A stretch of DNA of 51,556 nt. Origin: Candidatus Niyogibacteria bacterium. GTDB taxonomy: Bacteria; Patescibacteriota; Minisyncoccia; JACROR01. Shown piece after piece: positions 1 to 51,556 of this stretch (positions are counted from its first letter, which is position 1; each line of letters begins with the position of its first letter). The position numbers and the translations under genes were made by a program. The notes below the pieces were generated by a model that saw only the letters and a program-made list of their open reading frames with translations, made no database searches and was not told the origin of the DNA. Location of the stretch: assembly GCA_016214345.1 (NCBI GenBank), contig JACROR010000025.1, positions 1-51,556 on the forward strand. The letters run 5' to 3'.

Positions 1-128
1 GCAATGTATTTGTTTTTTGCGTTTTTATTTAATTATATGTTCAAAATTTTTTGGGCTCATAAATCCGATAAGAATATAATTGAATAAATACAAAAATATT
101 GCCATCTCTGGGTGAGGGGGTCAAATAT

Positions 129-158
129 AAATCCCCCGCTTTGTAAGCAGGGGATTTT
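129..158 (-). terminator. putative terminator hairpin downstream of CDS 173..1552
   Basis: Imperfect GC hairpin (atcccccgc / gcaggggat, about 130-156) lies immediately 3' of the minus-strand stop. An A/T-rich tract follows on the minus strand. Confidence 0.35.
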
Positions 159-172
159 GAGAGATTTCGGAG

Positions 173-1552
173 TTATTCCGATTTCTCGGTGGTTTCAGGC
201 ACGATCGTGACCTGTGCCGTTTCGGGCTTTCTTTCTTCCATGGGCGTCATGCCGGGAAGGAGGATGCCTTCGGCGCGCGCGAGCCTTTGCAACGGAACCT
301 TGATCACGGGCAGGAAGTTCTGGGTGAACTGTTCCCACGGCAATGCCCGTTTATAGGCGATTTCGGGGATGAGCTTGCCGGCTTCTCCCACGACCTCCAT
401 GATCTGGACACGGCCGTCAGCGTTTCTCCGCGCGAGGAACGCTCCGAAAACGGTGTATCCTGTTGCCCGGTTGAGGAACCTGTCTATGGGCACATAGAAG
501 GTGCCGGCATCGCCTTCGTTCGCCCGTGTGAGCGTGATGTCGGCTTTGGCCGCAAGCGCCTCGCGGTGCTTTTCGGCTTCGGCTTTGCGGTCTTCGCGGC
601 GGCGCTTTTGGGCTTCCATGTGTTCCTGGTCCGTTTGGACCAGTTTTTTGAGAAGTCCGGGGATGCTGTCCGTGTTGTCCACGGAAAATTCCCTGAAGCA
701 GCCGTGCTTGGAGAGTAGCGATTCCACGCGCTCCGAGGTCGGTTCGGTAACCTTGGCGGTTTTGCCGTCGCTTTCTATGACGAAAGCTCCCAGCTCATAC
801 CGTCCGTCGCGGTCGCGTACCACGACGATCATGGATCCTGCCTGGCCGGTTACAAGTTCTCCGTAGGAGATCTTGTCGTTGCGGTCAAACAGACGCTGTT
901 TGGCGGCCTTTTCTTCCTGAATGCGGGCCTGGAAGGCGGCTTTTTCGGCTTCCTTCTTTTCGGCGTAGATCCGGTGAACCTCAATGGAGATCATTTTGTC
1001 GATGCGTCCGGTAAGGCCGTTGGCTTCGTCAAAATAAATCTCCTTCTTTTCTTTGCCCTCCATCGGGATGACGAAGTAAAGAGAAGATCGCGAGTCGCCG
1101 GTCTGCGTCAGAGCGCCGTGTTCGCGCGCTGAGGCGGCGAGTTTCAGGATGATCGGCCAGTCGGCTTTGCCGCCTTTCACCGTTTTTAGGCTCTGTAAGA
1201 ACAGCAGTTTTTTGGCTGTGTTCCCGACAGCGGGTGCCGTGCCGTGGCTGGCCTTGTTCATCTCCCGCTCCAGTTGTTCAACTAAGCCGAGGAGTTCAGG
1301 ATTCTCTTCCAGGTTGGGAAGAGCTATTGCCTGATTGATGGCTTCGTCAGCCGCGACAGACAGCCTTTCCTGCTGTTTCTTTTCCGCCACGGTCTGGTCG
1401 TGGCTTGCGGCCTTTTCCTTGATCTTCGCGGTAAGCTGTTCTACCGTGGAGATGCGTTTCTCCGTTTTGGAGACAGTTTGCTTGGCAATTTCTTTGAGCA
1501 CTCCTTCAGCGCCCAAGTCTTTGATATCGCCTAGCCCTAATCTTTTTCCCAT
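173..1552 (-). CDS. hypothetical protein, Ala/Glu/Arg/Lys-rich with coiled-coil-like stretches; compositionally atypical (GC-rich)
   Basis: 459-aa ORF. AGGAGG (complement of 1561-1566) sits 8 nt upstream of the ATG. No family motif recognised. The long antisense ORFs in the track are by-products of the high GC. Confidence 0.6.
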   Translation of the reverse strand: MGKRLGLGDIKDLGAEGVLKEIAKQTVSKTEKRISTVEQLTAKIKEKAASHDQTVAEKKQQERLSVAADEAINQAIALPNLEENPELLGLVEQLEREMNKASHGTAPAVGNTAKKLLFLQSLKTVKGGKADWPIILKLAASAREHGALTQTGDSRSSLYFVIPMEGKEKKEIYFDEANGLTGRIDKMISIEVHRIYAEKKEAEKAAFQARIQEEKAAKQRLFDRNDKISYGELVTGQAGSMIVVVRDRDGRYELGAFVIESDGKTAKVTEPTSERVESLLSKHGCFREFSVDNTDSIPGLLKKLVQTDQEHMEAQKRRREDRKAEAEKHREALAAKADITLTRANEGDAGTFYVPIDRFLNRATGYTVFGAFLARRNADGRVQIMEVVGEAGKLIPEIAYKRALPWEQFTQNFLPVIKVPLQRLARAEGILLPGMTPMEERKPETAQVTIVPETTEKSE

Positions 1553-1761
1553 GGTCGTATCCTCCTGCGTTTCGTTAAGAAAGTTTTGTCCGCCGGCTGG
1601 CGAACACCAAAAGTTACCCTAGAGAACCGGTCATTACCTCCTTTCAATAATATAAAGTTTTAAAGTTACTTAACTCTGTTTGGCCATATATTACACTATC
1701 GTCTTATAAAAGTCAAGGTCTGGCTTGCCAGTACGGCGCATAGCTGTATAATAAGGAGATT

Positions 1762-3630
1762 ATGAATATGAAAGATTTGAAAAACTTTTCTTTTAGTAAA
1801 AATATATTGGTCGCGACGCTTATTTTTTTAATTTTAGCGACGACTTATTCGCTGTTTGCCGGAGAATTTAAAAAGATTCCGGAAATTTCCTTTTCCGAGT
1901 TAGTGGCGAAAATTCAGGCCAGTGAAGTGGAAAAAGTAGCCATTCAGGGAAGCGATTTGAATGTTTCGCTCAAAGACGGAGGTCAAGCAACCGCCAAAAA
2001 AGAGAGCGAAGCGGCATTTTCGGAAATTTTGCTTAATTACGGAGTTAGCCGCGAAAAGATCGCGTCTTTGAATATTGTAATTCAGGAGCCGTCCGGTTTT
2101 TGGTTTTGGATGGGGACCATTTTGCCTTTTGCTTTGCCGTTTATTTTGATCGTGGTTTTCTTTTGGCTGGCGGCCAGGCAAGTTTCGCGCGCCAATGTCC
2201 AGGCTTTTACTTTTGGTCAGTCCAAGGCGAGGATGGTTATGCCCGATGACGGTAAAGATCGCGTAAGTTTCAAGGATGTGGCCGGAGTGAAAGAAGCGAA
2301 AGAGGAGCTGATGGAGATAGTTGATTTTTTGAAAAATCCCAAGAAATTTTTGGATATTGGCGCGCGCATTCCCAAGGGCGTGCTTTTGATGGGCCCTCCC
2401 GGGTCCGGCAAAACGCTTTTGGCGCGGGCGGTGGCGGGCGAGGCGCACGTGCCGTTTTTGCATATTTCCGGATCGGAATTCGTGGAGATGTTCGTGGGCG
2501 TGGGCGCGTCCCGGGTGCGGGATACTTTCAGTTTGGCGAAAAAATCCGCGCCGTCCATTATTTTTATTGATGAATTAGACGCCATTGGCCGACATCGCGG
2601 AGCGGGATTGGGCGGCGGGCATGACGAGCGGGAGCAAACCTTAAATCAGATTTTGGTGGAATTGGATGGCTTTGAGCCGCATGAAAAAGTGATAGTGATG
2701 GCGGCGACCAACCGGCCGGATATTTTGGACCCCGCGCTTTTGCGTCCCGGAAGATTTGACCGGAGGATCGTGGTTGACCTGCCGGATTTAAGCGGCAGGG
2801 AAGAGATTTTAAAAATCCACGCGCGAAAAAAGCCGTTGGCAAAGGATATTAATTGGCATACGATTGCCGAGCACACTCCCGGGCTTTCGGGGGCCGATCT
2901 GCAAAATATCGTGAATGAAGCGGCGATCTTGGCGGCGCGGGAGAACCGCAAAGAAGTAACCCAGCGGGATGTTTTGAATTCCATAGAAAAGGTTTTATTG
3001 GGTCCGGAAAGAAAAAGCCACATACTTTCTAAAAAAGAAAAAAGGATTTCCGCGTATCACGAAGCGGGGCACGCGCTGGTTGCGACCGTTTTGCCTCACG
3101 CCGATCCGGTGCACAAGGTTTCCATTGTTTCGCGGGGTCGCGCCGCCGGATATACCATGAAGTTGCCGGCGGAAGACAGGCATTTGTATTCGCGCGCGCA
3201 TTTTTTGGCGGAGCTCGCGGTTTCCGTGGGAGGTTACGCTTCCGAGAAAGAGATTTTTCATGAAATCACGACCGGAGCTTCCGATGATTTGCGCAGAGCT
3301 TCGGATATGGCGCGAGCCTTGGTGACGAAATACGGCATGTCCGAAAAGATCGGGCCCGTGGCTTTTGGCGGTGACGACGAGTTGGTTTTTTTGGGCAAAG
3401 AATTGGGGCACGCTAAAAATTATTCCGAAGAAGTTGCCGCTCTGATAGACCGAGAAGTGAGCCGTCTGATGCAAGACGCCTTTAAGACGGCCACGAAAAA
3501 AATAAAAGAGCATAAAAAAGCGCTGGACGCGATTGCCGATTATCTCACTGAAAAAGAAACCATAGAGCGCGCGGATTTTGATAATTTAATCGCTTCTGTC
3601 GGTTTGAAAGTTAAAAAAGAGCAAATATAA
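1762..3630 (+). CDS. ftsH: ATP-dependent zinc metalloprotease FtsH
   Basis: 622 aa with N-terminal TM segments. Walker A GPPGSGKT, Walker [32 protein letters not shown], zinc site HEAGHA. AGGAG RBS at 1754-1758. Confidence 0.95.
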
Positions 3631-3637
3631 AATAAAT

Positions 3638-3709
3638 GGATGCGTAGCTCAACGGCAGAGCATCGAGCTTATACCTCGGTGGTTCCAGGTTCGAATCCTG
3701 GCGCATCCA
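3638..3709 (+). tRNA. tRNA-Ile, anticodon UAU
   Basis: Hand-folded 72-nt cloverleaf. Acceptor GGATGCG/CGCATCC, D arm GCTC..GAGC, anticodon arm TCGAG-CTTATAC-CTCGG (anticodon TAT), T arm CCAGG-TTCGAAT-CCTGG, discriminator A. No encoded CCA. Confidence 0.85.
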
Positions 3710-3745
3710 CAACATTTGTTTTTATTTCCGAGTGAATACAGATTA

Positions 3746-3826
3746 TACGAAGTATACCTTACGAAGTATACCTCGGTGCCTGCCTGCCGGTAGGCAGGGT
3801 TCCAGGTTCGAATCCTAGTGCGCCCA
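3746..3826 (+). pseudogene. truncated copy of the tRNA-Ile 3' half carrying a 20-bp palindrome insertion
   Basis: 14-bp tandem repeat tacgaagtatacct x2 (3746-3773). Then cctcggtg + cctgcctgccggtaggcagg (3779-3798) + gttccaggttcgaatcctagtgcgccca. This mirrors tRNA-Ile nt 36-72 with 3 substitutions. No 5' half is present. Confidence 0.6.
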
Positions 3827-3866
3827 TAAATATGCAAAAAGCCGCATTTTATCGCGACTTTTTGTA

Positions 3867-3894
3867 TTGACTTATATGGCTTATATTCTATCAT
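3867..3894 (+). promoter_or_regulatory. candidate sigma70-like promoter for the proteasome operon
   Basis: TTGACT (3867-3872), 16-nt spacer, TATCAT (3889-3894), about 55 nt upstream of ATG 3951. Hexamer match only. Confidence 0.35.
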
Positions 3895-3950
3895 TTAAAG
3901 TAAATCGCTTTTTGACATTTGTATAAAACAATACGCGCTGACAGGAGGTA

Positions 3951-4154
3951 ATGATTATGGAAGAATTAATGGTTGCGTTGCGGGAATTGCTGGACGGGGG
4001 ACTTAATTTGTTGCAAGGCAGAATGACTAAAATTCAAAAAGAACGCATACGCAAATTTTTGGCTGACGCACGGGAACTTTTGGAAAAAATATCTGTTCGC
4101 GCCGCGGAATCACAGAATTTTGATGTTGCGCAGAAAAAAATATTGAACAACTGA
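3951..4154 (+). CDS. heptad-rich 67-aa ORF; probably the N-terminal coiled coil of the Mpa-like ATPase, detached by a -1 frameshift at an A7 run
   Basis: AGGAGG at 3943-3948. Helical heptad-like sequence. The downstream frame is already open from 4124 and continues the coiled coil (NIEQLTADISQLTADLEKA). Confidence 0.5.
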   Translation: MIMEELMVALRELLDGGLNLLQGRMTKIQKERIRKFLADARELLEKISVRAAESQNFDVAQKKILNN

Positions 4155-4183
4155 CCGCCGACATTTCGCAATTAACCGCTGAT

Positions 4184-4987
4184 TTGGAAAAAGCCAGAAC
4201 CACGATAGGCGGCAAGGTTGCCACCATGGAACAATTATATAAAGAAATACTTCGTTTAAGGGCGCTTATAGAGCCGCCCTTAAGTTACGGATATTTCGTC
4301 CGCGTGTCGCCCGAAGTGGTTCGCGGAGTGGATCCTATTTTGGGCGAACCCGAGCCGATTAAGGTGGATATTTATGAACCGCACGGAAAATTAATTACGG
4401 TAAATTTAAATCCTGCCATAAATGTTGCTTTGTTGCGGGTCGGACAACGGTTGCGGCTTTCTCCGCAGGGCAATGTGATGACAGTCTTAAATGAATTCGC
4501 GAATTTGGGAGTTACCGCCACGGTGGCTGATGTTTTGGGCAAATTGGTGCTGGTGAATTCTTCCATGGATGAACAGCGTCTTTTACAGGTCGCGGCCAAT
4601 GTAGATGCCACGCAGATCAAATCCGGTTCCAAGATTCTTTACGATCCGATTACGAATATGATTGTCGCCATACTTCCCAAAGAAGAAAAGAGCAGTTTGC
4701 AGATGGAAGAGGTTAAGGCGGTTACTTATAACAGTATAGGCGGCATGGCGGAACAAATCGCTCAATTTGAGGAAAATATAGTTTTTCCGCGGCTTTATCC
4801 GGCCATTTTTCAAAAGTACCAGACCGACGTGCCCAAGGGCGCCGCTTTTTACGGCCCTCCGGGTTGCGGCAAGACTCTTTTGGCAAGAGCCGCGGCTTAC
4901 CGCATAAAACAAGGCGATAAAAAAGTGGTAATTTTCGTGGCGAGCGGTTCGGAATTTCTCGTTAAATGGGTGGGTGATTCCGAGTAA
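4184..4987 (+). CDS. mpa: proteasome-associated AAA ATPase (Mpa/ARC-like), N-terminal part: coiled coil, OB region, Walker A
   Basis: The coiled coil ends in PPLSYGYFVRV (compare Mpa PPSGYGVLL), followed by a double OB-like region and Walker A GPPGCGKT. The ORF ends at in-frame TAA 4985-4987 within the conserved KWVGDSE-x-KVRE segment. The track start is TTG; the first ATG is at 4226. Confidence 0.85.
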   Translation: MEKARTTIGGKVATMEQLYKEILRLRALIEPPLSYGYFVRVSPEVVRGVDPILGEPEPIKVDIYEPHGKLITVNLNPAINVALLRVGQRLRLSPQGNVMTVLNEFANLGVTATVADVLGKLVLVNSSMDEQRLLQVAANVDATQIKSGSKILYDPITNMIVAILPKEEKSSLQMEEVKAVTYNSIGGMAEQIAQFEENIVFPRLYPAIFQKYQTDVPKGAAFYGPPGCGKTLLARAAAYRIKQGDKKVVIFVASGSEFLVKWVGDSE

Positions 4988-5038
4988 AAAGTTCGTGAGC
5001 CCGCCGAATACGCCAAAGCTCATCCGGATATCATAGTT

Positions 5039-5776
5039 TTGTATGTGGTGGATGAGATTGACGCGGTGTGCCGCACCAGGGGATCAAGCGGACATGCCGG
5101 AGTGAACGATTCCATTGTTACGCAATTCAATAGTTTGCTTGACGGTTTTGTGGAGATACCGAATTTAATTTTCATCGGCATTACCAACCGGTTGGATTTG
5201 CTGGACAGTTCGCTTTTGCGTCCCGGGCGCATGGATCTTCAATTAAAGATTCCTCGGCCTGATCGCAAGGGCGCCAAGGAAATTCTGAAAATTTATTTGC
5301 GGCCGGATTTGCCTTTTCACGCCAAATATTTTAACGCGTTGAAATATCCCGATTTAAGCAGTCCTGAAACCGTCGTAGGTTATTTGATTGAAAAGACGCT
5401 GGATCACATCTATGGAGAAGTTGGTCCGAATGATGAGCGTCGCCGCAAAATCGCGACCATTGAATTTTTGGATACGGAAATGAGGCAGACGCTTTATATG
5501 GGCGATCTTATTTCCGGAGCCGTATTAAAGAGCATAGCCAATCGCGCGAAATTAACTGCCGCGTTGGCGGAGAAAAACGGAAAATCTGCCGGCGTGCGCT
5601 TAAAATATTTGCATGACGCGGTAGACGAAGTATTCCGCACGGTGCGCGACCAGATAAGCAAGAGCGGTCCGGAAGAATGGGCGCGAATGGCCGACCTGCC
5701 GTTAGATAAGCCATTTAGAGTTATAGCCGAAAAAGATGATAATGACCCTGACAGCGGCTATAGTCGTACGGCGTAA
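5039..5776 (+). CDS. mpa: proteasome-associated AAA ATPase (Mpa/ARC-like), C-terminal part: Walker B, SRH, lid
   Basis: Same frame as 4184..4987, and the frame is open from 4988. Walker B VLYVVDEIDA, CRTRGSSG, ITNRLDLLDSSLLRPGRMDLQLKIPRPD. These align closely to my recollection of Mpa. Confidence 0.85.
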   Translation: MYVVDEIDAVCRTRGSSGHAGVNDSIVTQFNSLLDGFVEIPNLIFIGITNRLDLLDSSLLRPGRMDLQLKIPRPDRKGAKEILKIYLRPDLPFHAKYFNALKYPDLSSPETVVGYLIEKTLDHIYGEVGPNDERRRKIATIEFLDTEMRQTLYMGDLISGAVLKSIANRAKLTAALAEKNGKSAGVRLKYLHDAVDEVFRTVRDQISKSGPEEWARMADLPLDKPFRVIAEKDDNDPDSGYSRTA

Positions 5777-5795
5777 GTATTGACTTAGCATTAGT

Positions 5796-5826
5796 AAACT
5801 CTCATCATATGATGAGAGTTTTTTGG
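5796..5826 (+). terminator. rho-independent terminator-like hairpin between the ATPase and the Dop-like gene
   Basis: Perfect 20-bp palindrome ctctcatcatatgatgagag (5799-5818), extended by aaa/ttt and followed by a T-run. Confidence 0.55.
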
Positions 5827-5857
5827 TCTTTGAAATACGAAATAGACAGGAGGAATT

Positions 5858-7408
5858 ATGGCTTTGAGCAGTATTTTCGGTACGGAACATGAATACGGTA
5901 TTTTTGCGCCTGACGTAAAAAAATCCGGAGAAAATTATTATATGGCATCAAGACAGGTGTCATACGATATTGTGCGTTTAGGGGCGGATGTTATCGGCGG
6001 ATCAAACAGACAAGGCAGCCTGCCTATCTCCATGGAATCGCTTTTGCGGGAATATGGCTGGGATGCCAAGGATTTCATTGGCGGCAGAGATGTCGCTGAC
6101 GCGTTGCGTTATATAGGCGGTAGCGGCTATATGCTTTGGAACGGAGCGAGGTTTTATGTTGACGCAGGTCATCCGGAATATTCCACTCCGGAATGCAGTA
6201 CGGCTTACGAGCTTTTAGTCGCTGAAAAAGCGGGAGAGAGGATTGTGGAAGCGGCGGGAAAAAAAGCCGAAGGTTTAATGGGTCGTAGAATTTATCTGCA
6301 CAAAGATAATTCCGATCGCCACGGCCATAGTTACGCGGCGCATGAAAATTATCTGGTAACTCCGAAATTGTTTGATTTGCTGGCGCGCGCCGAAGCGTCC
6401 GGTATTTTTAACGCCTGGATTAATTTTTTGGTTACCCGGCAAATTTGGGCCGGAGCAGGGAAGGCAGGGTCTGATTTTGGCGATGAGGCAATTTTTCAAT
6501 TGTCCCAGCGCGCGGAGTTTTTTTCTCGGATCAGTTCGTTAAATACCATGCAATACAGGGGGATTGTTAACACCAGAGATAATTCTTACGCGGACGATTC
6601 ATCGCATAAACGTTTGCATGTCATTTTGGGCGATGCCAATATGTGTGATGTGGCGATTTTTTTGAAAGTCGGCGTGACCGCCTTGTTTCTCAAAATGTTG
6701 GAAGACGATTTTTTCGCGGAGCATAAAACTTTTTTGACGGAGCCGTTACGCTCTCCCTTAGAAGTTCTTCACGATATATCGGTTGACGCGGAAATGCGTA
6801 AAAAATTTTTGTTGCGGAACGAAAAACGTATCGGCGCGTTGGAGGCGCAGGAAGAAGTTTTACGGCTAATCAAAGAATACGGCGGACAAAACCTTTCTTT
6901 ATTAAACGACACGGAAAGAAAGGTGGCGGAACATTTTGAGGAGGTGATTATTCGTTTAAGGCGCGATCCATCTTCGCTTTACGGATGGCTGGATCACATT
7001 ACCAAGCGCGCGATAATCGCGCGGCAGCTTAATCGTTTGGGCAAAGATGCGGGCGATCCGCTCGCGGTGCGTTTGGATTTTCTCTATCACGATATAAACC
7101 GCTCCGCCGGGCTTTTTTATAAGCTCTGCGACGCGGGGCAGATTGTGCAAGTCGCGCAAGAAATTGATGTGATAAGGGCTATGACGGAACCTCCTGAAAC
7201 CACGCGGGCGTGGTTACGCAGCCAAATTTTGAAAAAATTTCACGGCTCTTACGGGCGTTGGAATTTTCTCAATGTGAAAATATCGGATGGCTGGCAAGGG
7301 CTGGTATTGGATAATCCTTCCGCGGGTAGCCGGCAAATGTGTGAAAAATTATTGGAAAAATCGCGTACGGCGGAAGATTTTTTTAAGTTGTGGAAGGAGG
7401 AAAAGTGA
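5858..7408 (+). CDS. dop: Pup ligase/deamidase family protein, Dop-like (long insert after the first strand)
   Basis: 516 aa. FGTEHEYG, NGARFYVDAGHPEYSTPEC, HENYLV, LVTRQIWAGAGK, INTRD, RLHVILGDANM. There are about 85 aa between TEHEYG and NGARFY, as in Dop. AGGAGG RBS. Confidence 0.8.
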   Translation: MALSSIFGTEHEYGIFAPDVKKSGENYYMASRQVSYDIVRLGADVIGGSNRQGSLPISMESLLREYGWDAKDFIGGRDVADALRYIGGSGYMLWNGARFYVDAGHPEYSTPECSTAYELLVAEKAGERIVEAAGKKAEGLMGRRIYLHKDNSDRHGHSYAAHENYLVTPKLFDLLARAEASGIFNAWINFLVTRQIWAGAGKAGSDFGDEAIFQLSQRAEFFSRISSLNTMQYRGIVNTRDNSYADDSSHKRLHVILGDANMCDVAIFLKVGVTALFLKMLEDDFFAEHKTFLTEPLRSPLEVLHDISVDAEMRKKFLLRNEKRIGALEAQEEVLRLIKEYGGQNLSLLNDTERKVAEHFEEVIIRLRRDPSSLYGWLDHITKRAIIARQLNRLGKDAGDPLAVRLDFLYHDINRSAGLFYKLCDAGQIVQVAQEIDVIRAMTEPPETTRAWLRSQILKKFHGSYGRWNFLNVKISDGWQGLVLDNPSAGSRQMCEKLLEKSRTAEDFFKLWKEEK

Positions 7409-9000
7409 AGAGAATATATTCCACGGAAGTTGAATATGGCAGCACGGTCATAAAATTATCCGATGGGAGCTGTCATTTTGATATTCCCGGAAGAGTTGAG
7501 TTAAAAAATGCCATGTTGACCAATGTGGTCAGTTCAAAGCGATTAATGGAGCAAGAATTCCAATTTCCGCAGTTTATGAAAAATGGCAGCAGGGCTTATC
7601 TGGATTTAAATCACATTGAATATGCCGCTCCGGAATGCATTACTCCGGAGGATGCCGTAGCCGCGGAATTGGCCGGCGGCGCTTTGCTTGCGGATGGTTT
7701 GGTTCACGATGGTTTTCGCTTGATTCTGATAAAAGACAATGTGGCTTTAAAAAAGTTTGAAACTGCCGGCAGGGATTATCGGGATGTTGGAAGCTATGCC
7801 GCGTTGCTTACTTCCTATGTTTATGACAGTGAGCAGAGATTGGCTACTTGCGGTTGCCATGAAAATTACTCGTTTAATTTGGATAGGATTGCCCGGCTTG
7901 CGCAATCGCCGTTATCTCCAAAAGAGAATCCCGCTTTTCGATTGGCGCATGCCGATTATTTAGCTCAAAAATTGGCCGCGTTTTTGATTGCCAGGCAGAT
8001 TTTTGCCGGTGCCGGAACTTTTTATTTCGGCAGGCCGTCTATTTCCGTGCGCAGCCTGTTTATTGATATGTTGCATAGCAATATTACTACACAACATAAG
8101 CCTCTCATTAATACCAAAAATGAACCGCATGGCAAAGTTCATCGTCTGCATTTGATTCTGGGAGACGGTAATATGGCGGAAGTCGCGTCTTTTCTTAAGT
8201 TGGGGACTACCGGTTTAGTGCTTCGGCTGCTGGAAGACGATAAAATAGGCCCGTCATTGGAGCTGGAGAATGTTTCTGACGCGACAGCTTTGGTTAAAGA
8301 GATCGCGTTTGATCGCGCTTGCTCCGCACGGTTGCTCAAGATGAAAAATGGCGACTTATTGACTGCCTGCGAATTGCAAAGAAAGTTTTTAGATCTCGCG
8401 GCGAGTCATTATCCCAAGGAAAACGACTCCGAAGCGGTTAGGTGTTCCACGGAAAAAGTATTTGAATGGTGGAATTATGTTTTGGACAAATTGGAGAACG
8501 GTGAAATGAAAGACTTGGTTGGCGTGCTTGATTGGCCGACTAAATTCCATCTTGGGGAATTGCTTTTGAAAAGATACGGGATTGCCATGTCTGATTTGCC
8601 GAAAGCGATTTTGCGGCACGAAAAACGCGCTGAAGTGGCGGCTCGTTTGAGAATGCTGGAACAGAGATACCACGAATTGTCGGAAAACGGATTATCTGCG
8701 CGTTTAAAGGCGCAAGGTATCATGACTCGTATAATTGATCCCGCTAAAATAATTTATTTCAAGGATCATTCTCCCCGAGAAACGCGGGCTTACGGGAGAA
8801 GCGAGTTGCTTAGGTTTGTGGAATCGCGATGTCCCGTTTTTCTCCTAAGAAAGTGCGATTGGGGTCAAATTACTTTGGTAAAAAAAGACGCTGATGAAAC
8901 CATCTCGGAAGTGTTGGAGTTTGAGATGGATGACCCGTTTGTGTCCATGGCCTTGCCAATAGAGCATTTTTTAGTTAAAAATGGTTGGAGAAAGGAGTGA
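7405..9000 (+). CDS. pafA: Pup ligase/deamidase family protein, PafA-like
   Basis: STEVEYG, NGSRAYLDLNHIEYAAPEC, CHENYS, IARQIFAGAG, INTKNEPH, RLHLILGDGNM. Likely GTG start at 7405 after AGGAGG, overlapping the dop stop (GTGA). The track ORF starts at 7390. Confidence 0.8.
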   Translation: MKRIYSTEVEYGSTVIKLSDGSCHFDIPGRVELKNAMLTNVVSSKRLMEQEFQFPQFMKNGSRAYLDLNHIEYAAPECITPEDAVAAELAGGALLADGLVHDGFRLILIKDNVALKKFETAGRDYRDVGSYAALLTSYVYDSEQRLATCGCHENYSFNLDRIARLAQSPLSPKENPAFRLAHADYLAQKLAAFLIARQIFAGAGTFYFGRPSISVRSLFIDMLHSNITTQHKPLINTKNEPHGKVHRLHLILGDGNMAEVASFLKLGTTGLVLRLLEDDKIGPSLELENVSDATALVKEIAFDRACSARLLKMKNGDLLTACELQRKFLDLAASHYPKENDSEAVRCSTEKVFEWWNYVLDKLENGEMKDLVGVLDWPTKFHLGELLLKRYGIAMSDLPKAILRHEKRAEVAARLRMLEQRYHELSENGLSARLKAQGIMTRIIDPAKIIYFKDHSPRETRAYGRSELLRFVESRCPVFLLRKCDWGQITLVKKDADETISEVLEFEMDDPFVSMALPIEHFLVKNGWRKE

Positions 9001-9005
9001 GGGAG

Positions 9006-9638
9006 ATGTTCGACAACTTAAAATCTACTACTGTGGTTTCCGCGGTTTACGGTTCCGGAGCGATTATTGCCGCGGACAGACAGGCCACCGGCGGTCATGA
9101 TTTGCATAAGTTGCCGTACGACGTGTTCAAAATCGTAGGGCTGACTGATTTTGCCATGGCCGGCATATCCGGTTTTCCCAAGACTTTGGAGACTTTGGAA
9201 GAAGTGAAGCGGGTGTTTGGTCTCTGGAAGATTTTATACGATCGGGAGGTGTCTATTGAGGGCCAGTTTAATTTTCTGAAACGGGTGCCTCTGATAGTTC
9301 CTGTGGGCAAAGAAGTAACGGTGAGTGGTATTTTAATGGCTGCTTTTGACCGTGATATTGGCAAGGGCAGAGTATTTTTATTTGATCCCGCGCTTGCTAT
9401 GGAGATTCCCAACTATGCGGCTATCGGCAGTGGCGGTACGGCATGTTTCAGCGCTTTGGAGCTTGGCCAATACCGTACGGATATGCGTTTTGAGGAAGCC
9501 GTCAGGAAAGTTTCCGGGGCGCTCCGATATTCTCATGAACATAATGCCGGAGTGGGAGATAATTTTTTCGGATTTCAATTGGATGCGGGCGGAATTAGGG
9601 AAATTTCTTCTTTGCTTAATGCCAAGGAGGTAGGATAA
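9006..9638 (+). CDS. prcB: 20S proteasome beta subunit (Ntn hydrolase, catalytic Thr)
   Basis: ATG 9006 gives MFDNLKS|TTVVSAVYGSGAIIAADRQATGG, a 7-aa propeptide followed by Thr1, with Asp17 and a Lys in FKI. GSG motif later in the sequence. The track ORF starts at 8985. Confidence 0.85.
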   Translation: MFDNLKSTTVVSAVYGSGAIIAADRQATGGHDLHKLPYDVFKIVGLTDFAMAGISGFPKTLETLEEVKRVFGLWKILYDREVSIEGQFNFLKRVPLIVPVGKEVTVSGILMAAFDRDIGKGRVFLFDPALAMEIPNYAAIGSGGTACFSALELGQYRTDMRFEEAVRKVSGALRYSHEHNAGVGDNFFGFQLDAGGIREISSLLNAKEVG

Positions 9639-10258
9639 TGGATCGTCAGTTTGGCAAAGAAAAGGCGCGTCGCGAATGGGTTGGTTCTAAATTAAAGAAT
9701 GCCGCTCCGATTGCGATAGTTCCTTTTAAGGACGGTTTGGCGGCGGTAACTGCCAAATCGCATTTTCGCAAAGTGCGCGCGGTTGACCAACATATTTTGT
9801 TTGCCGCTACGGGCGAATATGAGAGCGTAAATATATTGCACAGCTGGCTGGTGGAAGACGTGTTACGTATAATAAAAACCTTTTCCGAGCGCGATGTGTT
9901 TATGGAATCGGTTGTGGATAATCCAGACGGAGCAATAGCGCATGTGGCGCGCGCGTTTTATTCGGATCCGGTAGTCGCGGAATTAGCGCTGTTGTTTGCG
10001 GAAAAAGGGAAATTTTTCGGTGTGGTGATCAATTCGTTTGGAGAACGGAAATATTTAGACGGCGATGGCGCGGTTATCGGAGGCAAACCCGAAATGGGAG
10101 AATTGCTTACGAAGAAATTACGCGAAGCTCCGCCGTCCACGGAAAAAGAAGCTGTCGCGCTGGCAGCCGAAGTTTTGAAAATAAATGGCGAACAGCGTGA
10201 ATGGGAAGTCGGAGTTTTGTCCGGTTCCGGCATAAGGTTTACGAGAGGAGGAGAATAA
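9638..10258 (+). CDS. prcA: 20S proteasome alpha subunit (short, 206 aa)
   Basis: Proteasome-fold paralog without an N-terminal Thr. It directly follows prcB with a TAATG overlap. Assignment rests on position plus weak similarity. Confidence 0.7.
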   Translation: MDRQFGKEKARREWVGSKLKNAAPIAIVPFKDGLAAVTAKSHFRKVRAVDQHILFAATGEYESVNILHSWLVEDVLRIIKTFSERDVFMESVVDNPDGAIAHVARAFYSDPVVAELALLFAEKGKFFGVVINSFGERKYLDGDGAVIGGKPEMGELLTKKLREAPPSTEKEAVALAAEVLKINGEQREWEVGVLSGSGIRFTRGGE

Positions 10259-10422
10259 TGGGCGATCAGGATCGCAAAACGCGAAGGCGCCCGCCCGGCG
10301 TTAAACCGCCGAGCGAGGAAGATAAGCGCGAACAGGATAAGGAGATAGATAAGGGCATAGACGATCTTCTGAAAGAAGATGAAGATCTGGCACAGAGACG
10401 GAAAGAAGAAGAAGGGGAATAA
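10258..10422 (+). CDS. pup: Pup/UBact-like prokaryotic ubiquitin-like tag, C-terminal Gly-Glu
   Basis: 54 aa, 33 of them charged, with no hydrophobic core. IDKGIDDLLKEDEDL resembles the Mpa-binding helix of Pup. Ends ...EEGE. The ATG overlaps the prcA stop (TAATG). The track ORF start at 10201 lies inside prcA. Confidence 0.7.
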   Translation: MGDQDRKTRRRPPGVKPPSEEDKREQDKEIDKGIDDLLKEDEDLAQRRKEEEGE

Positions 10423-10446
10423 TTGTTCTTTGCAGAATTTTTATAA

Positions 10447-10482
10447 AAATCCCGCTATGATATGGCGGGATTTTTTTTTATT
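10447..10482 (+). terminator. rho-independent terminator of the proteasome operon
   Basis: Hairpin aatcccgc-tatgatatg-gcgggatt followed by a T9 run. Confidence 0.8.
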
Positions 10483-10494
10483 TTGTAAGATAAG

Positions 10495-12033
10495 ATGATG
10501 CCTTACGAATATTTAAATATAGCTACGGCGCGGGATCTCTCCGGCCAAGATCGCTTGATTTACCGTTTTTTTGAAATCATTCCCGGTTTGCTTTCCTGGG
10601 GAACTATCGCGGGGGCGATTATTTTTTCCTGGCTTTGGCCTGTTGGAATGGCGATATTCATTATCATTTTTGATATTTATTGGCTGATCAAAACCGCGTA
10701 TCTTTCAGCGCATTTGCGCGTGAATTGGCAGAGATTGCGTCATAATTTAGGCGCTGATTGGAAGTTAAAATTAGAAAATTTCAAATACGGTCACATTTGG
10801 CAGTTGGTGCTTCTGCCCATGTACCGAGAAGACCAAGAGGTGATAGAAGAGTCTTTGAATAAAATTATGGAAAGCAAATGGCCCCAGGAGCGGATGATAA
10901 TTGTTCTGGCGATTGAAGAGCGGGCCGGAGAGTACGCGCGGACAGTCGCGGAGGATGTGCAAAAAAAACATGCCGCGCGCTTCGCCCATTTTTTAGTAGT
11001 GTCGCATCCCGCGGATATGCCGGGCGAAATTCCCGGAAAGGGATCCAATATAGCTTTCGCGGCGCGGATGGTTAAAGAAAAAATTATAGATCCGGCCGGG
11101 ATTCCGCATGAAGATATTTTGGTTTCCGCTTTTGACATAGACACCCAGATTTATCCGCAATACTTTTTTTGTCTTACTTACCATTTTTTGACCGCGGACA
11201 ATCCGCATCGCGTGTCTTTTCAGCCGGTGCCTGTTTATAACAATAATATCTGGCAAGTGCCGGCGCTTTCCCGCGTGGTTGCCACCTCGGGAACTTTTTG
11301 GCAAATGATGCAGCAGGAAAGGCCTGAAAGATTGACCACATTTTCTTCGCATGCATTGAGTTTTAAGGCTCTGGAAGATATCGGTTATTGGCAAAAAAAT
11401 ATGGTATCCGAAGATTCGCGCATTTTTTGGAAAGCCTTTTTGCGTTTTGACGGAAATTACGGAGTGGTGCCGTTATCTTATCCCATTTCTTTGGACGCCA
11501 ACGCGGGAAGTAATTTTTGGTCTACGATCAAAAATGTATATAAACAACAGCGCCGCTGGACCTGGGGCGTGGAAAATCTTCCTTATTTTATGTTTGGCTG
11601 TCTGAAAAATAAAAAAATGCCTTTAGGCAAAAAGATTCGCGCGCTTTTATATCAATTGGAGGGTTTTTGGTCATTAACGACCAATCCGCTTTTAATTTTT
11701 ATATTGGGATGGCTGCCGCTTTTTTTGGGAGGGCAGGAGTTTAATGAGATGCTTTTATCTTATAATTTGCCGCGCGTGACGCGGACCTTGATGAGTATTG
11801 CCATGACCGGACTTATTGCTTCGGCGATTATTTCCACAAACCTGCTTCCGTCACGTCCGCCGCGTGCCCGCAAATCCAGCTATCTTTTTATGGTATTGCA
11901 GTGGCTTTTGATTCCCGTGACTATAATATTTTTTGGAGCGATTCCCGGATTGGACGCCCAGACGCGCCTGATGTTTGGCAAATATATGGGTTTTTGGGTA
12001 ACGCCCAAAGGGCGGCAACCAAAAGTTGGTTAG
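10495..12033 (+). CDS. membrane-embedded family 2 glycosyltransferase (processive, cellulose/chitin-synthase-like)
   Basis: 512 aa with multiple TM segments flanking a cytoplasmic GT-A domain. FDIDT (D-x-D-like) and the QQRRW (QxxRW) motif. Confidence 0.6.
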   Translation: MMPYEYLNIATARDLSGQDRLIYRFFEIIPGLLSWGTIAGAIIFSWLWPVGMAIFIIIFDIYWLIKTAYLSAHLRVNWQRLRHNLGADWKLKLENFKYGHIWQLVLLPMYREDQEVIEESLNKIMESKWPQERMIIVLAIEERAGEYARTVAEDVQKKHAARFAHFLVVSHPADMPGEIPGKGSNIAFAARMVKEKIIDPAGIPHEDILVSAFDIDTQIYPQYFFCLTYHFLTADNPHRVSFQPVPVYNNNIWQVPALSRVVATSGTFWQMMQQERPERLTTFSSHALSFKALEDIGYWQKNMVSEDSRIFWKAFLRFDGNYGVVPLSYPISLDANAGSNFWSTIKNVYKQQRRWTWGVENLPYFMFGCLKNKKMPLGKKIRALLYQLEGFWSLTTNPLLIFILGWLPLFLGGQEFNEMLLSYNLPRVTRTLMSIAMTGLIASAIISTNLLPSRPPRARKSSYLFMVLQWLLIPVTIIFFGAIPGLDAQTRLMFGKYMGFWVTPKGRQPKVG

Positions 12034-12406
12034 CTTCTCTTGTTTTATTTGGAATTATGAAACTCTGTTTTAGACGCGCTTATTTTTCCAGCGGAAATAA
12101 GCTTTGTCCTCGGCGCTGGGTTTTTTGGTTCGCTTCGCGGATATTTATTATAATAACTTTTAATTATAAAACTCCGTTAAATGTGAAGAAATTGATTTTT
12201 TGCATCAATCAAGGGGGTTTCCATTTGGGTCGTGTTAGCGACCTTTCTAAAATAGGGGGGTTGTAAGTGCTCCCCCTTGCCTGATGAAAAAATCAATTTT
12301 GGAGCACTAAAGTGCTGCGTTTTGTAACCAATTGCTTTGCTCTTGGACAAAACGGGAGCATAGGAGTTTTGTAATTCAAAGTAGCCAAAAAAACACCAAG
12401 CCCAGC

Positions 12407-12428
12407 GCCTGCCTGCCGGCAGGCAGGC
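12407..12428. repeat. perfect 22-bp palindrome of element family A; likely recG terminator
   Basis: gcctgcctgccggcaggcaggc lies 42 nt 3' of the recG stop. On the minus strand a T7 run follows about 12 nt later. Confidence 0.7.
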
Positions 12429-12469
12429 CTGCGGGCGGTCTCACAACAGAGCTTCGTAATTTAAGTATT

Positions 12470-14575
12470 TTATTCAAAATGCGCGTTTTGAGCGCGATTT
12501 TCCATGCGCGTTTTTAACGCGGGATATTTTTTGAGTTCCAAATCTTTTTGCAGAAGTATGCGCGCTTCATTCCTCGCTGCTTCAACCATTTTCAGATTTT
12601 TCAGGGCTTCCATTCCTATGTCGGATATGCCCCATTGTTTTTTTCCGGACAGTTCTCCGGTGCCGCGGAATTCCAGGTCATATTCCGCAAGTTCAAAGCC
12701 GTTTTCGGCCTTGGTCAGGGCGGCCAGACGGTCGGCGGTTTTTTTGCTTTCTGATTCGGTAAAAATAAAGCAATGGGGCTCATGCGCGCTTCTCACTACG
12801 CGTCCGCGCAGTTGATGAAGTTGCGCCAGGCCGAATCGTTCCGCGCCCTCAATCAATATTATGGTGGCATTGGGCACGTTAACTCCCACTTCTATAACCG
12901 AGGTTGCCACGAGAATGTTGGTTTTGCCGTCTCGGAATTCATTCATCGCTTTTTCTTTTTCCGGAGGAGTCATTTTTCCATGGAGCATGCCGATTTTAAA
13001 TTCCGGAAAAATTTCTTGCGCGAGTTTTTTATGTTCTTCTTTTACGGCTTTCAGATTCAGCGAAAGCAGTGAATCGGCTTTTTCTTCGCCGGGATTTATT
13101 CTTGGGCATACCACATACGCTTGCCTGCCTTTAGATATTTCTTGCCGCATTTTTTCATAAGCGATAAGCCTCTCGTGCGGCGGTACTATTTCGGTAATTA
13201 TTTTTTTTCTGGACGGAGGCATTTCATCCAAGAGCGTCAAATCAAGGTCGCCATAGATAGTTAAAGCGAGAGTTCGCGGTATGGGTGTGGCGGTCATGCT
13301 AAGCAGATGAGGCATCACCTCTTTTTCTTTTTTGGTGAGTCGGCCGCGCTGTGAAATTCCGAAACGATGTTGTTCATCCACGATAACCAAAGCGAGATTT
13401 TTGAAACGGACTTTGTCTTGGATTAGGGCGTGCGTTCCTATAAGCATCGGGGTTTCGCCTTGAAGCGTCCAGCGCAGGAGCTGGGATTTGGAAATGTGCG
13501 TGGCTTCATTCGGTCTGACTTTGGAGGGAAATTTCAGGCACTCGGAAGAGGTGATCATTCCTATTTTTATTTTCTCTCCCATGGCAGAAAATCTCTCCGT
13601 AAATTCTTTGAAATGTTGGCGCGCGAGGATTTCGGTAGGCGCCATGTAGGCGACTTGGTAGCCATTTTTAATGGTTGCGTAACTCGCGGCCGCGGCCACT
13701 ACGGTTTTGCCGGATCCCACGTCTCCTTCCAGGAGGCGCGCCATGGGCGAAGGGCCGCGGAGGTCCTCTAAAATATCTTGAACGGCTTTATTTTGAGCGT
13801 TGGTAAGTTGGTAGGGCAGGGATTCCAGAAAATCAAGAACATCCGTGTCAACGATGGAGAGAGCGGGCTTTTCGTCGCGCAACATTTTTTCTTTCACGCG
13901 GGAAAGCTGTATCAAAAATATTTCTTCAAACGCGAATCTTTTGCGCGCGGCCTGGGCGTCGTTTAAGTTCCGCGGCGTATGTATATATAGAAGAGAGTCG
14001 CGCAAATTGGGCAAATGATATTTTTTCAAAATTTCCGGCGGTATCAAGTCATGGTAGGCGTCGGGATCTAATTGCGCGAGAGTTTTGCGTATGGCGTATT
14101 GGAGCCACCGCGATGACAGCCCCCTGGTTTCAGGATAAATGGGACTCAAAGCGTTTTCTTGGTAATTTTCTTTCGCGGCGATAAACGAATAATTCGGATT
14201 GGAGAAATATAGTCCGCGCCCATCTTCTTGCACTGTTCCAAAAATAGAGGCATTAACCCCTTTTTTCAAAGCATGGGCGATATACGGCTGATGGAACCAG
14301 ATGGCGCGGATTACGCCCGTGCCGTCGCTTAACTCAATTTCGGCGATGCGCAACTTTTTTTTCCAAGTTTTTCCAAGTTTAGAAGCTATTATTTTGCCGG
14401 ACACCTCGGCTTTGTCGCCCTTGCTTAAATCCGCGATGCTTTTGACGGGCAACACATTTTCGTAGCGGGCGGGGAAATGCCAAAGCAGGTCGCGTACGGC
14501 GAGGATGCCAAATTTTTCCAGCGTTTTTTCTTGCGCGGGCTTTAGGTGGAGATAGTTTTTGATGGGTCTATCCAT
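12470..14575 (-). CDS. recG: ATP-dependent DNA helicase RecG
   Basis: 701 aa. Wedge/OB N-terminus, helicase motifs GDVGSGKT, DEQHRFG, SMTATPIPRT, QLHQLRGRVVR. Confidence 0.93.
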   Translation of the reverse strand: MDRPIKNYLHLKPAQEKTLEKFGILAVRDLLWHFPARYENVLPVKSIADLSKGDKAEVSGKIIASKLGKTWKKKLRIAEIELSDGTGVIRAIWFHQPYIAHALKKGVNASIFGTVQEDGRGLYFSNPNYSFIAAKENYQENALSPIYPETRGLSSRWLQYAIRKTLAQLDPDAYHDLIPPEILKKYHLPNLRDSLLYIHTPRNLNDAQAARKRFAFEEIFLIQLSRVKEKMLRDEKPALSIVDTDVLDFLESLPYQLTNAQNKAVQDILEDLRGPSPMARLLEGDVGSGKTVVAAAASYATIKNGYQVAYMAPTEILARQHFKEFTERFSAMGEKIKIGMITSSECLKFPSKVRPNEATHISKSQLLRWTLQGETPMLIGTHALIQDKVRFKNLALVIVDEQHRFGISQRGRLTKKEKEVMPHLLSMTATPIPRTLALTIYGDLDLTLLDEMPPSRKKIITEIVPPHERLIAYEKMRQEISKGRQAYVVCPRINPGEEKADSLLSLNLKAVKEEHKKLAQEIFPEFKIGMLHGKMTPPEKEKAMNEFRDGKTNILVATSVIEVGVNVPNATIILIEGAERFGLAQLHQLRGRVVRSAHEPHCFIFTESESKKTADRLAALTKAENGFELAEYDLEFRGTGELSGKKQWGISDIGMEALKNLKMVEAARNEARILLQKDLELKKYPALKTRMENRAQNAHFE

Positions 14576-14597
14576 TGATATGGCTTTATTTGAATTA

Positions 14598-14669
14598 TGC
14601 CCTCAGTAGGAATCGAACCTACATCGCAAGCTCCGCAAGCTTGCGTCCTGTCCATTGAACGATGAGGGC
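14598..14669 (-). tRNA. tRNA-Arg, anticodon GCG
   Basis: 72-nt cloverleaf on the minus strand. Acceptor GCCCTCA/TGAGGGC, anticodon arm CAAGC-TTGCGGA-GCTTG, T arm GTAGG-TTCGATT-CCTAC, discriminator A. Confidence 0.85.
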
Positions 14670-14696
14670 GATTATTTATTTATAAATGTTATGGCT

Positions 14697-14752
14697 GTGC
14701 CTGTCCATTGCCCGCCCGAGGCGGGTCAGCCTTGGGCTGAAACGATGAGGGC
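14697..14752 (-). pseudogene. truncated copy of the tRNA-Arg 5' end (acceptor + D arm) with a 30-nt double-hairpin insertion in the D loop
   Basis: On the plus strand, cctgtccattg + cccgcccgaggcgggtcagccttgggctga (14711-14740) + aacgatgagggc. The flanks are identical to tRNA-Arg nt 1-23. There is no anticodon or T arm. Confidence 0.6.
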
Positions 14753-14856
14753 GTATAATTAAAATTTTCAATTTTATAATACACAATTTTCAAACGCGAA
14801 ACAATAAAAGCAGGGTTTGGAAATTAGAAATTAATAATTGTAAATTATCGTTGATA

Positions 14857-15360
14857 TCAGAATCCTATGAATCGGGAGAGCGATTCCGCGATGCTTTCCG
14901 TATGCGGCTCTTCGGCTACGAATTTTACGAGGTGCCCGCGTATTTTATTGGGGTCCGTATCGCCGGTGGGAACAACCATCCTCGGCATGAATAATTTTTT
15001 GGAAATTATTCCTATTTCTTTTTGATGCGGCGGATTGTAATGAACCCAAAAAGATTCCAAATCTTCGTAAGGGAAAATTCGCTTGTCTATTTTCAATCCG
15101 CGCGTGGTTACCGCGAAATTGGTCATATTTGGTTTTCTCGCGCTAAATAACGCCATACTGAATCCGGACAGAAGGATTATAATAACGAAAAGAAAATTTT
15201 GCATCCAGATGCCCATGATGATGAAAATTGCCGCGACAATTCCCATTGCCCAATACCATTCGTTGGTTTTAACGGAGTGATTGTATTCCGGCGCTTCCCA
15301 CTCTATAAGCGCGTTTGTCGTCGTTGTCTTAGTGTCTGTTTTAATCGTGGTGTCTATCAT
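14857..15360 (-). CDS. hypothetical membrane protein (two TM helices plus a C-terminal soluble domain)
   Basis: 167-aa ORF with a hydrophobic pair at WYWAMGIVAAIFIIMGIWMQNFLFVIIILLSGF. No recognised motif. Confidence 0.55.
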   Translation of the reverse strand: MIDTTIKTDTKTTTTNALIEWEAPEYNHSVKTNEWYWAMGIVAAIFIIMGIWMQNFLFVIIILLSGFSMALFSARKPNMTNFAVTTRGLKIDKRIFPYEDLESFWVHYNPPHQKEIGIISKKLFMPRMVVPTGDTDPNKIRGHLVKFVAEEPHTESIAESLSRFIGF

Positions 15361-15391
15361 AATAGTATTTTAACTCATTCGCGGTTTAGTG

Positions 15392-15919
15392 TTAATAGCG
15401 GGCAGACCTGCCTGCCGGCAGGTGATCTAAAATGAATTTGGCTCTTTTTGCCACGCTGTCCATTGGTACATTTACGCACGGCATGCTTCGCGTCTGATAT
15501 TCTTGACGAATAAGGTCGGCGATGATGAGAGCTTCTTTTTGATTAGCTTCCACGCGCAGACCGTCGTGTTCAAAGTCGTTCAACGGCTCTAAAAAGAAAA
15601 TTGTGTCGTAACGTACGTTTGTTTTGCATATTTCCGGAATATTTTCCAGACCGAAATATTTACAGTAGGCTATTCCGTCATACAGGCCTCTGTCCGTAAA
15701 AATGATGTCATGGTTTGAAGCGCGGATCTCTTTTTCGCGCGAGAGGTGTCTTTGCGCCAATTCAGTTTGGAATTCAATGGTGCGGGGAGCGAGAGTTTTT
15801 TCTTCTAAAATATCGCGCGCCGTTTCGCGCGACACGGGATAGCCGAGTTGCCGCAAATAGTTGATAGTGGTGGTTTTTCCCGATGACGCCGCGCCGGTTA
15901 TTACGAAAATTTTCGGCAT
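15392..15919 (-). CDS. P-loop NTPase (AAA_28/NadR-like ATPase)
   Basis: N-terminal Walker A GAASSGKTT. 175 aa. The last residues, HLPAGRSARY, are encoded by a family A palindrome copy. Confidence 0.7.
   Translation of the reverse strand: MPKIFVITGAASSGKTTTINYLRQLGYPVSRETARDILEEKTLAPRTIEFQTELAQRHLSREKEIRASNHDIIFTDRGLYDGIAYCKYFGLENIPEICKTNVRYDTIFFLEPLNDFEHDGLRVEANQKEALIIADLIRQEYQTRSMPCVNVPMDSVAKRAKFILDHLPAGRSARY
15407..15422. repeat. family A palindrome copy (truncated) forming the 3' end of CDS 15392..15919
   Basis: cctgcctgccggcagg. Confidence 0.6.
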
Positions 15920-16005
15920 GTTTTTATTATATACAAAAGCGTAATGATATGCTAAAATGCTTTTAGTTTTTTGACAATGTAACTTGATAATACAAGGAGG
16001 GCTAA

Positions 16006-18582
16006 ATGCTTGTTCAAGACAATGCGCGTTTGCCGAAGACCGTCAAGCCGGTATGTTACGATCTGGTTTTTGAACCTGATCTGGAAAATTTTATTTTTCG
16101 GGGAATGGCGCAGATTGACGTATTGATCGCGGAGGATGTTTCTTCAATAACTCTTCACGCGAAAGAGTTGAGCGTTGATTATGTTATTTTGCAAAGAGAC
16201 GGAAAAGCTTTTGTTCCGTCAGTGGTGTTTGATCAGGAAGCCGAGCGCGTTATTTTCGTTTTCAGCGAAAATATTTCAGCGGGTGACGTGCGATTACTGA
16301 TCCGTTTTCAGGGCGTGTTGAACGATCAGATGGCCGGTTTTTACCGGAGTGTCTACGAGGTTAGCGGCGAGAAGCGGATCATGGCGACAACGCAATTTGA
16401 AGATACTTCCGCCCGCCGCGCGTTCCCATGCTGGGACGAGCCGGCGATAAAGGCGCGATTCAAAGTTACTTTGAAGATTCCCAAACATCTGCAGGCCGTT
16501 TCCAATATGCCCGCGGTTTCGGAGAAGTTATGCCGGGACAAGAAAATAATCCGTTTTGGCGTCACGCCCCTCATGTCCACGTATCTGCTGGCGTTTGTCG
16601 TCGGAGAATTGGAACACATTGAGGCAACGACCAAGGACGGTATTTTGGTGAGAGTGTTCACTACTCCGGGCAAAAAAGCACAGGGCGAGTTCGCGCTCTA
16701 CGTGGGCGTGAAAGCGCTTGAATTTTATAACGACTATTTCGGGATAGCGTATCCGCTGCCCAAAATGGACATGGCGGCGATTCCTGATTTCGCGGCCGGA
16801 GCGATGGAGAACTGGGGACTGATTACTTATCGTGAGTTTGACTTTTTAATTGATCCTAAAAATTCTTCCAGCGCGAGGCATCAGCGCGTTGCCATTGTGG
16901 TGGCGCACGAGATTGCGCATCAGTGGTTCGGCAATCTGGTGACCATGGAGTGGTGGACCCAGCTGTGGTTAAACGAAGGTTTTGCCAGTTGGATGGAATA
17001 TTTCGCCGTGGACCATGTGTTTCCGGAATGGAACATTTGGGAGCAGTTCATGTCCGATGCTTTCGCTTCGGCGTTGGCGCTGGACGGCTTGCGAAGTACG
17101 CATCCCATAGAGACTGTCATAAAACACCCGAGCGAGATCGGGCAAACTTTTGACGCCATAAGCTATGAAAAAGGCGCGTGCGTCATTCGCATGATACACG
17201 ACTACATTGGCGCGGAAAATTTTCGCAACGGCCTTAAGCTTTATCTTATATGGTACGCTTACGGTAATGCCGTGACCGAGGATCTGTGGCAGGCGTTGGA
17301 AGAGGTGTCGGGCAAGCCGGTGCGTAAGATCATGGATACCTGGACCAAGCAGCCCGGTTATCCGCTGATCTCGTTGAAACAAACATCAGACGGCAAGTTT
17401 GAGCTGGAACAGTCGCGTTTTCTTTCCAGCGGAGAGAAGTTATCGCCGGAAGAAGCATCCGAGTTGTGGCAAATATCTTTGCCGTTTCAAAATGCAGCGG
17501 GGGACAGCCAAAAAGTTTTGCTTTCCGATCGCGCTTCGTTGGTTAAACTTCCGTCGGATCATGGCGGATGGTTCAAATTAAACGCCGGACAAATGGCTTT
17601 AGCGCGCGTGAATTACACGCCCGAGCTTTGGGATAGATTGAAGAAAGCGCTCCGGAGGGGCTTGCTTTCTGTGGTAGATCGCGCGGGTTTGGCAAACGAT
17701 ATTTACGCGTTAACCGAGTCGGGTGTTTTACCTGCCACGCAATTGTTGTCTGTTCTCACGGCATATCAGGGAGAAACAGAATACATTGTGTGGGACGACA
17801 TTGTGGGAAGTTTGGGCGGCATTAATTTGCTTTTGCCTAATGGCGGTGTGCGCGCGAATTTCGATTCTTTCGCCCGTGATTTGCTATCGCGGATCGTGGC
17901 AGAAAAAGGATGGGAAGAAAATCCAAACGAAACACACAGCCAAAAGCTTTTGCGTCCTATGGTTTTATCGGCCACCGGTTTTTATGGCGATGTGGAAGTA
18001 ATTGAAGAAGCGAAAAACCGTTTTCGTTTTTTCCTGAAAGATCCCGAGACACTTGATCCAAATTTGCGTTCCATGGTGTATGGCCTGATTGCGAGATATG
18101 GCGATACTCGCACGCTTGAAACTTTAATTGAGTGTTACAGGAAAGTGCCAAGGCAGGAAGAAAAAATGCGTTTTTTGGTAGCGCTTGCTCAATTTCAGGA
18201 CATGCGGATTTTGGAAGAAGCGTTGAAATTCGCTTTTTCCGACGAGGTGCGTTCGCAGGATCTGGGTTATTTTGTGGGCAGTATCGGAAGAGATGGGCAA
18301 GAATTGATGTGGCGCGAATTACAAGTTCGCTTCCCTGAATTGATGAGTCGCTATGATGGCAAACTTTCCGGCATTATTAGAAGCACTATTGAAGGTTTTG
18401 GTTCCGAGGAGAAGGCGCGGGAAGTGGAAGAATTTTTCCGCGTGCACCCGGTGCCTGCCGCGAGTCAGGCGATAAGCCAAGGCTTGGAGCGGATCCGTGC
18501 CCGAGCGGCGTGGATCGCGAGGGATCTGCCCGCGATCACCGCGTGGCTTGAAAAATGGTCCTTTGATAATATTTTGAAATAA
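16006..18582 (+). CDS. pepN: M1-family aminopeptidase N (with ERAP1-like C-terminal domain)
   Basis: 858 aa. GAMENWG exopeptidase motif and HEIAHQWFGNLVT-x17-WLNEGFA zinc site. AGGAGG RBS. Confidence 0.93.
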   Translation: MLVQDNARLPKTVKPVCYDLVFEPDLENFIFRGMAQIDVLIAEDVSSITLHAKELSVDYVILQRDGKAFVPSVVFDQEAERVIFVFSENISAGDVRLLIRFQGVLNDQMAGFYRSVYEVSGEKRIMATTQFEDTSARRAFPCWDEPAIKARFKVTLKIPKHLQAVSNMPAVSEKLCRDKKIIRFGVTPLMSTYLLAFVVGELEHIEATTKDGILVRVFTTPGKKAQGEFALYVGVKALEFYNDYFGIAYPLPKMDMAAIPDFAAGAMENWGLITYREFDFLIDPKNSSSARHQRVAIVVAHEIAHQWFGNLVTMEWWTQLWLNEGFASWMEYFAVDHVFPEWNIWEQFMSDAFASALALDGLRSTHPIETVIKHPSEIGQTFDAISYEKGACVIRMIHDYIGAENFRNGLKLYLIWYAYGNAVTEDLWQALEEVSGKPVRKIMDTWTKQPGYPLISLKQTSDGKFELEQSRFLSSGEKLSPEEASELWQISLPFQNAAGDSQKVLLSDRASLVKLPSDHGGWFKLNAGQMALARVNYTPELWDRLKKALRRGLLSVVDRAGLANDIYALTESGVLPATQLLSVLTAYQGETEYIVWDDIVGSLGGINLLLPNGGVRANFDSFARDLLSRIVAEKGWEENPNETHSQKLLRPMVLSATGFYGDVEVIEEAKNRFRFFLKDPETLDPNLRSMVYGLIARYGDTRTLETLIECYRKVPRQEEKMRFLVALAQFQDMRILEEALKFAFSDEVRSQDLGYFVGSIGRDGQELMWRELQVRFPELMSRYDGKLSGIIRSTIEGFGSEEKAREVEEFFRVHPVPAASQAISQGLERIRARAAWIARDLPAITAWLEKWSFDNILK

Positions 18583-18583
18583 G

Positions 18584-18625
18584 AAAAACCCCTCACCTAC
18601 AAAGCAGGTGAGGGGTTTTTATTTT
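18584..18625 (+). terminator. rho-independent terminator of pepN
   Basis: cccctcacct-acaaagc-aggtgagggg with flanking A5 and T5aT4 runs. Confidence 0.8.
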
Positions 18626-18873
18626 GGCGGAAGGGGGGTGGCCCCGCAACAGCGGGATTGCTGTTTGTTACTAATCGCTTCGCTCTTAGACAAACAGGGA
18701 AGATTCAATTTTTTTTGGAAAATTTCGCGAAGCACTCCTAGTGTTTCGTTCAAGTCCTATGCTTTTTTCAATTTACTTCGCTCATTTCGGAAGGGGTGGG
18801 ACTCAATTTTCTTTTGGAAAATTCCGGGGAATGCCCCCGGCATTCCCTTCTCATCCCACCCCTTCCTTACTCG
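18626..18873. repeat. array of tRNA-Ser(UGA)-derived fragments and associated hairpins
   Basis: The 29-bp segment cttcgctcatttcggaaggggtgggactc at 18776-18804 is identical to 18874-18902 (tRNA 3' end plus flank). A degenerate copy ggcggaaggggggtgg is at 18626-18641. An inverted copy cccaccccttcc is at 18855-18866. Palindrome ggggaatgcccccggcattccc. Repeated caatttt(c)ttttggaaaatt. Confidence 0.65.
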
Positions 18874-18885
18874 CTTCGCTCATTT

Positions 18886-18970
18886 CGGAAGGGGTGGGAC
18901 TCGAACCCACAAGCCCCTTGCGGGGCGCTGGTTTTCAAGACCAGTTCCTTACCATTCGGAGCACCCTTCC
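18886..18970 (-). tRNA. tRNA-Ser, anticodon UGA
   Basis: 85 nt, class II. Acceptor GGAAGGG/CCCTTCC, anticodon arm CTGGT-CTTGAAA-ACCAG, long variable arm GCCCCGCAAGGGGC, T arm GTGGG-TTCGAGT-CCCAC, discriminator G. Confidence 0.9.
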
Positions 18971-19045
18971 ATAATTTTTTTTAACTTGTTTTATTTTGAC
19001 AAGCAAGGAGCGAGTGAATCCGCCATTTAGCGGATTAACATCATT

Positions 19046-19065
19046 CCTGCCTACCGACAGGGAGG
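19046..19065. repeat. degenerate family A palindrome copy
   Basis: cctgcctaccgacagggagg. Confidence 0.5.
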
Positions 19066-19114
19066 CGAGCGCCGTCAAAACAAAGGGTTTTTTTTTATTA
19101 CCCTTTATATTATA

Positions 19115-19147
19115 GCAAAACGCTCCGTATGTCACGGAGCGTTTTGC
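19115..19147. terminator. strong hairpin (13-bp perfect stem) in the tRNA-Ser / 19240 intergenic region
   Basis: gcaaaacgctccg-tatgtca-cggagcgttttgc. A T7 run lies 7 nt downstream on the plus strand only, so orientation and function are ambiguous. Confidence 0.4.
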
Positions 19148-19164
19148 GACCTAATTTTTTTGAG

Positions 19165-19184
19165 CCTGCCTACCGGCAGGCAGG
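19165..19184. repeat. family A palindrome copy
   Basis: cctgcctaccggcaggcagg, followed by cgaagcgatt (module aatcgcttcg in reverse). Confidence 0.7.
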
Positions 19185-19239
19185 CGAAGCGATTAGAAAA
19201 TGGAAGCACTCTCTGTGGTGCGATCTGATCTCGCGGCGT

Positions 19240-20673
19240 TTATTGGTTTGTGGTCGGCGTTACTGATGTAGGAATTGGTTTGGTTTCAGTTTGTGTTTGA
19301 GTAGTAGCGCGTTCCGCCTCTTTTATCTGCAATTGTTTGTAGTATTCTTCCATATTTATCGGTTTGGGCGTCAGTGTGGGCATTGGTTTTATCACATTGG
19401 CGCACGCGCCCTTGCTCGCGATAGCCGTTCCCGCAACTTTAGCCTTGCAGATGTTGCTGTAAGTTTTGCCGTCTACTCCGCATACCGGCTCCCAGGCTTT
19501 TGCACACGCAGCGATCGTTCCGGTCTGTGATTTGGCATCAATGCGTTTCTGTTCTTCTTTTCTCAATTCAATTCTTTTTTGGAGTAAAGATCCCACATCT
19601 TCGCCGTTTGATGTCGGTTGCGCAGAGCTTGTTTCCGCTTTCTCCGCGTCGATCTTTTCCAGATATGCTTTGCGCGTGGCATCATCTTCTATGTTCATCA
19701 ATCTTTTTTCCACTTTATTGATCACTTCTTCACGCGAAGATTTTATCTTTTCTTTAAGACCCGCGGGCAACCCTTGTTTTTCCAGTCGGTTGATAATTTC
19801 CGCCTGTTTCAATTCATCGCCACCGATTTTTTCCAGATAAGTTTTGAATTTGGTTTGATCTTCGGGAGACATCTGGTTTAGGTCGCCATGCAGGCGATTA
19901 AGCGCGTTTTCTTGGGCTCTTTGGATCGCTGCTTTGGCTTGTTCAGGCAATTTTTCTTCCAGTTTCAATAACACTTCCAAATTTTTGAAGTTTTTGAATT
20001 GGCCGCCCTTCTGTTCGTCCAGCGCTTTTTCCATTCTTTCTTTGATTTTTTCCGGGTTTTCTTTTTGCATCAATTCCGCGAATTTTTCCAGCGTTTTTTC
20101 CTGCGCTTTCAGCACTCTTTCCTTGGCCTGTTCAGGCAATTTTGAAGCAAGGTTATCCATCAATTTTTGGCGTTTTAGTTGGAAGTCGGTCAGTTTGTTT
20201 AACAATTTTTCGGCAGCCGGGTCCGTGGATGACAGCGCGCTTGCGGCATCTTTGGCTTTCTCCATTTCTGTTTCGTAGTTTTGCATCGCGCTATTTAAAA
20301 CAGCCGGGTCCTGCGTCTTCTCGGAGAGTTTTCGCGCTTCCACTAACTTTTCATTGGCGAATTGCGCCCGTAACTCCGCCTTTTTGATTTTGTTGAAAGT
20401 CAGAGCGGATTGGACGCCACGGCTCCAGTTTTTGAAGAAATAAAACGGGCTGTCCGGAAGAACGGTCGGTTCGGCAACGTTCAAGTCTGTCGCGGTTACG
20501 GTTTGGTCCGCCGCCACAGCAGCATCTACCTGGCTGTTGGTTGCGGCCGCGGCATCGGTTACGACGTTAGTCGCGGTGTCGGTTACGGTCGCGGCCTCTT
20601 CCGCGAAAGCGAAAGAAACGCCTGCGAGCAACACAAATATTGATAATAACGCTATTTTTGTCTTCATATTCAT
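19240..20673 (-). CDS. secreted coiled-coil protein with a C-terminal Kazal-type protease-inhibitor-like domain
   Basis: Signal peptide MNMKTKIALLSIFVLLAGVSFAFA. Long Lys/Glu-rich helical region. C-terminal CAKAWEPVCGVDGKTYSNICKAKVAGTAIASKGAC matches the Kazal C-x-PVCG-x-DG-x-TY-x-N-x-C pattern. Confidence 0.7.
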   Translation of the reverse strand: MNMKTKIALLSIFVLLAGVSFAFAEEAATVTDTATNVVTDAAAATNSQVDAAVAADQTVTATDLNVAEPTVLPDSPFYFFKNWSRGVQSALTFNKIKKAELRAQFANEKLVEARKLSEKTQDPAVLNSAMQNYETEMEKAKDAASALSSTDPAAEKLLNKLTDFQLKRQKLMDNLASKLPEQAKERVLKAQEKTLEKFAELMQKENPEKIKERMEKALDEQKGGQFKNFKNLEVLLKLEEKLPEQAKAAIQRAQENALNRLHGDLNQMSPEDQTKFKTYLEKIGGDELKQAEIINRLEKQGLPAGLKEKIKSSREEVINKVEKRLMNIEDDATRKAYLEKIDAEKAETSSAQPTSNGEDVGSLLQKRIELRKEEQKRIDAKSQTGTIAACAKAWEPVCGVDGKTYSNICKAKVAGTAIASKGACANVIKPMPTLTPKPINMEEYYKQLQIKEAERATTQTQTETKPIPTSVTPTTNQ

Positions 20674-20744
20674 AGGCTTTGCTTAATTAATAATACTAAT
20701 AATGTTATTTTACACTATTTCTTAAAAATATTACACAAATAGTT

Positions 20745-21197
20745 TTACACAATCCGCTTTATGAGCTTAATTTTGAAATAAGGATTTTTGGTGAGGGACG
20801 CCAATTTTTGTTTGGCTACGCGTTTCAAGCTCGCGCGCGCGTGAATGATCTCGTTGTTTCCTATATATATGGCGACATGTCCGATATATACTTTTTTGCC
20901 GTGGAAAAGTTTGTGCGCGTAATGTCCTTGTATTCCTTCAAAAAAAATCAGATCTCCGGCTTGGAGGTCTTTGGCGCGCGTTATGGCGCGTCCGCGGGCG
21001 GCTTGAAGCACGGAACTGCGGGGCAGATTAACGCCCGCTTGCTTGCAGACATATTGTATAAAAGATGAGCAGTCCACGCTTTCTGGCTTGGAGTTTTGCT
21101 TGTCCGCGGTTGCGTAAGCTCCATATTGGTAGGGCGTTCCCAAAAGTCCGATAGCCGTGTTCATAATTTTTTCAATTTTTTCTTTGCGGTTCGGCAT
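20745..21197 (-). CDS. NlpC/P60 (C40) family cell-wall peptidase
   Basis: 150 aa. Catalytic Cys context VDCSSFIQYV and His in GHVAIYIG...IIHA. Confidence 0.8.
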   Translation of the reverse strand: MPNRKEKIEKIMNTAIGLLGTPYQYGAYATADKQNSKPESVDCSSFIQYVCKQAGVNLPRSSVLQAARGRAITRAKDLQAGDLIFFEGIQGHYAHKLFHGKKVYIGHVAIYIGNNEIIHARASLKRVAKQKLASLTKNPYFKIKLIKRIV

Positions 21198-21198
21198 T

Positions 21199-22620
21199 TT
21201 ATTTATTATTTCTAGGCAGACTTTCTTTAAATCCCGCGTCCGTCATTTTTATAAACTCGGCGTTTTGCCGGAAAGTTTTCAAATTTTTGGCTCCCAGGTA
21301 GCTCATGGATGATCGTAATCCCGCGATGAGGTCCGCTACCACGACTTTGGCGTATCCGTGATAGGGGACGCGTCCGGATTTTCCTTCGGGCGCGCGGTGG
21401 AATCCGTCCTTCGCGTTGTCCAGGTTTTTTTTATCTTCCGCCGCTTCGTAAGACGCCATGCCGCGATAGAATTTGTAGGCTACGCCGTCTTCCATCAGAT
21501 ATTCTCCGGGCGCTTCGTCGGTGCCCGCGAAAAGGCTGCCTATCATTACGCTGTCGGCTCCGGCCGCCAGCGCTTTGGCGAAATCTCCGGAATTTTTTAC
21601 TCCGCCGTCGGCAATGATGGGAGTGATTGATTTTTGGGCGGCTTTCGCGGCGTCCATGATGGCGGTAATTTGCGGAACTCCGACACCGGTGACGATTCGC
21701 GTGGTGCAGGCGGCTCCCGGACCGATGCCTATTTTAATCGCGTCCGCTCCGGCATTAATCAAATCGCGCGCGCCTTCATAAGTGGCGATGTTGCCGGCGA
21801 TAATATCCAATCCCGCGAATTTCTTTTTTAATTTTTTAACAGTCTCCGCCACTCGCATATTGTGTCCGTGCGCGACATCTACCACCAAAGCATCCGCTCC
21901 CGCGTTGGCCAAAGCTTCCGCTCTTTCTATCATATCGCTTTTTATGCCCAAGGCGGCTCCTACCATGAGGCGGCCTTTTTGATCTTTGGTCGCGAAAGGA
22001 TTTTTCTCTCTTTTCAATAAATCTTTCAGAGTAATCAGCCCTTTGATTTTTCCGTTTTTGTCTACCAATGGTAATTTTTCTATTTTGTGTTGGCGTAAAA
22101 TATTTTTCGCCGAAGCGATGGAAATTTTAGGCGCCGCGGTGATCACTTTTTTGGTCATAATGTCGGAAACCAGCGTATTTTTTCCTTGATCAAACATCAG
22201 GTCGCGGGCGGTGAGTATGCCTATTAATTTATTTTTAGCGTCAACCACCAAAAATCCGGAAATATCCAATTGCGACATTTTTTTGCGCGCTTCCGCGATA
22301 GTTTTTTGCGATTCTATGGTGTAAGGTTCGTCTATGATAAAGTTTTCCGCGCGTTTGACGCGGCGCACTTCTTCGGCCTGCTCGGCAATGGATAAAAAGC
22401 GGTGAATGATACCCAAGCCGCCCAATTCCGCCATGGCGCGCGCCATTTTGGATTCGGTTACGGTGTCCATATTGGCGGAAACAATGGGCGTTCGCAGTTT
22501 AATATTTTTGGAAAATCTGGTTTCCACGGCGATGTCTTTGCGGGAAAACACGAAAGATCTTTTCGGTATAAGCAACACATCGTCAAATGACCAGCCTTCT
22601 TTTATTTTAAAATTCGCCAT
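21199..22620 (-). CDS. guaB: IMP dehydrogenase
   Basis: 473 aa. TIM barrel with tandem CBS insert, active-site loop [19 protein letters not shown], and a C-terminal flap. Confidence 0.93.
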
Positions 22621-22786
22621 GAGTTTTTTTACCCTGTTAAATAATTTGTTTTACAAATTAAAATCTTTGATTTTATTTAACAGGGTGAATTTTTTAGATC
22701 AAAGATAATGACCTGTTGTATTTTATCATTTTTATGGCCAGCGGCAAATTTTTGAAAATTTGGGTTTTTCACGTTAGACTTTACCT

Positions 22787-23413
22787 ATGATTTCCACAAT
22801 TATAACTTTTTTGGTCAAGTTCGTGGTTACGGCGGTTACCTTCGCCGGATATTGGAGCGTTTTTTTGCTGATGGCCCTGGAGAGCGCCGGTATACCAATT
22901 CCGTCCGAAGCGATCATGCCTTTTTCCGGTTTTTTAGTGGCCAAGGGGCAATTCGTGTTTTGGCCCGCGGTATTTTTCGGAGCGTTCGGTAATTTGTTCG
23001 GATCCTGGCTGGCTTATTGGATCGGACTGAAAGGCGGTCGTCCGTTAATTGAAAAATACGGCAAATATATTTTTCTTTCCGAGCATGATCTGAATATCGC
23101 GGACCGCTGGTTTTCGCGTTATGGCGAATGGATCGTTTTTTTCGGGCGGCTTTTGCCGGTCATCAGAACTTATATTTCTTTTCCGGCCGGAATCTCCAAA
23201 ATGAATTTTAGAAAATTTTCCATTTATACATTCATCGGAGTTTTTATCTGGTCATTTTTGTTCGCTTGGCTGGGGGTAAAATTGGGCAACAACTGGGAAA
23301 TGATAAGAGAAAAGCTTCATAATATTGATGTGCTGATCGCGGTTTTGATATTTTTGGGCATCGTGGGCTTTATTTACAAACACCGAAAGCATTCTGCGCG
23401 CGCGACAGATTGA
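22787..23413 (+). CDS. DedA/SNARE-associated family membrane protein
   Basis: 208 aa. ES-x-GIPIPSE motif, R-x-LPVIRTYISFPAG, multiple TM segments. Confidence 0.85.
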   Translation: MISTIITFLVKFVVTAVTFAGYWSVFLLMALESAGIPIPSEAIMPFSGFLVAKGQFVFWPAVFFGAFGNLFGSWLAYWIGLKGGRPLIEKYGKYIFLSEHDLNIADRWFSRYGEWIVFFGRLLPVIRTYISFPAGISKMNFRKFSIYTFIGVFIWSFLFAWLGVKLGNNWEMIREKLHNIDVLIAVLIFLGIVGFIYKHRKHSARATD

Positions 23414-23441
23414 GAAAATTTAGTTTTGTTTTGGTTTTAAT

Positions 23442-24647
23442 TTAAATTTTTTTCAGAGCTTGCGACAGGTCGTCTATCAGGTCTTGGGGGTCTTCGCGCC
23501 CGATGGAGAGGCGGAGCGTTCCGGCAGAGATGCCGGCCTTTTTTAATTCTGGGGGAGTTAATTGTCCGTGAGTGGTGGTGGCGGGGTGTATCACCAGAGA
23601 CCTTGCTTCGCCGATGTTGGCCGCGTGCCAGAAAAGTTTGAGCGATTCCAACACTGCTTTCGCTTTTTTCTCGCCGCCTTTGACCTCAAAAGCCATAAGT
23701 CCGCCGAATCCCTGGGGCATGAGACGCTGGTTCAATGTTTTGCGCACTCCGTATTCGGGATAAAAAACTTGAGCTACTTTCGGGTGGCGGGAGAGAAATT
23801 TCGCGACTACCGAAGCGTTGCGGCAATGTTCTTTCACGCGGCCGAAGAGCGATTCTATGTGATAGCAAAGAATGGCGGCATTGTCGGGCGCGATGCAGGG
23901 ACCGGTGTCGCGAAACCATCCGGCGCGCATATCGTCCATCAATGATTTTTTCCCCAAGATCGCGCCGCCGATCACTTCTCCGTCGCCCATGTATTTGGAA
24001 AGGGAATGGATAACAATATCCGCGCCCAGTTTGATCGGTTGTAAAAGTATGGGGGTCGCCAAAGTATTGTCCACTACCAAGGGCAGTTTATGTTGGTGCG
24101 CTAGTTGGGCCAAGTGTTTGATGTCAAAAACATCCAGCGTCGGGTTGGAAGGATTCTCCACAAATAAAAATTTGGTGTTGGGGCGAATGGCGGCTTCCCA
24201 TGCTTTGTCATCAAACGGATCTTCCACGAAAGTGGTTTGGATGCCTAAGGCGGGCATGCGTTCACGGAATAAATGAAATGTTCCTCCGTAAATACGATTG
24301 GAAGTTACGATGTGTCCGCCGGAATGGGCGAAGTGGAGCGCTAATAGTTCAATCGCCGACATGCCCGAAGAGGCGGCAAGGCCCGCTTCGGCTCCTTCCA
24401 GAGCCGCCAGCCGTTTTTCCAGTTTGTCCACGGTGGGATTGTTGACGCGGGTATATATGAATCCTTCTTCTAGTCCGGCAAAAAGCCGTTTAGCTCGTTC
24501 AAAAGAGCCCAAAGAAAAACCGATGACCCGATGCAGTCCCGGTCTGATCTCTATATCGGCTATGGATCCTCCGCCGTGAATTTCCAAAGTCTTTGGGCGC
24601 AATTTTACGCTCGCGCTCTTTCTGATTTTTTTAGATTTTTTTGGCAT
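23442..24647 (-). CDS. PLP-dependent Cys/Met-metabolism enzyme (O-acetylhomoserine sulfhydrylase-like)
   Basis: 401 aa. Y-x-R-x-x-NPT, SSGMSAI, DNT, and PLP-lysine context HSLSKYMGD. There is a basic N-terminal extension. Confidence 0.85.
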   Translation of the reverse strand: MPKKSKKIRKSASVKLRPKTLEIHGGGSIADIEIRPGLHRVIGFSLGSFERAKRLFAGLEEGFIYTRVNNPTVDKLEKRLAALEGAEAGLAASSGMSAIELLALHFAHSGGHIVTSNRIYGGTFHLFRERMPALGIQTTFVEDPFDDKAWEAAIRPNTKFLFVENPSNPTLDVFDIKHLAQLAHQHKLPLVVDNTLATPILLQPIKLGADIVIHSLSKYMGDGEVIGGAILGKKSLMDDMRAGWFRDTGPCIAPDNAAILCYHIESLFGRVKEHCRNASVVAKFLSRHPKVAQVFYPEYGVRKTLNQRLMPQGFGGLMAFEVKGGEKKAKAVLESLKLFWHAANIGEARSLVIHPATTTHGQLTPPELKKAGISAGTLRLSIGREDPQDLIDDLSQALKKI

Positions 24648-24715
24648 GAATAAAAATGATCTAGCTTTTAATCATAGCAGATCACAGGTGTTTTTAGAAA
24701 TTAAGAAAGTTATTT

Positions 24716-24892
24716 CACTGCGGAGAGGGCGGCCTGCTTGCCGGTAGGCAGGGACTTGGTCACAAATAATTTTCCTGACGGAAAATTTTCGCGACCCCGC
24801 CTCGCTGCGTCAGCCTTCGCTTCGCGAAACTGACGCAACGCTTCGGCTTTCAAGTCCCGCACGCAAGCAAAGCAGTTTGCTTGCTCCCCTCC
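24716..24892 (-). other. tRNA-Ser(GCU) 3'-end copy split by a family A palindrome, plus a conserved structured element (paralog of 44263..44354)
   Basis: cactgcggagagggcgg + cctgcttgccggtaggcagg (24733-24752) + gact repeats the tRNA 3' end. 24789-24892 aligns in inverted orientation with 44263-44354. Confidence 0.6.
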
Positions 24893-24920
24893 TTCATTCA
24901 CTCGCTACGCTCATTCACTG

Positions 24921-25007
24921 CGGAGAGGGCGGGACTCGAACCCGCAAGCGGCTTTTGGACCGCTACAGATTAGCAATCTGCTGCCTTACCATTCGGCGCA
25001 CCTCTCC
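24921..25007 (-). tRNA. tRNA-Ser, anticodon GCU
   Basis: 87 nt, class II. Acceptor GGAGAGG/CCTCTCC, anticodon arm GCAGA-TTGCTAA-TCTGT, long variable arm, T arm GCGGG-TTCGAGT-CCCGC, discriminator G. Confidence 0.9.
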
Positions 25008-25137
25008 TTAAAAAAATCAAAATTACGATATTCCGCCGAAGCGGAATAATTCTTAAATTAGCACGAAAATCTTTGTGGGGCAATCCGCGGATAATGTTTT
25101 ATTTTTTTAAGTTTTTAGCTTTCAGTTTTTAGTTTTT

Positions 25138-25839
25138 CTAATGCGCCACAACGAGGGCGATGATGTTTTTCGCGCCTGCTTTTTTGAGTTCGCGCGCGCA
25201 CTCTATGATGGTCGCTCCGGTGGTCAAGATATCGTCCACCAAGATCGCGGTTTTGCCCGAGATCCTCTCCGGATGTGGCACGGCAAAAGAATCGCGCAAA
25301 TTTTCCAATCGCTTCGCGCGTTCCGCCACCGCCACCTGCGAAGCAGTATTTTTTATTTTGAGCAAAATGTCCGTGGCGAGCGAGATACCGCTCTTGCGGG
25401 AAAGGGCGGCCGCGAGAATTTCGGATTGGTTAAATCCTCGTTCTCGCAACTTTCTTGCGGTTATGGGCACGGGCACGATCACGGAGTTTTCGTTTTTCAG
25501 ATTTTGTAGCGCGAAATTCGTATTATCGCAAAAAATATCGCCCAATGTTTCCGCAACCTTGGTCGCGGACCGGTATTTGAGATCATGGATCAATGCTTTG
25601 ATCGGCGGCTCGGAATAGCGGGCGGCCCAAAAGACCTTGATGGGGGAGATGCCGTAGGCGCGGGCGCAAGCGGCGCATATTCCGCAGTCGGACTCCTTGC
25701 CGCACGCGAAGCAAAATATTTCCGGAGGCCGGAGTTTCCGGCGGCAATCCTCACATAGCACCACACCCGACAAGCCGCAACCGCGGCATTTTTCGGGGAA
25801 TAAGAGGTCAAGTGTTTTATTCCAAAAATGTTTTAACAT
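25138..25839 (-). CDS. comF: ComF family protein (phosphoribosyltransferase domain, N-terminal Cys-rich zinc finger)
   Basis: 233 aa. CxxC pairs at the N-terminus and PRPP-binding loop ILVDDILTTGATI. Confidence 0.85.
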   Translation of the reverse strand: MLKHFWNKTLDLLFPEKCRGCGLSGVVLCEDCRRKLRPPEIFCFACGKESDCGICAACARAYGISPIKVFWAARYSEPPIKALIHDLKYRSATKVAETLGDIFCDNTNFALQNLKNENSVIVPVPITARKLRERGFNQSEILAAALSRKSGISLATDILLKIKNTASQVAVAERAKRLENLRDSFAVPHPERISGKTAILVDDILTTGATIIECARELKKAGAKNIIALVVAH

Positions 25840-25937
25840 AACGGCAATTACCTTTTATCTAAACAGCGCGGGTATGTGGATAATTCATTATTATAGCATC
25901 AGGGTGTATGATATACTTAAATTAGCAATTATGTTCA

Positions 25938-27065
25938 ATGGAAGACACATCCTTTCTAAAAAGATTGTTGTCCGGAAAATTTTTGATTGATCTTTGGCAA
26001 AAAGAAAGCGAAAGCATTCTTGGCATTGATTTGGGCTCTTCTTCGCTTAAAGTGGTGCAGATACGCAAAACCAAAGAGCGCGCGGTTTTAGAAACTTACG
26101 GGGAATTGAGCGTGGCGCATTACGCGGGAACGGATATGGGCAAGGCGGCGATTTTGCCCGAAGATAAGGCAGTGGAGATGATCGCGGATGCCGTGAAAGA
26201 ATCCGGAGCCAAGTCAACTGACGCGGTAGCGTCCATTTCGCTCCGCAACAGTTTTGTTACGGTCATAGACATGCCCGTGATGTCCGATAAAGAATTGGCA
26301 AAGTCTATTGCCTACGAGGCAAGGCGTTATATTCCGGTTCCTATTTCCGAAGTGGAGATGGATTGGTGGATTTTGCCTCATGGGATAGAAACAGAGGGCG
26401 AAGAAACCGAAATTGCCAAGAAAAAAACCACTGTTCCGGTATTGCTGGTCGCGATTCATAAAAATGTTTTAGACCAGCAGAAAAACATCATTAGGAGCGC
26501 CAATTTGAAGTTAAAAACTTTTGAGGTGGAAATATTCAGTCTGGCGCGCGCCTGCTTGGGCCGGGAACTTGTTCCGGTGTTAATCATTGACTTGGGAGCG
26601 TCTGCCACCAAAATGACCATAGTGGATTACGGGATAGTGAGAATGGCGCATAGCTTTGATAGCGGAGCGCAAGACATTACCGCGACATTATCCAGAGCGC
26701 TACGCATAGATTTTGGCAGGGCGGAAAAGTTGAAGCGGGAAGTCGGACTTTCGGACCGTCCGGAGCACAAAGAGATGAAACAGGTCATGAGCCCGATGCT
26801 GGATTATGTTTTCGCGGAAGCCGCGCGCTTGTCGTCCGATTACCGGATGAGACACGGCAGGTCCATTAGCCGCGTGATATTGGCGGGCGGCGGGGCGTTA
26901 CTCCCGGGCATCACGGAGTACGCGGTGAACAGGTTCGGCGTGGAAGTAAGCATGGCCAATCCGTTTACTAAAGTGGAGTATCCGGCATTTTTGGAGCCGG
27001 CGCTTCGTGAAATTGGACCTAATTTCGCGTCAGCCATAGGTTTGGCCCTGCGCGGACTTAAATAA
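25938..27065 (+). CDS. pilM: type IV pilus assembly protein PilM (actin-like ATPase fold)
   Basis: 375 aa. ILGIDLGSSSLKVVQI phosphate-1 motif and IIDLGASATK. First gene of the pilus cluster. Confidence 0.85.
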   Translation: MEDTSFLKRLLSGKFLIDLWQKESESILGIDLGSSSLKVVQIRKTKERAVLETYGELSVAHYAGTDMGKAAILPEDKAVEMIADAVKESGAKSTDAVASISLRNSFVTVIDMPVMSDKELAKSIAYEARRYIPVPISEVEMDWWILPHGIETEGEETEIAKKKTTVPVLLVAIHKNVLDQQKNIIRSANLKLKTFEVEIFSLARACLGRELVPVLIIDLGASATKMTIVDYGIVRMAHSFDSGAQDITATLSRALRIDFGRAEKLKREVGLSDRPEHKEMKQVMSPMLDYVFAEAARLSSDYRMRHGRSISRVILAGGGALLPGITEYAVNRFGVEVSMANPFTKVEYPAFLEPALREIGPNFASAIGLALRGLK

Positions 27066-27106
27066 CGGTTATTAAAAATTATTTAACAGAGTAAATTAAG
27101 GCGAAT

Positions 27107-27673
27107 ATGTCTTTAGATACCACGTCTTTTATATCAAAAACCACAGTTTTACCCAGCCCGGTTTATAAATCAAAGGGCTTGGGTTTTTTGACCATAATAT
27201 CCGTCGTGCTTTTAGTCGTGTCGTTCGCGGCTTTGGCGGGCGTGTGGCTTTATATGGGAGTTCTGCGGGGAGACATGGACAGGTTGAGCGCTGATTTTGA
27301 CAAAACTAAAAAAGAATTTGACATCGCGTCCATTCAGGATTTGTCCGCCGTATCAACCTCTATTGATGTTTCCAAAAAAATATTGCAATCGCACGTCGCC
27401 GTATCCAGGATAATGGATATGTTGGAGCAAAATACTTTGCCCGACGTAAGATTTTCCAACTTTAATTACGGGGGAGGCGGAGGTAATCTGATAACTCTCG
27501 CGGGAGATGCTAAAAGTTACACTACGCTGGCGGAGCAGGCATTGGTCTTGGAGAGTATCAAAAATGTTGAAAGTTTGTCGCTTTCCAATTTATCTTTGCG
27601 GGGAGGCGGGCGCGTAGGTTTTGATTTGTTCATTACTATCAAACCGGACCTTATAAACTATCAGGTAAAATAA
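27107..27673 (+). CDS. pilN: PilN-like bitopic pilus alignment protein
   Basis: 188 aa with a single N-proximal TM helix, then coiled coil. Lies directly after pilM. Confidence 0.5.
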   Translation: MSLDTTSFISKTTVLPSPVYKSKGLGFLTIISVVLLVVSFAALAGVWLYMGVLRGDMDRLSADFDKTKKEFDIASIQDLSAVSTSIDVSKKILQSHVAVSRIMDMLEQNTLPDVRFSNFNYGGGGGNLITLAGDAKSYTTLAEQALVLESIKNVESLSLSNLSLRGGGRVGFDLFITIKPDLINYQVK

Positions 27674-27677
27674 ATTC

Positions 27678-28220
27678 ATGAAGCAAGCTATCGTGGCGGT
27701 CATCTTTATAAGCGCGGCAGTAGGAGTATTTTGGGGCTGGACCATGCCCATGTTGAGCCAAATGCAAGCTTTACAGAAAGATATAGCCGATCTGAATGGA
27801 GTGATGTCCCGTTTTTATGATTTGCGGCAGATTAAAAATGATTTGACCACCACTTATAATTCCATAAGTTCCAAAGATTACGCGCAATTAAATCAGATCG
27901 CCCCTCATTCCGTCAAAGAAAGCGACTTGATCGTGGAATTTGAAGGACTGGCTTCAGCCAATGGAATGGTGTTGAAACGCGTGGACATCAAACCCACGCC
28001 CAAAGAAGAAAGGGGCGTAAAGCTCGCCACCAAAGATTCGGCGGAAGGTATTTCCATCAATTTGGTGATAGACGGTTCTTACGCTTCGCTCAAGTCATTT
28101 TTGCGGCAGGCGGAAGATTCGCTTCGCGTGATAGACGTGAGGGCGCTGTCTTTTTTGGCGGGAGAAAAAGATTTTTATGAATTTAACATAACGGCCGAGG
28201 CCTATTTTCAAAAACCATGA
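27678..28220 (+). CDS. pilO: PilO-like bitopic pilus alignment protein
   Basis: 180 aa with an N-terminal TM helix, a coiled coil and a ferredoxin-like C-terminus. Assignment is by position. Confidence 0.5.
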   Translation: MKQAIVAVIFISAAVGVFWGWTMPMLSQMQALQKDIADLNGVMSRFYDLRQIKNDLTTTYNSISSKDYAQLNQIAPHSVKESDLIVEFEGLASANGMVLKRVDIKPTPKEERGVKLATKDSAEGISINLVIDGSYASLKSFLRQAEDSLRVIDVRALSFLAGEKDFYEFNITAEAYFQKP

Positions 28221-28510
28221 AGACTAATATTTTGACCATCATTTTAGTAATAGCGGTATTGGTGTTCGGCTACGTCGGTTATGGCTATTTTAAGCCCGCG
28301 CCGGCTTTAAGCGTGGAAAAAACCTCTTCGGTCGCGGGATCAAGCACGGAAACGCGCGCCCTTTTGGATGCTTTATCCATCATGCAGGGTTTGCGCATTG
28401 ACACGGGATTTTTCAACAGTCCCGTGTACAAGAACTTAAAAGATCTTTCTCCGGAAGTTAGCATTCCGTCTGTGAGGGGCAGAACCAATCCATTTCTACC
28501 TCTTCAGTAA
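28217..28510 (+). CDS. small membrane-anchored pilus-cluster protein (hypothetical)
   Basis: 97 aa with an N-terminal TM helix. There is a 4-nt overlap with the upstream gene. Confidence 0.45.
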   Translation: MKTNILTIILVIAVLVFGYVGYGYFKPAPALSVEKTSSVAGSSTETRALLDALSIMQGLRIDTGFFNSPVYKNLKDLSPEVSIPSVRGRTNPFLPLQ

Positions 28511-28537
28511 AATAATAGTTTCAAAGATATTCAAATT

Positions 28538-30250
28538 ATGGACGATACAAGATTTGCCGATCTTCTGGTAGAGCGCGGCGTTATAACGGCCGATAGCTTG
28601 AATAAAGCGAAACAAGAGGCATCCTCCCGAGGCGTTACGCTAGGGGATATTTTGCTGGAACGCGGAGTGCCGGAGGCGGAAATTTTGACGGTCAAGGGCG
28701 AGATCGTGGGCGTACCCACCAAATCTTTGGGCAGGAAAAAAGTTCCTTTTGAGGTGTTAAAAATGATCCCCGAAGAATCGTCCAAACATTATCAATTCGT
28801 GCCGATCGGTCTGGTGGACGGGGTTTTGGAAATTGGCATGTTAAATCCGCAAGATATTACGGCGCGGGAGGCCCTGAATTTCATTGCCGCGAAAGTGAAC
28901 ATGCCGTTTAAAATTTTTTTGATAGCCAAGTCGGACTTTGACGTAGTGGTTGAAGAATATAAAAGTTTGGGCGGAGAGGTGACCAAGGCGTTGGGCGAAT
29001 TGGAACAGATGCTGACCGAAGCGGAAAAAGCCGTACCGGATAAAACCAAAAAAGAACTTGGATTTATTGAGGAAACTCCGGTCACCAAAATGGTGGCGGT
29101 GATGTTGCGGCATGCCGTAGAGGGCCACGCTTCGGATATTCATATAGAACCGCAAAGGAATCAGTTGCGGGTGCGATTTCGCGTGGACGGCGTGCTACAC
29201 ACCAGTTTGGTGTTGCCCTTGAAGGTGCACGAAGCAGTGGTTTCCAGAATAAAAATACTCACCAATATGCAGCTGGATGAAAAAAGAAAGCCGCAGGATG
29301 GGCGTTTTGGCGCCATGATAGAAGGGCGCGAGATAGACTTCCGCGTGTCCACTTTCCCCACTTATTTTGGAGAAAAAGCAGAAATAAGAATTTTGGATAC
29401 CGAGGAAGGAGTTAAAAGTTTGGAACAGCTCGGCTTGTCGGGACGAAATTTAGAAACTATAAAAGAAGGGTTAAAGCGTCCGCATGGGCTTATTTTAATC
29501 ACCGGTCCGACCGGATCGGGCAAGACCAGCACGCTTTATTCCATGCTGAAAATGATCAACCAGGAAGGAGTTAACGTAGTTAGTTTGGAAGATCCCGTGG
29601 AATACAATATTGAGGGTGTGGGCCAGTCCCAAGTACGCCCCGAAATAGGATATGATTTCGCGAGCGGCTTGCGTTCCATTCTCCGTCAGGATCCGGACAT
29701 TATAATGGTGGGCGAAATACGAGATAAAGAAACCGCGCAGTTAGCCATTCATGCCGCGCTTACCGGACATTTGGTTTTATCCACGCTTCATACCAATTCG
29801 GCCATCGGAGTAATTCCCCGGCTTATTGACATGGGAGTGGATCCGTATCTTATAGCGCCGACTTTGATTTCCGCCATTGCCCAAAGATTAGTTAGGGTTT
29901 TGTGCGAGGATTCCAAAAAAGAGATCGCGGTGGATGGTTTGGTAAAAGAGAAGTTGGAAAAAGAAATAGTCGGCGTTCCGATTTCCGCCCAAGAGGACTT
30001 TAAACTGCCTCCGCGGATTTATCAGGCGTCGCCTTCGCCGCAATGTCCCAAAGGAACTTCGGGGCGAGTAGGAGTTTTTGAAGTTATTAATATGACGCCG
30101 GGACTGGAGCATTTGGTTCTGGCCAAACCCAACGAGTTGGAGGTTTTAGACGAGGCGCGCAAACAGGGAATGATCACCATGCGCGAAGACGGCATTTTAA
30201 AGGTTTTTCAAGGAAAGGTGGGTCTGGAAGAATTAGAGGAACTTGTATGA
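28538..30250 (+). CDS. pilB: type IV pilus extension ATPase PilB (GspE family)
   Basis: 570 aa. N-terminal T2SSE_N-type domain, Walker A GPTGSGKTS, Asp box, Walker B DPDIIMVGEIRD, His box TGHLVLSTLHTN. Confidence 0.92.
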   Translation: MDDTRFADLLVERGVITADSLNKAKQEASSRGVTLGDILLERGVPEAEILTVKGEIVGVPTKSLGRKKVPFEVLKMIPEESSKHYQFVPIGLVDGVLEIGMLNPQDITAREALNFIAAKVNMPFKIFLIAKSDFDVVVEEYKSLGGEVTKALGELEQMLTEAEKAVPDKTKKELGFIEETPVTKMVAVMLRHAVEGHASDIHIEPQRNQLRVRFRVDGVLHTSLVLPLKVHEAVVSRIKILTNMQLDEKRKPQDGRFGAMIEGREIDFRVSTFPTYFGEKAEIRILDTEEGVKSLEQLGLSGRNLETIKEGLKRPHGLILITGPTGSGKTSTLYSMLKMINQEGVNVVSLEDPVEYNIEGVGQSQVRPEIGYDFASGLRSILRQDPDIIMVGEIRDKETAQLAIHAALTGHLVLSTLHTNSAIGVIPRLIDMGVDPYLIAPTLISAIAQRLVRVLCEDSKKEIAVDGLVKEKLEKEIVGVPISAQEDFKLPPRIYQASPSPQCPKGTSGRVGVFEVINMTPGLEHLVLAKPNELEVLDEARKQGMITMREDGILKVFQGKVGLEELEELV

Positions 30251-30687
30251 CGCAACCACAAAAAGGAATGACAATTTTGGAAATAATGACGAGCGCGGCG
30301 CTGGTAATTATAATCGGCGGAGCATTTTTTTTCGTATTCTGGAAAATGAGCGCGAAAAGCAGAGACTTACAACGGGAGCAGGACGTAAAACAAATACAAA
30401 ACGCTTTGAATCTTTACATAACCAGCGTAGGCCGTTTTCCGGTTTGCGGCGGTGACCTAATCGTAAACGGGATTGATGATTGTCTGACCGTGGAATTGAA
30501 ACGGCTCGGTGTTTTAGCCGGAGTACCGGCGGATCCGTTAAAGAATAAGGACGGAAAGTGCGGCGCGCCGGATTCCCATGTTTATTGTTATGGGTCTTTG
30601 GACGGATCGGATTATGTATTAAAATATAATTTAGAGACGGACGGTATTGCCGGGCACGCGTCCGGCTGGAATTCAGTCAGCCCTTGA
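30247..30687 (+). CDS. prepilin-type N-terminal domain protein (pilin-like)
   Basis: MTQPQKG|MTILEIMTSAALVIIIG gives a Gly-1/Glu+5 class III signal. The ATGA overlaps the pilB stop. Confidence 0.55.
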   Translation: MTQPQKGMTILEIMTSAALVIIIGGAFFFVFWKMSAKSRDLQREQDVKQIQNALNLYITSVGRFPVCGGDLIVNGIDDCLTVELKRLGVLAGVPADPLKNKDGKCGAPDSHVYCYGSLDGSDYVLKYNLETDGIAGHASGWNSVSP

Positions 30688-30826
30688 TTGCTAAACTTTG
30701 AATATTTGAATAAAATATAGAACTTTATTTACCCCGCCCTCTAACGCGCTAATATGAGTAATTTTAATAAAAATGCTAAAATAAAAAAGCTAACAATTAT
30801 TAAATAAAAATAAGAAAATCAATCAT

Positions 30827-31897
30827 ATGGCAAAAGATTATAGTAAAGAATTAGCGGAATTAATAATGATAGTCGCCAAAGAGGAGGCGTCCGATTTGCA
30901 TATTTCCGTGGGACGGCATCCGACTGTGCGTATTTCGGGCGCGCTGGTGCCGCTGATTAAAAGCGCGGTGATAACGCCGGAAGACGCCGAAGGGCTGGTT
31001 TACGCCATGCTATCCGAAGAGCAGAAGAAAGAGTTGATAGCTGAACGGGAACTTGATTTTTCATATAATTTTGAAGACAAAGCGCGTTTCAGGGTCAACG
31101 CTTTTTATCAGAGAGGCTTTATCGGCGCCGCGCTTCGTTTGATTCCGGTCAGCATCAAAGATTTAAAAACATTGAATCTTCCCGAGTCAATCGCTTCTTT
31201 TACCAGAAAAGAGCAGGGATTTTTTTTGGTGGTGGGGCCAACCGGACACGGCAAGTCAACTACGCTCGCGAGTTTGATAGACATTATAAATCATGAAAAG
31301 GCGACTCATATCATAACCATTGAAGATCCCATGGAGTATATTTTTACGCAGGATAAATCCATCATAGATCAGCGCGAGGTGAGAAGCGATACCAAAGATT
31401 TTCACAGGGCGTTGCGGTCCATGTTCCGTGAAGACGTGAATGTGGCGATGATCGGAGAGATGCGCGATTACGATACCATATCTTCGGCCGTAACAGCCGC
31501 GGAAACCGGGCATTTGATTTTTTCTTCTTTACATACCAATAACGCGGCGCAGACCATTGACCGTATCATTGATTCTTTTCCTCCGGAACAGCACAATCAA
31601 ATCCGCTCCCAACTATCCAGCACTATCTTGGGAATATTTTCACAGAGACTTGTGCCGCGCGTGTCCGGAGGGTTGATACCGGCGTACGAATTATTGATTG
31701 CCAATAACGCCATACGCAATCTTATCCGCGAAAACAAGATTCATGAGATTGATCTGGTCATAGATACCAGCGCCGATCTGGGTATGGTTAGTTTTAACCG
31801 GTCTTTAATGGAGTTGGTGCGCCAAGGAGAAATAACCATGGAGAGCGCGCTTACTTATTCGTTGAATCCGAGCGCGTTGCAGGCGCTGTATAAATAA
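30827..31897 (+). CDS. pilT: type IV pilus retraction ATPase PilT
   Basis: 356 aa. Walker A GPTGHGKST, MIGEMRD, TGHLIFSSLHTN, and AIRNLIRE, the PilT signature. Confidence 0.92.
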   Translation: MAKDYSKELAELIMIVAKEEASDLHISVGRHPTVRISGALVPLIKSAVITPEDAEGLVYAMLSEEQKKELIAERELDFSYNFEDKARFRVNAFYQRGFIGAALRLIPVSIKDLKTLNLPESIASFTRKEQGFFLVVGPTGHGKSTTLASLIDIINHEKATHIITIEDPMEYIFTQDKSIIDQREVRSDTKDFHRALRSMFREDVNVAMIGEMRDYDTISSAVTAAETGHLIFSSLHTNNAAQTIDRIIDSFPPEQHNQIRSQLSSTILGIFSQRLVPRVSGGLIPAYELLIANNAIRNLIRENKIHEIDLVIDTSADLGMVSFNRSLMELVRQGEITMESALTYSLNPSALQALYK

Positions 31898-31935
31898 TTT
31901 GGAAACCGAGTTTCCAAAAATGTTAGAATAGAATT

Positions 31936-33144
31936 ATGCTTTTTAAATATCAGGTTAAAACTCCGGAAGGAGAGGTAAAATCAGGAACCATAGACGCGGC
32001 GTCCACGGAGGTGGCTTTGGCGTCTTTGCATCGCCGCAATCTTATCGTGATGACGCTTGTATCCGATGAGAGCGCTTTGCCGTGGTATCGGCGCGGAACC
32101 ACTATGTTTGAATTCGTAAAGGCGCGCGATGTGGTTATTTTGTCGCGTCAACTATCCACCTTATTTGAAGCGAAAGTTCCGGTGGTGGATGCCTTAAAGG
32201 TGCTGATAGCCGAAACGACCAATGCTACGCTGAAAAAAAATCTAAGCGAAGTTTTGGATGACATTCACAGCGGTATGTCCATTTCTGGCGCGTTGGCGAA
32301 ACATCCCAAAGCGTTTTCCAAATTTTACGTGAGCATGGTGAGATCCGGTGAAGAGTCCGGCAAGCTGGATGAAATATTTCTATATTTGGCGGATTATTTG
32401 GAGCGTTCTTACGACTTGATGAACAAAGCTAAGAACGCGCTGACTTATCCCGCTTTCGTATTGGTCGCTTTTTCGGGAGTTATGGTGGTGATGCTTACCG
32501 TGGTCATTCCTAAATTGAGCTCCATATTGATAGAAACCGGACAGGCCCTGCCTTTTTATACCCGCGCCATCATCGGGTTTAGCGATTTTATCAGAAATTT
32601 TGGAGTTTTTATTTTAGTGGCGTTAGCCGTCGGCGTTATATTTTTATGGAGATATTTAACAACTGACGCGGGTAAAATGACTTTCGCGCAGTTTCAAATA
32701 TCTATTCCTGCCATAGGCACTTTGTATAGGAAACTTTATATCGCCAGGATATCGGACAATTTACAGACCCTTTTGGCGGGAGGGGTTCCGGTGGTGCGCG
32801 CTTTGGAAATTTCGGCGGATGTTGTGGGCAATGAAGTGTATGCCGCCATCATGCGTGACGCTACCGCGGCGGTGCAGGCCGGAAGTCCGATTTCCGAAGC
32901 GCTGGCCCGTTACGATGAAATTCCCAAATTAATGTCGCAGTCCATTAAAATAGGCGAGGAGACCGGAAAATTGGATTATATTTTGGGAACTTTAGCGCGT
33001 TTTTACAGGAGGGAGGTGGATAGCGCGGTTGATAATATTGTTAGCTTGATTGAGCCGATTATGATTATTGTGCTGGGCTTGGGCGTGGGGCTTTTGGTGG
33101 CCGCCATATTGGTGCCCATATACAATATTTCGTCAGGATTATAA
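31936..33144 (+). CDS. pilC: type IV pilus platform protein PilC (GspF family)
   Basis: 402 aa with two T2SSF repeats and three TM segments. Confidence 0.9.
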   Translation: MLFKYQVKTPEGEVKSGTIDAASTEVALASLHRRNLIVMTLVSDESALPWYRRGTTMFEFVKARDVVILSRQLSTLFEAKVPVVDALKVLIAETTNATLKKNLSEVLDDIHSGMSISGALAKHPKAFSKFYVSMVRSGEESGKLDEIFLYLADYLERSYDLMNKAKNALTYPAFVLVAFSGVMVVMLTVVIPKLSSILIETGQALPFYTRAIIGFSDFIRNFGVFILVALAVGVIFLWRYLTTDAGKMTFAQFQISIPAIGTLYRKLYIARISDNLQTLLAGGVPVVRALEISADVVGNEVYAAIMRDATAAVQAGSPISEALARYDEIPKLMSQSIKIGEETGKLDYILGTLARFYRREVDSAVDNIVSLIEPIMIIVLGLGVGLLVAAILVPIYNISSGL

Positions 33145-33230
33145 TACTGTTATCCACAGCCGTCTTTATGGTGAAGTTTTCTGACGAAGTGATATAATAT
33201 ATACGGGTTTAGTTTTTAGTTTTTAGTTTT

Positions 33231-33719
33231 ATGTTGAAAAGATATAAACCGGGGGGCGGTTCGGGTGGTTTTACCCTTATTGAGCTTTTGGTGGTCATTG
33301 CCATTATTGGCATTTTGGCATCCGTGGTTTTGGCGTCTTTGAATGACGCGCGCAAGAAAGGTCGTGATGTTCGTCGTTTATCTGATCTAAGAGCAATGGG
33401 CAATGCGATTGCTATGTTGGGAGAAGCCACGGCCTTTGTCGGTTGTACCGCGTCAGGCCTTGCCAATGCTTGTACGACGCCGAACTTTGCATCCCCGGCC
33501 TTTACCGATCCCAGCGGCAGCGCGGTTTGTGGCATTGGAGCGACAACGGCGGCATGTAATTATCGTGTAGCGAAGCAGGGCGCTTCTGGAGCTCCCACGG
33601 CGGCTGATTGGCAAATTTGCGCTTATTTGGAGGCAGGAGCGGGAAGTTTGGCGGCAGGGCCGGTGCATATAGGCAGCGATACCAGTTATAGTATTATTGC
33701 CGGTGGTTGCACCTTTTAA
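33231..33719 (+). CDS. type IV major pilin candidate 1
   Basis: Leader [13 protein letters not shown]|[25 protein letters not shown]. Cys-containing variable C-terminus. Confidence 0.85.
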
Positions 33720-33828
33720 CTTCTTTAATTTTAATTTTGAGTTAAAGAGTTGCGCCTCGCTTTGTTAAAAAAGATTGAATTAGTATACATAAGGTCGAAA
33801 GTTTTAATTTTTACGATTTAAAAAAACT

Positions 33829-34320
33829 ATGAAAAATACAAAAAAAGGTTTTACTTTGATTGAGCTTTTGGTGGTTATTGCCATTATCGGTATTTTGGCA
33901 TCCGTGGTTTTGGCGTCTTTGAACAGCGCGCGTAAAAAGGGCCGAGACGCGAGACGCGTTGCCGATATCAAACAGGTCCAATTGGCGTTGGAGCTTTATT
34001 TTGACGCCATGAAGAATTATCCGCAAGCATTAGGTGGTACGGGTAATTTAGTGCCTGCTTATTTGCCAGCGGAGCCCAAAGATCCTTTGACCGGTGCCTC
34101 TTATAATTATGCAGTAAATGCTGCTTCAGCAGCCTCTACTTATCATTTAGGAGCTACCCTGGAAGAATCTACCAACCCAGCCTTGAGTTCCGACAGAGAT
34201 TGCACCAGCTTAGCTGCGGGTTGTTTTGCGGGGGCGGCCACATCCGGTGGATTTAACGGTGCTGGCGCAGGGACTAACGGTGATGACGCAACAACTCCTG
34301 TTTACGATTTAACTCCGTAA
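33829..34320 (+). CDS. type IV major pilin candidate 2
   Basis: Leader MKNTKKG|[25 protein letters not shown]. The N-terminal helix is identical to pilin 1 and the globular domain is divergent. Confidence 0.85.
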   Translation: MKNTKKGFTLIELLVVIAIIGILASVVLASLNSARKKGRDARRVADIKQVQLALELYFDAMKNYPQALGGTGNLVPAYLPAEPKDPLTGASYNYAVNAASAASTYHLGATLEESTNPALSSDRDCTSLAAGCFAGAATSGGFNGAGAGTNGDDATTPVYDLTP

Positions 34321-34348
34321 TTTAAAGCGCCACGCTTTAAAAATACTT

Positions 34349-34380
34349 AAAAACAGCTTCGGTTTCCCGGAGCTGTTTTT
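34349..34380 (+). terminator. rho-independent terminator after the pilin genes
   Basis: aaaaacagcttcgg-tttc-ccggagctgttttt. Confidence 0.7.
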
Positions 34381-34403
34381 ATAGCGGCTATGTTATAATT
34401 TAA

Positions 34404-35189
34404 TTGATGGCATCTTTTTTTGTTTTAATTTTAGGCCTGATAGTCGGAAGTTTTCTGAATGTGGTTATTTTGCGTTTGAATACCGGAGAGTCCGCGATGA
34501 CCGGACGTTCGCGGTGTTTTTCCTGCGGCGCGCAACTTCAATGGTTTGACCTCGTTCCGCTTTTAAGTTTTCTTTGGCTTCGTGGCAAATGCAGGACCTG
34601 CGGCAGTCGCATATCTTGTCAATATCCTTTGGTGGAATTATCTACCGGATTGGTTTTTTATGCCATATATTTTAAATGGATGGTTTTTGCGGCAAATTTT
34701 TCCGGCGTGATGGGCGCCATGTTTTTTTTATGGGGTTTTGCGTTTTGGTCAATTTTTTTGGTTTCGGCGGTTTACGATTTGCGGCACAAAATTTTGCCTG
34801 ACCAAAACACTTATTTGCTGATAATTATCGCGTTGCTGGGGATAATTATTTTTGATCGGGAGAGATTGTGGCCATCCGTTGCCATAGGCGGCGCGCTTTT
34901 TTTATTTTTCGCGGGGCTTTGGTTTATTTCACGGGGTCGTTGGATGGGGTTTGGCGATGCCAAGCTTTTTTTCGGAGCGGGTTTATTTTTGGGTTGGCCG
35001 CAGGCGCTTTTGGCCCTGTTTTTTTCTTTTTGGATAGGAGCTATAATAAGTATAGCGGTCGCCCTCTGGCGAAAAAAGCTTAATTTAAAAAGTGAGATTC
35101 CTTTCGCGCCGTTTATTTTTTTGGGTTCGTTCATTGCCTTTTTATGGGGTGATGCCATATATTTTTGGCATTTAAATTTATTAATATGA
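34404..35189 (+). CDS. pilD: prepilin peptidase PilD (A24 family)
   Basis: 261 aa, polytopic. N-terminal Cys pairs CFSCG...CRTCG and the GFGDAKL aspartyl motif. ATG at 34407. Confidence 0.85.
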   Translation: MMASFFVLILGLIVGSFLNVVILRLNTGESAMTGRSRCFSCGAQLQWFDLVPLLSFLWLRGKCRTCGSRISCQYPLVELSTGLVFYAIYFKWMVFAANFSGVMGAMFFLWGFAFWSIFLVSAVYDLRHKILPDQNTYLLIIIALLGIIIFDRERLWPSVAIGGALFLFFAGLWFISRGRWMGFGDAKLFFGAGLFLGWPQALLALFFSFWIGAIISIAVALWRKKLNLKSEIPFAPFIFLGSFIAFLWGDAIYFWHLNLLI

Positions 35190-35590
35190 TAAACAAAAAA
35201 ACGATTATTTCGATTCTTGCGGGCTTGTTAATAATTTTAGGCGGCGTATATTTTCAAGATATTATCCGGCTTTTAGGTGGCGGAGGAATGGTGAAGACAG
35301 TGTCCGATGATAACTATATGCTGGTCATTGATTATGGCGACGGCCATACGAGGAAATTTAAGGGAGACATGGAGGAGGAATCGGCTAAGGCGTGGGATTT
35401 GCTTCAACAGGCTTCAGCTTTTGGTGTTTCGGTAAAGATTGAAAAAGATTTTGTGCCGCGCTCCATTGATGGGATTGCCAATCAGGGCGATAAAAAATGG
35501 ATTTTATATATAAATGATTTCAGGCAAAATAAAGGACCGTTTGAGGCGCGCGCGCAAAAAGGAGATATAGTTACGTTTAAATATGAATAA
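35186..35590 (+). CDS. membrane-anchored hypothetical protein (DUF4430-like C-terminus)
   Basis: MINKKTIISILAGLLIILGG anchor. The C-terminus W-x-LYIN-x...GD-x-V-x-FKY resembles DUF4430. The track ORF starts at TTG 35165. Confidence 0.45.
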   Translation: MINKKTIISILAGLLIILGGVYFQDIIRLLGGGGMVKTVSDDNYMLVIDYGDGHTRKFKGDMEEESAKAWDLLQQASAFGVSVKIEKDFVPRSIDGIANQGDKKWILYINDFRQNKGPFEARAQKGDIVTFKYE

Positions 35591-36173
35591 GGGCGCGAGA
35601 TCTTCCGATGCTTTTACCATAGTGGAAATGCTGGTTTCCATTTCTATTTTTACGATAATCACTTCTCTGGTTCTGACGAATTACCCGAAATTTTCGGAAC
35701 ATTTCGCGTTGGAGCGCACGGCGCAAGAAGTGGCCCAGTCGTTCCGCGAAGCCAAGACCCTTTCTTTGGCAGTTACGGTCACAGCCACTGAATTAGCTGT
35801 GGGTACTAAGACGGGTTATGGCGTGCATTTTGAACAGAATTCCAAAAACTATCTTATTTTTTCGGACATTTATCCGGATATACCAAATAAGATTTTTGAC
35901 GTAAATAGTGATCGCATAGACAGCAGTTATAATATTCAGGCCGACGCCACGGTAACCGGTTTTTGCGCGGGCAATGATTGCATTTTGAATTCTACTTTTC
36001 AAATGATGGACATAGTTTTCACTCGGCCGGAACCCGCGATAACTTTTTTTGCGGGAGATAGCGGCGCGATGTTGGAGCAGAACGAGCAGAATATTAGTAT
36101 TTTTATAACTAACGGCAAGGGAGAGACTAAAAGAGTTGTGGTGTGGAAAAGCGGACAAATATCGGTGAAGTAA
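35583..36173 (+). CDS. minor pilin / pseudopilin (FimT/GspH-like)
   Basis: Class III signal-like SSDA|FTIVEMLVSISIFTIITS. Confidence 0.6.
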   Translation: MNKGARSSDAFTIVEMLVSISIFTIITSLVLTNYPKFSEHFALERTAQEVAQSFREAKTLSLAVTVTATELAVGTKTGYGVHFEQNSKNYLIFSDIYPDIPNKIFDVNSDRIDSSYNIQADATVTGFCAGNDCILNSTFQMMDIVFTRPEPAITFFAGDSGAMLEQNEQNISIFITNGKGETKRVVVWKSGQISVK

Positions 36174-36208
36174 GCGCAAAACTAAAAGCGAAAAGCGTAA
36201 AAATAAAA

Positions 36209-36784
36209 ATGCAAAATATTCTAAAAACTAAAATCTATAACCTAGCCCCTAATTCCTATCCCCTAAAACCTAATTCAGGTTTTAGTCTGCTGGAAACTTT
36301 GGTGGCTTTAGCCATTTTGAATGCCGCCATGTTGGGTCCCATAACGCTTGCGTATAACAGCATTCGTTCGGCCAGTCTGTCGCATGACAAGACTATCGCC
36401 GCTTTTTTGGCGGAAGAGGCGGTAGAATTGGTACGCGCCAAGCGCGACGCCAATATTTATCAGGGGAGTAATTGGCTGGACGGTTTGTTGGGTGTTTGTG
36501 TCGCGGGTAATCCCTGCCTGGTTGATGCGACCGTGGATATGAGCACGGCTATACGATTGTGCGCCGGTAATTGCGTCGTAAAATACCAATATGACGCCTT
36601 CACCAATTCCGGATTTTACAAGCATCAGGCGGGAGTTGATACGGTTTTTAGCAGGCAAGTCGTGGTGGACGAAGTAACTGCTGGTAAAGAGGCCAAGATC
36701 ACGGTTACGGTTAGTTGGAAGGAACGTTTTTTGCCGTTAGAATCAAAAGTGGAAATAGAAGAACATATTTTTAATTGGCACTGA
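36209..36784 (+). CDS. minor pilin / pseudopilin (PilV-like)
   Basis: MQNILKTKIYNLAPNSYPLKPNSG|FSLLETLVALAIL. Long Lys/Asn-rich leader. The track ORF starts at 36143. Confidence 0.6.
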   Translation: MQNILKTKIYNLAPNSYPLKPNSGFSLLETLVALAILNAAMLGPITLAYNSIRSASLSHDKTIAAFLAEEAVELVRAKRDANIYQGSNWLDGLLGVCVAGNPCLVDATVDMSTAIRLCAGNCVVKYQYDAFTNSGFYKHQAGVDTVFSRQVVVDEVTAGKEAKITVTVSWKERFLPLESKVEIEEHIFNWH

Positions 36785-36791
36785 TGATAAA

Positions 36792-37367
36792 ATGCAAAAC
36801 GCAAAATTAAGAACTAAAAACTATAAACTAAAACCTAATTCGGGTTTTACCTTGTTTGAAATAATCGTGGCTGTGGGCGTTTTTTCCATGGCCATTTCGG
36901 TTATTTTAAGCGCCATGCTTTCCATGACCGAAGCTCAACGCAAGGCCATTACCTTGCAGTCCGCGGAAGATAATTTACGTTTTGCGATAGAGGCGATGTC
37001 TAGAGAAATTCGTACGGGAAACACTTATGATTGCAATAATGCTGGTAACGGTATGCCCAGTAATTGCAATGGAGGAGGAAATAGCCTGGCCTTTGTTTCC
37101 GCTAAAGGAAATCGGATAATTTATAGATGGAACAGTTTAGATTACACCATTGAAAAATCCGTTGATGATGGCGGCGCTTATTATCCGATCACCAGTTCGG
37201 ATATTAAAATTGAAATGCTCCGGTTTTACGTTTTTGGGGCTGGCCAAGACCAAGAACAGCCGAGAGTTTTGATATCCATCAGAGCAACCGCGCAAGATTT
37301 AAAATCAAAAGTCCAATCGCAGTTTAATATACAAACCACTATCGCCCAGCGCGAGTTGGATTCATAA
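36792..37367 (+). CDS. minor pilin / pseudopilin (PilW-like)
   Basis: MQNAKLRTKNYKLKPNSG|FTLFEIIVAVGVF. The leader is homologous to that of 36209..36784. Confidence 0.6.
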   Translation: MQNAKLRTKNYKLKPNSGFTLFEIIVAVGVFSMAISVILSAMLSMTEAQRKAITLQSAEDNLRFAIEAMSREIRTGNTYDCNNAGNGMPSNCNGGGNSLAFVSAKGNRIIYRWNSLDYTIEKSVDDGGAYYPITSSDIKIEMLRFYVFGAGQDQEQPRVLISIRATAQDLKSKVQSQFNIQTTIAQRELDS

Positions 37368-37368
37368 T

Positions 37369-37821
37369 ATGAAAAAAAATCGCGGGATGACATTGCTTTT
37401 ATCTCTACTGATGCTTTCCATGGTTTTGGCGACCAGCTTGAGCGTGTCGTATTTGATCATAACAGGCATAAAATTATCGGAAACCGTAGAGCAGTCGCAA
37501 TTGGCTTATTACGCGGCCGACTCAAGCATTGAGTGCGCGCTTTATGTTGATTTGAAATTGCAGAAATTTGGTCAGGGCAACCCTACTAATGATGTGGAGG
37601 GAGCGTGTAGTGGTGTAGTCGGCGGTAGCGTGCAAAAAATTCCGGACCAGTCTTCGCCATGGAGCAATGGGGCGATTTTTAAGGTGGATTATATCAATGG
37701 CGCGTGTTCGGAGGTTACGGTGGACAAAAGAACCGGTACTGTTATAACGGCCGTTAGTTTTAATGATTGCCGACCGTCCACTCCTCGCAAAGTCAACAGA
37801 AGTTTGGAAATCTCATACTAA
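37369..37821 (+). CDS. PilX-like minor pilin (hydrophobic N-terminus, no Glu+5)
   Basis: MKKNRG|MTLLLSLLMLSMVLA. Four Cys in the globular part. Last gene of the pilin block. Confidence 0.45.
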   Translation: MKKNRGMTLLLSLLMLSMVLATSLSVSYLIITGIKLSETVEQSQLAYYAADSSIECALYVDLKLQKFGQGNPTNDVEGACSGVVGGSVQKIPDQSSPWSNGAIFKVDYINGACSEVTVDKRTGTVITAVSFNDCRPSTPRKVNRSLEISY

Positions 37822-37828
37822 TTAAGTA

Positions 37829-39877
37829 ATGGCTAATAAAAAAGTTAAAAAAGAAATTGCGGATCGCGTAAACCGGTTAAAAAAAACCATCAATCATCAT
37901 CGTTATTTGTATCATGTTTTAGATAAACAGGAGATTTCAGACGCGGCGCTGGATTCTTTGAAGCACGAATTAAAGCTTTTGGAAGACGCCCATCCGGATC
38001 TTATAACTTCGGATTCTCCCACCCAGCGGGTGGGCGGGGAGCCCGCGGCCGGATTCAAAAAAGTGCGGCATGTTATGCCCATGCTTTCTTTGGAAGATAT
38101 TTTTGAAGAAAGCGAATTTATCGATTGGCTTCAACGCGTTCAAAAATTGCTGGGGGGCGGGAAAATACCGACTCTTTTCGTGGAAAATAAATTTGACGGG
38201 CTGGCGCTAAGTTTGGTTTACAGAAATGGCATTTTGGAACGGGCCGCTACGCGCGGCAATGGTCTGGTGGGAGAGGACATCACGCAAAATGCGCGGACCA
38301 TTGAAGCCATTCCGCTTAAATTGGAAATACATAAAGATCCGTCGCCGCGTATATTGAAAAAATTGTCAGCCGTGTTGCGCGATGGGTCGCTGGAGATCCG
38401 CGGCGAGATTCTGATTGATCAAAAAGAATTCAAGAGAATCAACCGCGAGCAAGAGGAGCGGGGTGAAGCGGTCTACGCCAATCCGAGAAATTTGGCCGCC
38501 GGATCCGTACGGCAATTGAATCCCAAGATCGCGGCATCGCGGAAGCTTACTTTTTCCGCTTATGATCTCGTGGGGGATGTGGGGCAGAAGCGGCACTCCG
38601 AAGAACATGAGATTTTGTTTGCCTTGGGATTCAAGTCGGACAGCGAAGCTAAAATATGCGTGAATGAGGCGCAAGTTTTTGAAGCGCGGAAAAATGTTGA
38701 GAAGCGCCGCGAATATTTGGGCTATGGCATTGACGGGTTGGTGGTCACGGTTGATGAAAATTTGCTTTTTGAGGGCTTAGGCGTAGCGGGTAAAGCTCCG
38801 CGCGGAGCCGTGGCTTTTAAATTCCCGCCGTTGGAGGCGACGACCACGGTAAAAGATATAATTGTTCAGGTGGGCCGCACCGGTGCGCTGACTCCTGTGG
38901 CCTTACTTCAGCCGGTAAATATCGGCGGAGTGGTGGTGGGTCGCGCCACGCTTCACAATGAAGATGAGATCAACCGCTTGGGCGTTAAAATAGGCGATAC
39001 GGTAATCGTGGGCCGCGCCGGAGACGTTATACCTGATATTAAAAAGGTTCTTACGGATTTGCGGAATGGCCGGGAACGCGCGTTTCGTATGCCTAAATCA
39101 TGTCCCGTGTGCAAAGGAGAGATAAAAAAAGATAAAGACGGCGTCATGCGCAGATGTATTAATAAAAAATGTTCCGCTCGTTCTTTGCGATCCATTTATT
39201 ATTTTGTTTCCAGGCAGGGATTTGATATCAAAGGGCTGGGCCCTAAAATAATCAAGGCGTTATTTGACGCGAGACTTATTCAGGATGCCGCGGATTTGTT
39301 TGAATTGAAAGAGGGTGATTTGACGCCGCTGGAGAGATTCGCGGAAAAATCCGCGGAAAATTTGATCCGAGCTATTGTGGCAAAAAAAGAAGTTGAACTC
39401 GCGATTTTTATACAATCTTTAGGTATATTGCATGTGGGGGCGGAAACGGCGGAAGATCTGGCGAGCCGCTTTCAATCTTTTGAAAAATTGCGAGAGGCGA
39501 CCGTGGAAGATTTAGGGCGCGTGCCAAATATCGGAACGGTGGTGGCAAAAAGTATTTTTAGTTGGCTACAGGACGCCCACAATAAGGATTTTTTACGAAA
39601 GCTGTTGCGTCATGTTAGTATAAAATATAAAAAGGTGGAGCGATCCAAGAAATTGTCCGGAAAAGTATTCGTGTTGACCGGTACTTTGGCAGCTCTGTCT
39701 CGCGATGAGGCGAAGAAACGTATCAGGGAATTGTCGGGCGATATTTCGGAGTCGGTATCGCGAAAGACCACTTTCGTGGTGGCAGGCGAGGAGCCGGGAT
39801 CAAAATTGGCGCACGCTAAAGAGTTGGGCGTACAAATTTTGAGTGAAAAAGATTTTTTGAAATTATTATTAAAATGA
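37829..39877 (+). CDS. ligA: NAD-dependent DNA ligase LigA
   Basis: 682 aa. Adenylation motif ENKFDGLA, OB fold, Cys4 zinc finger CPVC...C..KC, HhH repeats, C-terminal BRCT. Confidence 0.95.
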   Translation: MANKKVKKEIADRVNRLKKTINHHRYLYHVLDKQEISDAALDSLKHELKLLEDAHPDLITSDSPTQRVGGEPAAGFKKVRHVMPMLSLEDIFEESEFIDWLQRVQKLLGGGKIPTLFVENKFDGLALSLVYRNGILERAATRGNGLVGEDITQNARTIEAIPLKLEIHKDPSPRILKKLSAVLRDGSLEIRGEILIDQKEFKRINREQEERGEAVYANPRNLAAGSVRQLNPKIAASRKLTFSAYDLVGDVGQKRHSEEHEILFALGFKSDSEAKICVNEAQVFEARKNVEKRREYLGYGIDGLVVTVDENLLFEGLGVAGKAPRGAVAFKFPPLEATTTVKDIIVQVGRTGALTPVALLQPVNIGGVVVGRATLHNEDEINRLGVKIGDTVIVGRAGDVIPDIKKVLTDLRNGRERAFRMPKSCPVCKGEIKKDKDGVMRRCINKKCSARSLRSIYYFVSRQGFDIKGLGPKIIKALFDARLIQDAADLFELKEGDLTPLERFAEKSAENLIRAIVAKKEVELAIFIQSLGILHVGAETAEDLASRFQSFEKLREATVEDLGRVPNIGTVVAKSIFSWLQDAHNKDFLRKLLRHVSIKYKKVERSKKLSGKVFVLTGTLAALSRDEAKKRIRELSGDISESVSRKTTFVVAGEEPGSKLAHAKELGVQILSEKDFLKLLLK

Positions 39878-39901
39878 ACTTGGACGCTCGGTGTCCAAGT
39901 T
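39877..39901 (+). terminator. hairpin between ligA and gatC (weak terminator or attenuator)
   Basis: aacttggac-gctcggt-gtccaagtt, followed only by gggaatttt. Confidence 0.35.
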
Positions 39902-39922
39902 GGGAATTTTGCGTTAACTAAT

Positions 39923-40264
39923 ATGGATATAGAAAAAATCAGTCAGCTGGCGCGGCTAAAATTAAATGACCAAGAAAAGGAAACTTTAAGTAAAGAGCTC
40001 AATTCAATTTTGGCGTACATAGATAAATTGAAAGAATCCGACGTGAGAGAGGCGCCGCCAGCCCAAGGCTGGTCCGCCTCGGGCGGAGAAGATTTTGCAG
40101 GGGCGTTTAATGATCTTCGTGAAGATGAGGTGCCGCCAGCCCAAGGCGGATCCCTGCCTACCGGACAGGCGGGCGCCTCGGGCGGAGAAGATCTGGTGGA
40201 GGCGTCTCCGGAAAAGGCCCGCGGATTTATCAAGGTTAAAGGAGTTTTTGATGTCCAGAATTGA
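39923..40264 (+). CDS. gatC: Asp/Glu-tRNA amidotransferase subunit C carrying two in-frame repeat-element insertions
   Basis: N-terminus IEKISQLARLKLNDQEKETLSKELNSILAYIDKL and the LREDEV motif are typical of GatC. The extra segments PPAQGWSASGGED and PPAQGGSLPTGQAGASGGED are encoded by palindromic elements. Confidence 0.8.
   Translation: MDIEKISQLARLKLNDQEKETLSKELNSILAYIDKLKESDVREAPPAQGWSASGGEDFAGAFNDLREDEVPPAQGGSLPTGQAGASGGEDLVEASPEKARGFIKVKGVFDVQN
40055..40086. repeat. family B double-hairpin element, in frame within gatC
   Basis: ccgccagcccaaggctggtccgcctcgggcgg is the reverse complement of the type inserted in the tRNA-Arg fragment at 14711-14740. Confidence 0.7.
40133..40185. repeat. 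family B element with a nested family A palindrome, in frame within gatC
   Basis: ccgccagcccaaggcgg-atc-cctgcctaccggacaggcgg-gcgcctcgggcgg. Confidence 0.7.
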
Positions 40265-41696
40265 TTTAAATTCATTATCTATAGCCAAGACGCGAGAGCT
40301 GGTCACGGCGGGCGATATTTCTTGTCGGGAGTTGGTGGAAATTTATCACGGACAGATAAAAGAGCATCGCGATCTTAACGCTTATTTGGAGGTTTTTGAC
40401 GACGCTTATGAGTTGGCCGAAAAAGAGGATATTGCCATAAAAAGCGGGCAATCTCCCAAATTATTGTCTGGCGTGGCGTTGGCCATTAAAGACAATATGT
40501 TGATAAAAAACAAAAAAATTACGGCCGGATCAAAAATGCTGGAAGGTTACACGGCGTCTTACGATGCTTATGTAATTAAAAAATTACGCGACGCCGGAGT
40601 CATTTTTTTGGGGAGAACCAATATGGATGAGTTTGCCATGGGATCGTCTTGTGAGAATTCGGCATATGGCGTTACCAAAAATCCTTGGGATCATTCGCGC
40701 GTGCCCGGAGGATCGTCGGGTGGTTCGGCGGCGGCTGTGGCATCGCACCAATGTTTGGCCGCGCTGGGTTCGGATACGGGAGGATCTATCCGCGAACCGG
40801 CGAGTTTTTGTGGGACAGTAGGATTAAAGCCAACTTACGGTTCGGTATCGCGCAGTGGGCTTATCGCTATGGCGTCATCTTTGGATGTGATCGGCCCTTT
40901 TACCAAGAGCGTGGACGACGCGGAAGAGATTTTTAAAATTATTCTGGGAAAAGATCCCAAAGACGCCACCACCGTAACTTATATTACCAAAAATTCGGGC
41001 AAGCATCCGGTGATAGGCGTGCCGCGCGAATTTTTTTCACTAAAAGAGCGAGGCAAAGAAGGGGTGGATGGCGATGTCGCGAAAGCGCTGAGTGAGGCGA
41101 TAGATTCGCTTAAATCCGCCGGTTACGAAATAAAAGAAGTATCTTTGCCGAACGCGGATTACGCGTTGGCTTGTTATTATATTTTGATGCCGGCGGAAGT
41201 TTCTTCCAATCTGGCGCGCTTTGACGGTATAAGATATGGCGCGAGAGCAAAGGCGGAAAATTTGTTGGAAATATACGCCAATACGCGGGGAGAGAAGTTC
41301 GGCCGGGAAGTCAGACGCCGTATTATTTTGGGAACTTATGTGTTGTCCGCCGGATATTATGATGCTTATTACAGCCGCGCGGAGAAGGTGCGTTGGCTGA
41401 TTAGGCGTGATTTTGAAAATGTGTTTCGCGATGTGGATGTTATAATTTCTCCGACCGTAGCCACGCCCGCTTTCAAGATCGGAGAAAAAACCGCCGATCC
41501 TTTGTCTATGTACTTGTCGGATATTTTCACCATTCCCGCAAATTTAGCGGGAATTCCGGCAATGTCCGTGCCGTTCGGTTTCGCGGAGCGTGATGGCAAA
41601 AAGCTTCCGATCGGCGTGCAATTGATGGCGCCACGATTTGCCGAGAGCGTATTATTTGATGTCGGACGCGCGTTGGAGCGCGCTCGCAGCGTGTAA
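40251..41696 (+). CDS. gatA: Asp/Glu-tRNA amidotransferase subunit A (amidase signature family)
   Basis: ATG 40251 (MSRIDLNSLSI...). GGSSGGSAAAVA and GSDTGGSIR amidase signature. Overlaps the gatC end by 14 nt. The track ORF extension from 40095 is not credible. Confidence 0.93.
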   Translation: MSRIDLNSLSIAKTRELVTAGDISCRELVEIYHGQIKEHRDLNAYLEVFDDAYELAEKEDIAIKSGQSPKLLSGVALAIKDNMLIKNKKITAGSKMLEGYTASYDAYVIKKLRDAGVIFLGRTNMDEFAMGSSCENSAYGVTKNPWDHSRVPGGSSGGSAAAVASHQCLAALGSDTGGSIREPASFCGTVGLKPTYGSVSRSGLIAMASSLDVIGPFTKSVDDAEEIFKIILGKDPKDATTVTYITKNSGKHPVIGVPREFFSLKERGKEGVDGDVAKALSEAIDSLKSAGYEIKEVSLPNADYALACYYILMPAEVSSNLARFDGIRYGARAKAENLLEIYANTRGEKFGREVRRRIILGTYVLSAGYYDAYYSRAEKVRWLIRRDFENVFRDVDVIISPTVATPAFKIGEKTADPLSMYLSDIFTIPANLAGIPAMSVPFGFAERDGKKLPIGVQLMAPRFAESVLFDVGRALERARSV

Positions 41697-41702
41697 TTAT
41701 TT

Positions 41703-42257
41703 ATGATGGACACATTTCCCGTTTTAAACAGCGCAGCTCGTTTTATAAATGATATTATTTTTGGTATTGCCGTTTTTCCCTGGCAGCCGTTCATTTTGAA
41801 GTTAAAAATAGTCGCGCTTATTTTATCGGCAATATTCATATCGGGCATTATTTATGCTTCCCGCAAGGCGTTTGCTTTGATGCAAAAAAAGAATATAGCG
41901 ACTTTTTTTGATGTTTGGAGCGAGCTTCCTGTGGAGAAGAGGGCGTCTCGTTGGGCGAATGTTAAAAAACGCCTGGATTCGGATAATGTTTCTGATTGGA
42001 AATTCGCCATTTTGGAAGCGGACGGCATTTTAGATGATATTATGAAAAAGATCGGTTATAGGGGAGAAACTTTGGGCGAGCGGCTGATGAGGATAGAGCC
42101 AAGCGATTTTGATTCTTTGCAGGAAGTGTGGGCGGCGCACAAAGTGAGAAACCGCATCGCGCACGAAGCGGCGACTTATCAGATTTCTAAAACCGAAGCG
42201 GAGCAAGTAATCGCCTATTACGAAAAAGGTCTTAAAGAACTGGAATATATCTCTTAG
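41703..42257 (+). CDS. hypothetical membrane protein
   Basis: 184 aa with one TM helix (VALILSAIFISGIIY) and a helical C-terminal domain. No known motif. Confidence 0.55.
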   Translation: MMDTFPVLNSAARFINDIIFGIAVFPWQPFILKLKIVALILSAIFISGIIYASRKAFALMQKKNIATFFDVWSELPVEKRASRWANVKKRLDSDNVSDWKFAILEADGILDDIMKKIGYRGETLGERLMRIEPSDFDSLQEVWAAHKVRNRIAHEAATYQISKTEAEQVIAYYEKGLKELEYIS

Positions 42258-42336
42258 AGTTAAGACGGTTTACAATCCCAATAGACCATGCTAAGGTTCC
42301 GACAAGTTCGGAACTTTTACAATTTTAGGAGGTGTT

Positions 42337-42777
42337 ATGGGCACTAAAGAAAAGGACGATATCAATAGCATGTTGTTGGCAATTCTTGAAAATTGTCCCG
42401 AAGACGCTTATCTTCGCATGAGGGCGGGTCAGGTGATTGATTTGCAGGAGCGGCTACATGTGGAAGAAACAGAATTGTTGAGACTAATTCAGGAATTTCA
42501 GGTAGAGTGCCGGCATGAAGCGATAACGGAAGTCAAGAAATATGATTTTGCTTACAGCTCGCGCGTGGGCGGAATCGGTATTGGCGGGCTGCATGTAATG
42601 TTGGGACATAGGTGCTCCAAGTGCAAAATTTTTAAGCCGAGGAAAGAAGGGCCGCCGTTTGAGGTTTGCTATAGGTGCGGCGGTGATATGAAATTTGATC
42701 GCCATGACTTATATTGTGGAGATAGTGTGCATACTTATAAATGCATCGCTTGCGGCCATGAACACGATGCGACCTAA
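42337..42777 (+). CDS. hypothetical Cys-rich (zinc-ribbon-like) protein
   Basis: 146 aa. AGGAGG RBS. CSKC...CYRC...CIAC pairs. Followed by its own strong terminator. Confidence 0.55.
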   Translation: MGTKEKDDINSMLLAILENCPEDAYLRMRAGQVIDLQERLHVEETELLRLIQEFQVECRHEAITEVKKYDFAYSSRVGGIGIGGLHVMLGHRCSKCKIFKPRKEGPPFEVCYRCGGDMKFDRHDLYCGDSVHTYKCIACGHEHDAT

Positions 42778-42790
42778 TTAAGAATAAATT

Positions 42791-42830
42791 AAAACCTCAT
42801 CAGCTCAAAGCTGATGAGGTTTATTATTTT
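42791..42830 (+). terminator. rho-independent terminator
   Basis: 12-bp perfect stem acctcatcagct-caa-agctgatgaggt followed by ttattatttt. Confidence 0.8.
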
Positions 42831-42866
42831 GTTTTAATGTGATAGATTAGTGTATAGAAATTCAAT

Positions 42867-42941
42867 GCGGCGGTAGTTCAGCCCGGTTAGAACGCTCGCC
42901 TGTCACGCGAGAGGTCGTGGGTTCAAATCCCATCCGCCGCG
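42867..42941 (+). tRNA. tRNA-Asp, anticodon GUC
   Basis: 75 nt. Acceptor GCGGCGG/CCGCCGC, anticodon arm CTCGC-CTGTCAC-GCGAG, T arm GTGGG-TTCAAAT-CCCAT, discriminator G. Confidence 0.9.
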
Positions 42942-43066
42942 CATAGTTCGGAACGAACAATAAAATATGATGGGATTTGAACGGAGCGATATTATCGCTC
43001 CGCGGGATTTTCATAGGAGAAAATCAAATCCCATCCGCCGCGCATAGTTCGGAACGAACAATAAAA
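42924..43066 (+). repeat. 42-bp perfect direct repeat duplicating the tRNA-Asp 3' end plus 24 nt of flank
   Basis: caaatcccatccgccgcgcatagttcggaacgaacaataaaa occurs at 42924-42965 and 43025-43066. The 59-bp spacer contains an inverted T-arm copy (gatgggatttgaac) and the hairpin ggagcgat-att-atcgctcc. Confidence 0.85.
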
Positions 43067-43100
43067 AATCCTGTCGCTTGAGAGCAATAGGATTTTTTTA
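43064..43100. terminator. bidirectional terminator-like hairpin between the tRNA-Asp region and pyrH
   Basis: aaaaaatcct...aggattttttt. The stem is short (6 bp) with a large loop. Confidence 0.4.
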
Positions 43101-43823
43101 TCAATATATAAAGGAGCCGATTTGTTGTTTGGTGACCGCGCGGATCAGATTGCCTTTTTTGAAAAAATTGAACACCAGAATCGGCATTTGGTGCTCGCGG
43201 GCCAATCCTATGGCGGCGCTGTCCATGATGCGCAGATTTTTTTTCATGACTTCGTCATAGGAAGTCTTTTCTATAAGGCGCGCGTTAGCGTGTTGATTGG
43301 GGTCTTTATCGTAGATTCCGTCCACTTTGGTGGCTTTAAGCACTATTTCCGCGCCGATGTCCAGCGCTTTTTCCACGGCCGCGGTATCGGTTGTGAAGTT
43401 GGGATTTCCGGTTCCGCCGGCTAAGATGACCACCCTGCCTTCTTCCATGTGGTGTTCGGCGCGACGTTTTATGTATTGTTCGCAGATTTGCGGCATGACG
43501 ATGGAACTTTGCACTCGCGTAGAAATTTCCATTCTTTCTAATTGGTCTTGGATGGCAAGCGCGTTGACGACGGTGCAGAGCATCCCCATGCGGTCAGGAG
43601 TAGTTGAATCATGGAACAATGGCTTTAATTCTTTGCCGCGAATGAAGTTTCCGCCGCCTATTACGATGGCCAATTTCAGTTTGGGAAATTCATGCAGGAG
43701 ATTTCTAATCTCCCGCGTGATAAAAGCCAGCGAGCGTTTTATGTTCAGCGGTTTTTTGGGACTTCCCAAGGACTCTCCCGTAAGTTTTAAAAGAACGATA
43801 TTATAGTATTCTGGCACTTCCAT
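43101..43823 (-). CDS. pyrH: UMP kinase
   Basis: 240 aa, amino-acid-kinase fold. LLKLTGESLG, VIGGGN, GTGNPNFTTDTAA, KATKVDGIYDKDP. Confidence 0.92.
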   Translation of the reverse strand: MEVPEYYNIVLLKLTGESLGSPKKPLNIKRSLAFITREIRNLLHEFPKLKLAIVIGGGNFIRGKELKPLFHDSTTPDRMGMLCTVVNALAIQDQLERMEISTRVQSSIVMPQICEQYIKRRAEHHMEEGRVVILAGGTGNPNFTTDTAAVEKALDIGAEIVLKATKVDGIYDKDPNQHANARLIEKTSYDEVMKKNLRIMDSAAIGLAREHQMPILVFNFFKKGNLIRAVTKQQIGSFIY

Positions 43824-43893
43824 TTTCTTCCTCCATTTCCGTATTTTTTCAATTGTTTACATAATAATTTAATTGGCGCAAAATGCAATACTT

Positions 43894-44027
43894 GCCCGCA
43901 CACTAATAATGGCATTGTGCTTTTATACTGTCTTGGCAGTTTTTTAAAAATCAAGGGTAATTAAAATTTAGATATAAATTTTTCTCTATAAGGGCGCGCA
44001 GTGTAATGCCATTATTAGTGTGTGGGC
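43894..44027. repeat. 23-bp inverted repeat pair flanking an 88-bp AT-rich spacer in the pyrH / tRNA-fMet divergent region
   Basis: gcccgcacactaataatggcatt (43894-43916) versus aatgccattattagtgtgtgggc (44005-44027). 18 bp are perfect. Confidence 0.7.
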
Positions 44028-44064
44028 TTGCAATGGCGTGGCATTTTTCTTATACTGTGTTTTG

Positions 44065-44089
44065 TATATCGCGGGGTGGAGGAGTAGTA
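44065..44089 (+). pseudogene. truncated copy of the initiator tRNA 5' end (5 nt of flank + nt 1-20)
   Basis: tatatcgcggggtggaggagtagta is identical to 44136-44160. It is followed by the small hairpin ccgc-cgga-gcgg. Confidence 0.7.
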
Positions 44090-44140
44090 TTCCGCCGGAG
44101 CGGAGCTGATAACAAAATAAGATAATTTGAGGCAATATAT

Positions 44141-44211
44141 CGCGGGGTGGAGGAGTAGTACCTCGGGAGGCTCATAACCTCCAGGCCCGGGTGCAATTCC
44201 CGGCCCCGCAA
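44141..44211 (+). tRNA. initiator tRNA-fMet, anticodon CAU
   Basis: 71 nt. C1 x A72 mismatch (CGCGGGG / CCCCGCA), anticodon arm GGAGG-CTCATAA-CCTCC, T arm CCGGG-TGCAATT-CCCGG (unusual loop), discriminator A. Confidence 0.8.
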
Positions 44212-44225
44212 CAACAAAATAAAAA

Positions 44226-44252
44226 TACCCCTCTTGAGAGGGCATTTTTATT
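44226..44252 (+). terminator. weak terminator after tRNA-fMet
   Basis: ccctc-ttga-gaggg followed by catttttattta. Confidence 0.45.
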
Positions 44253-44262
44253 TATGTTTTGT

Positions 44263-44354
44263 GAGGGCAGCGAGCAAACTGCTTTGCTCGCGTCGGGAAT
44301 TGCAAGCCGGAGCAATGTCCGCCCGAGGCGGACAAAGCGAGGCGGGGTCGCGAG
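44263..44354 (+). other. conserved structured element (candidate ncRNA or composite repeat) downstream of tRNA-fMet; paralog of 24789..24892
   Basis: Shared blocks AGCgAGCAAACTGCTTTGCTcGCGT, CGGGA, AAGCCGgAGC and GCGAGGCGGGGTCGCGA. The internal hairpin differs in sequence between copies but keeps its position. Confidence 0.55.
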
Positions 44355-44472
44355 CCCAAAAATTAAGGAGCGAAGCGATTGTAATTTTTGAGGACTCGTG
44401 ACCAATTCCCAGTTATCTCATTTCTTTAATAAATCTTGTCCAGAGTTAAAAATTGCCTTATATTATTAAATA

Positions 44473-44561
44473 TGTCGGTGTAGCTTCTGCCCGAGGCAGC
44501 CCCCTGCCTACCGAGCAGGCAGGCGCCTTGGGCGGGCAGTGGTAGGGCAAGTTTGCCGGCA
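44473..44561 (+). pseudogene. truncated tRNA-Met 5'-end copy with a 50-nt composite palindrome insertion in the D arm
   Basis: gtcggtgtagctt + ctgcccgaggcag-ccc-cctgcctaccgagcaggcagg-cgccttgggcggg + cagtggtagggc, then tgccggca, which can pair with the 5' end. Confidence 0.6.
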
Positions 44562-44593
44562 AATAGATGGAATTTAATAATTATCAATACATT

Positions 44594-44665
44594 GCCGGCG
44601 TAGCTCAGTGGTAGAGCGAGGGACTCATAAACCCTAGGCCGGAGGTCCGATTCCTCCCGTCGGCA
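44594..44665 (+). tRNA. tRNA with CAU anticodon (elongator Met, or Ile2 if lysidinylated)
   Basis: 72 nt. Acceptor GCCGGCG/CGTCGGC (one G-U), anticodon loop CTCATAA with a 31-39 A-A mismatch, T arm GGAGG-TCCGATT-CCTCC, discriminator A. Confidence 0.8.
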
Positions 44666-44677
44666 TTAATATAAGTT

Positions 44678-45370
44678 TTAGTTTTTTATGGCGATGAGTA
44701 AAATATTGGAACGCTGTCCACCGGTATTTTTTATTTTGTGTAGAATTTTTACGTTAAAACCGATCTCTTTGGCCAATTGTGCCAGACGTTTTTCGGTAAA
44801 AGCGTGGAGATAGCGTGTTTCTTGGTGTTTGCCAAAAGTTAAGAATAAATCTCCCCAATCCAATTTATTGCCGCTGATTTTTCCTAAAAAAGACTTTATG
44901 AAATATGGCAAAAATCTTGCGCGCCATAGATCCCAAGCGGTAATAATCAAGACACCGTTTTTTGCTAAAACGCGAGCGGCTTCTTTAAAAAATTGCCGCT
45001 GAAATTCCTTTGACGGTATGTGATGAAGCGTTGCCAGAGACACAACGGCGTCAAATGATTGGTCGGGGAAGGGGAGATTTAATGCGTCGGCTAAGACGAA
45101 TTTTTTATCGGAGTGCAGCTGTTGCGCTTCTTGCAACATATTTTTCGAGAAATCCACGCCAGTGTATCCAAGCGTAGTTTCACCGAGCAGTTCCAATAAA
45201 CGGCCGTTGCCGCAGCCGATGTCCAAGACTTTGCCGTTTTTTGGCAAGTAATTTTTAATGAAAGCGAGTTCCGGCCAAAAATGCGCGCGTGTCTCGGAAA
45301 ATTCCCGCGCGATTTTTTCGTAGGATTGCTTGGATGCTTCCAATATTTTTTCCGCTTCTTTTTTATCCAT
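44678..45370 (-). CDS. class I SAM-dependent methyltransferase
   Basis: 230 aa. Motif I VLDIGCGNGRL, with acidic residue and motif II downstream. Confidence 0.85.
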   Translation of the reverse strand: MDKKEAEKILEASKQSYEKIAREFSETRAHFWPELAFIKNYLPKNGKVLDIGCGNGRLLELLGETTLGYTGVDFSKNMLQEAQQLHSDKKFVLADALNLPFPDQSFDAVVSLATLHHIPSKEFQRQFFKEAARVLAKNGVLIITAWDLWRARFLPYFIKSFLGKISGNKLDWGDLFLTFGKHQETRYLHAFTEKRLAQLAKEIGFNVKILHKIKNTGGQRSNILLIAIKN

Positions 45371-45556
45371 TTTGATATTATACTATCAAGTGCTCATGGA
45401 TTGTAAAATTTTGATTTTATCAATAAAACATCTGCTTTGCGGCACGCGCGCTGCTCCAGCGGCAGCGCGCTCTGTCCTCGGCGCTTTTTTGCAAAAGCAA
45501 AACCAAGCAAAGCGCCTGCGGACGGCCGCAAATCAGAGTTTTATATAAAAATCACT

Positions 45557-47227
45557 ATGCTGTTTGATCGCGTAAAAACCGAAGAAGATGTGGGGCGGCT
45601 GAAATTAAAAATAATGAAAGACGCCGCGCTTCGCCAAGAAATAGAGGCCATACGTAAAGGTTTTGGCTATTTTTTGCGGTCTCCCGCTAAAAATACCATG
45701 CCAACCAATGCCGAACTTTTAGCGCTATATAAAAAATTAATTAAAGCTGGTAAAGAAACGTCTAATCGCGCCACGGAATTAATCTTGCGAAAAAATAAGA
45801 CCAAAAGTAATTCCGGCGTGGCGGTGGTTTCCGTTTTGACCAAGCCGTATCCTTGTCCGGGTAATTGCCTTTATTGCCCCACGGAGCAAGAAATGCCGAA
45901 AAGTTATTTGTCCAAAGAGCCGGCCGCGGCGCGCGCTTTGCGGAATGGTTTTGACGCGGCGCGGCAAGCTGTAACGCGCTTGCGGGCGCTTCAAGCCAAC
46001 GGTCACCCCACGGATAAGGTGGAGATGATAATAATCGGCGGAACTTGGGGGGCGTATCAGCAAAAATACCGCGAAAATTTCGTGCGCGATCTGTTTTTCG
46101 CGTGCAATACTTTCGGGGTACGTAAAAGAAAGCGCAGACCATTGGCAAAGGAGCAAGCATTAAATGAGCGCGCCAAATGCCGTATCGTGGGATTATCAAT
46201 TGAAACGCGCCCCGATTGGGTTAATGAAAAAGAAATCACGCATATGCGCCGCTTAGGAGTAACTAAGGTGGAATTGGGAGTTCAGCATTTGGATGATGAG
46301 ATTTTGAATCTTAATCGTCGTGGCACGACTCAAAAACAGATTATTTTTGCCACGCGCTTATTGAAGGACGCGGGATTTAAGATCGTTTATCATATGATGC
46401 CCAACCTTTTGGGGAGCGATTCCAAGAAAGATCTGGCGGCGTTTCATAAATTATTTACGGATGAGAATTATCAGCCGGATATGCTGAAAATTTATCCGTG
46501 CATAGTTTTGGAATCAACGGATTTGCACGACATTTGGAAAAGCGGGAAATACCGGCCGTATTCCGCAACAGAATTGAAAAATTTGCTGATTGATATTAAA
46601 AAAATAATTCCGCCCTACGTTCGCATTATGCGGGTTATACGTGATATTCCGGCAGAGTATATCGTGGCGGGGAGCAAGATAACCAATTTACGGCAGGACC
46701 TTTTGTCGGGAGACAAACGAATTTGCCGGTGTATAAGATGCCGCGAGATAAGGGAAGAAGAGGCGCGGATATCTGATTTGGCTTTACATAAAATAGAGTA
46801 TGCCGCTTCGGAAGGGCGCGAAATATTTTTAAGTTGGGAGAGAAAAAGCGACAACCGTCTCGCGTCTTTTTTGCGGTTGCGATTGCCTACCGGACATGCC
46901 TACCGGATAGGCAGGCAGGCAGGTTTGCCGTACTCGTTGCTTAGCAATAAATCCAAGGTGGCACCTTGGATGAGAAATGGGGGCGCGTTATATGGTGCCG
47001 CCTTAATCAGGGAATTGCATACTTACGGCCGCCTTATGAGGATAGGCGTTAAGGGCGCTCAATCCCAGCATCGCGGCTTGGGGCAGAAATTGCTCCATGA
47101 GGCGGAAAAAATCGCCAAAAAAGCGGGTTACAAAAAAATGGCCGTAATTTCAGGCGTTGGCGTGCGAAATTATTACCGCAAATTGGGATACCGCCTGCAG
47201 GATACTTATATGGTAAAATCAATATAA
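45557..47227 (+). CDS. elp3: Elp3-type radical SAM / GNAT acetyltransferase (tRNA U34 carboxymethyluridine synthase homolog)
   Basis: ATG 45557. Radical-SAM cluster CPGNCLYCP, Elp3-like core, and C-terminal GNAT motif QHRGLGQKLL. The track ORF extension from 45437 runs through GC-rich repeats. Confidence 0.85.
   Translation: MLFDRVKTEEDVGRLKLKIMKDAALRQEIEAIRKGFGYFLRSPAKNTMPTNAELLALYKKLIKAGKETSNRATELILRKNKTKSNSGVAVVSVLTKPYPCPGNCLYCPTEQEMPKSYLSKEPAAARALRNGFDAARQAVTRLRALQANGHPTDKVEMIIIGGTWGAYQQKYRENFVRDLFFACNTFGVRKRKRRPLAKEQALNERAKCRIVGLSIETRPDWVNEKEITHMRRLGVTKVELGVQHLDDEILNLNRRGTTQKQIIFATRLLKDAGFKIVYHMMPNLLGSDSKKDLAAFHKLFTDENYQPDMLKIYPCIVLESTDLHDIWKSGKYRPYSATELKNLLIDIKKIIPPYVRIMRVIRDIPAEYIVAGSKITNLRQDLLSGDKRICRCIRCREIREEEARISDLALHKIEYAASEGREIFLSWERKSDNRLASFLRLRLPTGHAYRIGRQAGLPYSLLSNKSKVAPWMRNGGALYGAALIRELHTYGRLMRIGVKGAQSQHRGLGQKLLHEAEKIAKKAGYKKMAVISGVGVRNYYRKLGYRLQDTYMVKSI
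46884..46923. repeat. tandem/partial family A element, in frame within elp3
   Basis: tgcctaccggacatgcctaccggataggcaggcaggcagg encodes LPTGHAYRIGRQAG. Confidence 0.65.
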
Positions 47228-48267
47228 TGAAGCTTTTGATAGTTACGCAAAAAGTTGATTTGAACGATGACAATCTCGGTTTTTTTCATCGTTGGTTGGA
47301 GGAATTTGCCAAGAATGCGGAGCAGATTTTTGTAATAACGCAATTTTTGGGGGAGCATGATCTGCCCGCCAATGTGGAGATTTATTCTTTGGGCAAAGAA
47401 CGAGGGTTGGGGAGAACGCGAAGGTATTGGAATTTTTATAAATATTCTTTAAAAATTTTGCCGCGAGTGGACGCGGTGTTCGTGCACATGATTCCCATGT
47501 GGGTTTTGCTTTTGTGGAAGCCCGCTTTTATTTTCAGGAAAAAAATGTATTTATGGTATACGCACAAATCAGTCACCTGGTCGCTTAGGTTGGCGGAAAA
47601 AATGGTTGAAAAAATATTTACTGCTTCGCGCGAAAGTTTCCGCTTGCCGTCCAAAAAAGCGGAGATTATGGGGCACGGCATTGATACGGATTATTTTATT
47701 CTAAGGCCCGAATCGCGATCATTGGAAATTTACAGGATTATTTCAGTGGGCAGGATTTCGTCATCTAAACGAATAAAAGAGATGATTTTGGCTATGGGTG
47801 AACTTCGTAAAATTTTACCGCCCGGCAAAAAATTTGAATTCGCGATTATCGGCAGTCCGAAAACGCACGAAGACGAAGACTATTTCGTGGAATTAAAAAA
47901 TTTGGTCAGGGAATTTCAGTTGGGCGATAGGATAAAATTTATTGGCGGAGTGCCGCATAAGAATATAGTTCGTGAATATCAAAAAAGTCATCTGTTTCTT
48001 AATTTTTCCGTAACCGGAAGCGTTGATAAAGCAGTGTTGGAGGCCATGAGCTGTGGCACGGATGTGCTGGTGGCCAATGAGGCGTTTTTTGGCATGCTGC
48101 CGGAAGAAAATATCATAAAGAAATTGTGGGCAGTGCGTCCTGCGGAACGCATTAAGGAATTTATGCTTAGCGGCAGACACGATCAAACTTTAAGAGAGAT
48201 TGTTTTAAAGAATCATAATTTGAAGTTATTGATTAAAAAAATTGTCAATTTATTGCAAGAAGAATAA
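47227..48267 (+). CDS. GT4-type (GT-B fold) glycosyltransferase
   Basis: 346 aa. The C-terminal domain has an E-x7-E-like LEAMSCGTDVLV. The start overlaps the elp3 stop. Confidence 0.75.
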   Translation: MKLLIVTQKVDLNDDNLGFFHRWLEEFAKNAEQIFVITQFLGEHDLPANVEIYSLGKERGLGRTRRYWNFYKYSLKILPRVDAVFVHMIPMWVLLLWKPAFIFRKKMYLWYTHKSVTWSLRLAEKMVEKIFTASRESFRLPSKKAEIMGHGIDTDYFILRPESRSLEIYRIISVGRISSSKRIKEMILAMGELRKILPPGKKFEFAIIGSPKTHEDEDYFVELKNLVREFQLGDRIKFIGGVPHKNIVREYQKSHLFLNFSVTGSVDKAVLEAMSCGTDVLVANEAFFGMLPEENIIKKLWAVRPAERIKEFMLSGRHDQTLREIVLKNHNLKLLIKKIVNLLQEE

Positions 48268-48283
48268 TTGATGAATATTTATT

Positions 48284-49012
48284 ATGGACGACAAGAAAAA
48301 TAAAAATTTTATTTCGGTAGTTGTGCCAGCTTATAATTCCGCCCTTTTTATAGAGTATAGTATAAAAAAACTTATTAACTTTCTTTCCGGCGTGACTGAT
48401 AAATGGGAAATTATAGCGGTAAATGATGGAAGTACGGATAGCACCGATTCTATTTTGCGAAATTTGGCAAAGCAGCGAAATAATCTTATTATTGCTGGGC
48501 GAACGGAACAAAAGGGCAAGGGATTCAGCGTAAAAGAGGGTGTTTTGCGCGCCAAGGGGGATTTTATTTTTTTCATTGACGCCGATTTGCCGTACGAGCT
48601 GAAAGTTTTAGAGAACATGATGTTTTTTTTGAAAGAGGAATACGATGTGGTGATAGTTAGCAGGGTCCTTCCAGGATCATTTGCTAGAAATAAGGCGAAT
48701 TTATTTCGTAGAATGGCAAGCCGTGTTTTTAGGATTGTGATTTATCTGTTAACGCGATTGAGGATCAAAGATACCCAGGCCGGATTCAAAGGATTTAGAA
48801 GAGGGGCGGCTGAACGTATTTTTCCCAGCCTTACTACTTCAGGTTTTGCATTTGATATAGAAATATTGTTATTAGCTAAGAATATGGGATTAAAAATTAA
48901 AGAGGTGCCTGCTATTTTGGATGGAGGCGGAATTTCCAGTATAAATCTTGCCAGAGAGTCTTTTCGTATGGTCTATGATTTAATTAGGATTGTCAGGCGG
49001 CATAAAATCTAA
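48284..49012 (+). CDS. GT2 polyprenol-phosphate glycosyltransferase (DPM1/GtrB-like)
   Basis: 242 aa. VVVPAYN, NDGSTDST, FIDADL. Confidence 0.85.
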   Translation: MDDKKNKNFISVVVPAYNSALFIEYSIKKLINFLSGVTDKWEIIAVNDGSTDSTDSILRNLAKQRNNLIIAGRTEQKGKGFSVKEGVLRAKGDFIFFIDADLPYELKVLENMMFFLKEEYDVVIVSRVLPGSFARNKANLFRRMASRVFRIVIYLLTRLRIKDTQAGFKGFRRGAAERIFPSLTTSGFAFDIEILLLAKNMGLKIKEVPAILDGGGISSINLARESFRMVYDLIRIVRRHKI

Positions 49013-49016
49013 ATAG

Positions 49017-50468
49017 ATGATTGAAACTTGGAAATATAAAAAATATTTTTGGCTAATTATCGGTATTTTGGCGTTATTCGTGGCGCTTTATCACCTTGAT
49101 ACTTCTCCTGGTTTTTGGTTTGATGAAGGCATTGCCTCGCAAGTTGCTAAGAATATAGCGTTCAATGGTATATATGGCACGCAAACTGCCCCAAACATAT
49201 TTTATGAAAATAATTTTTGGGTCACTATTAATTATCCTGTAGTTTTACCTGCTGCTTTGTTTTTGAAATTATTCGGTGTATCAATTTGGGCTGCGCGCCT
49301 CACCCCCTTATTTTATTTGGTGGGGTTAATATTGGCCTCCTATTTTTTTATAAAAAAACTTTATGGATTTAAATTAGCGGTTTTATCTTCTCTTTTGTTG
49401 ATAACATTTCCACCGCTTTATGGAAACGGCAAGGCGGTTTTAGGGGAGGTGCCCGGTTTATTTTGGTTGATATTGGGTAGTTTGTTATTTTTATATTTTT
49501 ATGATCGCGGACAGCGGATGTTTTTATTTGGGGCTACCGTTTCGTGGGGGCTCTCCATGGCCACTAAGCCGTATTATCTTTTATTTGGGCTGAGCGCGGT
49601 TTTTATTATTTTATTTTTATGGCTGAAAGAGAGAAGCATTAATTTTCGTACGGCTATTTTGTCAGGCATATTTTTGTCTTCGCCGGTTTTAATCTGGAGT
49701 TTTTTTGCTTTTGATTTTTCTTCTTTGGAGAGTTGGCGCGCCACATTGTCTTATTTTTTAAATTCTTACGGAGTTTCGTCTTTTGACCCGTTAAAAAACC
49801 TTTTTCGTTTCGTGAGCGAATCAACGCCCACCCATTTTGCTTTATTGGGTGGCGCGGTGTTGGTGTCATGGTTTGTGCGGTGGCGTGAGCTATTAAAAAG
49901 CTCTCCCTTGATTGTGGGTTTGGCGGCTTTCATCGCATTGTCATTTTTGTGGTATCTAAAAACTCCAGGCTGGTATCGCTATTTTTTTTCCATTCACATC
50001 TTGGTTATTTTGTTTTTTCCATCCGCTATTTTTGATGTCATCGGTAAGGTTAAGGGGCATGTCGCTGATGGTGGCAAGACATGGGCCAGATTAGGCGTTA
50101 CGGCAGTGATGGCGTTGATCGTATTTCAAGCCGGTTTTTTGATCATACATTATGATGATTTCAAGGGGCAAGAAGTCATCGAATTAAAGCGGTATGTTGA
50201 TCAAAACATATCTATGGAGGATTCAATTTTTGTTGCGTCCAAACCCGAAGTCGCTTTTATTTTGGACACACAAAATATTTATCAGTATATTTTTATCAAC
50301 AAAAATTTGATCATCGGAGAAAATATTCTTGGTAGAGTTCCCGTTGATTATATTATTACCGGACGAACCAATGATCCATTCATTATTGATAATAAGGGCG
50401 TTATTGATGCGGGATATAACATAATATACGAGGCAGGACACTATAGGATCTATCAATTAAAGAAGTAG
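49017..50468 (+). CDS. GT-C fold membrane glycosyltransferase (ArnT/PMT, GT39/83-like)
   Basis: 483 aa with more than 10 TM helices and a first-loop acidic motif FWFDEG. Confidence 0.7.
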   Translation: MIETWKYKKYFWLIIGILALFVALYHLDTSPGFWFDEGIASQVAKNIAFNGIYGTQTAPNIFYENNFWVTINYPVVLPAALFLKLFGVSIWAARLTPLFYLVGLILASYFFIKKLYGFKLAVLSSLLLITFPPLYGNGKAVLGEVPGLFWLILGSLLFLYFYDRGQRMFLFGATVSWGLSMATKPYYLLFGLSAVFIILFLWLKERSINFRTAILSGIFLSSPVLIWSFFAFDFSSLESWRATLSYFLNSYGVSSFDPLKNLFRFVSESTPTHFALLGGAVLVSWFVRWRELLKSSPLIVGLAAFIALSFLWYLKTPGWYRYFFSIHILVILFFPSAIFDVIGKVKGHVADGGKTWARLGVTAVMALIVFQAGFLIIHYDDFKGQEVIELKRYVDQNISMEDSIFVASKPEVAFILDTQNIYQYIFINKNLIIGENILGRVPVDYIITGRTNDPFIIDNKGVIDAGYNIIYEAGHYRIYQLKK

Positions 50469-50569
50469 CCCGCCCTTTTGTTATTTGTGACCTTGGCGTT
50501 GCCATTGCTGGGTCATTTATAGATTATTTTAACTGTTTTTTATAGATTTTTAACTGCAATCTTGTTAGA

Positions 50570-51556
50570 ATGGCTATGATGCTGGAACAAAAAATGGAAG
50601 TTAAAATTCTTGCAGGGATTATTTTGGCGGCTTTCATTTTGTCGCTCGGATATTCTTTTTATTTCCGTATAACGCCAGCGGTGGATGCCGCAGCTTATGA
50701 CCGCATTGCCTGGAATTTAGTGCAGGGTAATGGATACAAGGAGCGCGCTGAATTGTCTTATGAAAAAGACTTGGCGATCATGCGGGTGGGGCCGGGATAT
50801 GAGCTTTTTCTCGCGGCGATTTATTTTTTGTTTGGACGCCATTATGAAGCGGCGTGGATTATAAACGCCTTGCTTCACGCGCTTTCGGCGCTTTTGGTAT
50901 TTTTGATAGCCAAAGAAATATTTAAAGAGGCGGGGGGATTTTTTATAGGGGCAGTAGCGTCGGCCTTTATCGCTTTTTCGCCGGATCTTATCACTATGAG
51001 TGGAATGTTAATGACCGAGACTTTGGGCGTCTTTTTGATCACTCTTAGTATTTATTTGTTTTGGCGTTATGTTAATGGTGTCGCGAAGTCGGCCGGATTA
51101 TTGTTTTTCACGGCCTTGGTATTTGGTTTCGCGGTCATGGTGCGCACGCCCGCGGCATTACTTTTTTTGCCTTTTGCTTATTATTTTATCCGCGAGAACA
51201 ATTGGAAGCATTTTTTAATTTTTACAGTGATTTTAATTTTGCTTTTTATGCCCTGGATTGTGAGAAATTATTATGTGTATCGCGCCTTTATTCCCACCAA
51301 TCTGGCTTTTGGATATGATTTATTGGCGGGAAATCATCCTGGCGCCACCGGAGAACTGGAGCCGTATGCCGTAAACGATGAATTTATGAGCCACGGTCGT
51401 ATTGAGGGCAATAAGATGGCGCTTAAAGCGGCGCTGGGATTTATCTTGGCTAATCCGGCGGAATTTAGCAGGATTACTCTGGATAGAATTTCCATTTATT
51501 TCAGTTTCGCGAGACCCACCGGATTTTGGTTTCATTTGCACGGCTTCGCGAAAGCC
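50570..51556 (+). CDS. second GT-C fold membrane glycosyltransferase (ArnT/PMT-like), 3'-truncated by the window edge
   Basis: Not in the ORF track because it has no stop. I read an open frame from ATG 50570 to the window end (329 codons). It is polytopic, with AVDAAAYDRIAWNL in the first loop. Confidence 0.65.
   Translation, partial: MAMMLEQKMEVKILAGIILAAFILSLGYSFYFRITPAVDAAAYDRIAWNLVQGNGYKERAELSYEKDLAIMRVGPGYELFLAAIYFLFGRHYEAAWIINALLHALSALLVFLIAKEIFKEAGGFFIGAVASAFIAFSPDLITMSGMLMTETLGVFLITLSIYLFWRYVNGVAKSAGLLFFTALVFGFAVMVRTPAALLFLPFAYYFIRENNWKHFLIFTVILILLFMPWIVRNYYVYRAFIPTNLAFGYDLLAGNHPGATGELEPYAVNDEFMSHGRIEGNKMALKAALGFILANPAEFSRITLDRISIYFSFARPTGFWFHLHGFAKA

Follow-up and report, generated by a model that had tools for sequence, protein, structure and literature searches.

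Integrative elements that target tRNA genes – genomic islands, prophages and cis-mobilizable elements – are bounded by direct repeats running from the T or anticodon loop to the 3′ end of the gene, carry sequence that restores the gene, accumulate in tandem at one site and may leave hybrid junctions next to a different tRNA. All these traits have counterparts in the material described here, which centres on a stretch of 51,556 nt (the window) from a contig of Patescibacteria (CPR): direct repeats of tRNA segments bound the inserts, and hybrid junctions at a further locus, L106, point to crossover within a loop. Unlike such elements, however, the units seen here are only 55–200 nt long and gene-less, with no integrase nearby; their body is a conserved fold that covaries and includes an internal arm complementing the tRNA, and 5′ fragments and nested halves occur as well. 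Pfam scans of the approximately 44 window ORFs found no tyrosine or serine recombinase or other integrase, no transposase, no reverse transcriptase and no homing endonuclease, in keeping with an earlier note on this DNA, which had reported no recombinase.

One type of unit, here called E1 – a conserved, structured, protein-less element of about 130 nt found 3′ of tRNAs – also resembles integron attC sites and the attP site of CTX phage. Shared features are a conserved, strand-specific hairpin structure with non-Watson–Crick pairs, inverted site copies that form a duplex, and arrays of units stacked beside a fixed site. Yet the primary sequence of E1 is strongly conserved too, its target is the tRNA T loop, and it has neither an adjacent intI and attI nor an ORF in each cassette; no link to IntI or Xer emerged, and recombination of a single strand is something we infer for it. 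Palindrome-associated elements of the IS200/IS605 type insert 3′ of a target that an internal guide recognises by pairing, and depend on a Y1 transposase in the genome; E1 units begin right behind the tRNA end and carry a complementary arm, and no TnpA is seen locally.

Other parts of the pattern recall different systems. The GC-rich palindromic modules in the window are, like Rickettsia palindromic elements and REP sequences, short, repeated, intergenic, nested and in one gene (gatC) inserted in frame, but they differ in measuring only 20–47 nt, in sharing an identical 20-mer across very different genomes, in preferring tRNA loops and in the absence of any visible RAYT-type transposase. With free-standing homing endonucleases at tRNA genes, such as phage T4 SegB (PMC2330249), the system shares mobile DNA, a tRNA-gene target and co-conversion of flanks, although endonuclease genes are missing from the window and ORFs from the E1 units. 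Nanoarchaeota and red algae have split and permuted tRNA genes, which likewise consist of tRNA halves flanked by GC-rich complementary sequence; here, by contrast, the fragments are interrupted and partnerless (the 3′ part of tRNA-Ile has no 5′ part in the window), and the intact resident gene that ARAGORN and Rfam find at every locus rules split genes out.

The same two programs return an identical set of seven tRNAs. Each, with 10 nt on either side, was compared with its own 350-nt flanks by a local alignment permitting long gaps, using 228 other window segments as the null (null maxima 36.5–42.7). For six of the seven, a flanking partial copy outscored all 228 control segments: Ile (57.8), Arg (45.9), Ser-UGA (66.3), Ser-GCU (53.9), Asp (61.9) and fMet (65.5). 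The Met-CAU copy is not significant alone, as its score of 33.0 lies below the null maximum of 39.8, but it has the same layout as the other loci with a weaker signal. The partial tRNA copies at all seven tRNA genes are real. The earlier note had claimed that every tRNA is accompanied by a truncated copy of its own end, which is confirmed, with the provisos that Met-CAU does not stand by itself and that the Ile fragment mismatches its own resident gene, a difference the note had overlooked; the distances it gave are correct, and so is its argument that a 7-of-7 incidence speaks against chance. In a relative with 76% FtsH, none of three tRNAs has fragments, so the infestation is lineage-specific and not a general property of tRNA genes.

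Four of the fragments – Ile, Arg, Ser-GCU and Met-CAU – are interrupted by GC-rich palindromes, as had been noted. The resident tRNA-Ile(UAU) (3638..3710, + strand; 'allele 1', acceptor GGATGCG/CGCATCC; ARAGORN and Rfam), also resident in locus L063, is followed at a distance of 56–57 nt by the 3′ part of a displaced tRNA-Ile, 'allele 2' (3767..3826, +; ending in CCTAGTGCGCCCA), which runs from the anticodon loop to the 3′ end, holds a palindrome, termed B, in its variable loop (3779–3798) and is preceded by a junction palindrome, TATAC-GAA-GTATA (TACGAAGTATACCT twice, 3746–3773). About 30 nt upstream of tRNA-Arg(GCG) (14598..14669, −; ARAGORN and Rfam), flank alignment places a 5′ fragment covering positions 1 to about 26 (14700..14753, −), whose D loop contains a 30-nt GC-rich palindromic module (14711–14740). 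Exactly as in that fragment, palindromes – here nested (44489–44535) – split the D loop of a 5′ fragment of a tRNA-Met (44474..44548, +), weak on its own, that lies upstream of tRNA-Met(CAU), of elongator or Ile2 type (44593..44666, +; ARAGORN and Rfam); it consists of GTCGGTGTAGCT (10/12) and then CAGTGGTAG (9/9), colinear, and has the acceptor GTCGGTG versus GCCGGCG in the resident.

At the Ser, Asp and fMet genes (all called by ARAGORN and Rfam), the copies belong to more elaborate units, and the spacers at the Ser and Asp genes include the tRNA T arm or acceptor copied in inverted orientation, which the earlier note had missed. Next to tRNA-Ser(UGA) (18885..18971, −) lies a cut-down E1-type unit (18776..18884, −) made up of a linker, an inverted T-stem/acceptor copy (18854–18866), a hairpin (18827–18847) and an AT-rich hairpin, and ending in the tRNA 3′ end copied in direct orientation together with 12 nt of flank (18776–18804, 29/29); it does not match the E1 covariance model but is homologous to a full E1 behind the same tRNA end in locus L152. 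A second tRNA-Ser 3′-end fragment, CCACCCCCCTTCCGCCA (18626..18642, −), is weak, older and diverged. Behind tRNA-Ser(GCU) (24920..25007, −), the covariance model finds a full E1 (24748..24887, −; 117 bits), in which the arm P′, GGGACTTGAA, base-pairs with the beginning of the tRNA-Ser(GCU) 3′ fragment; this fragment (24714..24758, −), which extends from the T loop through the 3′ end and includes 7 nt of flank, makes up the terminal arm of E1, and palindrome B interrupts it at 24732–24753. tRNA-Asp(GUC) (42867..42942, +) is followed by an element (42969..43069, +) in which a 55-nt insert, with an inverted T arm (42969–42982) and a hairpin (42982–43002), leads to a second copy of the tRNA 3′ end plus 26 nt of flank (43024–43069), repeating the first (42923–42968) at a spacing of 101 nt with 43/43 identity; it shares only the layout of E1, scoring 6.7 bits – noise level – against the model. 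tRNA-fMet (44141..44212, +; C1×A72, with an unusual T loop, TGCAATT) has a decayed upstream copy (44065..44120, +) comprising 5 nt of flank and the first 20 nt of the gene (44065–44089, 25/25, repeat spacing 71 nt), the palindrome TTCCGCCGGAGCGGAG (44090–44105), a remnant of the anticodon loop, GCTGATAAC, and AACAAAATAA, copied from the 3′ flank of the gene. On its 3′ side – an element also overlooked before – a full E1 (44267..44413, +; 108 bits by the covariance model) sits behind a terminator-like hairpin, with an arm, CGGGAATTGCA, complementary to the fMet T arm, and the terminus GTGACC|AATTCCC.

The two full E1 copies in the window are homologous to each other, and in both the 3′-side tRNA fragment is the terminal strand of the element, in which a fixed scaffold bears two arms whose sequence is copied from the neighbouring tRNA, namely from its T arm and 3′ end. 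The E1 pattern matched 78 metagenome stretches, from Patescibacteria and Elusimicrobia; a tRNA called by ARAGORN ends at most 200 nt upstream in 51 of 76 distinct copies, and 26 anticodon species are represented among the 44 copies whose tRNA lies no more than 120 nt away. In 21 of these 44 copies, arm P′ complements the copy's own tRNA at 10/10 positions (1.3% for other tRNAs), and in 9/31 the terminal arm matches its tRNA at 14/14 positions, against 0/902 in the comparison. In the E1 alignment, 94.7% of cells are paired versus 74.1% in shuffles, a level reached by 0/500 shuffles, and compensatory changes occur in 28 of 29 pairs (29–47% in slid controls). The model also finds a copy outside its training set, 3′ of tRNA-fMet in Ca. 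Yanofskybacteria. In Rfam 15, where only tRNA passes on the window (families included tmRNA, group I and II introns, ribozymes and HEARO), neither of the two window E1 loci has a credible hit at E ≤ 10, and four other E1 loci have none at E ≤ 0.1; absent from Rfam 15 and from the literature searched, E1 appears to be undescribed so far.

Evidence for movement comes from junctions, arrays and relatives. At L106, a Pro/Gly hybrid fragment with the shared core GAGTTCGATTCTC is followed by an E1 with Gly-type arms and then by the Pro 3′ end. Such hybrid junctions are what crossover in the T loop would yield, and the hybrid fragment shows insertion by this route. Tandem arrays of E1 units are frequent, contain alternating unit types and vary in unit order and number between related Elusimicrobia contigs; for E1 itself, neither an excised form nor a true empty/filled pair was observed. 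The syntenic comparison that the earlier note had proposed did yield empty and filled states at the Ile locus: it is empty in L063, has a 5′ fragment only in L061, a 3′ fragment only in the window and both in L062, and in L066 it shows double nesting, the acceptor halves being complementary. Against the L061 and L062 residents the window fragment shows 2 mismatches, against its own resident 5; the fragment in L062, for its part, matches the window's resident allele. The window fragment abuts a flank that in L061 comes after the intact gene, and alleles have been swapped between 95%-identical relatives. The window fragment is the fossil of an allele that was displaced, and at this locus whole genes have been replaced, with nested halves left over.

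We favour, at a probability of roughly 0.55, the reading that small repeat elements without proteins inhabit the tRNA genes of this lineage and that the tRNA copies are their ends and scars; of the three options among which the earlier note made no choice, a miniature gene-restoring element comes closest to it, in so far as E1 is protein-less, sits at tRNA 3′ ends, ends in a tRNA copy and shows arrays and T-loop hybrids, and the Ile locus shows gene replacement. An element would enter at a conserved loop of a tRNA gene, bringing a replacement piece or a whole tRNA copy, so that the gene would stay intact and the displaced piece be left beside it. In one kind, E1, the unit starts right behind the tRNA 3′ end, carries an arm complementary to the T arm and terminates in a tRNA copy from the T loop to the discriminator base; it would move by crossover within shared T-loop sequence, and because each unit would recreate the landing site, units could accumulate in arrays. 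The crossover would be enzymatic, through a recombinase acting in trans, with a folded single strand as the presumed substrate. The other kind is replacement of a whole or half gene at the anticodon or D loop; 5′ halves stay behind upstream and 3′ halves downstream, in some cases nested, and the GC-rich palindromes would settle afterwards in the dead pieces. Several observations sit awkwardly with this: crossover in the T loop covers the terminal arm but not the internal complementary arm that matches the new tRNA; the Asp and Ser-UGA elements are missed by the E1 model; the 5′ fragments have no conserved companion element; and the 25 most frequent families among 140 proteins neighbouring E1 at about 80 loci, like the window, include no recombinase, transposase or reverse transcriptase.

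A functional RNA would likewise show strong structural conservation with G·U pairs, and it is conceivable, albeit rather unlikely, that E1 and its relatives are host-serving tRNA-like non-coding RNAs, in which the helix that closes the molecule imitates the acceptor/T-arm minihelix of the adjacent tRNA, tRNA-processing enzymes excise the product and the fragments are functional strands instead of scars; such an RNA might help in tRNA maturation or quality control, or act as a decoy that diverts nucleases or integrases targeting tRNAs. The covarying structure, the conserved unpaired motifs, the G·U pairs conserved on the tRNA-sense strand, the exact unit boundaries (from just past the discriminator base to a discriminator-like position), the presence of E1 behind tRNA-fMet in four separate CPR lineages and the retention of the helix-forming part where the acceptor part of the fragment has decayed all fit such a role, and the minihelices suggested earlier gain from the finding that a fragment is one strand of a covarying helix mimicking the T arm. 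But terminator hairpins frequently separate the tRNA from E1, copies form tandem arrays or are truncated and degenerate, the L106 unit bears the arms of the wrong tRNA, many tRNAs of relatives have no E1, and the half-gene fossils at Ile, Arg and Met would go unexplained.

It is distinctly improbable that there is no dedicated element and that tRNA genes are simply break-prone, or the sole anchors conserved enough for DNA from diverged strains, so that repair or homology-facilitated illegitimate recombination leaves partial duplications, fold-back junctions and captured filler. A 130-nt covarying scaffold conserved across two phyla could not arise in this way, nor would arrays of alternating unit types, even if the junctions are small palindromes built out of the tRNA sequence beside them (TATAC-GAA-GTATA and GCTTGT-CTGC-ACAAGC), the native flank in the duplications varies from 5 to 26 nt, the Ile alleles have been swapped, and the contig encodes a type IV pilus and ComF-like genes, with DprA in relatives. 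Ordinary attL/attR scars of integrase-bearing prophages or islands, almost wholly deleted, are a very unlikely source: boundaries in the anticodon and T loops, repeats reaching or passing the tRNA 3′ end and the attL/attR-like hybrids of L106 recall classical att sites, but just 30–200 nt separate the copies at all seven loci, no integrase remnant turned up in the window or among the E1 neighbours surveyed, the intervening DNA is a conserved structured unit, and integration that restores the 3′ end gives neither upstream 5′ fragments nor nested complementary halves. The suggestion that excised islands were overwritten by repeats has no support: the surveys of the window and of E1 neighbours revealed no integrase, and the spacers form a structured, conserved element in place of island debris. 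Chance resemblance or assembly artefact is scarcely credible; the Met-CAU fragment alone lies within the null range and the exact 20-nt palindrome B recurs, at first sight as an artefact would, in unrelated IMG/VR contigs of 33–70% GC, but six loci lie above every null, independent ENA, Logan, JGI and NCBI assemblies contain the same structures, and the palindromes vary, nest and preserve the gatC reading frame.

The GC-rich palindromes are a separate, intruding family that favours tRNA loops (D, variable and T); the palindrome B pattern has 5 matches in the window against 0 expected. Two modules of the family that interrupts the tRNA fragments lie in gatC (40061..40185, +; 40061–40084 and 40139–40185), the second with palindrome B nested inside, and the gatC product has 92 residues across a 66-position profile. 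As for E1, we tentatively entertain a more specific possibility: that it represents a class of structured, single-stranded element not described before, made of RNA or of folded DNA: a self-contained, protein-less integration module whose helix would imitate the target T arm, like a folded att site of the attC or CTX type or a guide. In Patescibacteria and Elusimicrobia at least, such modules would line up like cassettes at the 3′ ends of tRNAs, their enzyme being encoded elsewhere. A MITE was considered and rejected, given that the inverted arms are tRNA-derived, the duplications range from 25 to 46 nt instead of being fixed, and no parent element was found. LAGLIDADG ORFs occur near some E1 loci, and at the IMG/VR locus L048 a GIY-YIG ORF lies between a duplicated 5′ exon and an intron-bearing tRNA.

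The window is one complete contig of 51.6 kb whose host belongs to the Patescibacteria (CPR): its FtsH shares 67–70% identity with proteins under the names Giovannonibacteria or Patescibacteria and 95% with those of two uncultured relatives. In addition to other housekeeping genes (for RecG, M1 peptidase, IMPDH, GatCA, LigA and UMP kinase), the window carries a type IV pilus cluster, a Pup-proteasome cluster and seven tRNAs, called identically by ARAGORN and Rfam. Among these are the unusual Ile with anticodon UAU (3638–3710) and Arg with GCG (14598–14669), and an initiator tRNA (44141–44212) whose odd T loop, TGCAATT, recurs at two other loci, L102 and L164.

An earlier note had held that all seven tRNAs are flanked by partial copies of themselves. 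When each tRNA (±10 nt) was compared with its own 350-nt flanks by local alignment tolerating long gaps, with 228 other window segments as the null, six of the seven scored above every null segment: Ile (57.8, null maximum 39.7), Arg (45.9, 42.7), Ser-UGA (66.3, 42.7), Ser-GCU (53.9, 40.1), Asp (61.9, 38.6) and fMet (65.5, 36.5). The claim weakens only at Met-CAU, which fell below its null maximum (33.0 versus 39.8) and is not significant alone; its fragment has the same layout as that of Arg, with palindromes separating a piece of acceptor and D stem from one of the D loop. The fragment distances originally reported were confirmed on the window sequence, and the statement that palindromes interrupt four of the fragments proved correct.

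Every fragment boundary is located in a tRNA loop: the T loop for the Ser-UGA, Ser-GCU and Asp fragments and a short piece 3′ of fMet, the anticodon loop for Ile, and the D arm for Arg, fMet and Met-CAU. The upstream copy at fMet, which retains 25 nt (flank plus 5′ end), a remnant of the anticodon loop and 10 nt from the 3′ flank of the gene, resembles an older, once whole copy that has been gutted. A stricter test without flanks is less sensitive, with three of the seven window tRNAs passing; it is passed by 16 of 92 tRNAs in other contigs bearing E1 (a folded, protein-less element of ~130 nt found 3′ of tRNAs), and none of three tRNAs in a relative with 76% FtsH identity has fragments. The seven-of-seven load is therefore a trait of this lineage.

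The window DNA 3′ of tRNA-Ser(GCU) is homologous to that 3′ of tRNA-fMet, and both are full copies of E1. Read in the tRNA orientation, the element has first a hairpin whose fixed core is CAAA-CTGC-TTTG, then a segment reverse-complementary to the T stem and loop of the adjacent tRNA, followed by AAGCCGGAGC, a variable hairpin, GCGAGGCGGGGTC, another hairpin (the third) and GTGACC; last comes a direct tRNA copy that begins at the T loop – the very 'fragment' noticed at the outset. The pattern of its left part matches 78 stretches in public metagenome contigs from groundwater, rumen, gut and soil, with GC contents of 31 to 57%, and a 93–96% PGK match adjoining E1 adds Elusimicrobia to Patescibacteria as hosts. 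Of 76 distinct copies, 51 have the end of an ARAGORN tRNA at most 200 nt upstream; the 44 for which a tRNA lies within 120 nt represent 26 anticodon species. The internal arm is complementary to the copy's own tRNA at 10 of 10 positions in 21 of these 44 copies (1.3% of pairings with other tRNAs), and the terminal arm is identical to it at 14 of 14 positions in 9 of 31 (0/902 for other tRNAs). An IMG/VR search with the 15-mer GAGGCGGGGTCGCGA returned mostly chance matches in high-GC phages and one genuine E1 locus.

Two further window elements resemble E1. That at Ser-UGA retains the linker, an inverted copy of the acceptor, the third hairpin (AT-rich) and the terminal arm; a full E1 occupying the same tRNA end in a Hainich contig is its homologue. 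The Ser-UGA element has lost its core, and its covariance-model score is noise. The Asp element has the E1 layout – an inverted T arm, a hairpin and a direct copy that includes 26 nt of flank – and is not assigned to E1 by the covariance model. The short motif GAGCGAAGCGATT(A/G)GTAA is repeated, along with its relatives, in tRNA-flanking spacers (window 18672–18690, 19186–19200 and 44365–44385; 6700–6790 in the relative's contig L066), which suggests further small modules there.

Five E1 helices were obtained with RNAalifold from 40 copies. Across 94 distinct copies, 94.7% of cells are paired versus 74.1% in shuffles (0/500 reach the observed value), a pairing somewhat inflated by fitting this alignment to the covariance model; compensatory changes occur in 28 of 29 pairs, the same covariation appears in a MAFFT-only alignment, and partners slid out of register pair at only 29–47%. 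Two pair positions are mostly G·U, which would be C·A on the opposite strand, and the structure is therefore that of the tRNA-sense strand, as RNA or single-stranded DNA. In this fold, the helix formed with the 'fragment' is a closed imitation of the T arm. The covariance model scores the two full window copies at 117 and 108 bits, matches one sequence outside the training set (83 bits, directly 3′ of tRNA-fMet in a Ca. Yanofskybacteria genome) and totals 108 copies at 80 loci, many of them tandem. No Rfam 15 family matches E1; BLAST of E1 against phage and plasmid collections, and of the palindromes against plasmids, gave nothing meaningful, and literature searches, by sequence and by keyword, turned up nothing matching: no paper searched has the motifs in a relevant context, and PMC9897764 deals with classical fragments alone.

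Traces of movement come from other contigs. In L106, a metagenome contig, a hybrid fragment lies 80 nt downstream of an intact tRNA-Pro: its left 22 nt are tRNA-Pro and its right 26 nt are the tRNA-Gly of the same contig, the T-loop core GAGTTCGATTCTC being common to both parts; then come a linker, an E1 with Gly-type arms and a unit end that is the tRNA-Pro 3′ end. Two such hybrid junctions would be expected had a unit comprising the Gly 3′ part, linker and E1 entered the T loop of tRNA-Pro through crossover within the core common to both. In Elusimicrobia, units in the order a-b-a-(truncated b) lie 3′ of tRNA-Met, each starting directly after a discriminator base and closing on a further copy of the tRNA's 3′ end; unit order and number vary among related contigs. 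Each unit thus recreates a landing site, hence the arrays and the native flank included in the window repeats.

Among 140 non-redundant proteins encoded near E1, no mobilising enzyme was found, and the only mobile-type family seen more than once is LAGLIDADG_3 (four members). The only conserved genes found beside E1 or palindrome B, a GC-rich module treated below, are pilin-like genes and a few LAGLIDADG ORFs. In E1-bearing CPR contigs (L102, L112, L138 and L110/L119), free-standing LAGLIDADG_3 ORFs that share a conserved upstream motif (CCTGTCACGAGGTATAATAT) lie within 0.3–1 kb of tRNA/E1 loci. A GIY-YIG homing endonuclease, suggested by the IMG/VR loci L048 and L023, was rejected: the window has no GIY-YIG gene, and tRNAs are absent from related GIY-YIG loci. 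L048 itself (497–1470) holds a tRNA-Arg(UCG) whose anticodon loop contains a group I intron with an HNH ORF; upstream there are a GIY-YIG ORF and a duplicate of the 5′ exon, which stops precisely at the intron site and carries palindrome B in its D loop.

The note had also called for a syntenic comparison of empty and filled sites. UMP kinase, whose gene lies between three window tRNAs, failed as an anchor, its relatives in GTDB genomes and a protein collection being only 41–62% identical and out of synteny; FtsH homologues led to relatives in which ftsH–tRNA-Ile is kept and the fragment states do differ. The locus is empty in L063–65 (FtsH 76%), as are the Arg and Val genes; L061 (95%) has only an upstream 5′ half, with a palindrome in its D loop; the window has only a downstream 3′ part; L062 (95%) has a 5′ half and a 3′ part; and in L066 (76%) two 5′ and two 3′ halves are nested around the resident gene, with acceptor partners TCCGCCC/GGGCGGA inside and TCCACC(A)/GGGTGGA outside. 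The window fragment (3767..3826, +) has two mismatches to the L061 and L062 residents and five to its own resident, and abuts a flank that in L061 directly follows the intact gene; reciprocally, the L062 fragment has two mismatches to the window resident and seven to its own. Three compensated acceptor pairs and one T-stem pair distinguish the two alleles. Such differences between genomes with 95% identical FtsH point to replacement by recombination rather than evolution in place, and the locus reads as a fossil record of gene replacement. The junctions are small palindromes derived from loop sequence: TACGAAG|TATAYC in the window and L066, and GCTTGT-CTGC-ACAAGC at the 5′ halves.

The GC-rich palindromes are a third player, apart from E1 and replaced gene copies. 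Module B (CCTGCCTRCCGGYAGGCAGG) has five window matches with up to three mismatches, where none is expected (12407–12428, 19045–19066, 19164–19185, 3779–3798 and 24732–24753), and two more diverged copies are nested within another palindrome; B is located in three tRNA fragments, nested in another palindrome, twice in frame in gatC, and in an E1 hairpin. Two GC-rich palindromic modules lie in frame in gatC (39923–40264) at 40061–40084 and 40139–40185, lengthening the stretch between conserved blocks by ~26 residues (92 residues against a profile of 66 positions), as Rickettsia palindromic elements are known to do. The exact 20-mer occurs in 48 IMG/VR stretches (L006–L053) from unrelated viral contigs of 33–70% GC, often with short direct repeats of local sequence on either side; several copies sit within tRNAs or their fragments, one in a phage tRNA-Met, at the variable loop, and another in the D loop of a 5′ exon duplicate. 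Yet another small palindrome, the third, is TTCCGCCGRAGCGGA(A/G), which recurs beside or inside tRNA 5′ regions (window 25031–25046 and 44090–44105; L061 ~7650).

Anatomy, conservation, covariation, tRNA-matched arms, hybrid junctions, arrays and polymorphism among relatives are directly observed, and the evidence best supports a reading of the fragments as ends and scars left by tiny repeat elements resident in tRNA genes, together with fossils of replaced gene copies. A recombinase would act in trans on a folded single strand, and the internal arm would somehow be retargeted to the new tRNA; that this complementary arm serves as a retro-element primer-binding site or a guide RNA is speculation. 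A serious rival is that E1 is a functional RNA: its covarying fold suits this as well, the hybrid junctions speak to movement, and the two views are compatible. Classical island scars would also leave partial tRNA copies and are less likely; Pfam scans of the ~44 window ORFs revealed no integrase, transposase, reverse transcriptase or homing endonuclease. Less likely, too, are pure repair accidents, which do not explain a conserved, covarying scaffold, and artefact, for which the Met-CAU score leaves some room and the flank scores of the other six tRNAs leave little.

If the element reading is true, the tRNA genes of ultra-small bacteria have been colonised by a gene-less family that copies itself while the tRNA keeps working, leaving a fossil record of replaced alleles. 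As a compact conserved fold with target-matching arms, E1 would make it possible to test integration-site recognition without an adjacent recombinase, the use of folded single strands outside integrons and tRNA allele turnover in uncultured lineages; it also provides a new marker and covariance model for Patescibacteria and Elusimicrobia. Such fragments can mislead tRNA annotation.

Other window genes merit brief mention. The Pup-proteasome cluster (3958–10258; 7356–13940 in L066) comprises a proteasome-associated AAA ATPase, two Pup-ligase-family genes and proteasome subunits. The ATPase gene (4184–5776) is split by a single in-frame TAA (~4985–4987) within the conserved ...GDSE*KVRE... motif, which could reflect a pseudogene, a sequencing error or recoding; the L066 homologue is a single protein of 613 aa. 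Pilin-like genes with an N-terminal methylation motif are tandemly duplicated, their 5′ regions being 86–92% identical (33267–33367/33847–33947 and 36249–36318/36814–36883).

Follow-up and report, generated by a model that had tools for sequence, protein, structure and literature searches.

What are the GC-rich palindromes that recur between genes, beside tRNAs and inside open reading frames of the window, by which we mean the whole 51,556-nt stretch of DNA analysed here, and what could have put them there? The window belongs to the 691-kb genome of an ultra-small bacterium (Patescibacteria), a fragmented MAG of 32 contigs (G000), which we compared with a congener at ~80% identity (G001; median 80.7%) and with two genomes of the same family (G002 and G003). 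The initial annotation had described one modular family of dispersed, nested, GC-rich palindromic mini-elements resembling REP and Rickettsia palindromic elements, and this description is supported in all but its first point. Each motif position that it claimed was found, the module C at 18872 being merely partial. The features are as follows, with strand given where one was assigned.

3779-3798: module A, 20 nt, in the variable-loop position of a decayed tRNA-Ile 3' half (3767-3826).
12158-12383, plus strand: MITE-like element of ~226 nt with inverted ends AATTRYAAAACTCC ... GGAGTTTTRYAATT.
12319-12353: 35-45-nt hairpin with a module-C variant (a repeated 'string' in the initial annotation), nested in the MITE.
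12408-12427: module A as a perfect palindrome of 20 nt, in the spacer where the 3' ends of recG and a glycosyltransferase gene converge.
14711-14739: module B, two 13-15-nt hairpins (CCCGCC-CGAG-GCGG, CAGCC-TTGG-GCTG), upstream of tRNA-Arg.
15407-15422: module A, partial (16 nt), on the margin of a ~570-nt block that does not align to G001 and contains an AAA_28 ORF (15392-15919, minus strand).
18662-18696, plus strand: second copy of the 35-45-nt hairpin family, core AATCGCTTCGCTCTTGGACAAA.
18673 and 25307, reversed at 19184 and 44370: module C, AATCGCTTCGC.
19046-19065: module A, degenerate (2 mismatches), 74 nt upstream of tRNA-Ser(UGA).
19165-19184: module A, abutting a reversed module C (19184-19194).
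22629-22689: hairpin of another family, ~60 nt, arms ACCCTGTTAAA / TTTAACAGGGT, a gap in G001.
24733-24752: module A (1 mismatch), in a decayed 3'-end copy of tRNA-Ser(GCU), GGAGAGGGCGG^GACTTGG.
24863-24884: hairpin GCAAGCAAAGCAGTTTGCTTGC, with an inverted partner at 44270-44291 (90% complementary), the only 2 exact copies in G000.
40055-40086, plus strand: module B, in frame in gatC, translated as PPAQGWSASGGED.
40133-40185, plus strand: composite of a 21-nt module A within module-B arms, in frame in gatC (PPAQGGSLPTGQAGASGGED).
44318-44331: module B, single unit (TCCGCC-CGAG-GCGG).
44487-44537: B-A-B composite hairpin at the D-loop position (GTAGCT^CAGTGG) of a decayed tRNA-Met 5' fragment.
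46884-46923, plus strand: ~1.5 degenerate module-A units within the ELP3-like radical-SAM gene at 45437-47227, where they are translated in frame as part of a variable loop.
46953-46969: palindrome CCAAGGTGGCACCTTGG, in the same ELP3-like protein loop.

Several hairpin-repeat families are present here, not one modular family. We distinguish module A (20/21 nt), module B (15-nt units), a 45-nt hairpin that contains module C and others of 23-48 nt, all independent, together with the ~226-nt MITE, and their modular look arises because the elements insert beside and within one another. In the composite and gatC entries the module-B hairpins themselves occupy 40059-40086, 40139-40185 and 44489-44535. 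Module A (CCTGCCTRCCGGYAGGCAGG, a 20-nt palindrome, perfect or nearly so) carries the 12-mer CCTGCCTGCCGG, which with n=34 is the commonest 12-mer of the genome, and it occupies ~49 loci genome-wide, while other hairpin families have 5-22 copies. In the window it matches with <=3 mismatches at 3779, 12408, 19046, 19165 and 24733 versus 0 matches in 100 shuffles, and the reversed pattern, used as a control, gave 0 matches in G000 and at most one match, in about ten genomes, across a 401-genome sample. The repeats are far above chance.

That these hairpin repeats are insertions, and mobile ones, is near certain. Presence/absence polymorphism between relatives, which the initial annotation had named as a check, was found between G000 and G001: the congener has only 2 nt in place of the block at 12036-12467, lacks both gatC inserts and the hairpin at 22629-22689, and at the tRNA-Ile site, where G000 has a working tRNA-Ile (3638-3710) followed downstream by the decayed half, has a single uninterrupted tRNA without the ~94-nt insert. 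The module A at 12408-12427, missing in G001, has a paralogous copy with the same flanks at C18:9079, and the G001 counterpart of 14711-14739 is unrelated sequence. Genome-wide, 20 module-A copies of G000 have alignable flanks, of which 10 are absent in G001, 6 are common and 4 lie in divergent sequence; the clean empty sites are G^C in 5-6 of 8, and indels of exactly 21 or 42 nt occur in ORFs in both directions. Arrays differ in unit number between the congeners (1 vs 2 units, C12:1101 / G001 C6:6083), and the common copies drift at the pace of their surroundings. The AATCGCTTCGCTCTTGGACAAA core is found in 10 copies in G000 versus 0 in G001, ACCCTGTTAAAT, counted for the hairpin at 22629-22689, in 13 versus 1, and another hairpin family in 22 versus 1. 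GatC has 113 aa in G000 as opposed to 94-101 aa in G001, G002 and G003, ELP3-like homologues from four other genera are without the ~26-aa loop extension, and pheT has two module-A sites that are empty in outgroups, one common with G001 and one specific to G000. Because outgroups are without these inserts, the comparison of sequences indicates that the empty state is ancestral in gatC, the ELP3-like gene and pheT; the insert at 24733-24752 is itself ancestral, because the G001 locus has a like relic with a module-A-like insert.

Module A takes two lengths, which differ in where they are found. The 21-nt variant (GCCTGCCTGT-CCG-GTAGGCAGGC plus flanking G and C; in the window at 40153-40173, 44503-44523 and 46895-46915) has ~10-nt arms and a 3-nt loop, a build common to other hairpin families, and lies within ORFs of >=150 aa in 13 of 19 cases, compared with 3 of 21 for the 20-nt form (Fisher p = 0.0009). 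The 20-nt form in turn lies <=300 nt from a tRNA in 8 of 21 cases (3.7% expected, p = 5e-7), as do 11 of 24 non-ORF module-A copies taken together (13.8% expected). Copies within ORFs are read in a variety of frames and in either orientation (LPTGQAG, CLSGRQ, PAYRTGR and others), and the in-frame insertion into genes that had first been proposed is borne out by exact 7-codon (21-nt) units. Module A is organised as singlets or as head-to-tail 21-nt arrays of 2-3 units, and its hairpin has a stability of -10.2 kcal/mol as DNA. The composite at 44487-44537, upstream of a working tRNA-Met (44593-44666), folds as single-stranded DNA at -17.8 kcal/mol and has a sister at the same position in a tRNA-Thr relic (C2:19567).

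We also considered intrinsic (Rho-independent) terminators, the role first suggested for copies at gene ends, and rejected them: these are GC-rich hairpins with no T-run (>=4 T within 12 nt, either strand) beside any of 18 non-ORF module-A copies.

We read the ~226-nt element as a conventional MITE. Seven or more copies of it exist, 87-95% identical, several of them at contig ends and one without the nested hairpin, and its terminal inverted repeats are ~14 nt long; its flanks are AT-rich, a consistent target-site duplication was not found in them, and a comparison with Rfam gave no family match. Like Correia and ERIC-type MITEs it is of the order of 100-300 nt, has terminal inverted repeats and no ORF, exists in multiple near-identical copies that are present or absent between relatives, and can harbour nested smaller repeats, whereas its sequence is unrelated to theirs and it shows no clear target-site duplication.

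What, then, could move the smaller hairpins? The window holds no cognate transposase, as had been noted, and a genome-wide check for RAYT-type genes found six RAYT-like Y1 (HUH) genes in G000, with PF01797 scores above or near the curated cut-off; 18 family members all keep both the HUH histidines and the tyrosine. Each of the six is bracketed by its own 17-23-nt hairpin, several of these bracketing families are dispersed in 5-18 copies, and the palindrome at 46953-46969 is of the same type as the hairpins on either side of a Y1 gene of G001. Moreover, most of 34 Y1 genes sampled in other genomes are flanked, on one side or both, by hairpins of 21-23 nt that have 3-nt loops. Module A brackets none of the six G000 genes. 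The hairpin of the C15 gene (CCTGGCTATCCGATAGCCAGG) is identical to 21-nt module A at 17 of 21 positions, two of the four differences being a compensatory pair, and in the MAG QZIU01000008 (G361), which has 25 module-A copies, the sole Y1 gene is a decayed one whose N-terminal 94 aa share 51% identity with the C15 enzyme and which has module A on both sides, 64 nt away upstream and close by downstream. Some observations run against a Y1 route. Neither G000, G001 nor the 34 sampled loci yielded an intact Y1 gene with module A on both sides, and pattern scans of genome contigs (4 matches, 1 relevant) and of metagenome contigs (11 matches, none with a Y1 gene) likewise returned none; against NCBIfam REP_Tyr_transpos the Y1 proteins score only 20-37 bits (cut-off 80), and the Y1 family profile matches the solved IS200/IS605 transposase 2XM3 marginally (E = 0.01).

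Across the class, module A is present in 221 of 401 sampled genomes and 163 of 283 genera. The initial annotation had called the element undescribed in this lineage; a literature search with the exact sequence found no published description, while the restriction to one lineage does not hold with this distribution. G002 and G003 have no module A, and G040 has 34-40 copies between housekeeping genes. A Y1 homologue is present in 55% of genomes overall, and is missing from 14 of the 42 sampled genomes with >=10 module-A copies (E <= 1e-10; hand count). REPs normally diverge along with their cognate enzyme, and one 20-mer across 163 genera is thus unusual; this breadth and the copy-rich genomes without Y1 also speak against a Y1 route.

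Taking these data together, we favour as probable, though far from assured, that the motifs are families of tiny non-autonomous REP-type mobile hairpins moved by Y1 enzymes, plus one MITE. We link module A to this route because Y1 genes are bracketed class-wide by hairpins of the same architecture, and infer that a Y1 enzyme is its mobiliser. On this view, Y1 (HUH) tyrosine transposases of RAYT/IS200 type would take up the repeats as single-stranded hairpins, by excision or by copying, and would insert them into DNA that is itself single-stranded. Selection would then act as a filter, such that mainly the 21-nt (7-codon) form or its multiples would survive in ORFs, in any of five stop-free frames, and the 20-nt form would survive in spacers, notably in the truncated tRNA copies that lie next to tRNA genes and are dispensable. 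Module A itself may be cross-mobilised by the enzyme with the 17/21-identical hairpin, or may be the orphan of a lost enzyme.

Several known systems resemble what we describe. The SDR4-6 repeats of Nostoc/Anabaena, which Elhai and colleagues are said to have described in 2008, are reportedly 21-27-nt mobile-like hairpins that nest in each other and in other mobile elements and have empty sites in related sequences. In all these respects they are like the repeats here, and differ in their unrelated sequence and different phylum; to our knowledge they have not been linked to bracketed Y1 genes, and we know of no report in them of a split of 20- and 21-nt forms between non-coding and coding DNA.

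Closer to the proposed mechanism stand the REPtrons of Proteobacteria (REP/BIME/REPIN with RAYT, TnpA_REP; Nunvar 2010; Bertels & Rainey 2011 PMC3116915; Di Nocera 2013 PMC3733652), in which, as here, short GC-rich imperfect palindromes exist in tens of copies, family-specific Y1 (HUH) genes are bracketed by their own hairpins (here sister families), a genome has several families and several enzymes, occasional copies are intragenic, and genomes keep repeats after enzyme loss. Unlike REPtrons, however, the hairpins here end in neither a GTAG nor a CGTC tag (the flanks of copies show just a G...C stem extension, and GTAG is found only in the loop-proximal part of the 3' arm in one strand form, CCGGTAGGCAGG), and they are single 20-23-nt hairpins or head-to-tail arrays, not REPIN-type inverted doublets, two points that weigh against a REP/RAYT likeness. 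In addition, a large share lies in frame in ORFs as exact 21-nt units, one sequence recurs across an entire class with copies in tens, not hundreds, and the enzymes are distant relatives below the NCBIfam RAYT cut-off. Direct demonstration of RAYT-driven REP transposition is lacking in every system (PMC3733652). TIRYT/TIRtron elements (Di Nocera 2013, PMC3733652) share with the present case RAYT-like genes with non-GTAG inverted-repeat flanks that are dispersed, moderately abundant and in part self-complementary, but those of Acidobacteria, Stenotrophomonas and others have longer TIRs in place of 21-23-nt hairpins with 3-nt loops. Rickettsia palindromic elements similarly lie in frame in protein genes, where they are translated as extra loops, and in RNA genes and spacers; they are 100-150 bp long, restricted to Rickettsia, CGTC-tagged (PMC3733652) and without a known transposase, whereas the repeats here are 15-48 nt and unrelated in sequence.

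The rival that survives best, unlikely as we judge it, keeps module A mobile but has it moved by a host process (template switching or gene conversion between copies at stalled forks, with subsequent slippage giving 21-nt arrays) or by some enzyme other than Y1. The roughly one third of copy-rich genomes without a Y1 gene, the failure to find an intact cognate gene and the varying unit number of head-to-tail arrays favour it, as does insertion at G^C, the closing base pair common to target and element, which is compatible with microhomology. However, ~10-nt arms, a CCG/CGG loop and 23 nt are the very architecture that brackets Y1 genes class-wide, the decayed gene of G361 is bracketed by module A, and the identical sequence at many unrelated sites requires a donor-copy mechanism, not local fold-back.

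We give less credence to the idea that host selection for a function mainly maintains module A, be it as a hairpin for transcript ends or RNA stability or as a site of RNA processing or protein binding. The same 20-mer recurs class-wide, punctuates the spacers between housekeeping genes in G040, is kept at some orthologous sites in both congeners and forms a stable hairpin, but of 16 copies that can be compared the congener lacks 10 at the orthologous site, those kept drift like their surroundings, copies lie in ORFs and in dead tRNA fragments, G002 and G003 of the same family have none, and the T-run is absent. It is more doubtful still that the tRNA-associated copies are ends or scars of larger tRNA-targeting units (cassettes or integrase remnants duplicating tRNA ends). 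Besides the enrichment near tRNAs, most window tRNAs have a truncated self-copy 50-190 nt away, and the working tRNA-Ile has a new acceptor stem while its relic keeps the 3' strand seen in G001; these truncated copies begin at the anticodon loop, T-loop or 5' end, and the intervening 50-190 nt are without a gene. Yet the 20/21-nt unit is also found alone in ORFs and in spacers far from tRNAs, its position within relics is the variable loop, D-loop or T-arm of the tRNA fragment and not a cassette end, and the 21-nt ORF indels are left unexplained. Chance similarity or assembly artefact has a negligible probability: although the MAG is fragmented and repeats lie at many contig ends, the shuffled and reversed controls refute it, and assembly chimeras are ruled out because the repeats are shorter than sequencing reads, contig-internal, inside conserved genes and recurrent in hundreds of independent assemblies.

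Beside the preferred reading of hairpins moved by Y1 enzymes, we tentatively raise a further one, which we consider improbable: that module A is a class-wide orphan hairpin, still spreading without a resident Y1 by way of a host factor or replication process or of enzymes supplied in trans. If so, a conserved host factor or replication process would read the exact hairpin, or enzymes from horizontally moving DNA would spread it. The 20/21-nt (7-codon) module A would then rank with the smallest insertion units so far reported to propagate themselves in bacteria, and its spread would go on altering the loops of proteins, the relics of tRNAs and the spacers in hundreds of genera of Patescibacteria.

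The hairpin repeats of the window are real and richer than the initial annotation described, and the elements are almost certainly tiny insertional hairpin repeats. The window is contig C17 of G000, a metagenome-assembled genome of 691 kb in 32 contigs with a GC content of about 46%, and its genes are ordinary housekeeping ones (ftsH, recG, an M1 peptidase gene, gatCA, pilin genes and an ELP3-like radical-SAM gene) with seven tRNAs. All three modules (A, B and C) are present as first described, and so are the pair of 22-nt hairpins and the 'string' of 35 nt; the exception is the module C site at 18872, which is a partial match only. For module A, CCTGCCTRCCGGYAGGCAGG has five matches in the window at ≤3 mismatches versus 0 in 100 shuffles, and the other listed sites, read directly from the sequence, are 21-nt or partial variants. 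Genome-wide there are about 49 module A loci, and CCTGCCTGCCGG is the top 12-mer of G000 with 34 occurrences.

These motifs had been taken for a single modular family; self-BLAST combined with hairpin enumeration of G000, used after 11-mer clustering proved too noisy for de novo family discovery, instead resolves several separate ones. Module A is a 20-nt palindrome with a 21-nt variant, CCTGCCTGTCCGGTAGGCAGG (or its complement), which together with a usual flanking G and C gives a 23-nt hairpin; module B units are hairpins of 13-15 nt; and module C and the string are pieces of one 35-45-nt hairpin with the core AATCGCTTCGCTCTTGGACAAA, found in 10 copies. Additional families in G000 are 23-nt hairpins with a 10-bp stem and 3-nt loop, and hairpins of 48-60 nt. 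Larger elements are also present.

Larger elements containing or accompanying the hairpins
12158-12383: MITE-like element of about 226 nt with inverted ends, at least 7 copies at 87-95% identity
gatC: 50-nt composite, module A within module B arms
relic (decayed truncated copy) of tRNA-Met: the same 50-nt composite
C2:19567 (contig C2 of G000): the same 50-nt composite

One MITE copy is missing the nested 45-nt hairpin, and therefore the nesting came about by insertion. In Rfam the MITE block had no match beyond one sub-threshold chance hit. A separate family of CCCCTCACCCAGAAA and related GGTGAGGGG hairpins (e.g. window 18590-18625) numbers about 36 genome-wide, 29 of them intergenic, and some look like true terminators with a hairpin and T-run, for example 3' of the M1 peptidase gene. 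Most G000 contigs terminate in 120-230-nt repeats of 5-12 copies (for example C17:1-124, C3:1-128, C6:1-128, C18:1-231 and C8:133167-133307), and these are what broke the assembly. The repeats at 33267-33367 and 33847-33947 (86% identical) and at 36249-36318 and 36814-36883 (71%) lie in neighbouring paralogous small ORFs with pilin-like N-termini; they are gene duplicates with no relation to the hairpin families.

The initial annotation had proposed comparing orthologous intergenic regions for presence and absence, and a whole-genome alignment of G000 with G001, a metagenome-assembled genome of the same genus (636 kb, median identity 80.7%), revealed such polymorphism. The interval 12036-12467, which holds the MITE and a module A, corresponds to 2 nt in G001, and G001 is also without both gatC inserts and without 22629-22689. 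Indels of at least 12 nt number 70 extra in G000 and 45 extra in G001. Many of them consist of hairpins from these families, and on either side some are module A units of exactly 21 or 42 nt. Flanks could be aligned for 20 G000 module A copies: G001 cleanly lacks 10 of them and shares 6, and at the other 4 the sequence has diverged. Other families are much more abundant in G000 than in G001 (10 vs 0, 13 vs 1 and 22 vs 1 copies). The inserts reach into proteins: GatC has 113 aa in G000 versus 94-101 aa in G001 and two same-family genomes (G002 and G003), the ELP3-like protein carries a loop extension of about 26 aa (module A plus a second palindrome) missing in four other genera, and both pheT inserts are missing in five outgroups, one being common to G001 and the other G000-specific. 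Judged from these sequence comparisons, insertion polarity is settled at the sites testable (gatC, the ELP3-like gene and pheT), and insertions thus took place before the two species separated as well as afterwards. In G001, module A units of 21 nt also stand head to tail in arrays of two or three (C9:1934-1996, C6:6083-6124, C6:11347-11409 and C13:1442-1483), and unit number varies between the congeners at the same site (1 vs 2 at G000 C12:1101). An AAA_28 ORF of 175 aa (15392-15919) sits in a block of about 570 nt that does not align to its 312-nt G001 counterpart and has a partial module A at one edge.

Placement of module A depends on its length. Of 19 copies of the 21-nt form, 13 lie within ORFs of ≥150 aa, versus 3 of 21 for the 20-nt form (Fisher p = 0.0009), with such ORFs, crude longest-ORF calls, making up 81% of G000. 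Copies within ORFs are translated in several frames and in either orientation (LPTGQAG is commonest, with CLSGRQ, PAYRTGR and PACPVG also seen), and thus module A is a DNA-level element filtered for frame rather than a protein motif. A terminator role had also been suggested, but a T-run was found at 0/18 non-ORF copies, which are therefore not canonical terminators. Clean empty sites read G^C in 5-6 of 8 cases, so that the base pair closing the 23-nt hairpin comes from the target. Module A clearly lies within the tips of pre-existing hairpins in several places, namely module B at 40133 and 44487, the hairpin type of the C15 transposase gene (see below) at C11:8633 and C12:27682, and also C26:16189 and C32:1977; that module A generally favours hairpin tips was not supported, as flank complementarity showed no overall enrichment against 20,000 random positions. 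The G.T-pairing form is on the C-rich strand in 18/24 asymmetric copies (p = 0.02), a bias confounded with gene orientation on contigs of undefined replichore.

Outside ORFs, module A is associated with tRNA genes. The 20-nt form lies ≤300 nt from a tRNA in 8/21 cases versus 3.7% expected (p = 5e-7), and all non-ORF copies do so in 11/24 versus 13.8% of non-ORF space (p = 1.5e-4). A module A-like hairpin is near 15 of 46 tRNAs (two of these hairpins are C15-type), and tRNA-proximal module A typically lies within truncated tRNA copies, in the variable loop, D-loop or T-arm. In the window, every tRNA gene is accompanied, 50-190 nt away, by a truncated duplicate of its 5' or 3' part.

Window regions comprising a tRNA and its truncated copy
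3638-3826: tRNA-Ile(UAU)
14598-14755: tRNA-Arg
18776-18971: tRNA and copy
24720-25007: tRNA and copy
42867-43069: tRNA and copy
44069-44212: tRNA and copy
44480-44666: tRNA and copy

The copies begin at the anticodon loop, T-loop or 5' end, with self-repeats of 29 nt at 100% identity for tRNA-Ser(UGA) and 46 nt at 98% for tRNA-Asp, and hairpin repeats fill or break the spacers and relics; genome-wide, about 13-15 of the 46 tRNAs have truncated self-copies. ARAGORN assigns anticodon UAU to tRNA-Ile (3638-3710) and GCG to tRNA-Arg (14598-14669), both uncommon among bacteria. At the tRNA-Ile site G001 has a single uninterrupted tRNA, and G000 has, besides a tRNA, a relic and about 94 additional nt. 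The working G000 gene is the same as that of G001 (C19:1044-1121) except for a fully altered acceptor stem (GGATGCG/CGCATCC vs GGGCGCA/TGCGCCC), and the downstream relic retains the G001-type 3' strand; read together, these sequences suggest that the whole gene was replaced by an incoming copy rather than plainly duplicated.

As the initial annotation noted, the window holds no transposase. A genome search of the kind it proposed, for a REP-associated tyrosine transposase, identified six Y1 genes (HUH, PF01797, RAYT-like, about 210-230 aa) in G000, each flanked by its own hairpin directly 5' of the start and at or past the stop, and several of these bracketing hairpins are also dispersed families. 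One Y1-like gene (C2:~3470-3930, minus strand) carries its own hairpin ACTTGGAGGTTCAACCTCCAAGT three times, once immediately 5' of the start and twice in frame as LGGSTSK. Across the class Minisyncoccia, most of 34 sampled Y1 genes bear hairpins of 21-23 nt with a 3-nt loop at one end or at both, and closely related Y1 proteins have similar hairpins. The HUH histidines and a catalytic-position tyrosine are invariant in 18 family members. Against NCBIfam REP_Tyr_transpos the proteins score 20-37 bits (cut-off 80) and, judged by such scores, are only distant relatives of classical RAYTs; a PDB search with a single Y1 sequence gave no match, and one with the family profile a marginal match to ISDra2-type (IS200/IS605) TnpA.

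We consider mobilisation by Y1 enzymes the best-supported mechanism, somewhat more likely than not for module A and more probable still for the families that bracket Y1 genes. Module A matches the hairpin of the Y1 gene on contig C15 at 17/21 positions, the differences including a compensatory pair, and shares the architecture of Y1-bracketing hairpins. Moreover, a class member (G361, MAG QZIU01000008) has 25 module A copies and a sole Y1 gene, of the C15 clade, that is internally deleted and has module A on both sides, consistent with the loss of enzymes and persistence of repeats known for REP/RAYT systems (PMC3733652). An intact Y1 gene with module A on both sides was found neither in G000 or G001 nor in the 34 sampled loci or pattern scans of genome and metagenome contigs; scanning for 'module A + 35-65 nt + HxxNRG' turned up 4 loci in genome contigs, one being the decayed gene, and 11 in metagenome contigs, 0 with a Y1 gene. 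With the N-terminus of the decayed gene as query, nothing close was found outside its own genome, the next matches being 53-58% identical.

Module A (CCTGCCT-N5-7-AGGCAGG) occurs in 221/401 genomes and 163/283 genera of the class, with a maximum of 34 copies, versus ≤1 match in about ten of the 401 genomes for a reversed pattern; named MAGs with the repeat are Parcubacteria-type Patescibacteria. A dependence on Y1 genes is not borne out: Y1 homologues occur in 220/401 genomes (55%) and, tallied by hand from two tables, in only slightly more (28/42, 14/42 being without) of those with at least 10 copies. G040 has 34-40 copies and no Y1, its hairpins punctuating spacers between housekeeping genes. 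Unlike ordinary REPs, module A is constant in sequence over the whole class, which could reflect a host factor, enzymes supplied in trans by mobile DNA or enzyme-independent copying. The repeats are best placed with the REP/RAYT kind, among which this constancy is unusual, as are units that stand singly at 20-23 nt, insertions of exactly 7 codons in essential genes, the coding/non-coding split by length and the affinity for tRNA relics; a literature search found no published description of them.

Ultra-small CPR genomes are usually viewed as streamlined and repeat-poor. This 0.69-Mb genome nonetheless holds many tiny hairpin-insertion families, a visible share of its indels versus a congener, and the inserts lengthen essential proteins (GatC, PheT and the ELP3-like enzyme) by 5-26 residues. 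The clean split between 21-nt copies in ORFs and 20-nt copies outside shows that selection filters a DNA parasite by reading frame. In CPR metagenome bins the practical effects are broken assemblies, inflated apparent protein divergence and confused tRNA annotation. A single hairpin sequence kept in >160 genera, often without a candidate transposase, is hard to fit in current REP/RAYT models: either enzyme and repeat are less tightly linked than has been supposed, or some other mechanism is at work.

Follow-up and report, generated by a model that had tools for sequence, protein, structure and literature searches.

The window, a stretch of DNA of 51,556 nucleotides, contains a run of same-strand genes that raises the question of whether a Patescibacteria (CPR) genome encodes a complete protein-tagging system of the Pup or UBact type together with a 20S proteasome, as an initial annotation had proposed. 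Family matches and collinear metagenome-assembled genomes (MAGs) bear out that a Patescibacteria genome contains genes for Pup-type tagging and a 20S proteasome, and the locus is likely to be a real, rare Patescibacteria-lineage variant of the known bacterial Pup-proteasome system, the ATPase of which has recently been knocked out here.

Gene content and family membership

The ORFs and the motifs quoted for them were all found in their places in the sequence (Table 1). Profile searches of each ORF identified the ATPase, both ligase paralogs and the beta subunit directly, while the alpha subunit and the tag required profiles built from their relatives.

Table 1. Features of the tagging and proteasome locus (positions in the window).
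Feature	Position	Strand	Remarks
Hairpin terminator ending FtsH/tRNA unit	3835-3864		directly before promoter-like site
Sigma-70-like promoter, TTGACT, 16 nt, TATCAT	3867..3894	+	10/12 matches
Mpa/ARC-type proteasomal AAA ATPase, interrupted (pseudogene)	3951..5776	+	family profiles, motifs
A7 run, ATPase frame 0 to frame 2	4134..4140	+	one added A gives continuous ORF
In-frame TAA, three codons past pore loop, between Walker A and Walker B	4985..4987	+	
Terminator-like stem-loop and T run, between ATPase and dop	5796..5821	+	
Dop-type paralog, depupylase candidate, 516 aa	5858..7408	+	Dop-loop insertion
PafA-architecture paralog, ligase candidate, 531 aa	7405..9000	+	GTG start 7405 overlaps dop stop (GTGA)
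20S proteasome beta subunit, 210 aa	9006..9638	+	7-aa propeptide, then Thr1
20S proteasome alpha-like subunit, 206 aa	9638..10258	+	start overlaps beta stop (TAATG)
Charged tag candidate, 54 aa	10258..10422	+	Gly-Glu end; start overlaps alpha stop (TAATG)
Intrinsic terminator, 14-bp stem and T9	10445..10482	+	stem-loop and T run at 10445-10475

The two proposed Pup-ligase-family paralogs match the superfamily profile (PF03136) directly, the Dop-type paralog at 4e-107 (359 bits) and the PafA-like paralog at 2e-71 (242 bits) against a curated cutoff of 25 bits, and both contain all of the motifs that together with this cutoff define the superfamily, namely GhExE, NGxRxYxD with the catalytic Asp, HPEY, HENY and RLHxxxGD, seen in the PafA-like paralog as ExE, NGxRxYxD, HxEY, HENY and RLHLILGD. 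Dop proteins are told from PafA by a Dop loop between ExE and the catalytic Asp, which PafA lacks, and both by tree grouping and equivalog score. The Dop-type paralog has an ExE-to-Asp spacing of 92 (76-87 in actinobacterial Dop, 48 in PafA), is placed among Dop proteins at 82-98% bootstrap support, matches the Dop structure 4B0R over its full length (250 bits) and scores 310 bits with TIGR03688 (Dop) versus 258 bits with PafA, the Dop equivalog cutoff being 492. The PafA-like paralog has no Dop loop and a spacing of 59; it scores 184 bits with TIGR03686 (PafA) versus 176 with Dop, both far under cutoff, and 127 bits with Dop versus 115 with PafA among PDB structures, and its grouping with canonical PafA has 0% bootstrap support.

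Regarding the 20S subunits, the beta subunit matches the Pfam family Proteasome (PF00227) at 3e-14 (53 bits, cutoff 22) and TIGR03690 at 41 bits (cutoff 192), and the best matches of a profile of its relatives are Rhodococcus and M. tuberculosis PrcB (1e-25 to 2e-19). A beta subunit was expected to show an Ntn fold match, a propeptide followed by Thr1, Asp17, Lys33, Gly-Ser129-Gly, Asp166 and Ser/Thr169. The claimed 7-aa propeptide (from ATG 9006) and Thr1/Asp17/Lys33 hold, with Thr1, Asp17, the Lys33 equivalent and Gly-Ser129-Gly aligning to both PrcB proteins, but the Asp166 position is Asn, as in all five aligned relatives, and the Ser169 position is Val here. An Asp166 to Asn change impairs autoprocessing in yeast beta5. 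For the alpha subunit the marks sought were a profile match (TIGR03691 or PF00227), an N-terminal extension or helix and no Thr1. As a single sequence the ORF has no match in Pfam or NCBIfam, and its AF2 single-sequence model (pLDDT 43) is too poor for use, but a profile of five relatives has Rhodococcus and M. tuberculosis PrcA as best matches (6e-7 to 1e-6, positions 8-193), and the orthologs in L003 and L090 contain PF00227; the ORF is recognisable as alpha-like through its relatives only.

The ATPase gene, preceded by AGGAGG upstream of ATG 3951/3957, encodes a coiled coil, OB domains, Walker A (GPPGCGKT), a pore loop (KWVG) and Walker B (VVDEID), and matches the Pfam families AAA (3.5e-28) and Prot_ATP_ID_OB_C (8.5e-10); its best NCBIfam family is TIGR03689 (pup_AAA) at 316 bits, below the 505-bit cutoff. 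Of the marks of an Mpa/ARC ATPase (TIGR03689: an unbroken ORF, a coiled coil, two OB domains, an AAA module and, at the C-terminus, a docking motif of the GQYL type), the gene shows the domains and motifs, but its ORF has two breaks and the docking motif is absent. The protein would end in SGYSRTA, and the Mpa GQYL motif is missing from ATPase C-termini across the Patescibacteria group.

Gene order, host lineage and the tag candidate

The non-canonical gene order seen initially is conserved among Patescibacteria loci, since the order ATPase, hairpin, dop, pafA-like, prcB, prcA and tag is the same in seven independent loci (window/L001, L002, L003/L004, L005, L006/L007, L090 and L091), and in these the tag and ligase genes have traded places relative to both Pup and UBact loci. 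Gene order in pupylating organisms was described as "rigidly conserved" (PMC3511204). In a survey of 80 metagenomic Pup-ligase loci the beta gene lies between the paralogs in every case in which both are kept, Dop is followed by a Pup with a GG[QE] end whenever a tag ORF could be identified, and the Patescibacteria order occurs in none. The two UBact loci compared have the order Mpa, Dop, UBact, beta, alpha and PafA.

Across the last five genes, start and stop codons of neighbours overlap or nearly abut, linking the genes, and the overlaps initially reported, GTGA at 7405-7408 and TAATG at 9636-9640 and 10256-10260, were confirmed. The promoter-like site and the strong terminator thought to delimit a single operon are both present, and the TTGACT...TATCAT block is kept in the nearest relative (L002) together with the hairpin before it, but a further hairpin (5796-5821) lies inside the run, overlapped by promoter-like hexamers (5780-5859). 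L002 has this hairpin too, one of its pairs having changed in a compensatory manner, and an equivalent hairpin, T-rich in its tail, is located after the ATPase stop codon in 7/7 Patescibacteria loci. The region therefore probably comprises two transcription units, the conserved hairpin setting the ATPase gene apart from the five coupled genes.

Mis-binning of an actinobacterial or Nitrospira fragment, which the initial annotation had named as a possible refutation, was rejected, as MAGs bearing the names Patescibacteria or Candidatus Terrybacteria show a collinear locus: the flanking FtsH, tRNA, GT2-like and RecG genes keep their collinear arrangement in five loci or more, three of them from records under these names, and GC content is uniform over the whole window. 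An origin of these genes outside Patescibacteria, either through mis-binning or through very recent horizontal acquisition, would fit with the Dop-type paralog, beta and alpha each being nearest to actinobacterial proteins and with a tRNA and tRNA remnant just upstream; against it stand the flanks and even GC, an identity to actinobacterial Dop of only 35-38%, the position of the Patescibacteria Dop clade as sister to actinobacterial Dop instead of nested within it, and the tRNA 3' repeat, whose only two copies lie 117 bases from each other and do not flank the operon. A foreign origin is consequently very improbable.

The acidic 54-aa ORF and its Gly-Glu ending (...EEGE) were found as described, but no Pup or UBact HMM matches it. 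It is the last gene in seven loci, with a Glu end in 7/7 and a Gly-Glu end in 6/7, and its dN/dS versus L002 is 0.10. As a single sequence it has no Pfam or NCBIfam match, the Pup HMMs (PF05639/TIGR03687) giving none at E up to 10, with M. tuberculosis Pup as positive control matching at 3e-22; the UBact family PF20513 was not matched by any of five tags scanned, but is matched by an ORF of a Nitrospira locus. Profile comparison (hhalign) of the tag with Pup gave a score of 35.6 (probability 82-92%), compared with 1.8 +/- 1.7 (global) and 7.8 +/- 1.9 (local) and at most 14 overall for column-shuffled controls, and a weak score of 13 with two UBact sequences. Pup is recognised by an HMM match, a C-terminal GG[QE], a helix-forming C-terminal half and a gene adjacent to a PafA-family gene, while the tag has no HMM match, an EEGE end and a gene adjoining alpha instead of the ligase; UBact is recognised by an HMM match, a C-terminal R[T/S]GE and a gene between dop and prcB, while the tag lacks the PF20513 match, scores weakly by profile and occupies another position. 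The label "UBact-type" is not supported, and profile comparison supports a distant Pup homolog, nearer to Pup than to UBact. Its role as the tag is that of a candidate, based on position, composition, C-terminal Glu and the profile-profile match.

Interruption of the ATPase gene

The ATPase had been described as one ORF, which does not hold, and the locus as a full degradation-tagging machine, which is not supported, as the unfoldase gene contains a frameshift and a nonsense codon, both absent from six relatives. It is read in pieces at 3951-4154 (frame 0), at 4184-4987 (frame 2), ending in the TAA, and at 4988-5776. Homology to L002 runs on through both sides of the A7 junction, and the residues beside the TAA, VGDSE and KVREPAEYAKAHPD, are identical to L002, in which the counterpart codon is CAA (Gln); other relatives have CAT, GCG or CGG. 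At the corresponding positions of L002 both the stop and the A run are missing. The conceptually repaired 608-aa protein aligns end to end with the ATPases of the relatives, which are intact in 6/6 (557-646 aa). The lesions are the loss of a single A from the homopolymer in the coiled-coil region and a nonsense change, CAA to TAA. Since the ATPase body shows purifying selection against the nearest relative (dN/dS versus L002 of 0.11-0.13; 0.10-0.28 in the other five genes), the knock-out is probably recent.

A Logan assembly of SRR12113407, with 100% identity across 8,940 bases, shows the ATPase in the same three pieces; the window and this contig may derive from the same reads, which leaves room for a minority or erroneous ATPase allele. 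The operon would then be intact in the organism, both lesions being sequencing or consensus errors or sub-population alleles picked by the assemblers. The A7 homopolymer is a classic error site, the sequence is carried by the SRR12113407 sample only, and the low dN/dS of the ATPase body, with no further lesions accumulated, would also agree with this, but two different assemblies concur base for base, and the second lesion is a substitution and not an indel. None of the 46 other ORFs in the window is broken (41 were scanned against Pfam without any split gene, the matched domains being covered essentially end to end, and the remaining five, the other operon genes, align at full length with relatives), and of about 80 homopolymer runs of at least 7 bases only that at 4134-4140 breaks a frame. 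Over 45.8 kb of coding sequence, two random lesions would both hit this 1.8-kb gene with a probability of 0.0016, and we regard errors or minority alleles as unlikely. Within the operon alone the probability is 0.08, insufficient for claiming that selection still acts on the remaining five.

Alternatively, the interruption might be programmed, transcriptional or ribosomal slippage on A7 and read-through of the TAA yielding low, regulated amounts of full-length ATPase. Poly(A) slippage can rescue frameshifted genes in endosymbionts, which counts in favour of this explanation, and the frame changes exactly on A7 (CAG AAA AAA ATA), where one added A restores it. The site does not, however, conform in the zero frame to the canonical heptamer X XXY YYZ, neither feature is shared by any of the six relatives, and two independent recodings of low efficiency would multiply to a negligible yield, so that programmed expression seems highly implausible. 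With a genuine knock-out as the preferred reading, the ATP-dependent supply of the 20S core with tagged folded proteins would be lost or severely reduced in this population.

Relation to known systems and possible function

All six components of the actinobacterial Pup-proteasome system of M. tuberculosis and Rhodococcus (Mpa/ARC, Dop, Pup, PrcB, PrcA and PafA) are matched here, including the Dop loop, a ligase paralog with PafA spacing, Thr1, Asp17 and Lys33 of beta, the coiled coil and OB domains of the ATPase, and a small, charged tag with a Gly-Glu end and a profile matching Pup. Unlike in that system, the ligase gene directly follows dop and the tag gene is last; the tags end in E/S/G-Gly-Glu instead of Gly-Gly-Gln/Glu and fail PF05639 and TIGR03687, the ligase does not group with canonical PafA, beta has Asn166, the ATPase lacks GQYL and is broken in this genome, and every NCBIfam score is below its equivalog cutoff. 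With UBact loci of Nitrospirae and other Gram-negative phyla (Lehmann et al. 2017, PMID 28087277) the locus shares a non-actinobacterial Pup-like system, a tag that has a basic N-terminus and is encoded with a Gly-Glu end preceded at a short distance by a basic residue, and a ligase outside the canonical PafA clade. It differs from them in gene order (two loci compared) and tag family, and the Dop-type paralog is nearer to actinobacterial than to UBact-locus Dop (82% bootstrap). The unexpectedness initially claimed for this locus was too strong, as ligases of Patescibacteria relatives are already named in public annotation, and CPR phyla are reportedly among those listed in the 2017 UBact paper.

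By homology to the actinobacterial system, we infer that the PafA-architecture ligase would activate the C-terminal Glu of the tag at its side-chain carboxylate with the help of ATP and join this carboxylate to substrate lysines, no deamidation being required because the tag is encoded with a Glu end, while the Dop-type paralog would take the tag off. The N-terminal coiled coil of an intact Mpa-type ATPase would bind the tag, and the substrate would be unfolded and threaded into a 20S particle of alpha rings and Thr1 beta rings. In Corynebacterium pupylation genes are kept and 20S genes are absent (PMC3511204); tagging enzymes likewise persist here with part of the degradation machinery missing, but in the opposite sense, as the 20S genes are retained and the ATPase is lost, and this loss is recent and has been seen in a single population. 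The intact tagging enzymes, tag and 20S genes may either be at the beginning of decay or be kept for ATPase-independent roles.

Taken jointly, a tag family of their own, the ligase/tag swap, the divergent ligase, Asn166 of beta and an ATPase gene in a separately terminated transcription unit could mark the Patescibacteria loci as a third, separately organised tag-and-proteasome lineage, although we consider this doubtful. If it were so, the ATPase knock-out would show that a tagging module and 20S core can persist without the unfoldase, possibly for regulatory tagging or for degradation of unfolded proteins by the 20S particle alone.

Gene order, placement and surroundings of the locus

The initial annotation had described a run of plus-strand ORFs at 3867-10482 with ATPase, Pup-ligase and proteasome motifs, lying between a promoter-like site and a terminator and joined by start/stop overlaps. 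The ORFs were found with the motifs quoted, four of the six being confirmed directly by profile searches, and the promoter-like site, the terminator and all three overlaps (GTGA at 7405-7408, TAATG at 9636-9640 and 10256-10260) are present.

Features of the window and of related loci
Feature	Position	Strand, frame	Remarks
tRNA-Ile	3638-3710		anticodon UAU
Promoter-like site	3867-3894		TTGACT, 16 nt, TATCAT; block kept in L002
ATPase piece 1	3951-4154	+, frame 0	strong AGGAGG just 5'
A7 run	4134-4140		first break
ATPase piece 2	4184-4987	+, frame 2	ends at in-frame TAA
In-frame TAA	4985-4987		second break
ATPase piece 3	4988/5039-5776	+, frame 2	ORF reading
ATPase C-terminus	5740-5776
ATPase-dop stem-loop	5796-5821		L002 3097-3122; also L003, L005, L006, L090, L091; promoter-like hexamers overlap
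First Pup-ligase ORF (dop)	5858-7408	+
Second Pup-ligase ORF (pafA-like)	7405-9000	+
Beta subunit	9006-9638	+
NAGVGD segment of beta	9543-9560	+	residues 180-185
Alpha-like ORF	9638-10258	+
Tag ORF (54 aa)	10258-10422	+
Terminator	10445-10475		14-bp stem
M1-family aminopeptidase	16006-18582		858 aa (Peptidase_M1 + ERAP1_C)
DUF5667 protein	19240-20673		Kazal-type protease-inhibitor domain
Type IV pilus cluster	25938-37821
ELP3-like radical-SAM + GNAT ORF	45437-47227		596 aa
PrkA, DUF444, SpoVR triad	L006 13252-17701; L090 1115-5835		downstream in L006, upstream in L090
L091 tag	12800-13006		ends Asn-Ala-Glu

The order ATPase, Dop, PafA-like ligase, beta, alpha, tag is common to seven lineages, represented by the window together with L001, by the nearest relative L002 (Patescibacteria group bacterium H32-bin003, ~80% nucleotide identity), by L003/L004, L005 and L006/L007 (Candidatus Terrybacteria), and by the Logan contigs L090 and L091, and most of these loci are also flanked by FtsH on the upstream side and by a GT2-like gene and RecG on the downstream side. 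This order was found in none of the 80 metagenomic Pup-ligase loci (~30% identity, ordinary Pup type) serving as order control, which came from a metagenome scan with a PafA-like alignment whose generic back-translated patterns did not return loci of the Patescibacteria type. In control loci with both paralogs, beta always lies between them, and where a tag ORF could be found, it is a Pup ending in GG[QE] that follows Dop. Two loci with UBact, the Pup-like tag family PF20513, have the order Mpa, Dop, UBact, beta, alpha, PafA, whereas in Patescibacteria the ligase follows Dop and the tag is last, the tag and the ligase having in effect traded places. The gene order of proteasome and pupylation loci has been described as rigidly conserved (PMC3511204).

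An actinobacterial or Nitrospira mis-bin, named in the initial annotation as a case that would overturn it, is contradicted by the collinearity of the locus with contigs of Patescibacteria group bacteria (L002; L003, GCA_022563755) and Candidatus Terrybacteria (L006), by GC content that is even throughout the window and by a Dop identity to actinobacterial Dop of only 35-38%. A literature search found no paper on proteasomes in Patescibacteria.

Upstream of the operon, what remains of a tRNA 3' half lies behind the tRNA-Ile gene. The block GTTCCAGGTTCGAATCCT has copies at 3682 and 3799, the acceptor end of the remnant, GTGCGCCCA, matches the single tRNA of L002 at the same position, and two copies of the direct repeat ACGAAGTATACCT immediately precede the remnant. 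From its sequence, the region 3638-3826 resembles the scar of a tRNA replacement or duplication, adjoining the operon promoter. A tRNA-flanked island bearing the operon was rejected, since 3682 and 3799 are the only positions at which the tRNA 3' repeat is found.

Regarding other neighbouring genes, an M1-family aminopeptidase lies 5.5 kb downstream of the operon, and its start is syntenic in L002. In archaea, the products of the proteasome and of tricorn are substrates for an aminopeptidase from this family, so a functional link to the operon is possible by analogy. In Terrybacteria-like relatives the operon adjoins the PrkA, DUF444 and SpoVR triad. The window also contains a complete type IV pilus cluster (PilM-like protein, two T2SSE ATPases, T2SSF platform, five N-methyl pilin-like ORFs and an A24 prepilin peptidase), of a kind typical of Patescibacteria, and two unusual ORFs, the ELP3-like and the DUF5667 proteins.

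Ligase paralogs, proteasome subunits and tag

The first ligase ORF (Pup_ligase, 4e-107) is, as judged from its sequence, of the Dop type. It matched the Acidothermus Dop structure 4B0R over its full length at 250 bits vs 160-162 bits for PafA structures, and in NCBIfam it scored 310 bits with Dop vs 258 bits with PafA. Its ExE motif and catalytic Asp are separated by 92 residues, compared with 76-87 in actinobacterial Dop and 48 in PafA, indicating that the Dop loop is present. In a first neighbour-joining tree the Patescibacteria copies grouped with actinobacterial Dop at 98.5% bootstrap; a second gave 82% for this grouping and 82% for a wider Dop clade including the Dop of UBact loci.

The second ligase ORF (Pup_ligase, 2e-71) has every core motif and an ExE-Asp spacing of 59 without the Dop loop. 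Scores were 184 bits for PafA vs 176 bits for Dop in NCBIfam and 127 bits for Dop vs 115 bits for PafA among PDB matches, and in the neighbour-joining trees it sits on a long branch with 0% bootstrap for joining the canonical PafA clade. These data point to a PafA architecture with ambiguous sequence affinity. An exhaustive phmmer search with this ORF against 1.84 billion representative proteins returned 3,147 family members at E 0.001 or better and only seven clusters above 250 bits, and its subfamily is thus rare. Public pipelines have already named the ligases of relatives in Patescibacteria PafA2 family proteins. The split PafA-like gene in L007 is an artefact of scaffold N-gaps and not a lesion.

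The beta ORF matched the Proteasome family (3e-14), and a profile of five relatives placed Rhodococcus and M. tuberculosis PrcB at the top (1.6e-25 to 2e-18), with archaeal and eukaryotic subunits behind. In the alignment the propeptide MFDNLKS is followed by Thr1, and Asp17, the equivalent of Lys33 (with a 2-residue insertion) and Gly-Ser129-Gly are kept. All five aligned sequences have Asn in place of Asp166 (NAGVGD in the window), and the Ser/Thr169 position reads Val, Val, Val, Val or Thr across the five, with Val in the window; these changes could affect propeptide autolysis or activity. The alpha-like ORF had no family match in profile searches as a single sequence, and its single-sequence structure model (pLDDT 43) was too poor for a fold search. 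As a profile, it retrieved actinobacterial PrcA at the top (6e-7 to 1e-6, positions 8-193), and two of its orthologs carry PF00227.

The 54-aa ORF likewise gave no match in single-sequence profile searches. Each of the seven loci closes with a small ORF, whose product has a C-terminal Glu in 7/7 and Gly-Glu in 6/7; with the L091 tag included, the terminal Glu is the only C-terminal residue invariant across the seven. The Pup and UBact HMMs matched none of five tags scanned, with M. tuberculosis Pup as control at 3e-22, and a database search with the tag profile returned only seven proteins, all close relatives and none informatively named. When the seven tags were compared by hhalign with 47 Pup sequences from metagenomic loci, probability was 82-92% and the score 35.6, compared with 1.8 +/- 1.7 (global) and 7.8 +/- 1.9 (local, maximum 14.1) for column-shuffled controls; the comparison with UBact, which is weak as it involves two sequences, gave a score of 13 (controls 3.3 +/- 2.1 and 8.2 +/- 1.6). 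Since the Pup score lies far above its controls and that of UBact is 13, the tag is best described as a putative distant relative of Pup outside both curated families.

Lesions in the ATPase gene

The ATPase matched AAA (3.5e-28) and Prot_ATP_ID_OB_C (8.5e-10) in Pfam, and its top NCBIfam family was TIGR03689 pup_AAA at 316 bits, under the 505-bit cutoff. The initial annotation had taken it for a single ORF, overlooking that the gene is broken twice, by a frameshift at the A7 run, where one additional A restores the reading frame, and by the in-frame TAA, which lies three codons past the pore loop KWVG with Walker A (GPPGCGKT) before it and Walker B (VVDEID) after it. The ATPase of L002 is a single intact ORF of 606 aa with CAA (Gln) at the position of the TAA and identical flanking residues. 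Conceptually repaired, the window's protein has 608 aa and aligns end to end with the ATPases of other relatives (557-646 aa), homology running on across both lesions.

A functional split ATPase was rejected because the downstream pieces have no Shine-Dalgarno sequence ahead of them and Walker A and Walker B lie on opposite sides of the break, and an alternative genetic code because neighbouring intact genes use TGA and TAA as ordinary stops. The unannotated ATPase in L006 is a scaffold N-gap effect, not a lesion. The ATPase C-termini of the window, L002, L003, L005, L007, L090 and L091 are without the Mpa GQYL motif and have an aromatic residue 2 to 5 from the end (GYSRTA, GFNSMA, DFSSKA, GFNSRM, DYSVA, PYA); their way of docking to the alpha ring may not be that of Mpa.

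Random error as the source of the lesions is opposed by several observations. Over window 2632-11571 the Logan assembly of SRR12113407 shows 100% identity, and the genes called on it include the same three ATPase pieces. None of the 46 other window ORFs is broken (the 41 scanned against Pfam included no split gene, matched domains being covered essentially end to end), the other five operon genes align over their full length with relatives, and among ~80 homopolymer runs of at least 7 bases the frame is broken only at the A7 run. Given 45.8 kb of coding sequence, the chance of two random lesions both falling in the 1.8-kb ATPase gene is ~0.0016. The comparison was at assembly level and the two assemblies may go back to a single set of reads, which leaves some room for the lesion-bearing sequence being a minority allele in the population, an unlikely explanation. 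Within the operon alone the corresponding probability is p = 0.08, and ongoing selection on the remaining genes therefore cannot be claimed.

The ATPase body has a dN/dS of 0.11-0.13 relative to L002, compared with 0.10-0.28 among the other five operon genes and 0.04-0.09 in flanking genes. These ratios indicate that the whole gene set has been under purifying selection, and the ATPase knock-out would thus be recent.

In all seven loci the ATPase stop is directly followed, ahead of dop, by a GC-rich stem-loop whose tail is rich in T; the window and L002 differ in it by a compensatory pair change. The stem-loop probably serves as a terminator or attenuator inside the operon. The ATPase is thus probably transcribed separately or attenuated, while dop, pafA-like, prcB, prcA and tag make up the tightly coupled unit. 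The ATPase lesions would then not necessarily have a polar effect on the genes that follow.

Proposed mechanism and biological meaning

By homology to the actinobacterial system (PMC3511204, PMC2588565, PMC7947786), the PafA-like enzyme would use ATP to join the C-terminal Glu of the tag to substrate lysines and the Dop-like enzyme would remove the tag, while the ATPase would catch the tag by its coiled coil and unfold the substrate for degradation by the Thr1 protease core. What the analysis itself establishes is family membership, conserved motifs, gene order, selection and the two lesions. The full degradation-tagging machine proposed initially does not hold for this genome, in which the ATPase gene is broken; the unfoldase step has most likely been lost, and the rest of the system either is beginning to decay or has been kept for an ATPase-independent use.

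The components of the system are already known, and finding such systems in CPR is in itself no novelty. Lehmann et al. in 2017 reportedly listed CPR phyla among UBact carriers. Relative to what could be verified, the conserved swapped order, the tag family missed by both HMMs, the divergent ligase paralog, Asn166 in beta, the internal terminator and the local ATPase knock-out are new. Regarding annotation, the tag and alpha genes are now 'hypothetical' or uncalled, and the broken ATPase is a warning against reading a working pathway from a motif list.

Bacterial proteasomes and pupylation are regarded as essentially actinobacterial and sporadic elsewhere. A 6.5-kb version, rearranged and with a tag missed by current HMMs, is maintained under purifying selection in a small group of ultra-reduced Patescibacteria, and these loci add data on the spread of the system between phyla. 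They offer a compact, divergent system for comparative biochemistry, including the definition of a Pup-like tag, ligase vs deligase function and self-processing of an Asn166 beta subunit, and the broken ATPase, if real, would be a natural experiment on the dispensability of the unfoldase.

Follow-up and report, generated by a model that had tools for sequence, protein, structure and literature searches.

Two interruptions in an Mpa/ARC-like proteasome ATPase gene at the head of a Pup/UBact-proteasome cluster of an uncultured Patescibacteria bacterium

The ATPase gene that heads the Pup/UBact-proteasome cluster of an uncultured Patescibacteria (CPR) bacterium is interrupted at two sites, by a change of reading frame and by an in-frame stop codon. 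The question is whether these interruptions are errors in the sequence, variants within the population, a programmed feature of expression or ordinary mutations. The sequence studied is a stretch of 51,556 bp (51.6 kb), from now on referred to as the window.

The ATPase gene and its pieces

The region 3957-5776 on the forward strand is a single Mpa/ARC-like proteasome ATPase gene lying in three pieces, with the following features in and around it:

3867..3894, + strand: candidate promoter-like site (TTGACT, 16 nt, TATCAT) from a consensus scan, 5' of the ATPase gene
3943..3948, + strand: Shine-Dalgarno sequence AGGAGG, 8 nt 5' of ATG 3957, aligning with GGAGGTG of the nearest relative, L002
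3957..4154, + strand: fragment 1, N-terminal coiled-coil part, 65 aa with ATG 3957 as start and 67 aa with ATG 3951, ended by the out-of-frame TGA 4152-4154
4124..4987, + strand: fragment 2 in the -1 frame, with the coiled-coil remainder, the OB domains and the beginning of the AAA module, Walker A among it, ended by the premature TAA
4134..4140, + strand: A7 homopolymer, the likeliest site of a one-base deletion; the frame change is confined to 4124-4151
4985..4987, + strand: nonsense codon TAA between Walker A and Walker B, residue 346 of the repaired protein
4988..5776, + strand: fragment 3 in the frame of fragment 2, with Walker B, sensor 1, arginine finger, lid and C-terminal region
5796..5821, + strand: candidate terminator-like hairpin (consensus match), an 11-bp stem and then a T run, directly 3' of the ATPase gene

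A first-pass annotation, made from the letters alone, had described the three ORFs as pieces of one gene, and its readings were recovered. The ORF at 3951-4154 gives 67 aa ending in ...AQKKILNN*; the -1 frame opens at 4124, directly after TGA 4121-4123, reads CCAEKNIEQLTADISQLTADLEKARTT... and runs on to TAA 4985-4987; and the frame reopens at 4988, reading ...KWVGDSE*KVREPAEYAKAHPDIIVLYVVDEIDA across the stop, and continues to the TAA ending at 5776. Both the A7 run and the position of the in-frame TAA between the Walker motifs are present as described. The true start is probably ATG 3957 rather than ATG 3951, since the AGGAGG is spaced 8 nt from it, the nearest relative's start falls at this ATG in the alignment, and a 65-aa product is called by NCBI as well as by Logan. 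For fragment 2 the annotated ORF starts are TTG 4184 (267 aa) or ATG 4226 (253 aa), P0121 being the Logan call of this fragment, and the NCBI record divides the gene into three proteins (65, 267 and 243 aa).

Several comparisons join the pieces. Fragment 1 is colinear with P0001, an intact protein, over residues 1-61 of the latter, and the three pieces jointly match one protein (E = 1.4e-296, 100% coverage). Nowhere else in the window does a single stop divide two long open stretches of a real gene in one frame, as it does fragments 2 and 3 (287 and 262 codons). Because this one-stop split is unique in the window and the pieces match a single protein, the pattern of breakage goes beyond chance. 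When both sites are repaired a 606-aa protein results, showing 74% identity along its entire length to the intact 606-aa P0001 of Patescibacteria and also matching the intact P0002 and P0003. The addition of one A at the A7 run, as had been proposed, gives a product that is colinear with P0001 and equally long (606 aa from ATG 3957), and in a crude heptad scan the heptad register is unbroken across the repaired junction. The coiled coil of about 115 aa expected before the PP motif was found as a heptad-patterned segment but with another length, 108 aa when counted from 3951 and 106 aa from 3957.

A functional split AAA protein was considered and rejected. The break falls between Walker A (GPPGCGKT, 4853-4876, 5' of the TAA) and Walker B (IVLYVVDE, 5033-5056, 3' of it), no Shine-Dalgarno sequence is seen before the first possible starts of fragment 3 (TTG 5039 and GTG 5045), and none of the relatives has a split gene.

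Family membership and the downstream cluster

The proposed Mpa-like identity is borne out by the best NCBIfam match, TIGR03689 pup_AAA, with 316.2 bits over profile positions 2-498 of 512, which is below the curated equivalog cutoff of 504.75, and by the alignment of residues 108-581 with solved Mpa structures (E ~6e-59, colinear with chains 7px9 and 7ljf). Domain searches of the repaired protein placed PF17758 (a weak match) at residues 116-176, PF16450 at 190-243 and PF00004 at 300-435, following the heptad pattern of residues 1-108. The AAA motifs GPPGCGKT, the KWVG pore loop, VVDE, the TNR sensor and RPGR all occur and do not vary across alignment A1, and it is this set that the TAA splits.

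The order of N-terminal coiled coil, OB domains and a single AAA module is that of Mpa/ARC in Actinobacteria (TIGR03689; 7px9, 5kzf, 5kwa), and the linkage with genes for Dop/PafA-like proteins, proteasome beta and alpha and a small Pup-like tag is shared as well. From this architecture the coiled coil is predicted to bind the Pup tag and the ATPase to unfold substrates into the proteasome. The differences are that the gene in the window is broken twice, that identity to actinobacterial Mpa is only 30-33%, and that actinobacterial Mpa ends in GQYL, an HbYX-like sequence for 20S docking, whereas the ATPase in the window lacks it and ends in ...DSGYSRTA. The C-termini of P0001-P0003 (...GFNSMA, ...FSSKA and ...GFNSRM) are likewise without GQYL, as are the more distant relatives P0122, P0123, P0126 and P0128.

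Downstream of the ATPase gene the cluster continues with:

5858-7408, + strand: Dop-like gene (PF03136 Pup_ligase)
7405-9000, + strand: PafA-like gene (PF03136 Pup_ligase)
9006-9638, + strand: proteasome beta
9638-10258, + strand: presumed proteasome alpha, the second gene of subunit size
10258-10422, + strand: Pup/UBact-like tag, 54 aa and acidic, at the end of the cluster

One PF00227 proteasome gene is found among them. These genes (5858..10422) are intact, as first reported, and follow the order of L002, L084 and L085, the three relatives having in common FtsH, ATPase, two Pup_ligase genes, PrcB, PrcA, a small tag and GT2. Upstream, positions 3890-3925 are well conserved with L002 and L003, and promoter-like sites occur between the 5796-5821 hairpin and the next gene. 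These signals suggest that the ATPase gene may be a transcription unit of its own, in which case the genes downstream could be untouched by its lesions.

Pup-like 'UBact' proteasome clusters have reportedly been described in Gram-negative and candidate phyla (by Lehmann et al. in 2017). These would resemble the present cluster in their non-actinobacterial hosts, in having the tag gene at the cluster end after the proteasome subunit genes, and in a short acidic tag with a C-terminal Glu; the tag in the window ends in ...RRKEEEGE. The 54-aa tag gave no match in Pfam or NCBIfam, neither of which has a UBact profile.

The two lesions and the intact relatives

The Logan contig SRR12113407_1022806 corresponds to window positions 2632-11571 and is 100% identical over its 8,940 bp, with 0 mismatches and 0 gaps and with both lesions included. 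Logan and the NCBI contig come from different assemblers, and the window possibly derives from the same SRR12113407 reads. An assembler artefact is ruled out for both lesions, and a read-level error only if the reads differ. Apart from the A7 run, the window has about 78 A/T runs of at least 7, none causing a frameshift; 44 genes have normal stops, and no real gene contains a further in-frame stop. The 39 other genes scanned show no sign of truncation, and in those matched by Pfam the matches span essentially full-length domains. At 28508 another in-frame TAA was suspected, which turned out to be the normal stop of a separate small membrane protein gene 5' of a PilB-like ATPase.

Comparison of the lesions extends to three close relatives, the nearest at 74% amino acid identity, each with one intact ATPase ORF in the same gene order. 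The orthologues carry no disabling lesion, the intact relatives being single ORFs of 557-613 aa, and none of the three has a separate small ORF with a genuine ATPase start downstream, an arrangement that would speak against fusion. At the shift site L002 reads GAGCAAATTATC, with one more base in the alignment and no A-run. The eight-A run that was looked for in related loci was not found: L002 and L003 both lack any A-run here and have one continuous frame, and L084 and L085 are also single ORFs. The frame change is most likely a 1-bp deletion, A8 to A7, at 4134-4140. At the codon orthologous to the TAA, where a sense codon had been anticipated, the nearest relative has CAA (Gln) and two others have CAT and GCG; TAA occurs in none of the three, and a single C-to-T transition from CAA would explain the stop. 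One gene thus carries two lesions that are not shared with its relatives and that are present in two assemblies, possibly of the same reads.

An intact near-identical ATPase was absent from a collection of 15 billion proteins, which includes the Logan assembly of SRR12113407, the best intact match being 74% identical. When 1.84 billion representatives were searched with a profile, the matches were confined to the P0002 cluster, the 253-aa fragment from the window itself and intact relatives at a greater distance (572-658 aa), with no sign of recurrent splitting of the ATPase in the clade. Scanning genome contigs with a four-sequence alignment (motifs YGPPGCGK and EFL[VI]KWVG) gave 80 loci and no close relative among them; they were actinobacterial, Nitrospira, Poribacteria and other Mpa at 29-33% identity. 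Scans of metagenome contigs with WVGDSExKVREPA(E/D)YAK and DSIVTQFNxxLDGF gave 0 matches. As the former pattern does match the window and loci L001-L003 and L084-L086 (L085 coming from a JGI sample), this metagenome collection appears to be without the clade. Exact-protein look-ups of the neighbouring genes across other samples led only to the SRR12113407 Logan contig.

Explanations for the double interruption

The first-pass annotation had listed four options (recent pseudogenisation, error, strain heterogeneity and programmed recoding) and chosen none. Pseudogenisation is favoured here, the lesions being unshared with relatives and found in two assemblies. We consider it likely that two real, ordinary loss-of-function mutations have made the gene a very recent pseudogene or null allele. 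In the sequenced population one base would have been lost from the A-run (A8 to A7, 4134-4140) and, independently, a C-to-T change would have turned CAA (Gln) into TAA at 4985-4987; since both lesions together would block a complete AAA module, the outcome would be such an allele. Two lesions in one gene are the expected pattern for a gene that is already dead. The dN/dS values against L002 are 0.098 for the OB domains, 0.100 for the AAA module as far as the TAA and 0.110 beyond it, compared with 0.04-0.28 for neighbouring genes and 0.10-0.28 for the downstream cluster genes, and from these low values (~0.10) on both sides of the stop we infer that the damage is recent. In other respects the gene looks healthy: dN/dS is low, promoter and Shine-Dalgarno sequence are conserved, and error or recoding would predict the same. 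The downstream genes are probably still expressed, given the terminator-like hairpin of the ATPase gene itself and the promoter-like sites before the next gene.

That the organism's gene is in fact intact (A8, CAA) and that one or both lesions arose from low coverage or chemistry is considered unlikely, even if homopolymer length miscalls are a known class of error and purifying selection acts on the gene body before as well as after the stop. Agreement between two assemblies would, if both were made from the same reads, still be compatible with read-level errors or a low-coverage consensus; set against this are the identity obtained by two different assemblers over 8,940 bp, the many other A/T runs free of frameshifts and the lack of any other broken gene. 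Few random substitutions give rise to a stop codon, so that a C-to-T miscall producing one would imply many silent substitution errors elsewhere, and the chance that two random errors fall in the same 1.8-kb gene of 51.6 kb is about 3.5%. It is also quite improbable that the lesions, real in one sub-population, coexist with an intact allele, the majority or a chimeric path having been assembled. Metagenome assemblers do reduce variant bubbles to one path, and very recent lesions may not be fixed, but no intact protein above 74% identity exists in the searched collection, the Logan assembly of SRR12113407 included. Heterogeneity and the preferred reading overlap, the lesions being real in both, and differ in allele frequency only.

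Programmed recoding, in which transcriptional or -1 ribosomal slippage at the A7 run and readthrough of the TAA would yield a small, regulated supply of full-length ATPase, was found to be unsupported and is regarded as highly improbable. It would be in keeping with the -1 shift product being exactly the colinear protein and with purifying selection relative to L002 in the frame beyond both sites. Neither site is conserved in the relatives, however, and in this frame the heptamer G-AAA-AAA does not fit the canonical X-XXY-YYZ pattern, nor does a GGAGG-like, Shine-Dalgarno-like element occur in the 20 nt 5' of the A7 run. Downstream structure is lacking at both sites (folding z-scores -0.97 to +0.09), the sequence 3' of the A7 run folding no better than shuffled sequence (z = 0.09 for 60 nt, -0.97 for 100 nt). 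Among bacterial stop codons UAA leaks least, and TAA is the main stop in the window, ending 29 of the 44 genes, which argues against its reassignment; none of the seven tRNAs in the window is a suppressor and none has a UUA anticodon. Two inefficient events in series would leave negligible full-length product. A-runs do support RNA-polymerase slippage and re-pairing of tRNA-Lys (review PMC5009743). The related idea that the interruptions are tolerated or used, either by rare A insertion or -1 shift plus UAA readthrough giving a trickle of full-length unfoldase that would throttle proteasomal degradation in a CPR bacterium with a tiny genome, or with the A-run as a phase-variable on/off switch, is given a very small probability.

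Returning to the loss-of-function reading, the gene resembles young pseudogenes with homopolymer frameshifts, which likewise have a one-base indel in an A-run of an otherwise conserved gene whose intact frame continues. Documented cases of rescue by slippage involve tracts longer than 7 A, whereas the run in the window has only 7. Some such pseudogenes in endosymbionts are partly rescued by polymerase slippage on poly(A) (review PMC5009743). Here the frameshift alone might be bypassed in part by rare slippage of polymerase or ribosome on the A-run, while the TAA would have no useful bypass, and slippage could not restore the ATPase because this second hard lesion lies downstream.

The breakage itself is an ordinary finding of little consequence, most likely a freshly dead gene or null allele in one MAG, and for annotation the three NCBI proteins should become one pseudogene. 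Arguably more interesting is the rare Mpa-like group of Patescibacteria without the GQYL tail. If the lesions are fixed, the lineage would just have lost its unfoldase with the Dop-like, PafA-like, 20S and tag genes intact, and would represent a natural one-component knockout in a poorly studied non-actinobacterial Pup-like system.

Reading frames of the interrupted ATPase gene

Re-checking of the sequence confirmed the ORFs, the frame shift and the in-frame stop that the first-pass annotation had described for the Mpa-like ATPase gene. The first ORF extends from ATG 3951 to TGA 4152–4154, with ATG 3957 the more likely start since an AGGAGG sequence (3943–3948) is located 8 nt upstream of it, in the alignment it falls on the nearest relative's start codon and it is the one called both by NCBI and in Logan, an independent assembly of run SRR12113407. 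The -1 frame opens at 4124, immediately 3' of TGA 4121–4123, and as the first ORF ends at 4152–4154 the frame change is confined to the 28 nt between 4124 and 4151, which include the A7 run at 4134–4140. The -1 frame ends at TAA 4985–4987 and the same frame then reopens, continuing up to a natural stop codon ending at 5776.

Features of the ATPase gene (+ strand) and its flanks
3867–3894, promoter-like site upstream of the gene
4853–4876, Walker A motif (GPPGCGKT), 5' of the TAA
5033–5056, Walker B motif (IVLYVVDE), 3' of the TAA
5796–5821, strong terminator-like hairpin, 11-bp stem AAACTCTCATCATATGATGAGAGTTT with a T run, between the ATPase and Dop-like genes

A six-frame scan of the whole window revealed two long open segments parted by one stop in a real gene only for the ATPase; the other same-strand candidates were merely adjacent separate genes. 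In the NCBI record the fragments are entered as three proteins (65, 267 and 243 aa), with no single pseudogene annotated, and the Logan gene calls for them are 65, 253 and 245 aa.

Further upstream, the 3' half of a tRNA-Ile gene (anticodon UAU, 3638–3710) recurs after the gene as an incomplete second copy (region 3638–3829), where 3767–3778 equals 3670–3681 exactly and 3798–3829 shows 84% identity to 3681–3712, with a 19-nt GC-rich palindromic insert (3779–3797) between the repeats and a 14-nt tandem duplication at 3746–3773. Neither ARAGORN nor Rfam called this copy as a tRNA, and it may be a relic of integration or duplication at the tRNA gene.

Identity of the ATPase and its cluster

The label Mpa-like is supported; TIGR03689 (pup_AAA), the proteasome ATPase, is the best NCBIfam model, at 316 bits, which is under its curated cutoff of 504.75. 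Pfam gives a proteasomal-ATPase OB domain and a single AAA module, and residues 108–581 align with solved Mpa structures (e.g. 7px9 and 7ljf). In contrast to actinobacterial Mpa, the ATPases of this clade (the one in the window and the intact Patescibacteria homologues P0001–P0003) lack the C-terminal GQYL/YL tail for 20S docking, as do the more distant P0122, P0123, P0126 and P0128, and in its place, near the C-terminus, a conserved EEWAR(M/I/L)..L....RPF(R/E/H)(V/I) is found (C-terminal region 5740–5776 in the window). Because this docking motif is missing in the clade, the ATPase is best regarded as putatively Mpa-like in its working, without being counted strictly among the equivalog family.

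The three genes downstream have as best matches Dop (TIGR03688, 310 bits), PafA (TIGR03686, 184 bits) and the proteasome beta subunit, and since all are under the equivalog cutoffs the cluster is predicted to be a divergent, non-actinobacterial Pup-like proteasome system. In the beta subunit the pattern with Thr1 and Asp17 (TTVVSAVYGSGAIIAAD) is retained. The gene in the alpha-subunit position (9638–10258) has no Pfam or NCBIfam match, nor do its orthologues in the relatives' loci L002 and L085, while the one in L084 matches PF00227; it is either a very divergent alpha subunit or another protein. At the end of the cluster a 54-aa acidic protein (10258–10422), without matches in Pfam or NCBIfam, ends in RRKEEEGE and its L002 orthologue in KKRKEEGGE. 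The protein resembles a tag of the Pup/UBact type, and given its C-terminal Glu deamidation would be unnecessary.

Elsewhere in the window a large type IV pilus cluster (25938–37821), of a kind common in Patescibacteria, encodes PilM-like and PilC-like proteins, PilB-like and PilT-like ATPases and, besides a prepilin peptidase, five or more proteins carrying an N-terminal methylation motif. A 477-aa protein (19240–20673, - strand) contains DUF5667 and a short match to a Kazal-type serine protease inhibitor (PF00050, E = 2.6e-07), a domain unusual in bacteria.

Comparison with relatives and selection

With an extra A inserted into the run and the stop masked, translation from ATG 3957 gives a protein of 606 aa. 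It shows 74% identity over 100% of the length to P0001 (also 606 aa, from a Patescibacteria MAG; E = 1.4e-296), 55% to P0002 (557 aa) and 49–51% to P0003 (613 aa), and a crude scan found the heptad register unbroken over residues 52–87, across the repaired junction 63/64. The order FtsH, ATPase, two Pup_ligase-family genes, proteasome beta, a second subunit-sized gene, a 54–66-aa acidic protein and a GT2 glycosyltransferase is common to the window and three relatives, with RecG next in L002, L084 and the window itself, the contig of L085 stopping after GT2. In all three relatives the ATPase is unsplit, with no separate small upstream ORF and downstream ATPase start, supporting the earlier proposal of one fused gene.

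At the position of the TAA the nearest relative has CAA (in two independent contigs, L002 and L003) and the other two CAT and GCG, a site that varies yet is sense in all; a single C-to-T transition explains the stop. The surrounding VGDSE-x-KVREPAEYAK is a conserved clade signature rather than a product of decay. The nearest relative has GAGCAAATTATC where the shift occurs, without an A-run and with one additional base in the alignment.

dN/dS (Nei-Gojobori) between the window and its L002 orthologues
ATPase N-terminal coil 5' of the shift, 0.83 (23% identity)
ATPase N-terminal coil 3' of the shift, 0.31
ATPase OB domains, 0.098
ATPase AAA module as far as the stop, 0.100
ATPase, 261 codons 3' of the stop, 0.110
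Neighbouring genes, 0.04–0.28

The high values for the N-terminal coil are consistent with loose constraint on a coiled coil and are not particular to this genome. From the low values on either side of the stop, the ATPase appears to have been under normal purifying selection almost throughout since the split from the L002 lineage, and its inactivation would be very recent.

Origin of the two lesions

Among the four explanations proposed at first, recent pseudogenisation giving a null allele is the probable one, and the others were rated lower. A sequencing or consensus error is unlikely. The NCBI contig constitutes the entire 51,556-bp window, and a Logan contig of 8,940 bp, assembled with a different pipeline, is identical to 2632–11571 with 0 mismatches and 0 gaps, both lesions included; the reads are possibly common to both assemblies, in which case a read-level error or low coverage would be compatible with this agreement. 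No intact protein more than 74% identical to the repaired ATPase was found in a large protein collection that includes the Logan assembly of SRR12113407. Some 78 further A/T runs of at least 7 nt, mainly intragenic, leave the frame undisturbed, and a Pfam scan of 39 other genes gave no sign of truncation, the matched ones being covered over essentially full-length domains. The downstream genes are intact, as described earlier. For two random errors in 51.6 kb the chance of the second falling in the same 1.8-kb gene is ~3.5%, and a chance stop by substitution error would entail many silent errors in other places. Taken together, these observations favour real mutations. That the lesions coexist with an intact allele in the population is rated less probable still than an error.

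Programmed recoding, by slippage and readthrough, is very improbable. In the incoming frame the A-run reads CAG AAA AAA ATA, and on a -1 shift the A-site tRNA-Lys re-pairs perfectly while the P-site tRNA lands on GAA; the heptamer is not a canonical one. A-runs are a well-documented cause of slippage (PMC5009743), which could restore a small share of the frameshift, but the UAA stop would remain 282 codons downstream. Furthermore, TAA is the main stop signal in the window (29 of 44 genes, against 11 for TGA and 4 for TAG), the seven tRNAs encoded there include no suppressor, the A-run has no Shine-Dalgarno-like sequence ahead of it, folding 3' of both sites is no better than in shuffled sequence (z -0.97 to +0.09) and both sites are unconserved.

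The hairpin at 5796–5821 suggests that the cluster is not a single operon, and promoter-like sites are found also upstream of the gene following the ATPase. If these predicted signals are functional, the ATPase would be transcribed as a unit by itself, and expression of the intact genes downstream need not suffer from the lesions. As a biological finding, an ATPase gene that was probably broken recently is ordinary.
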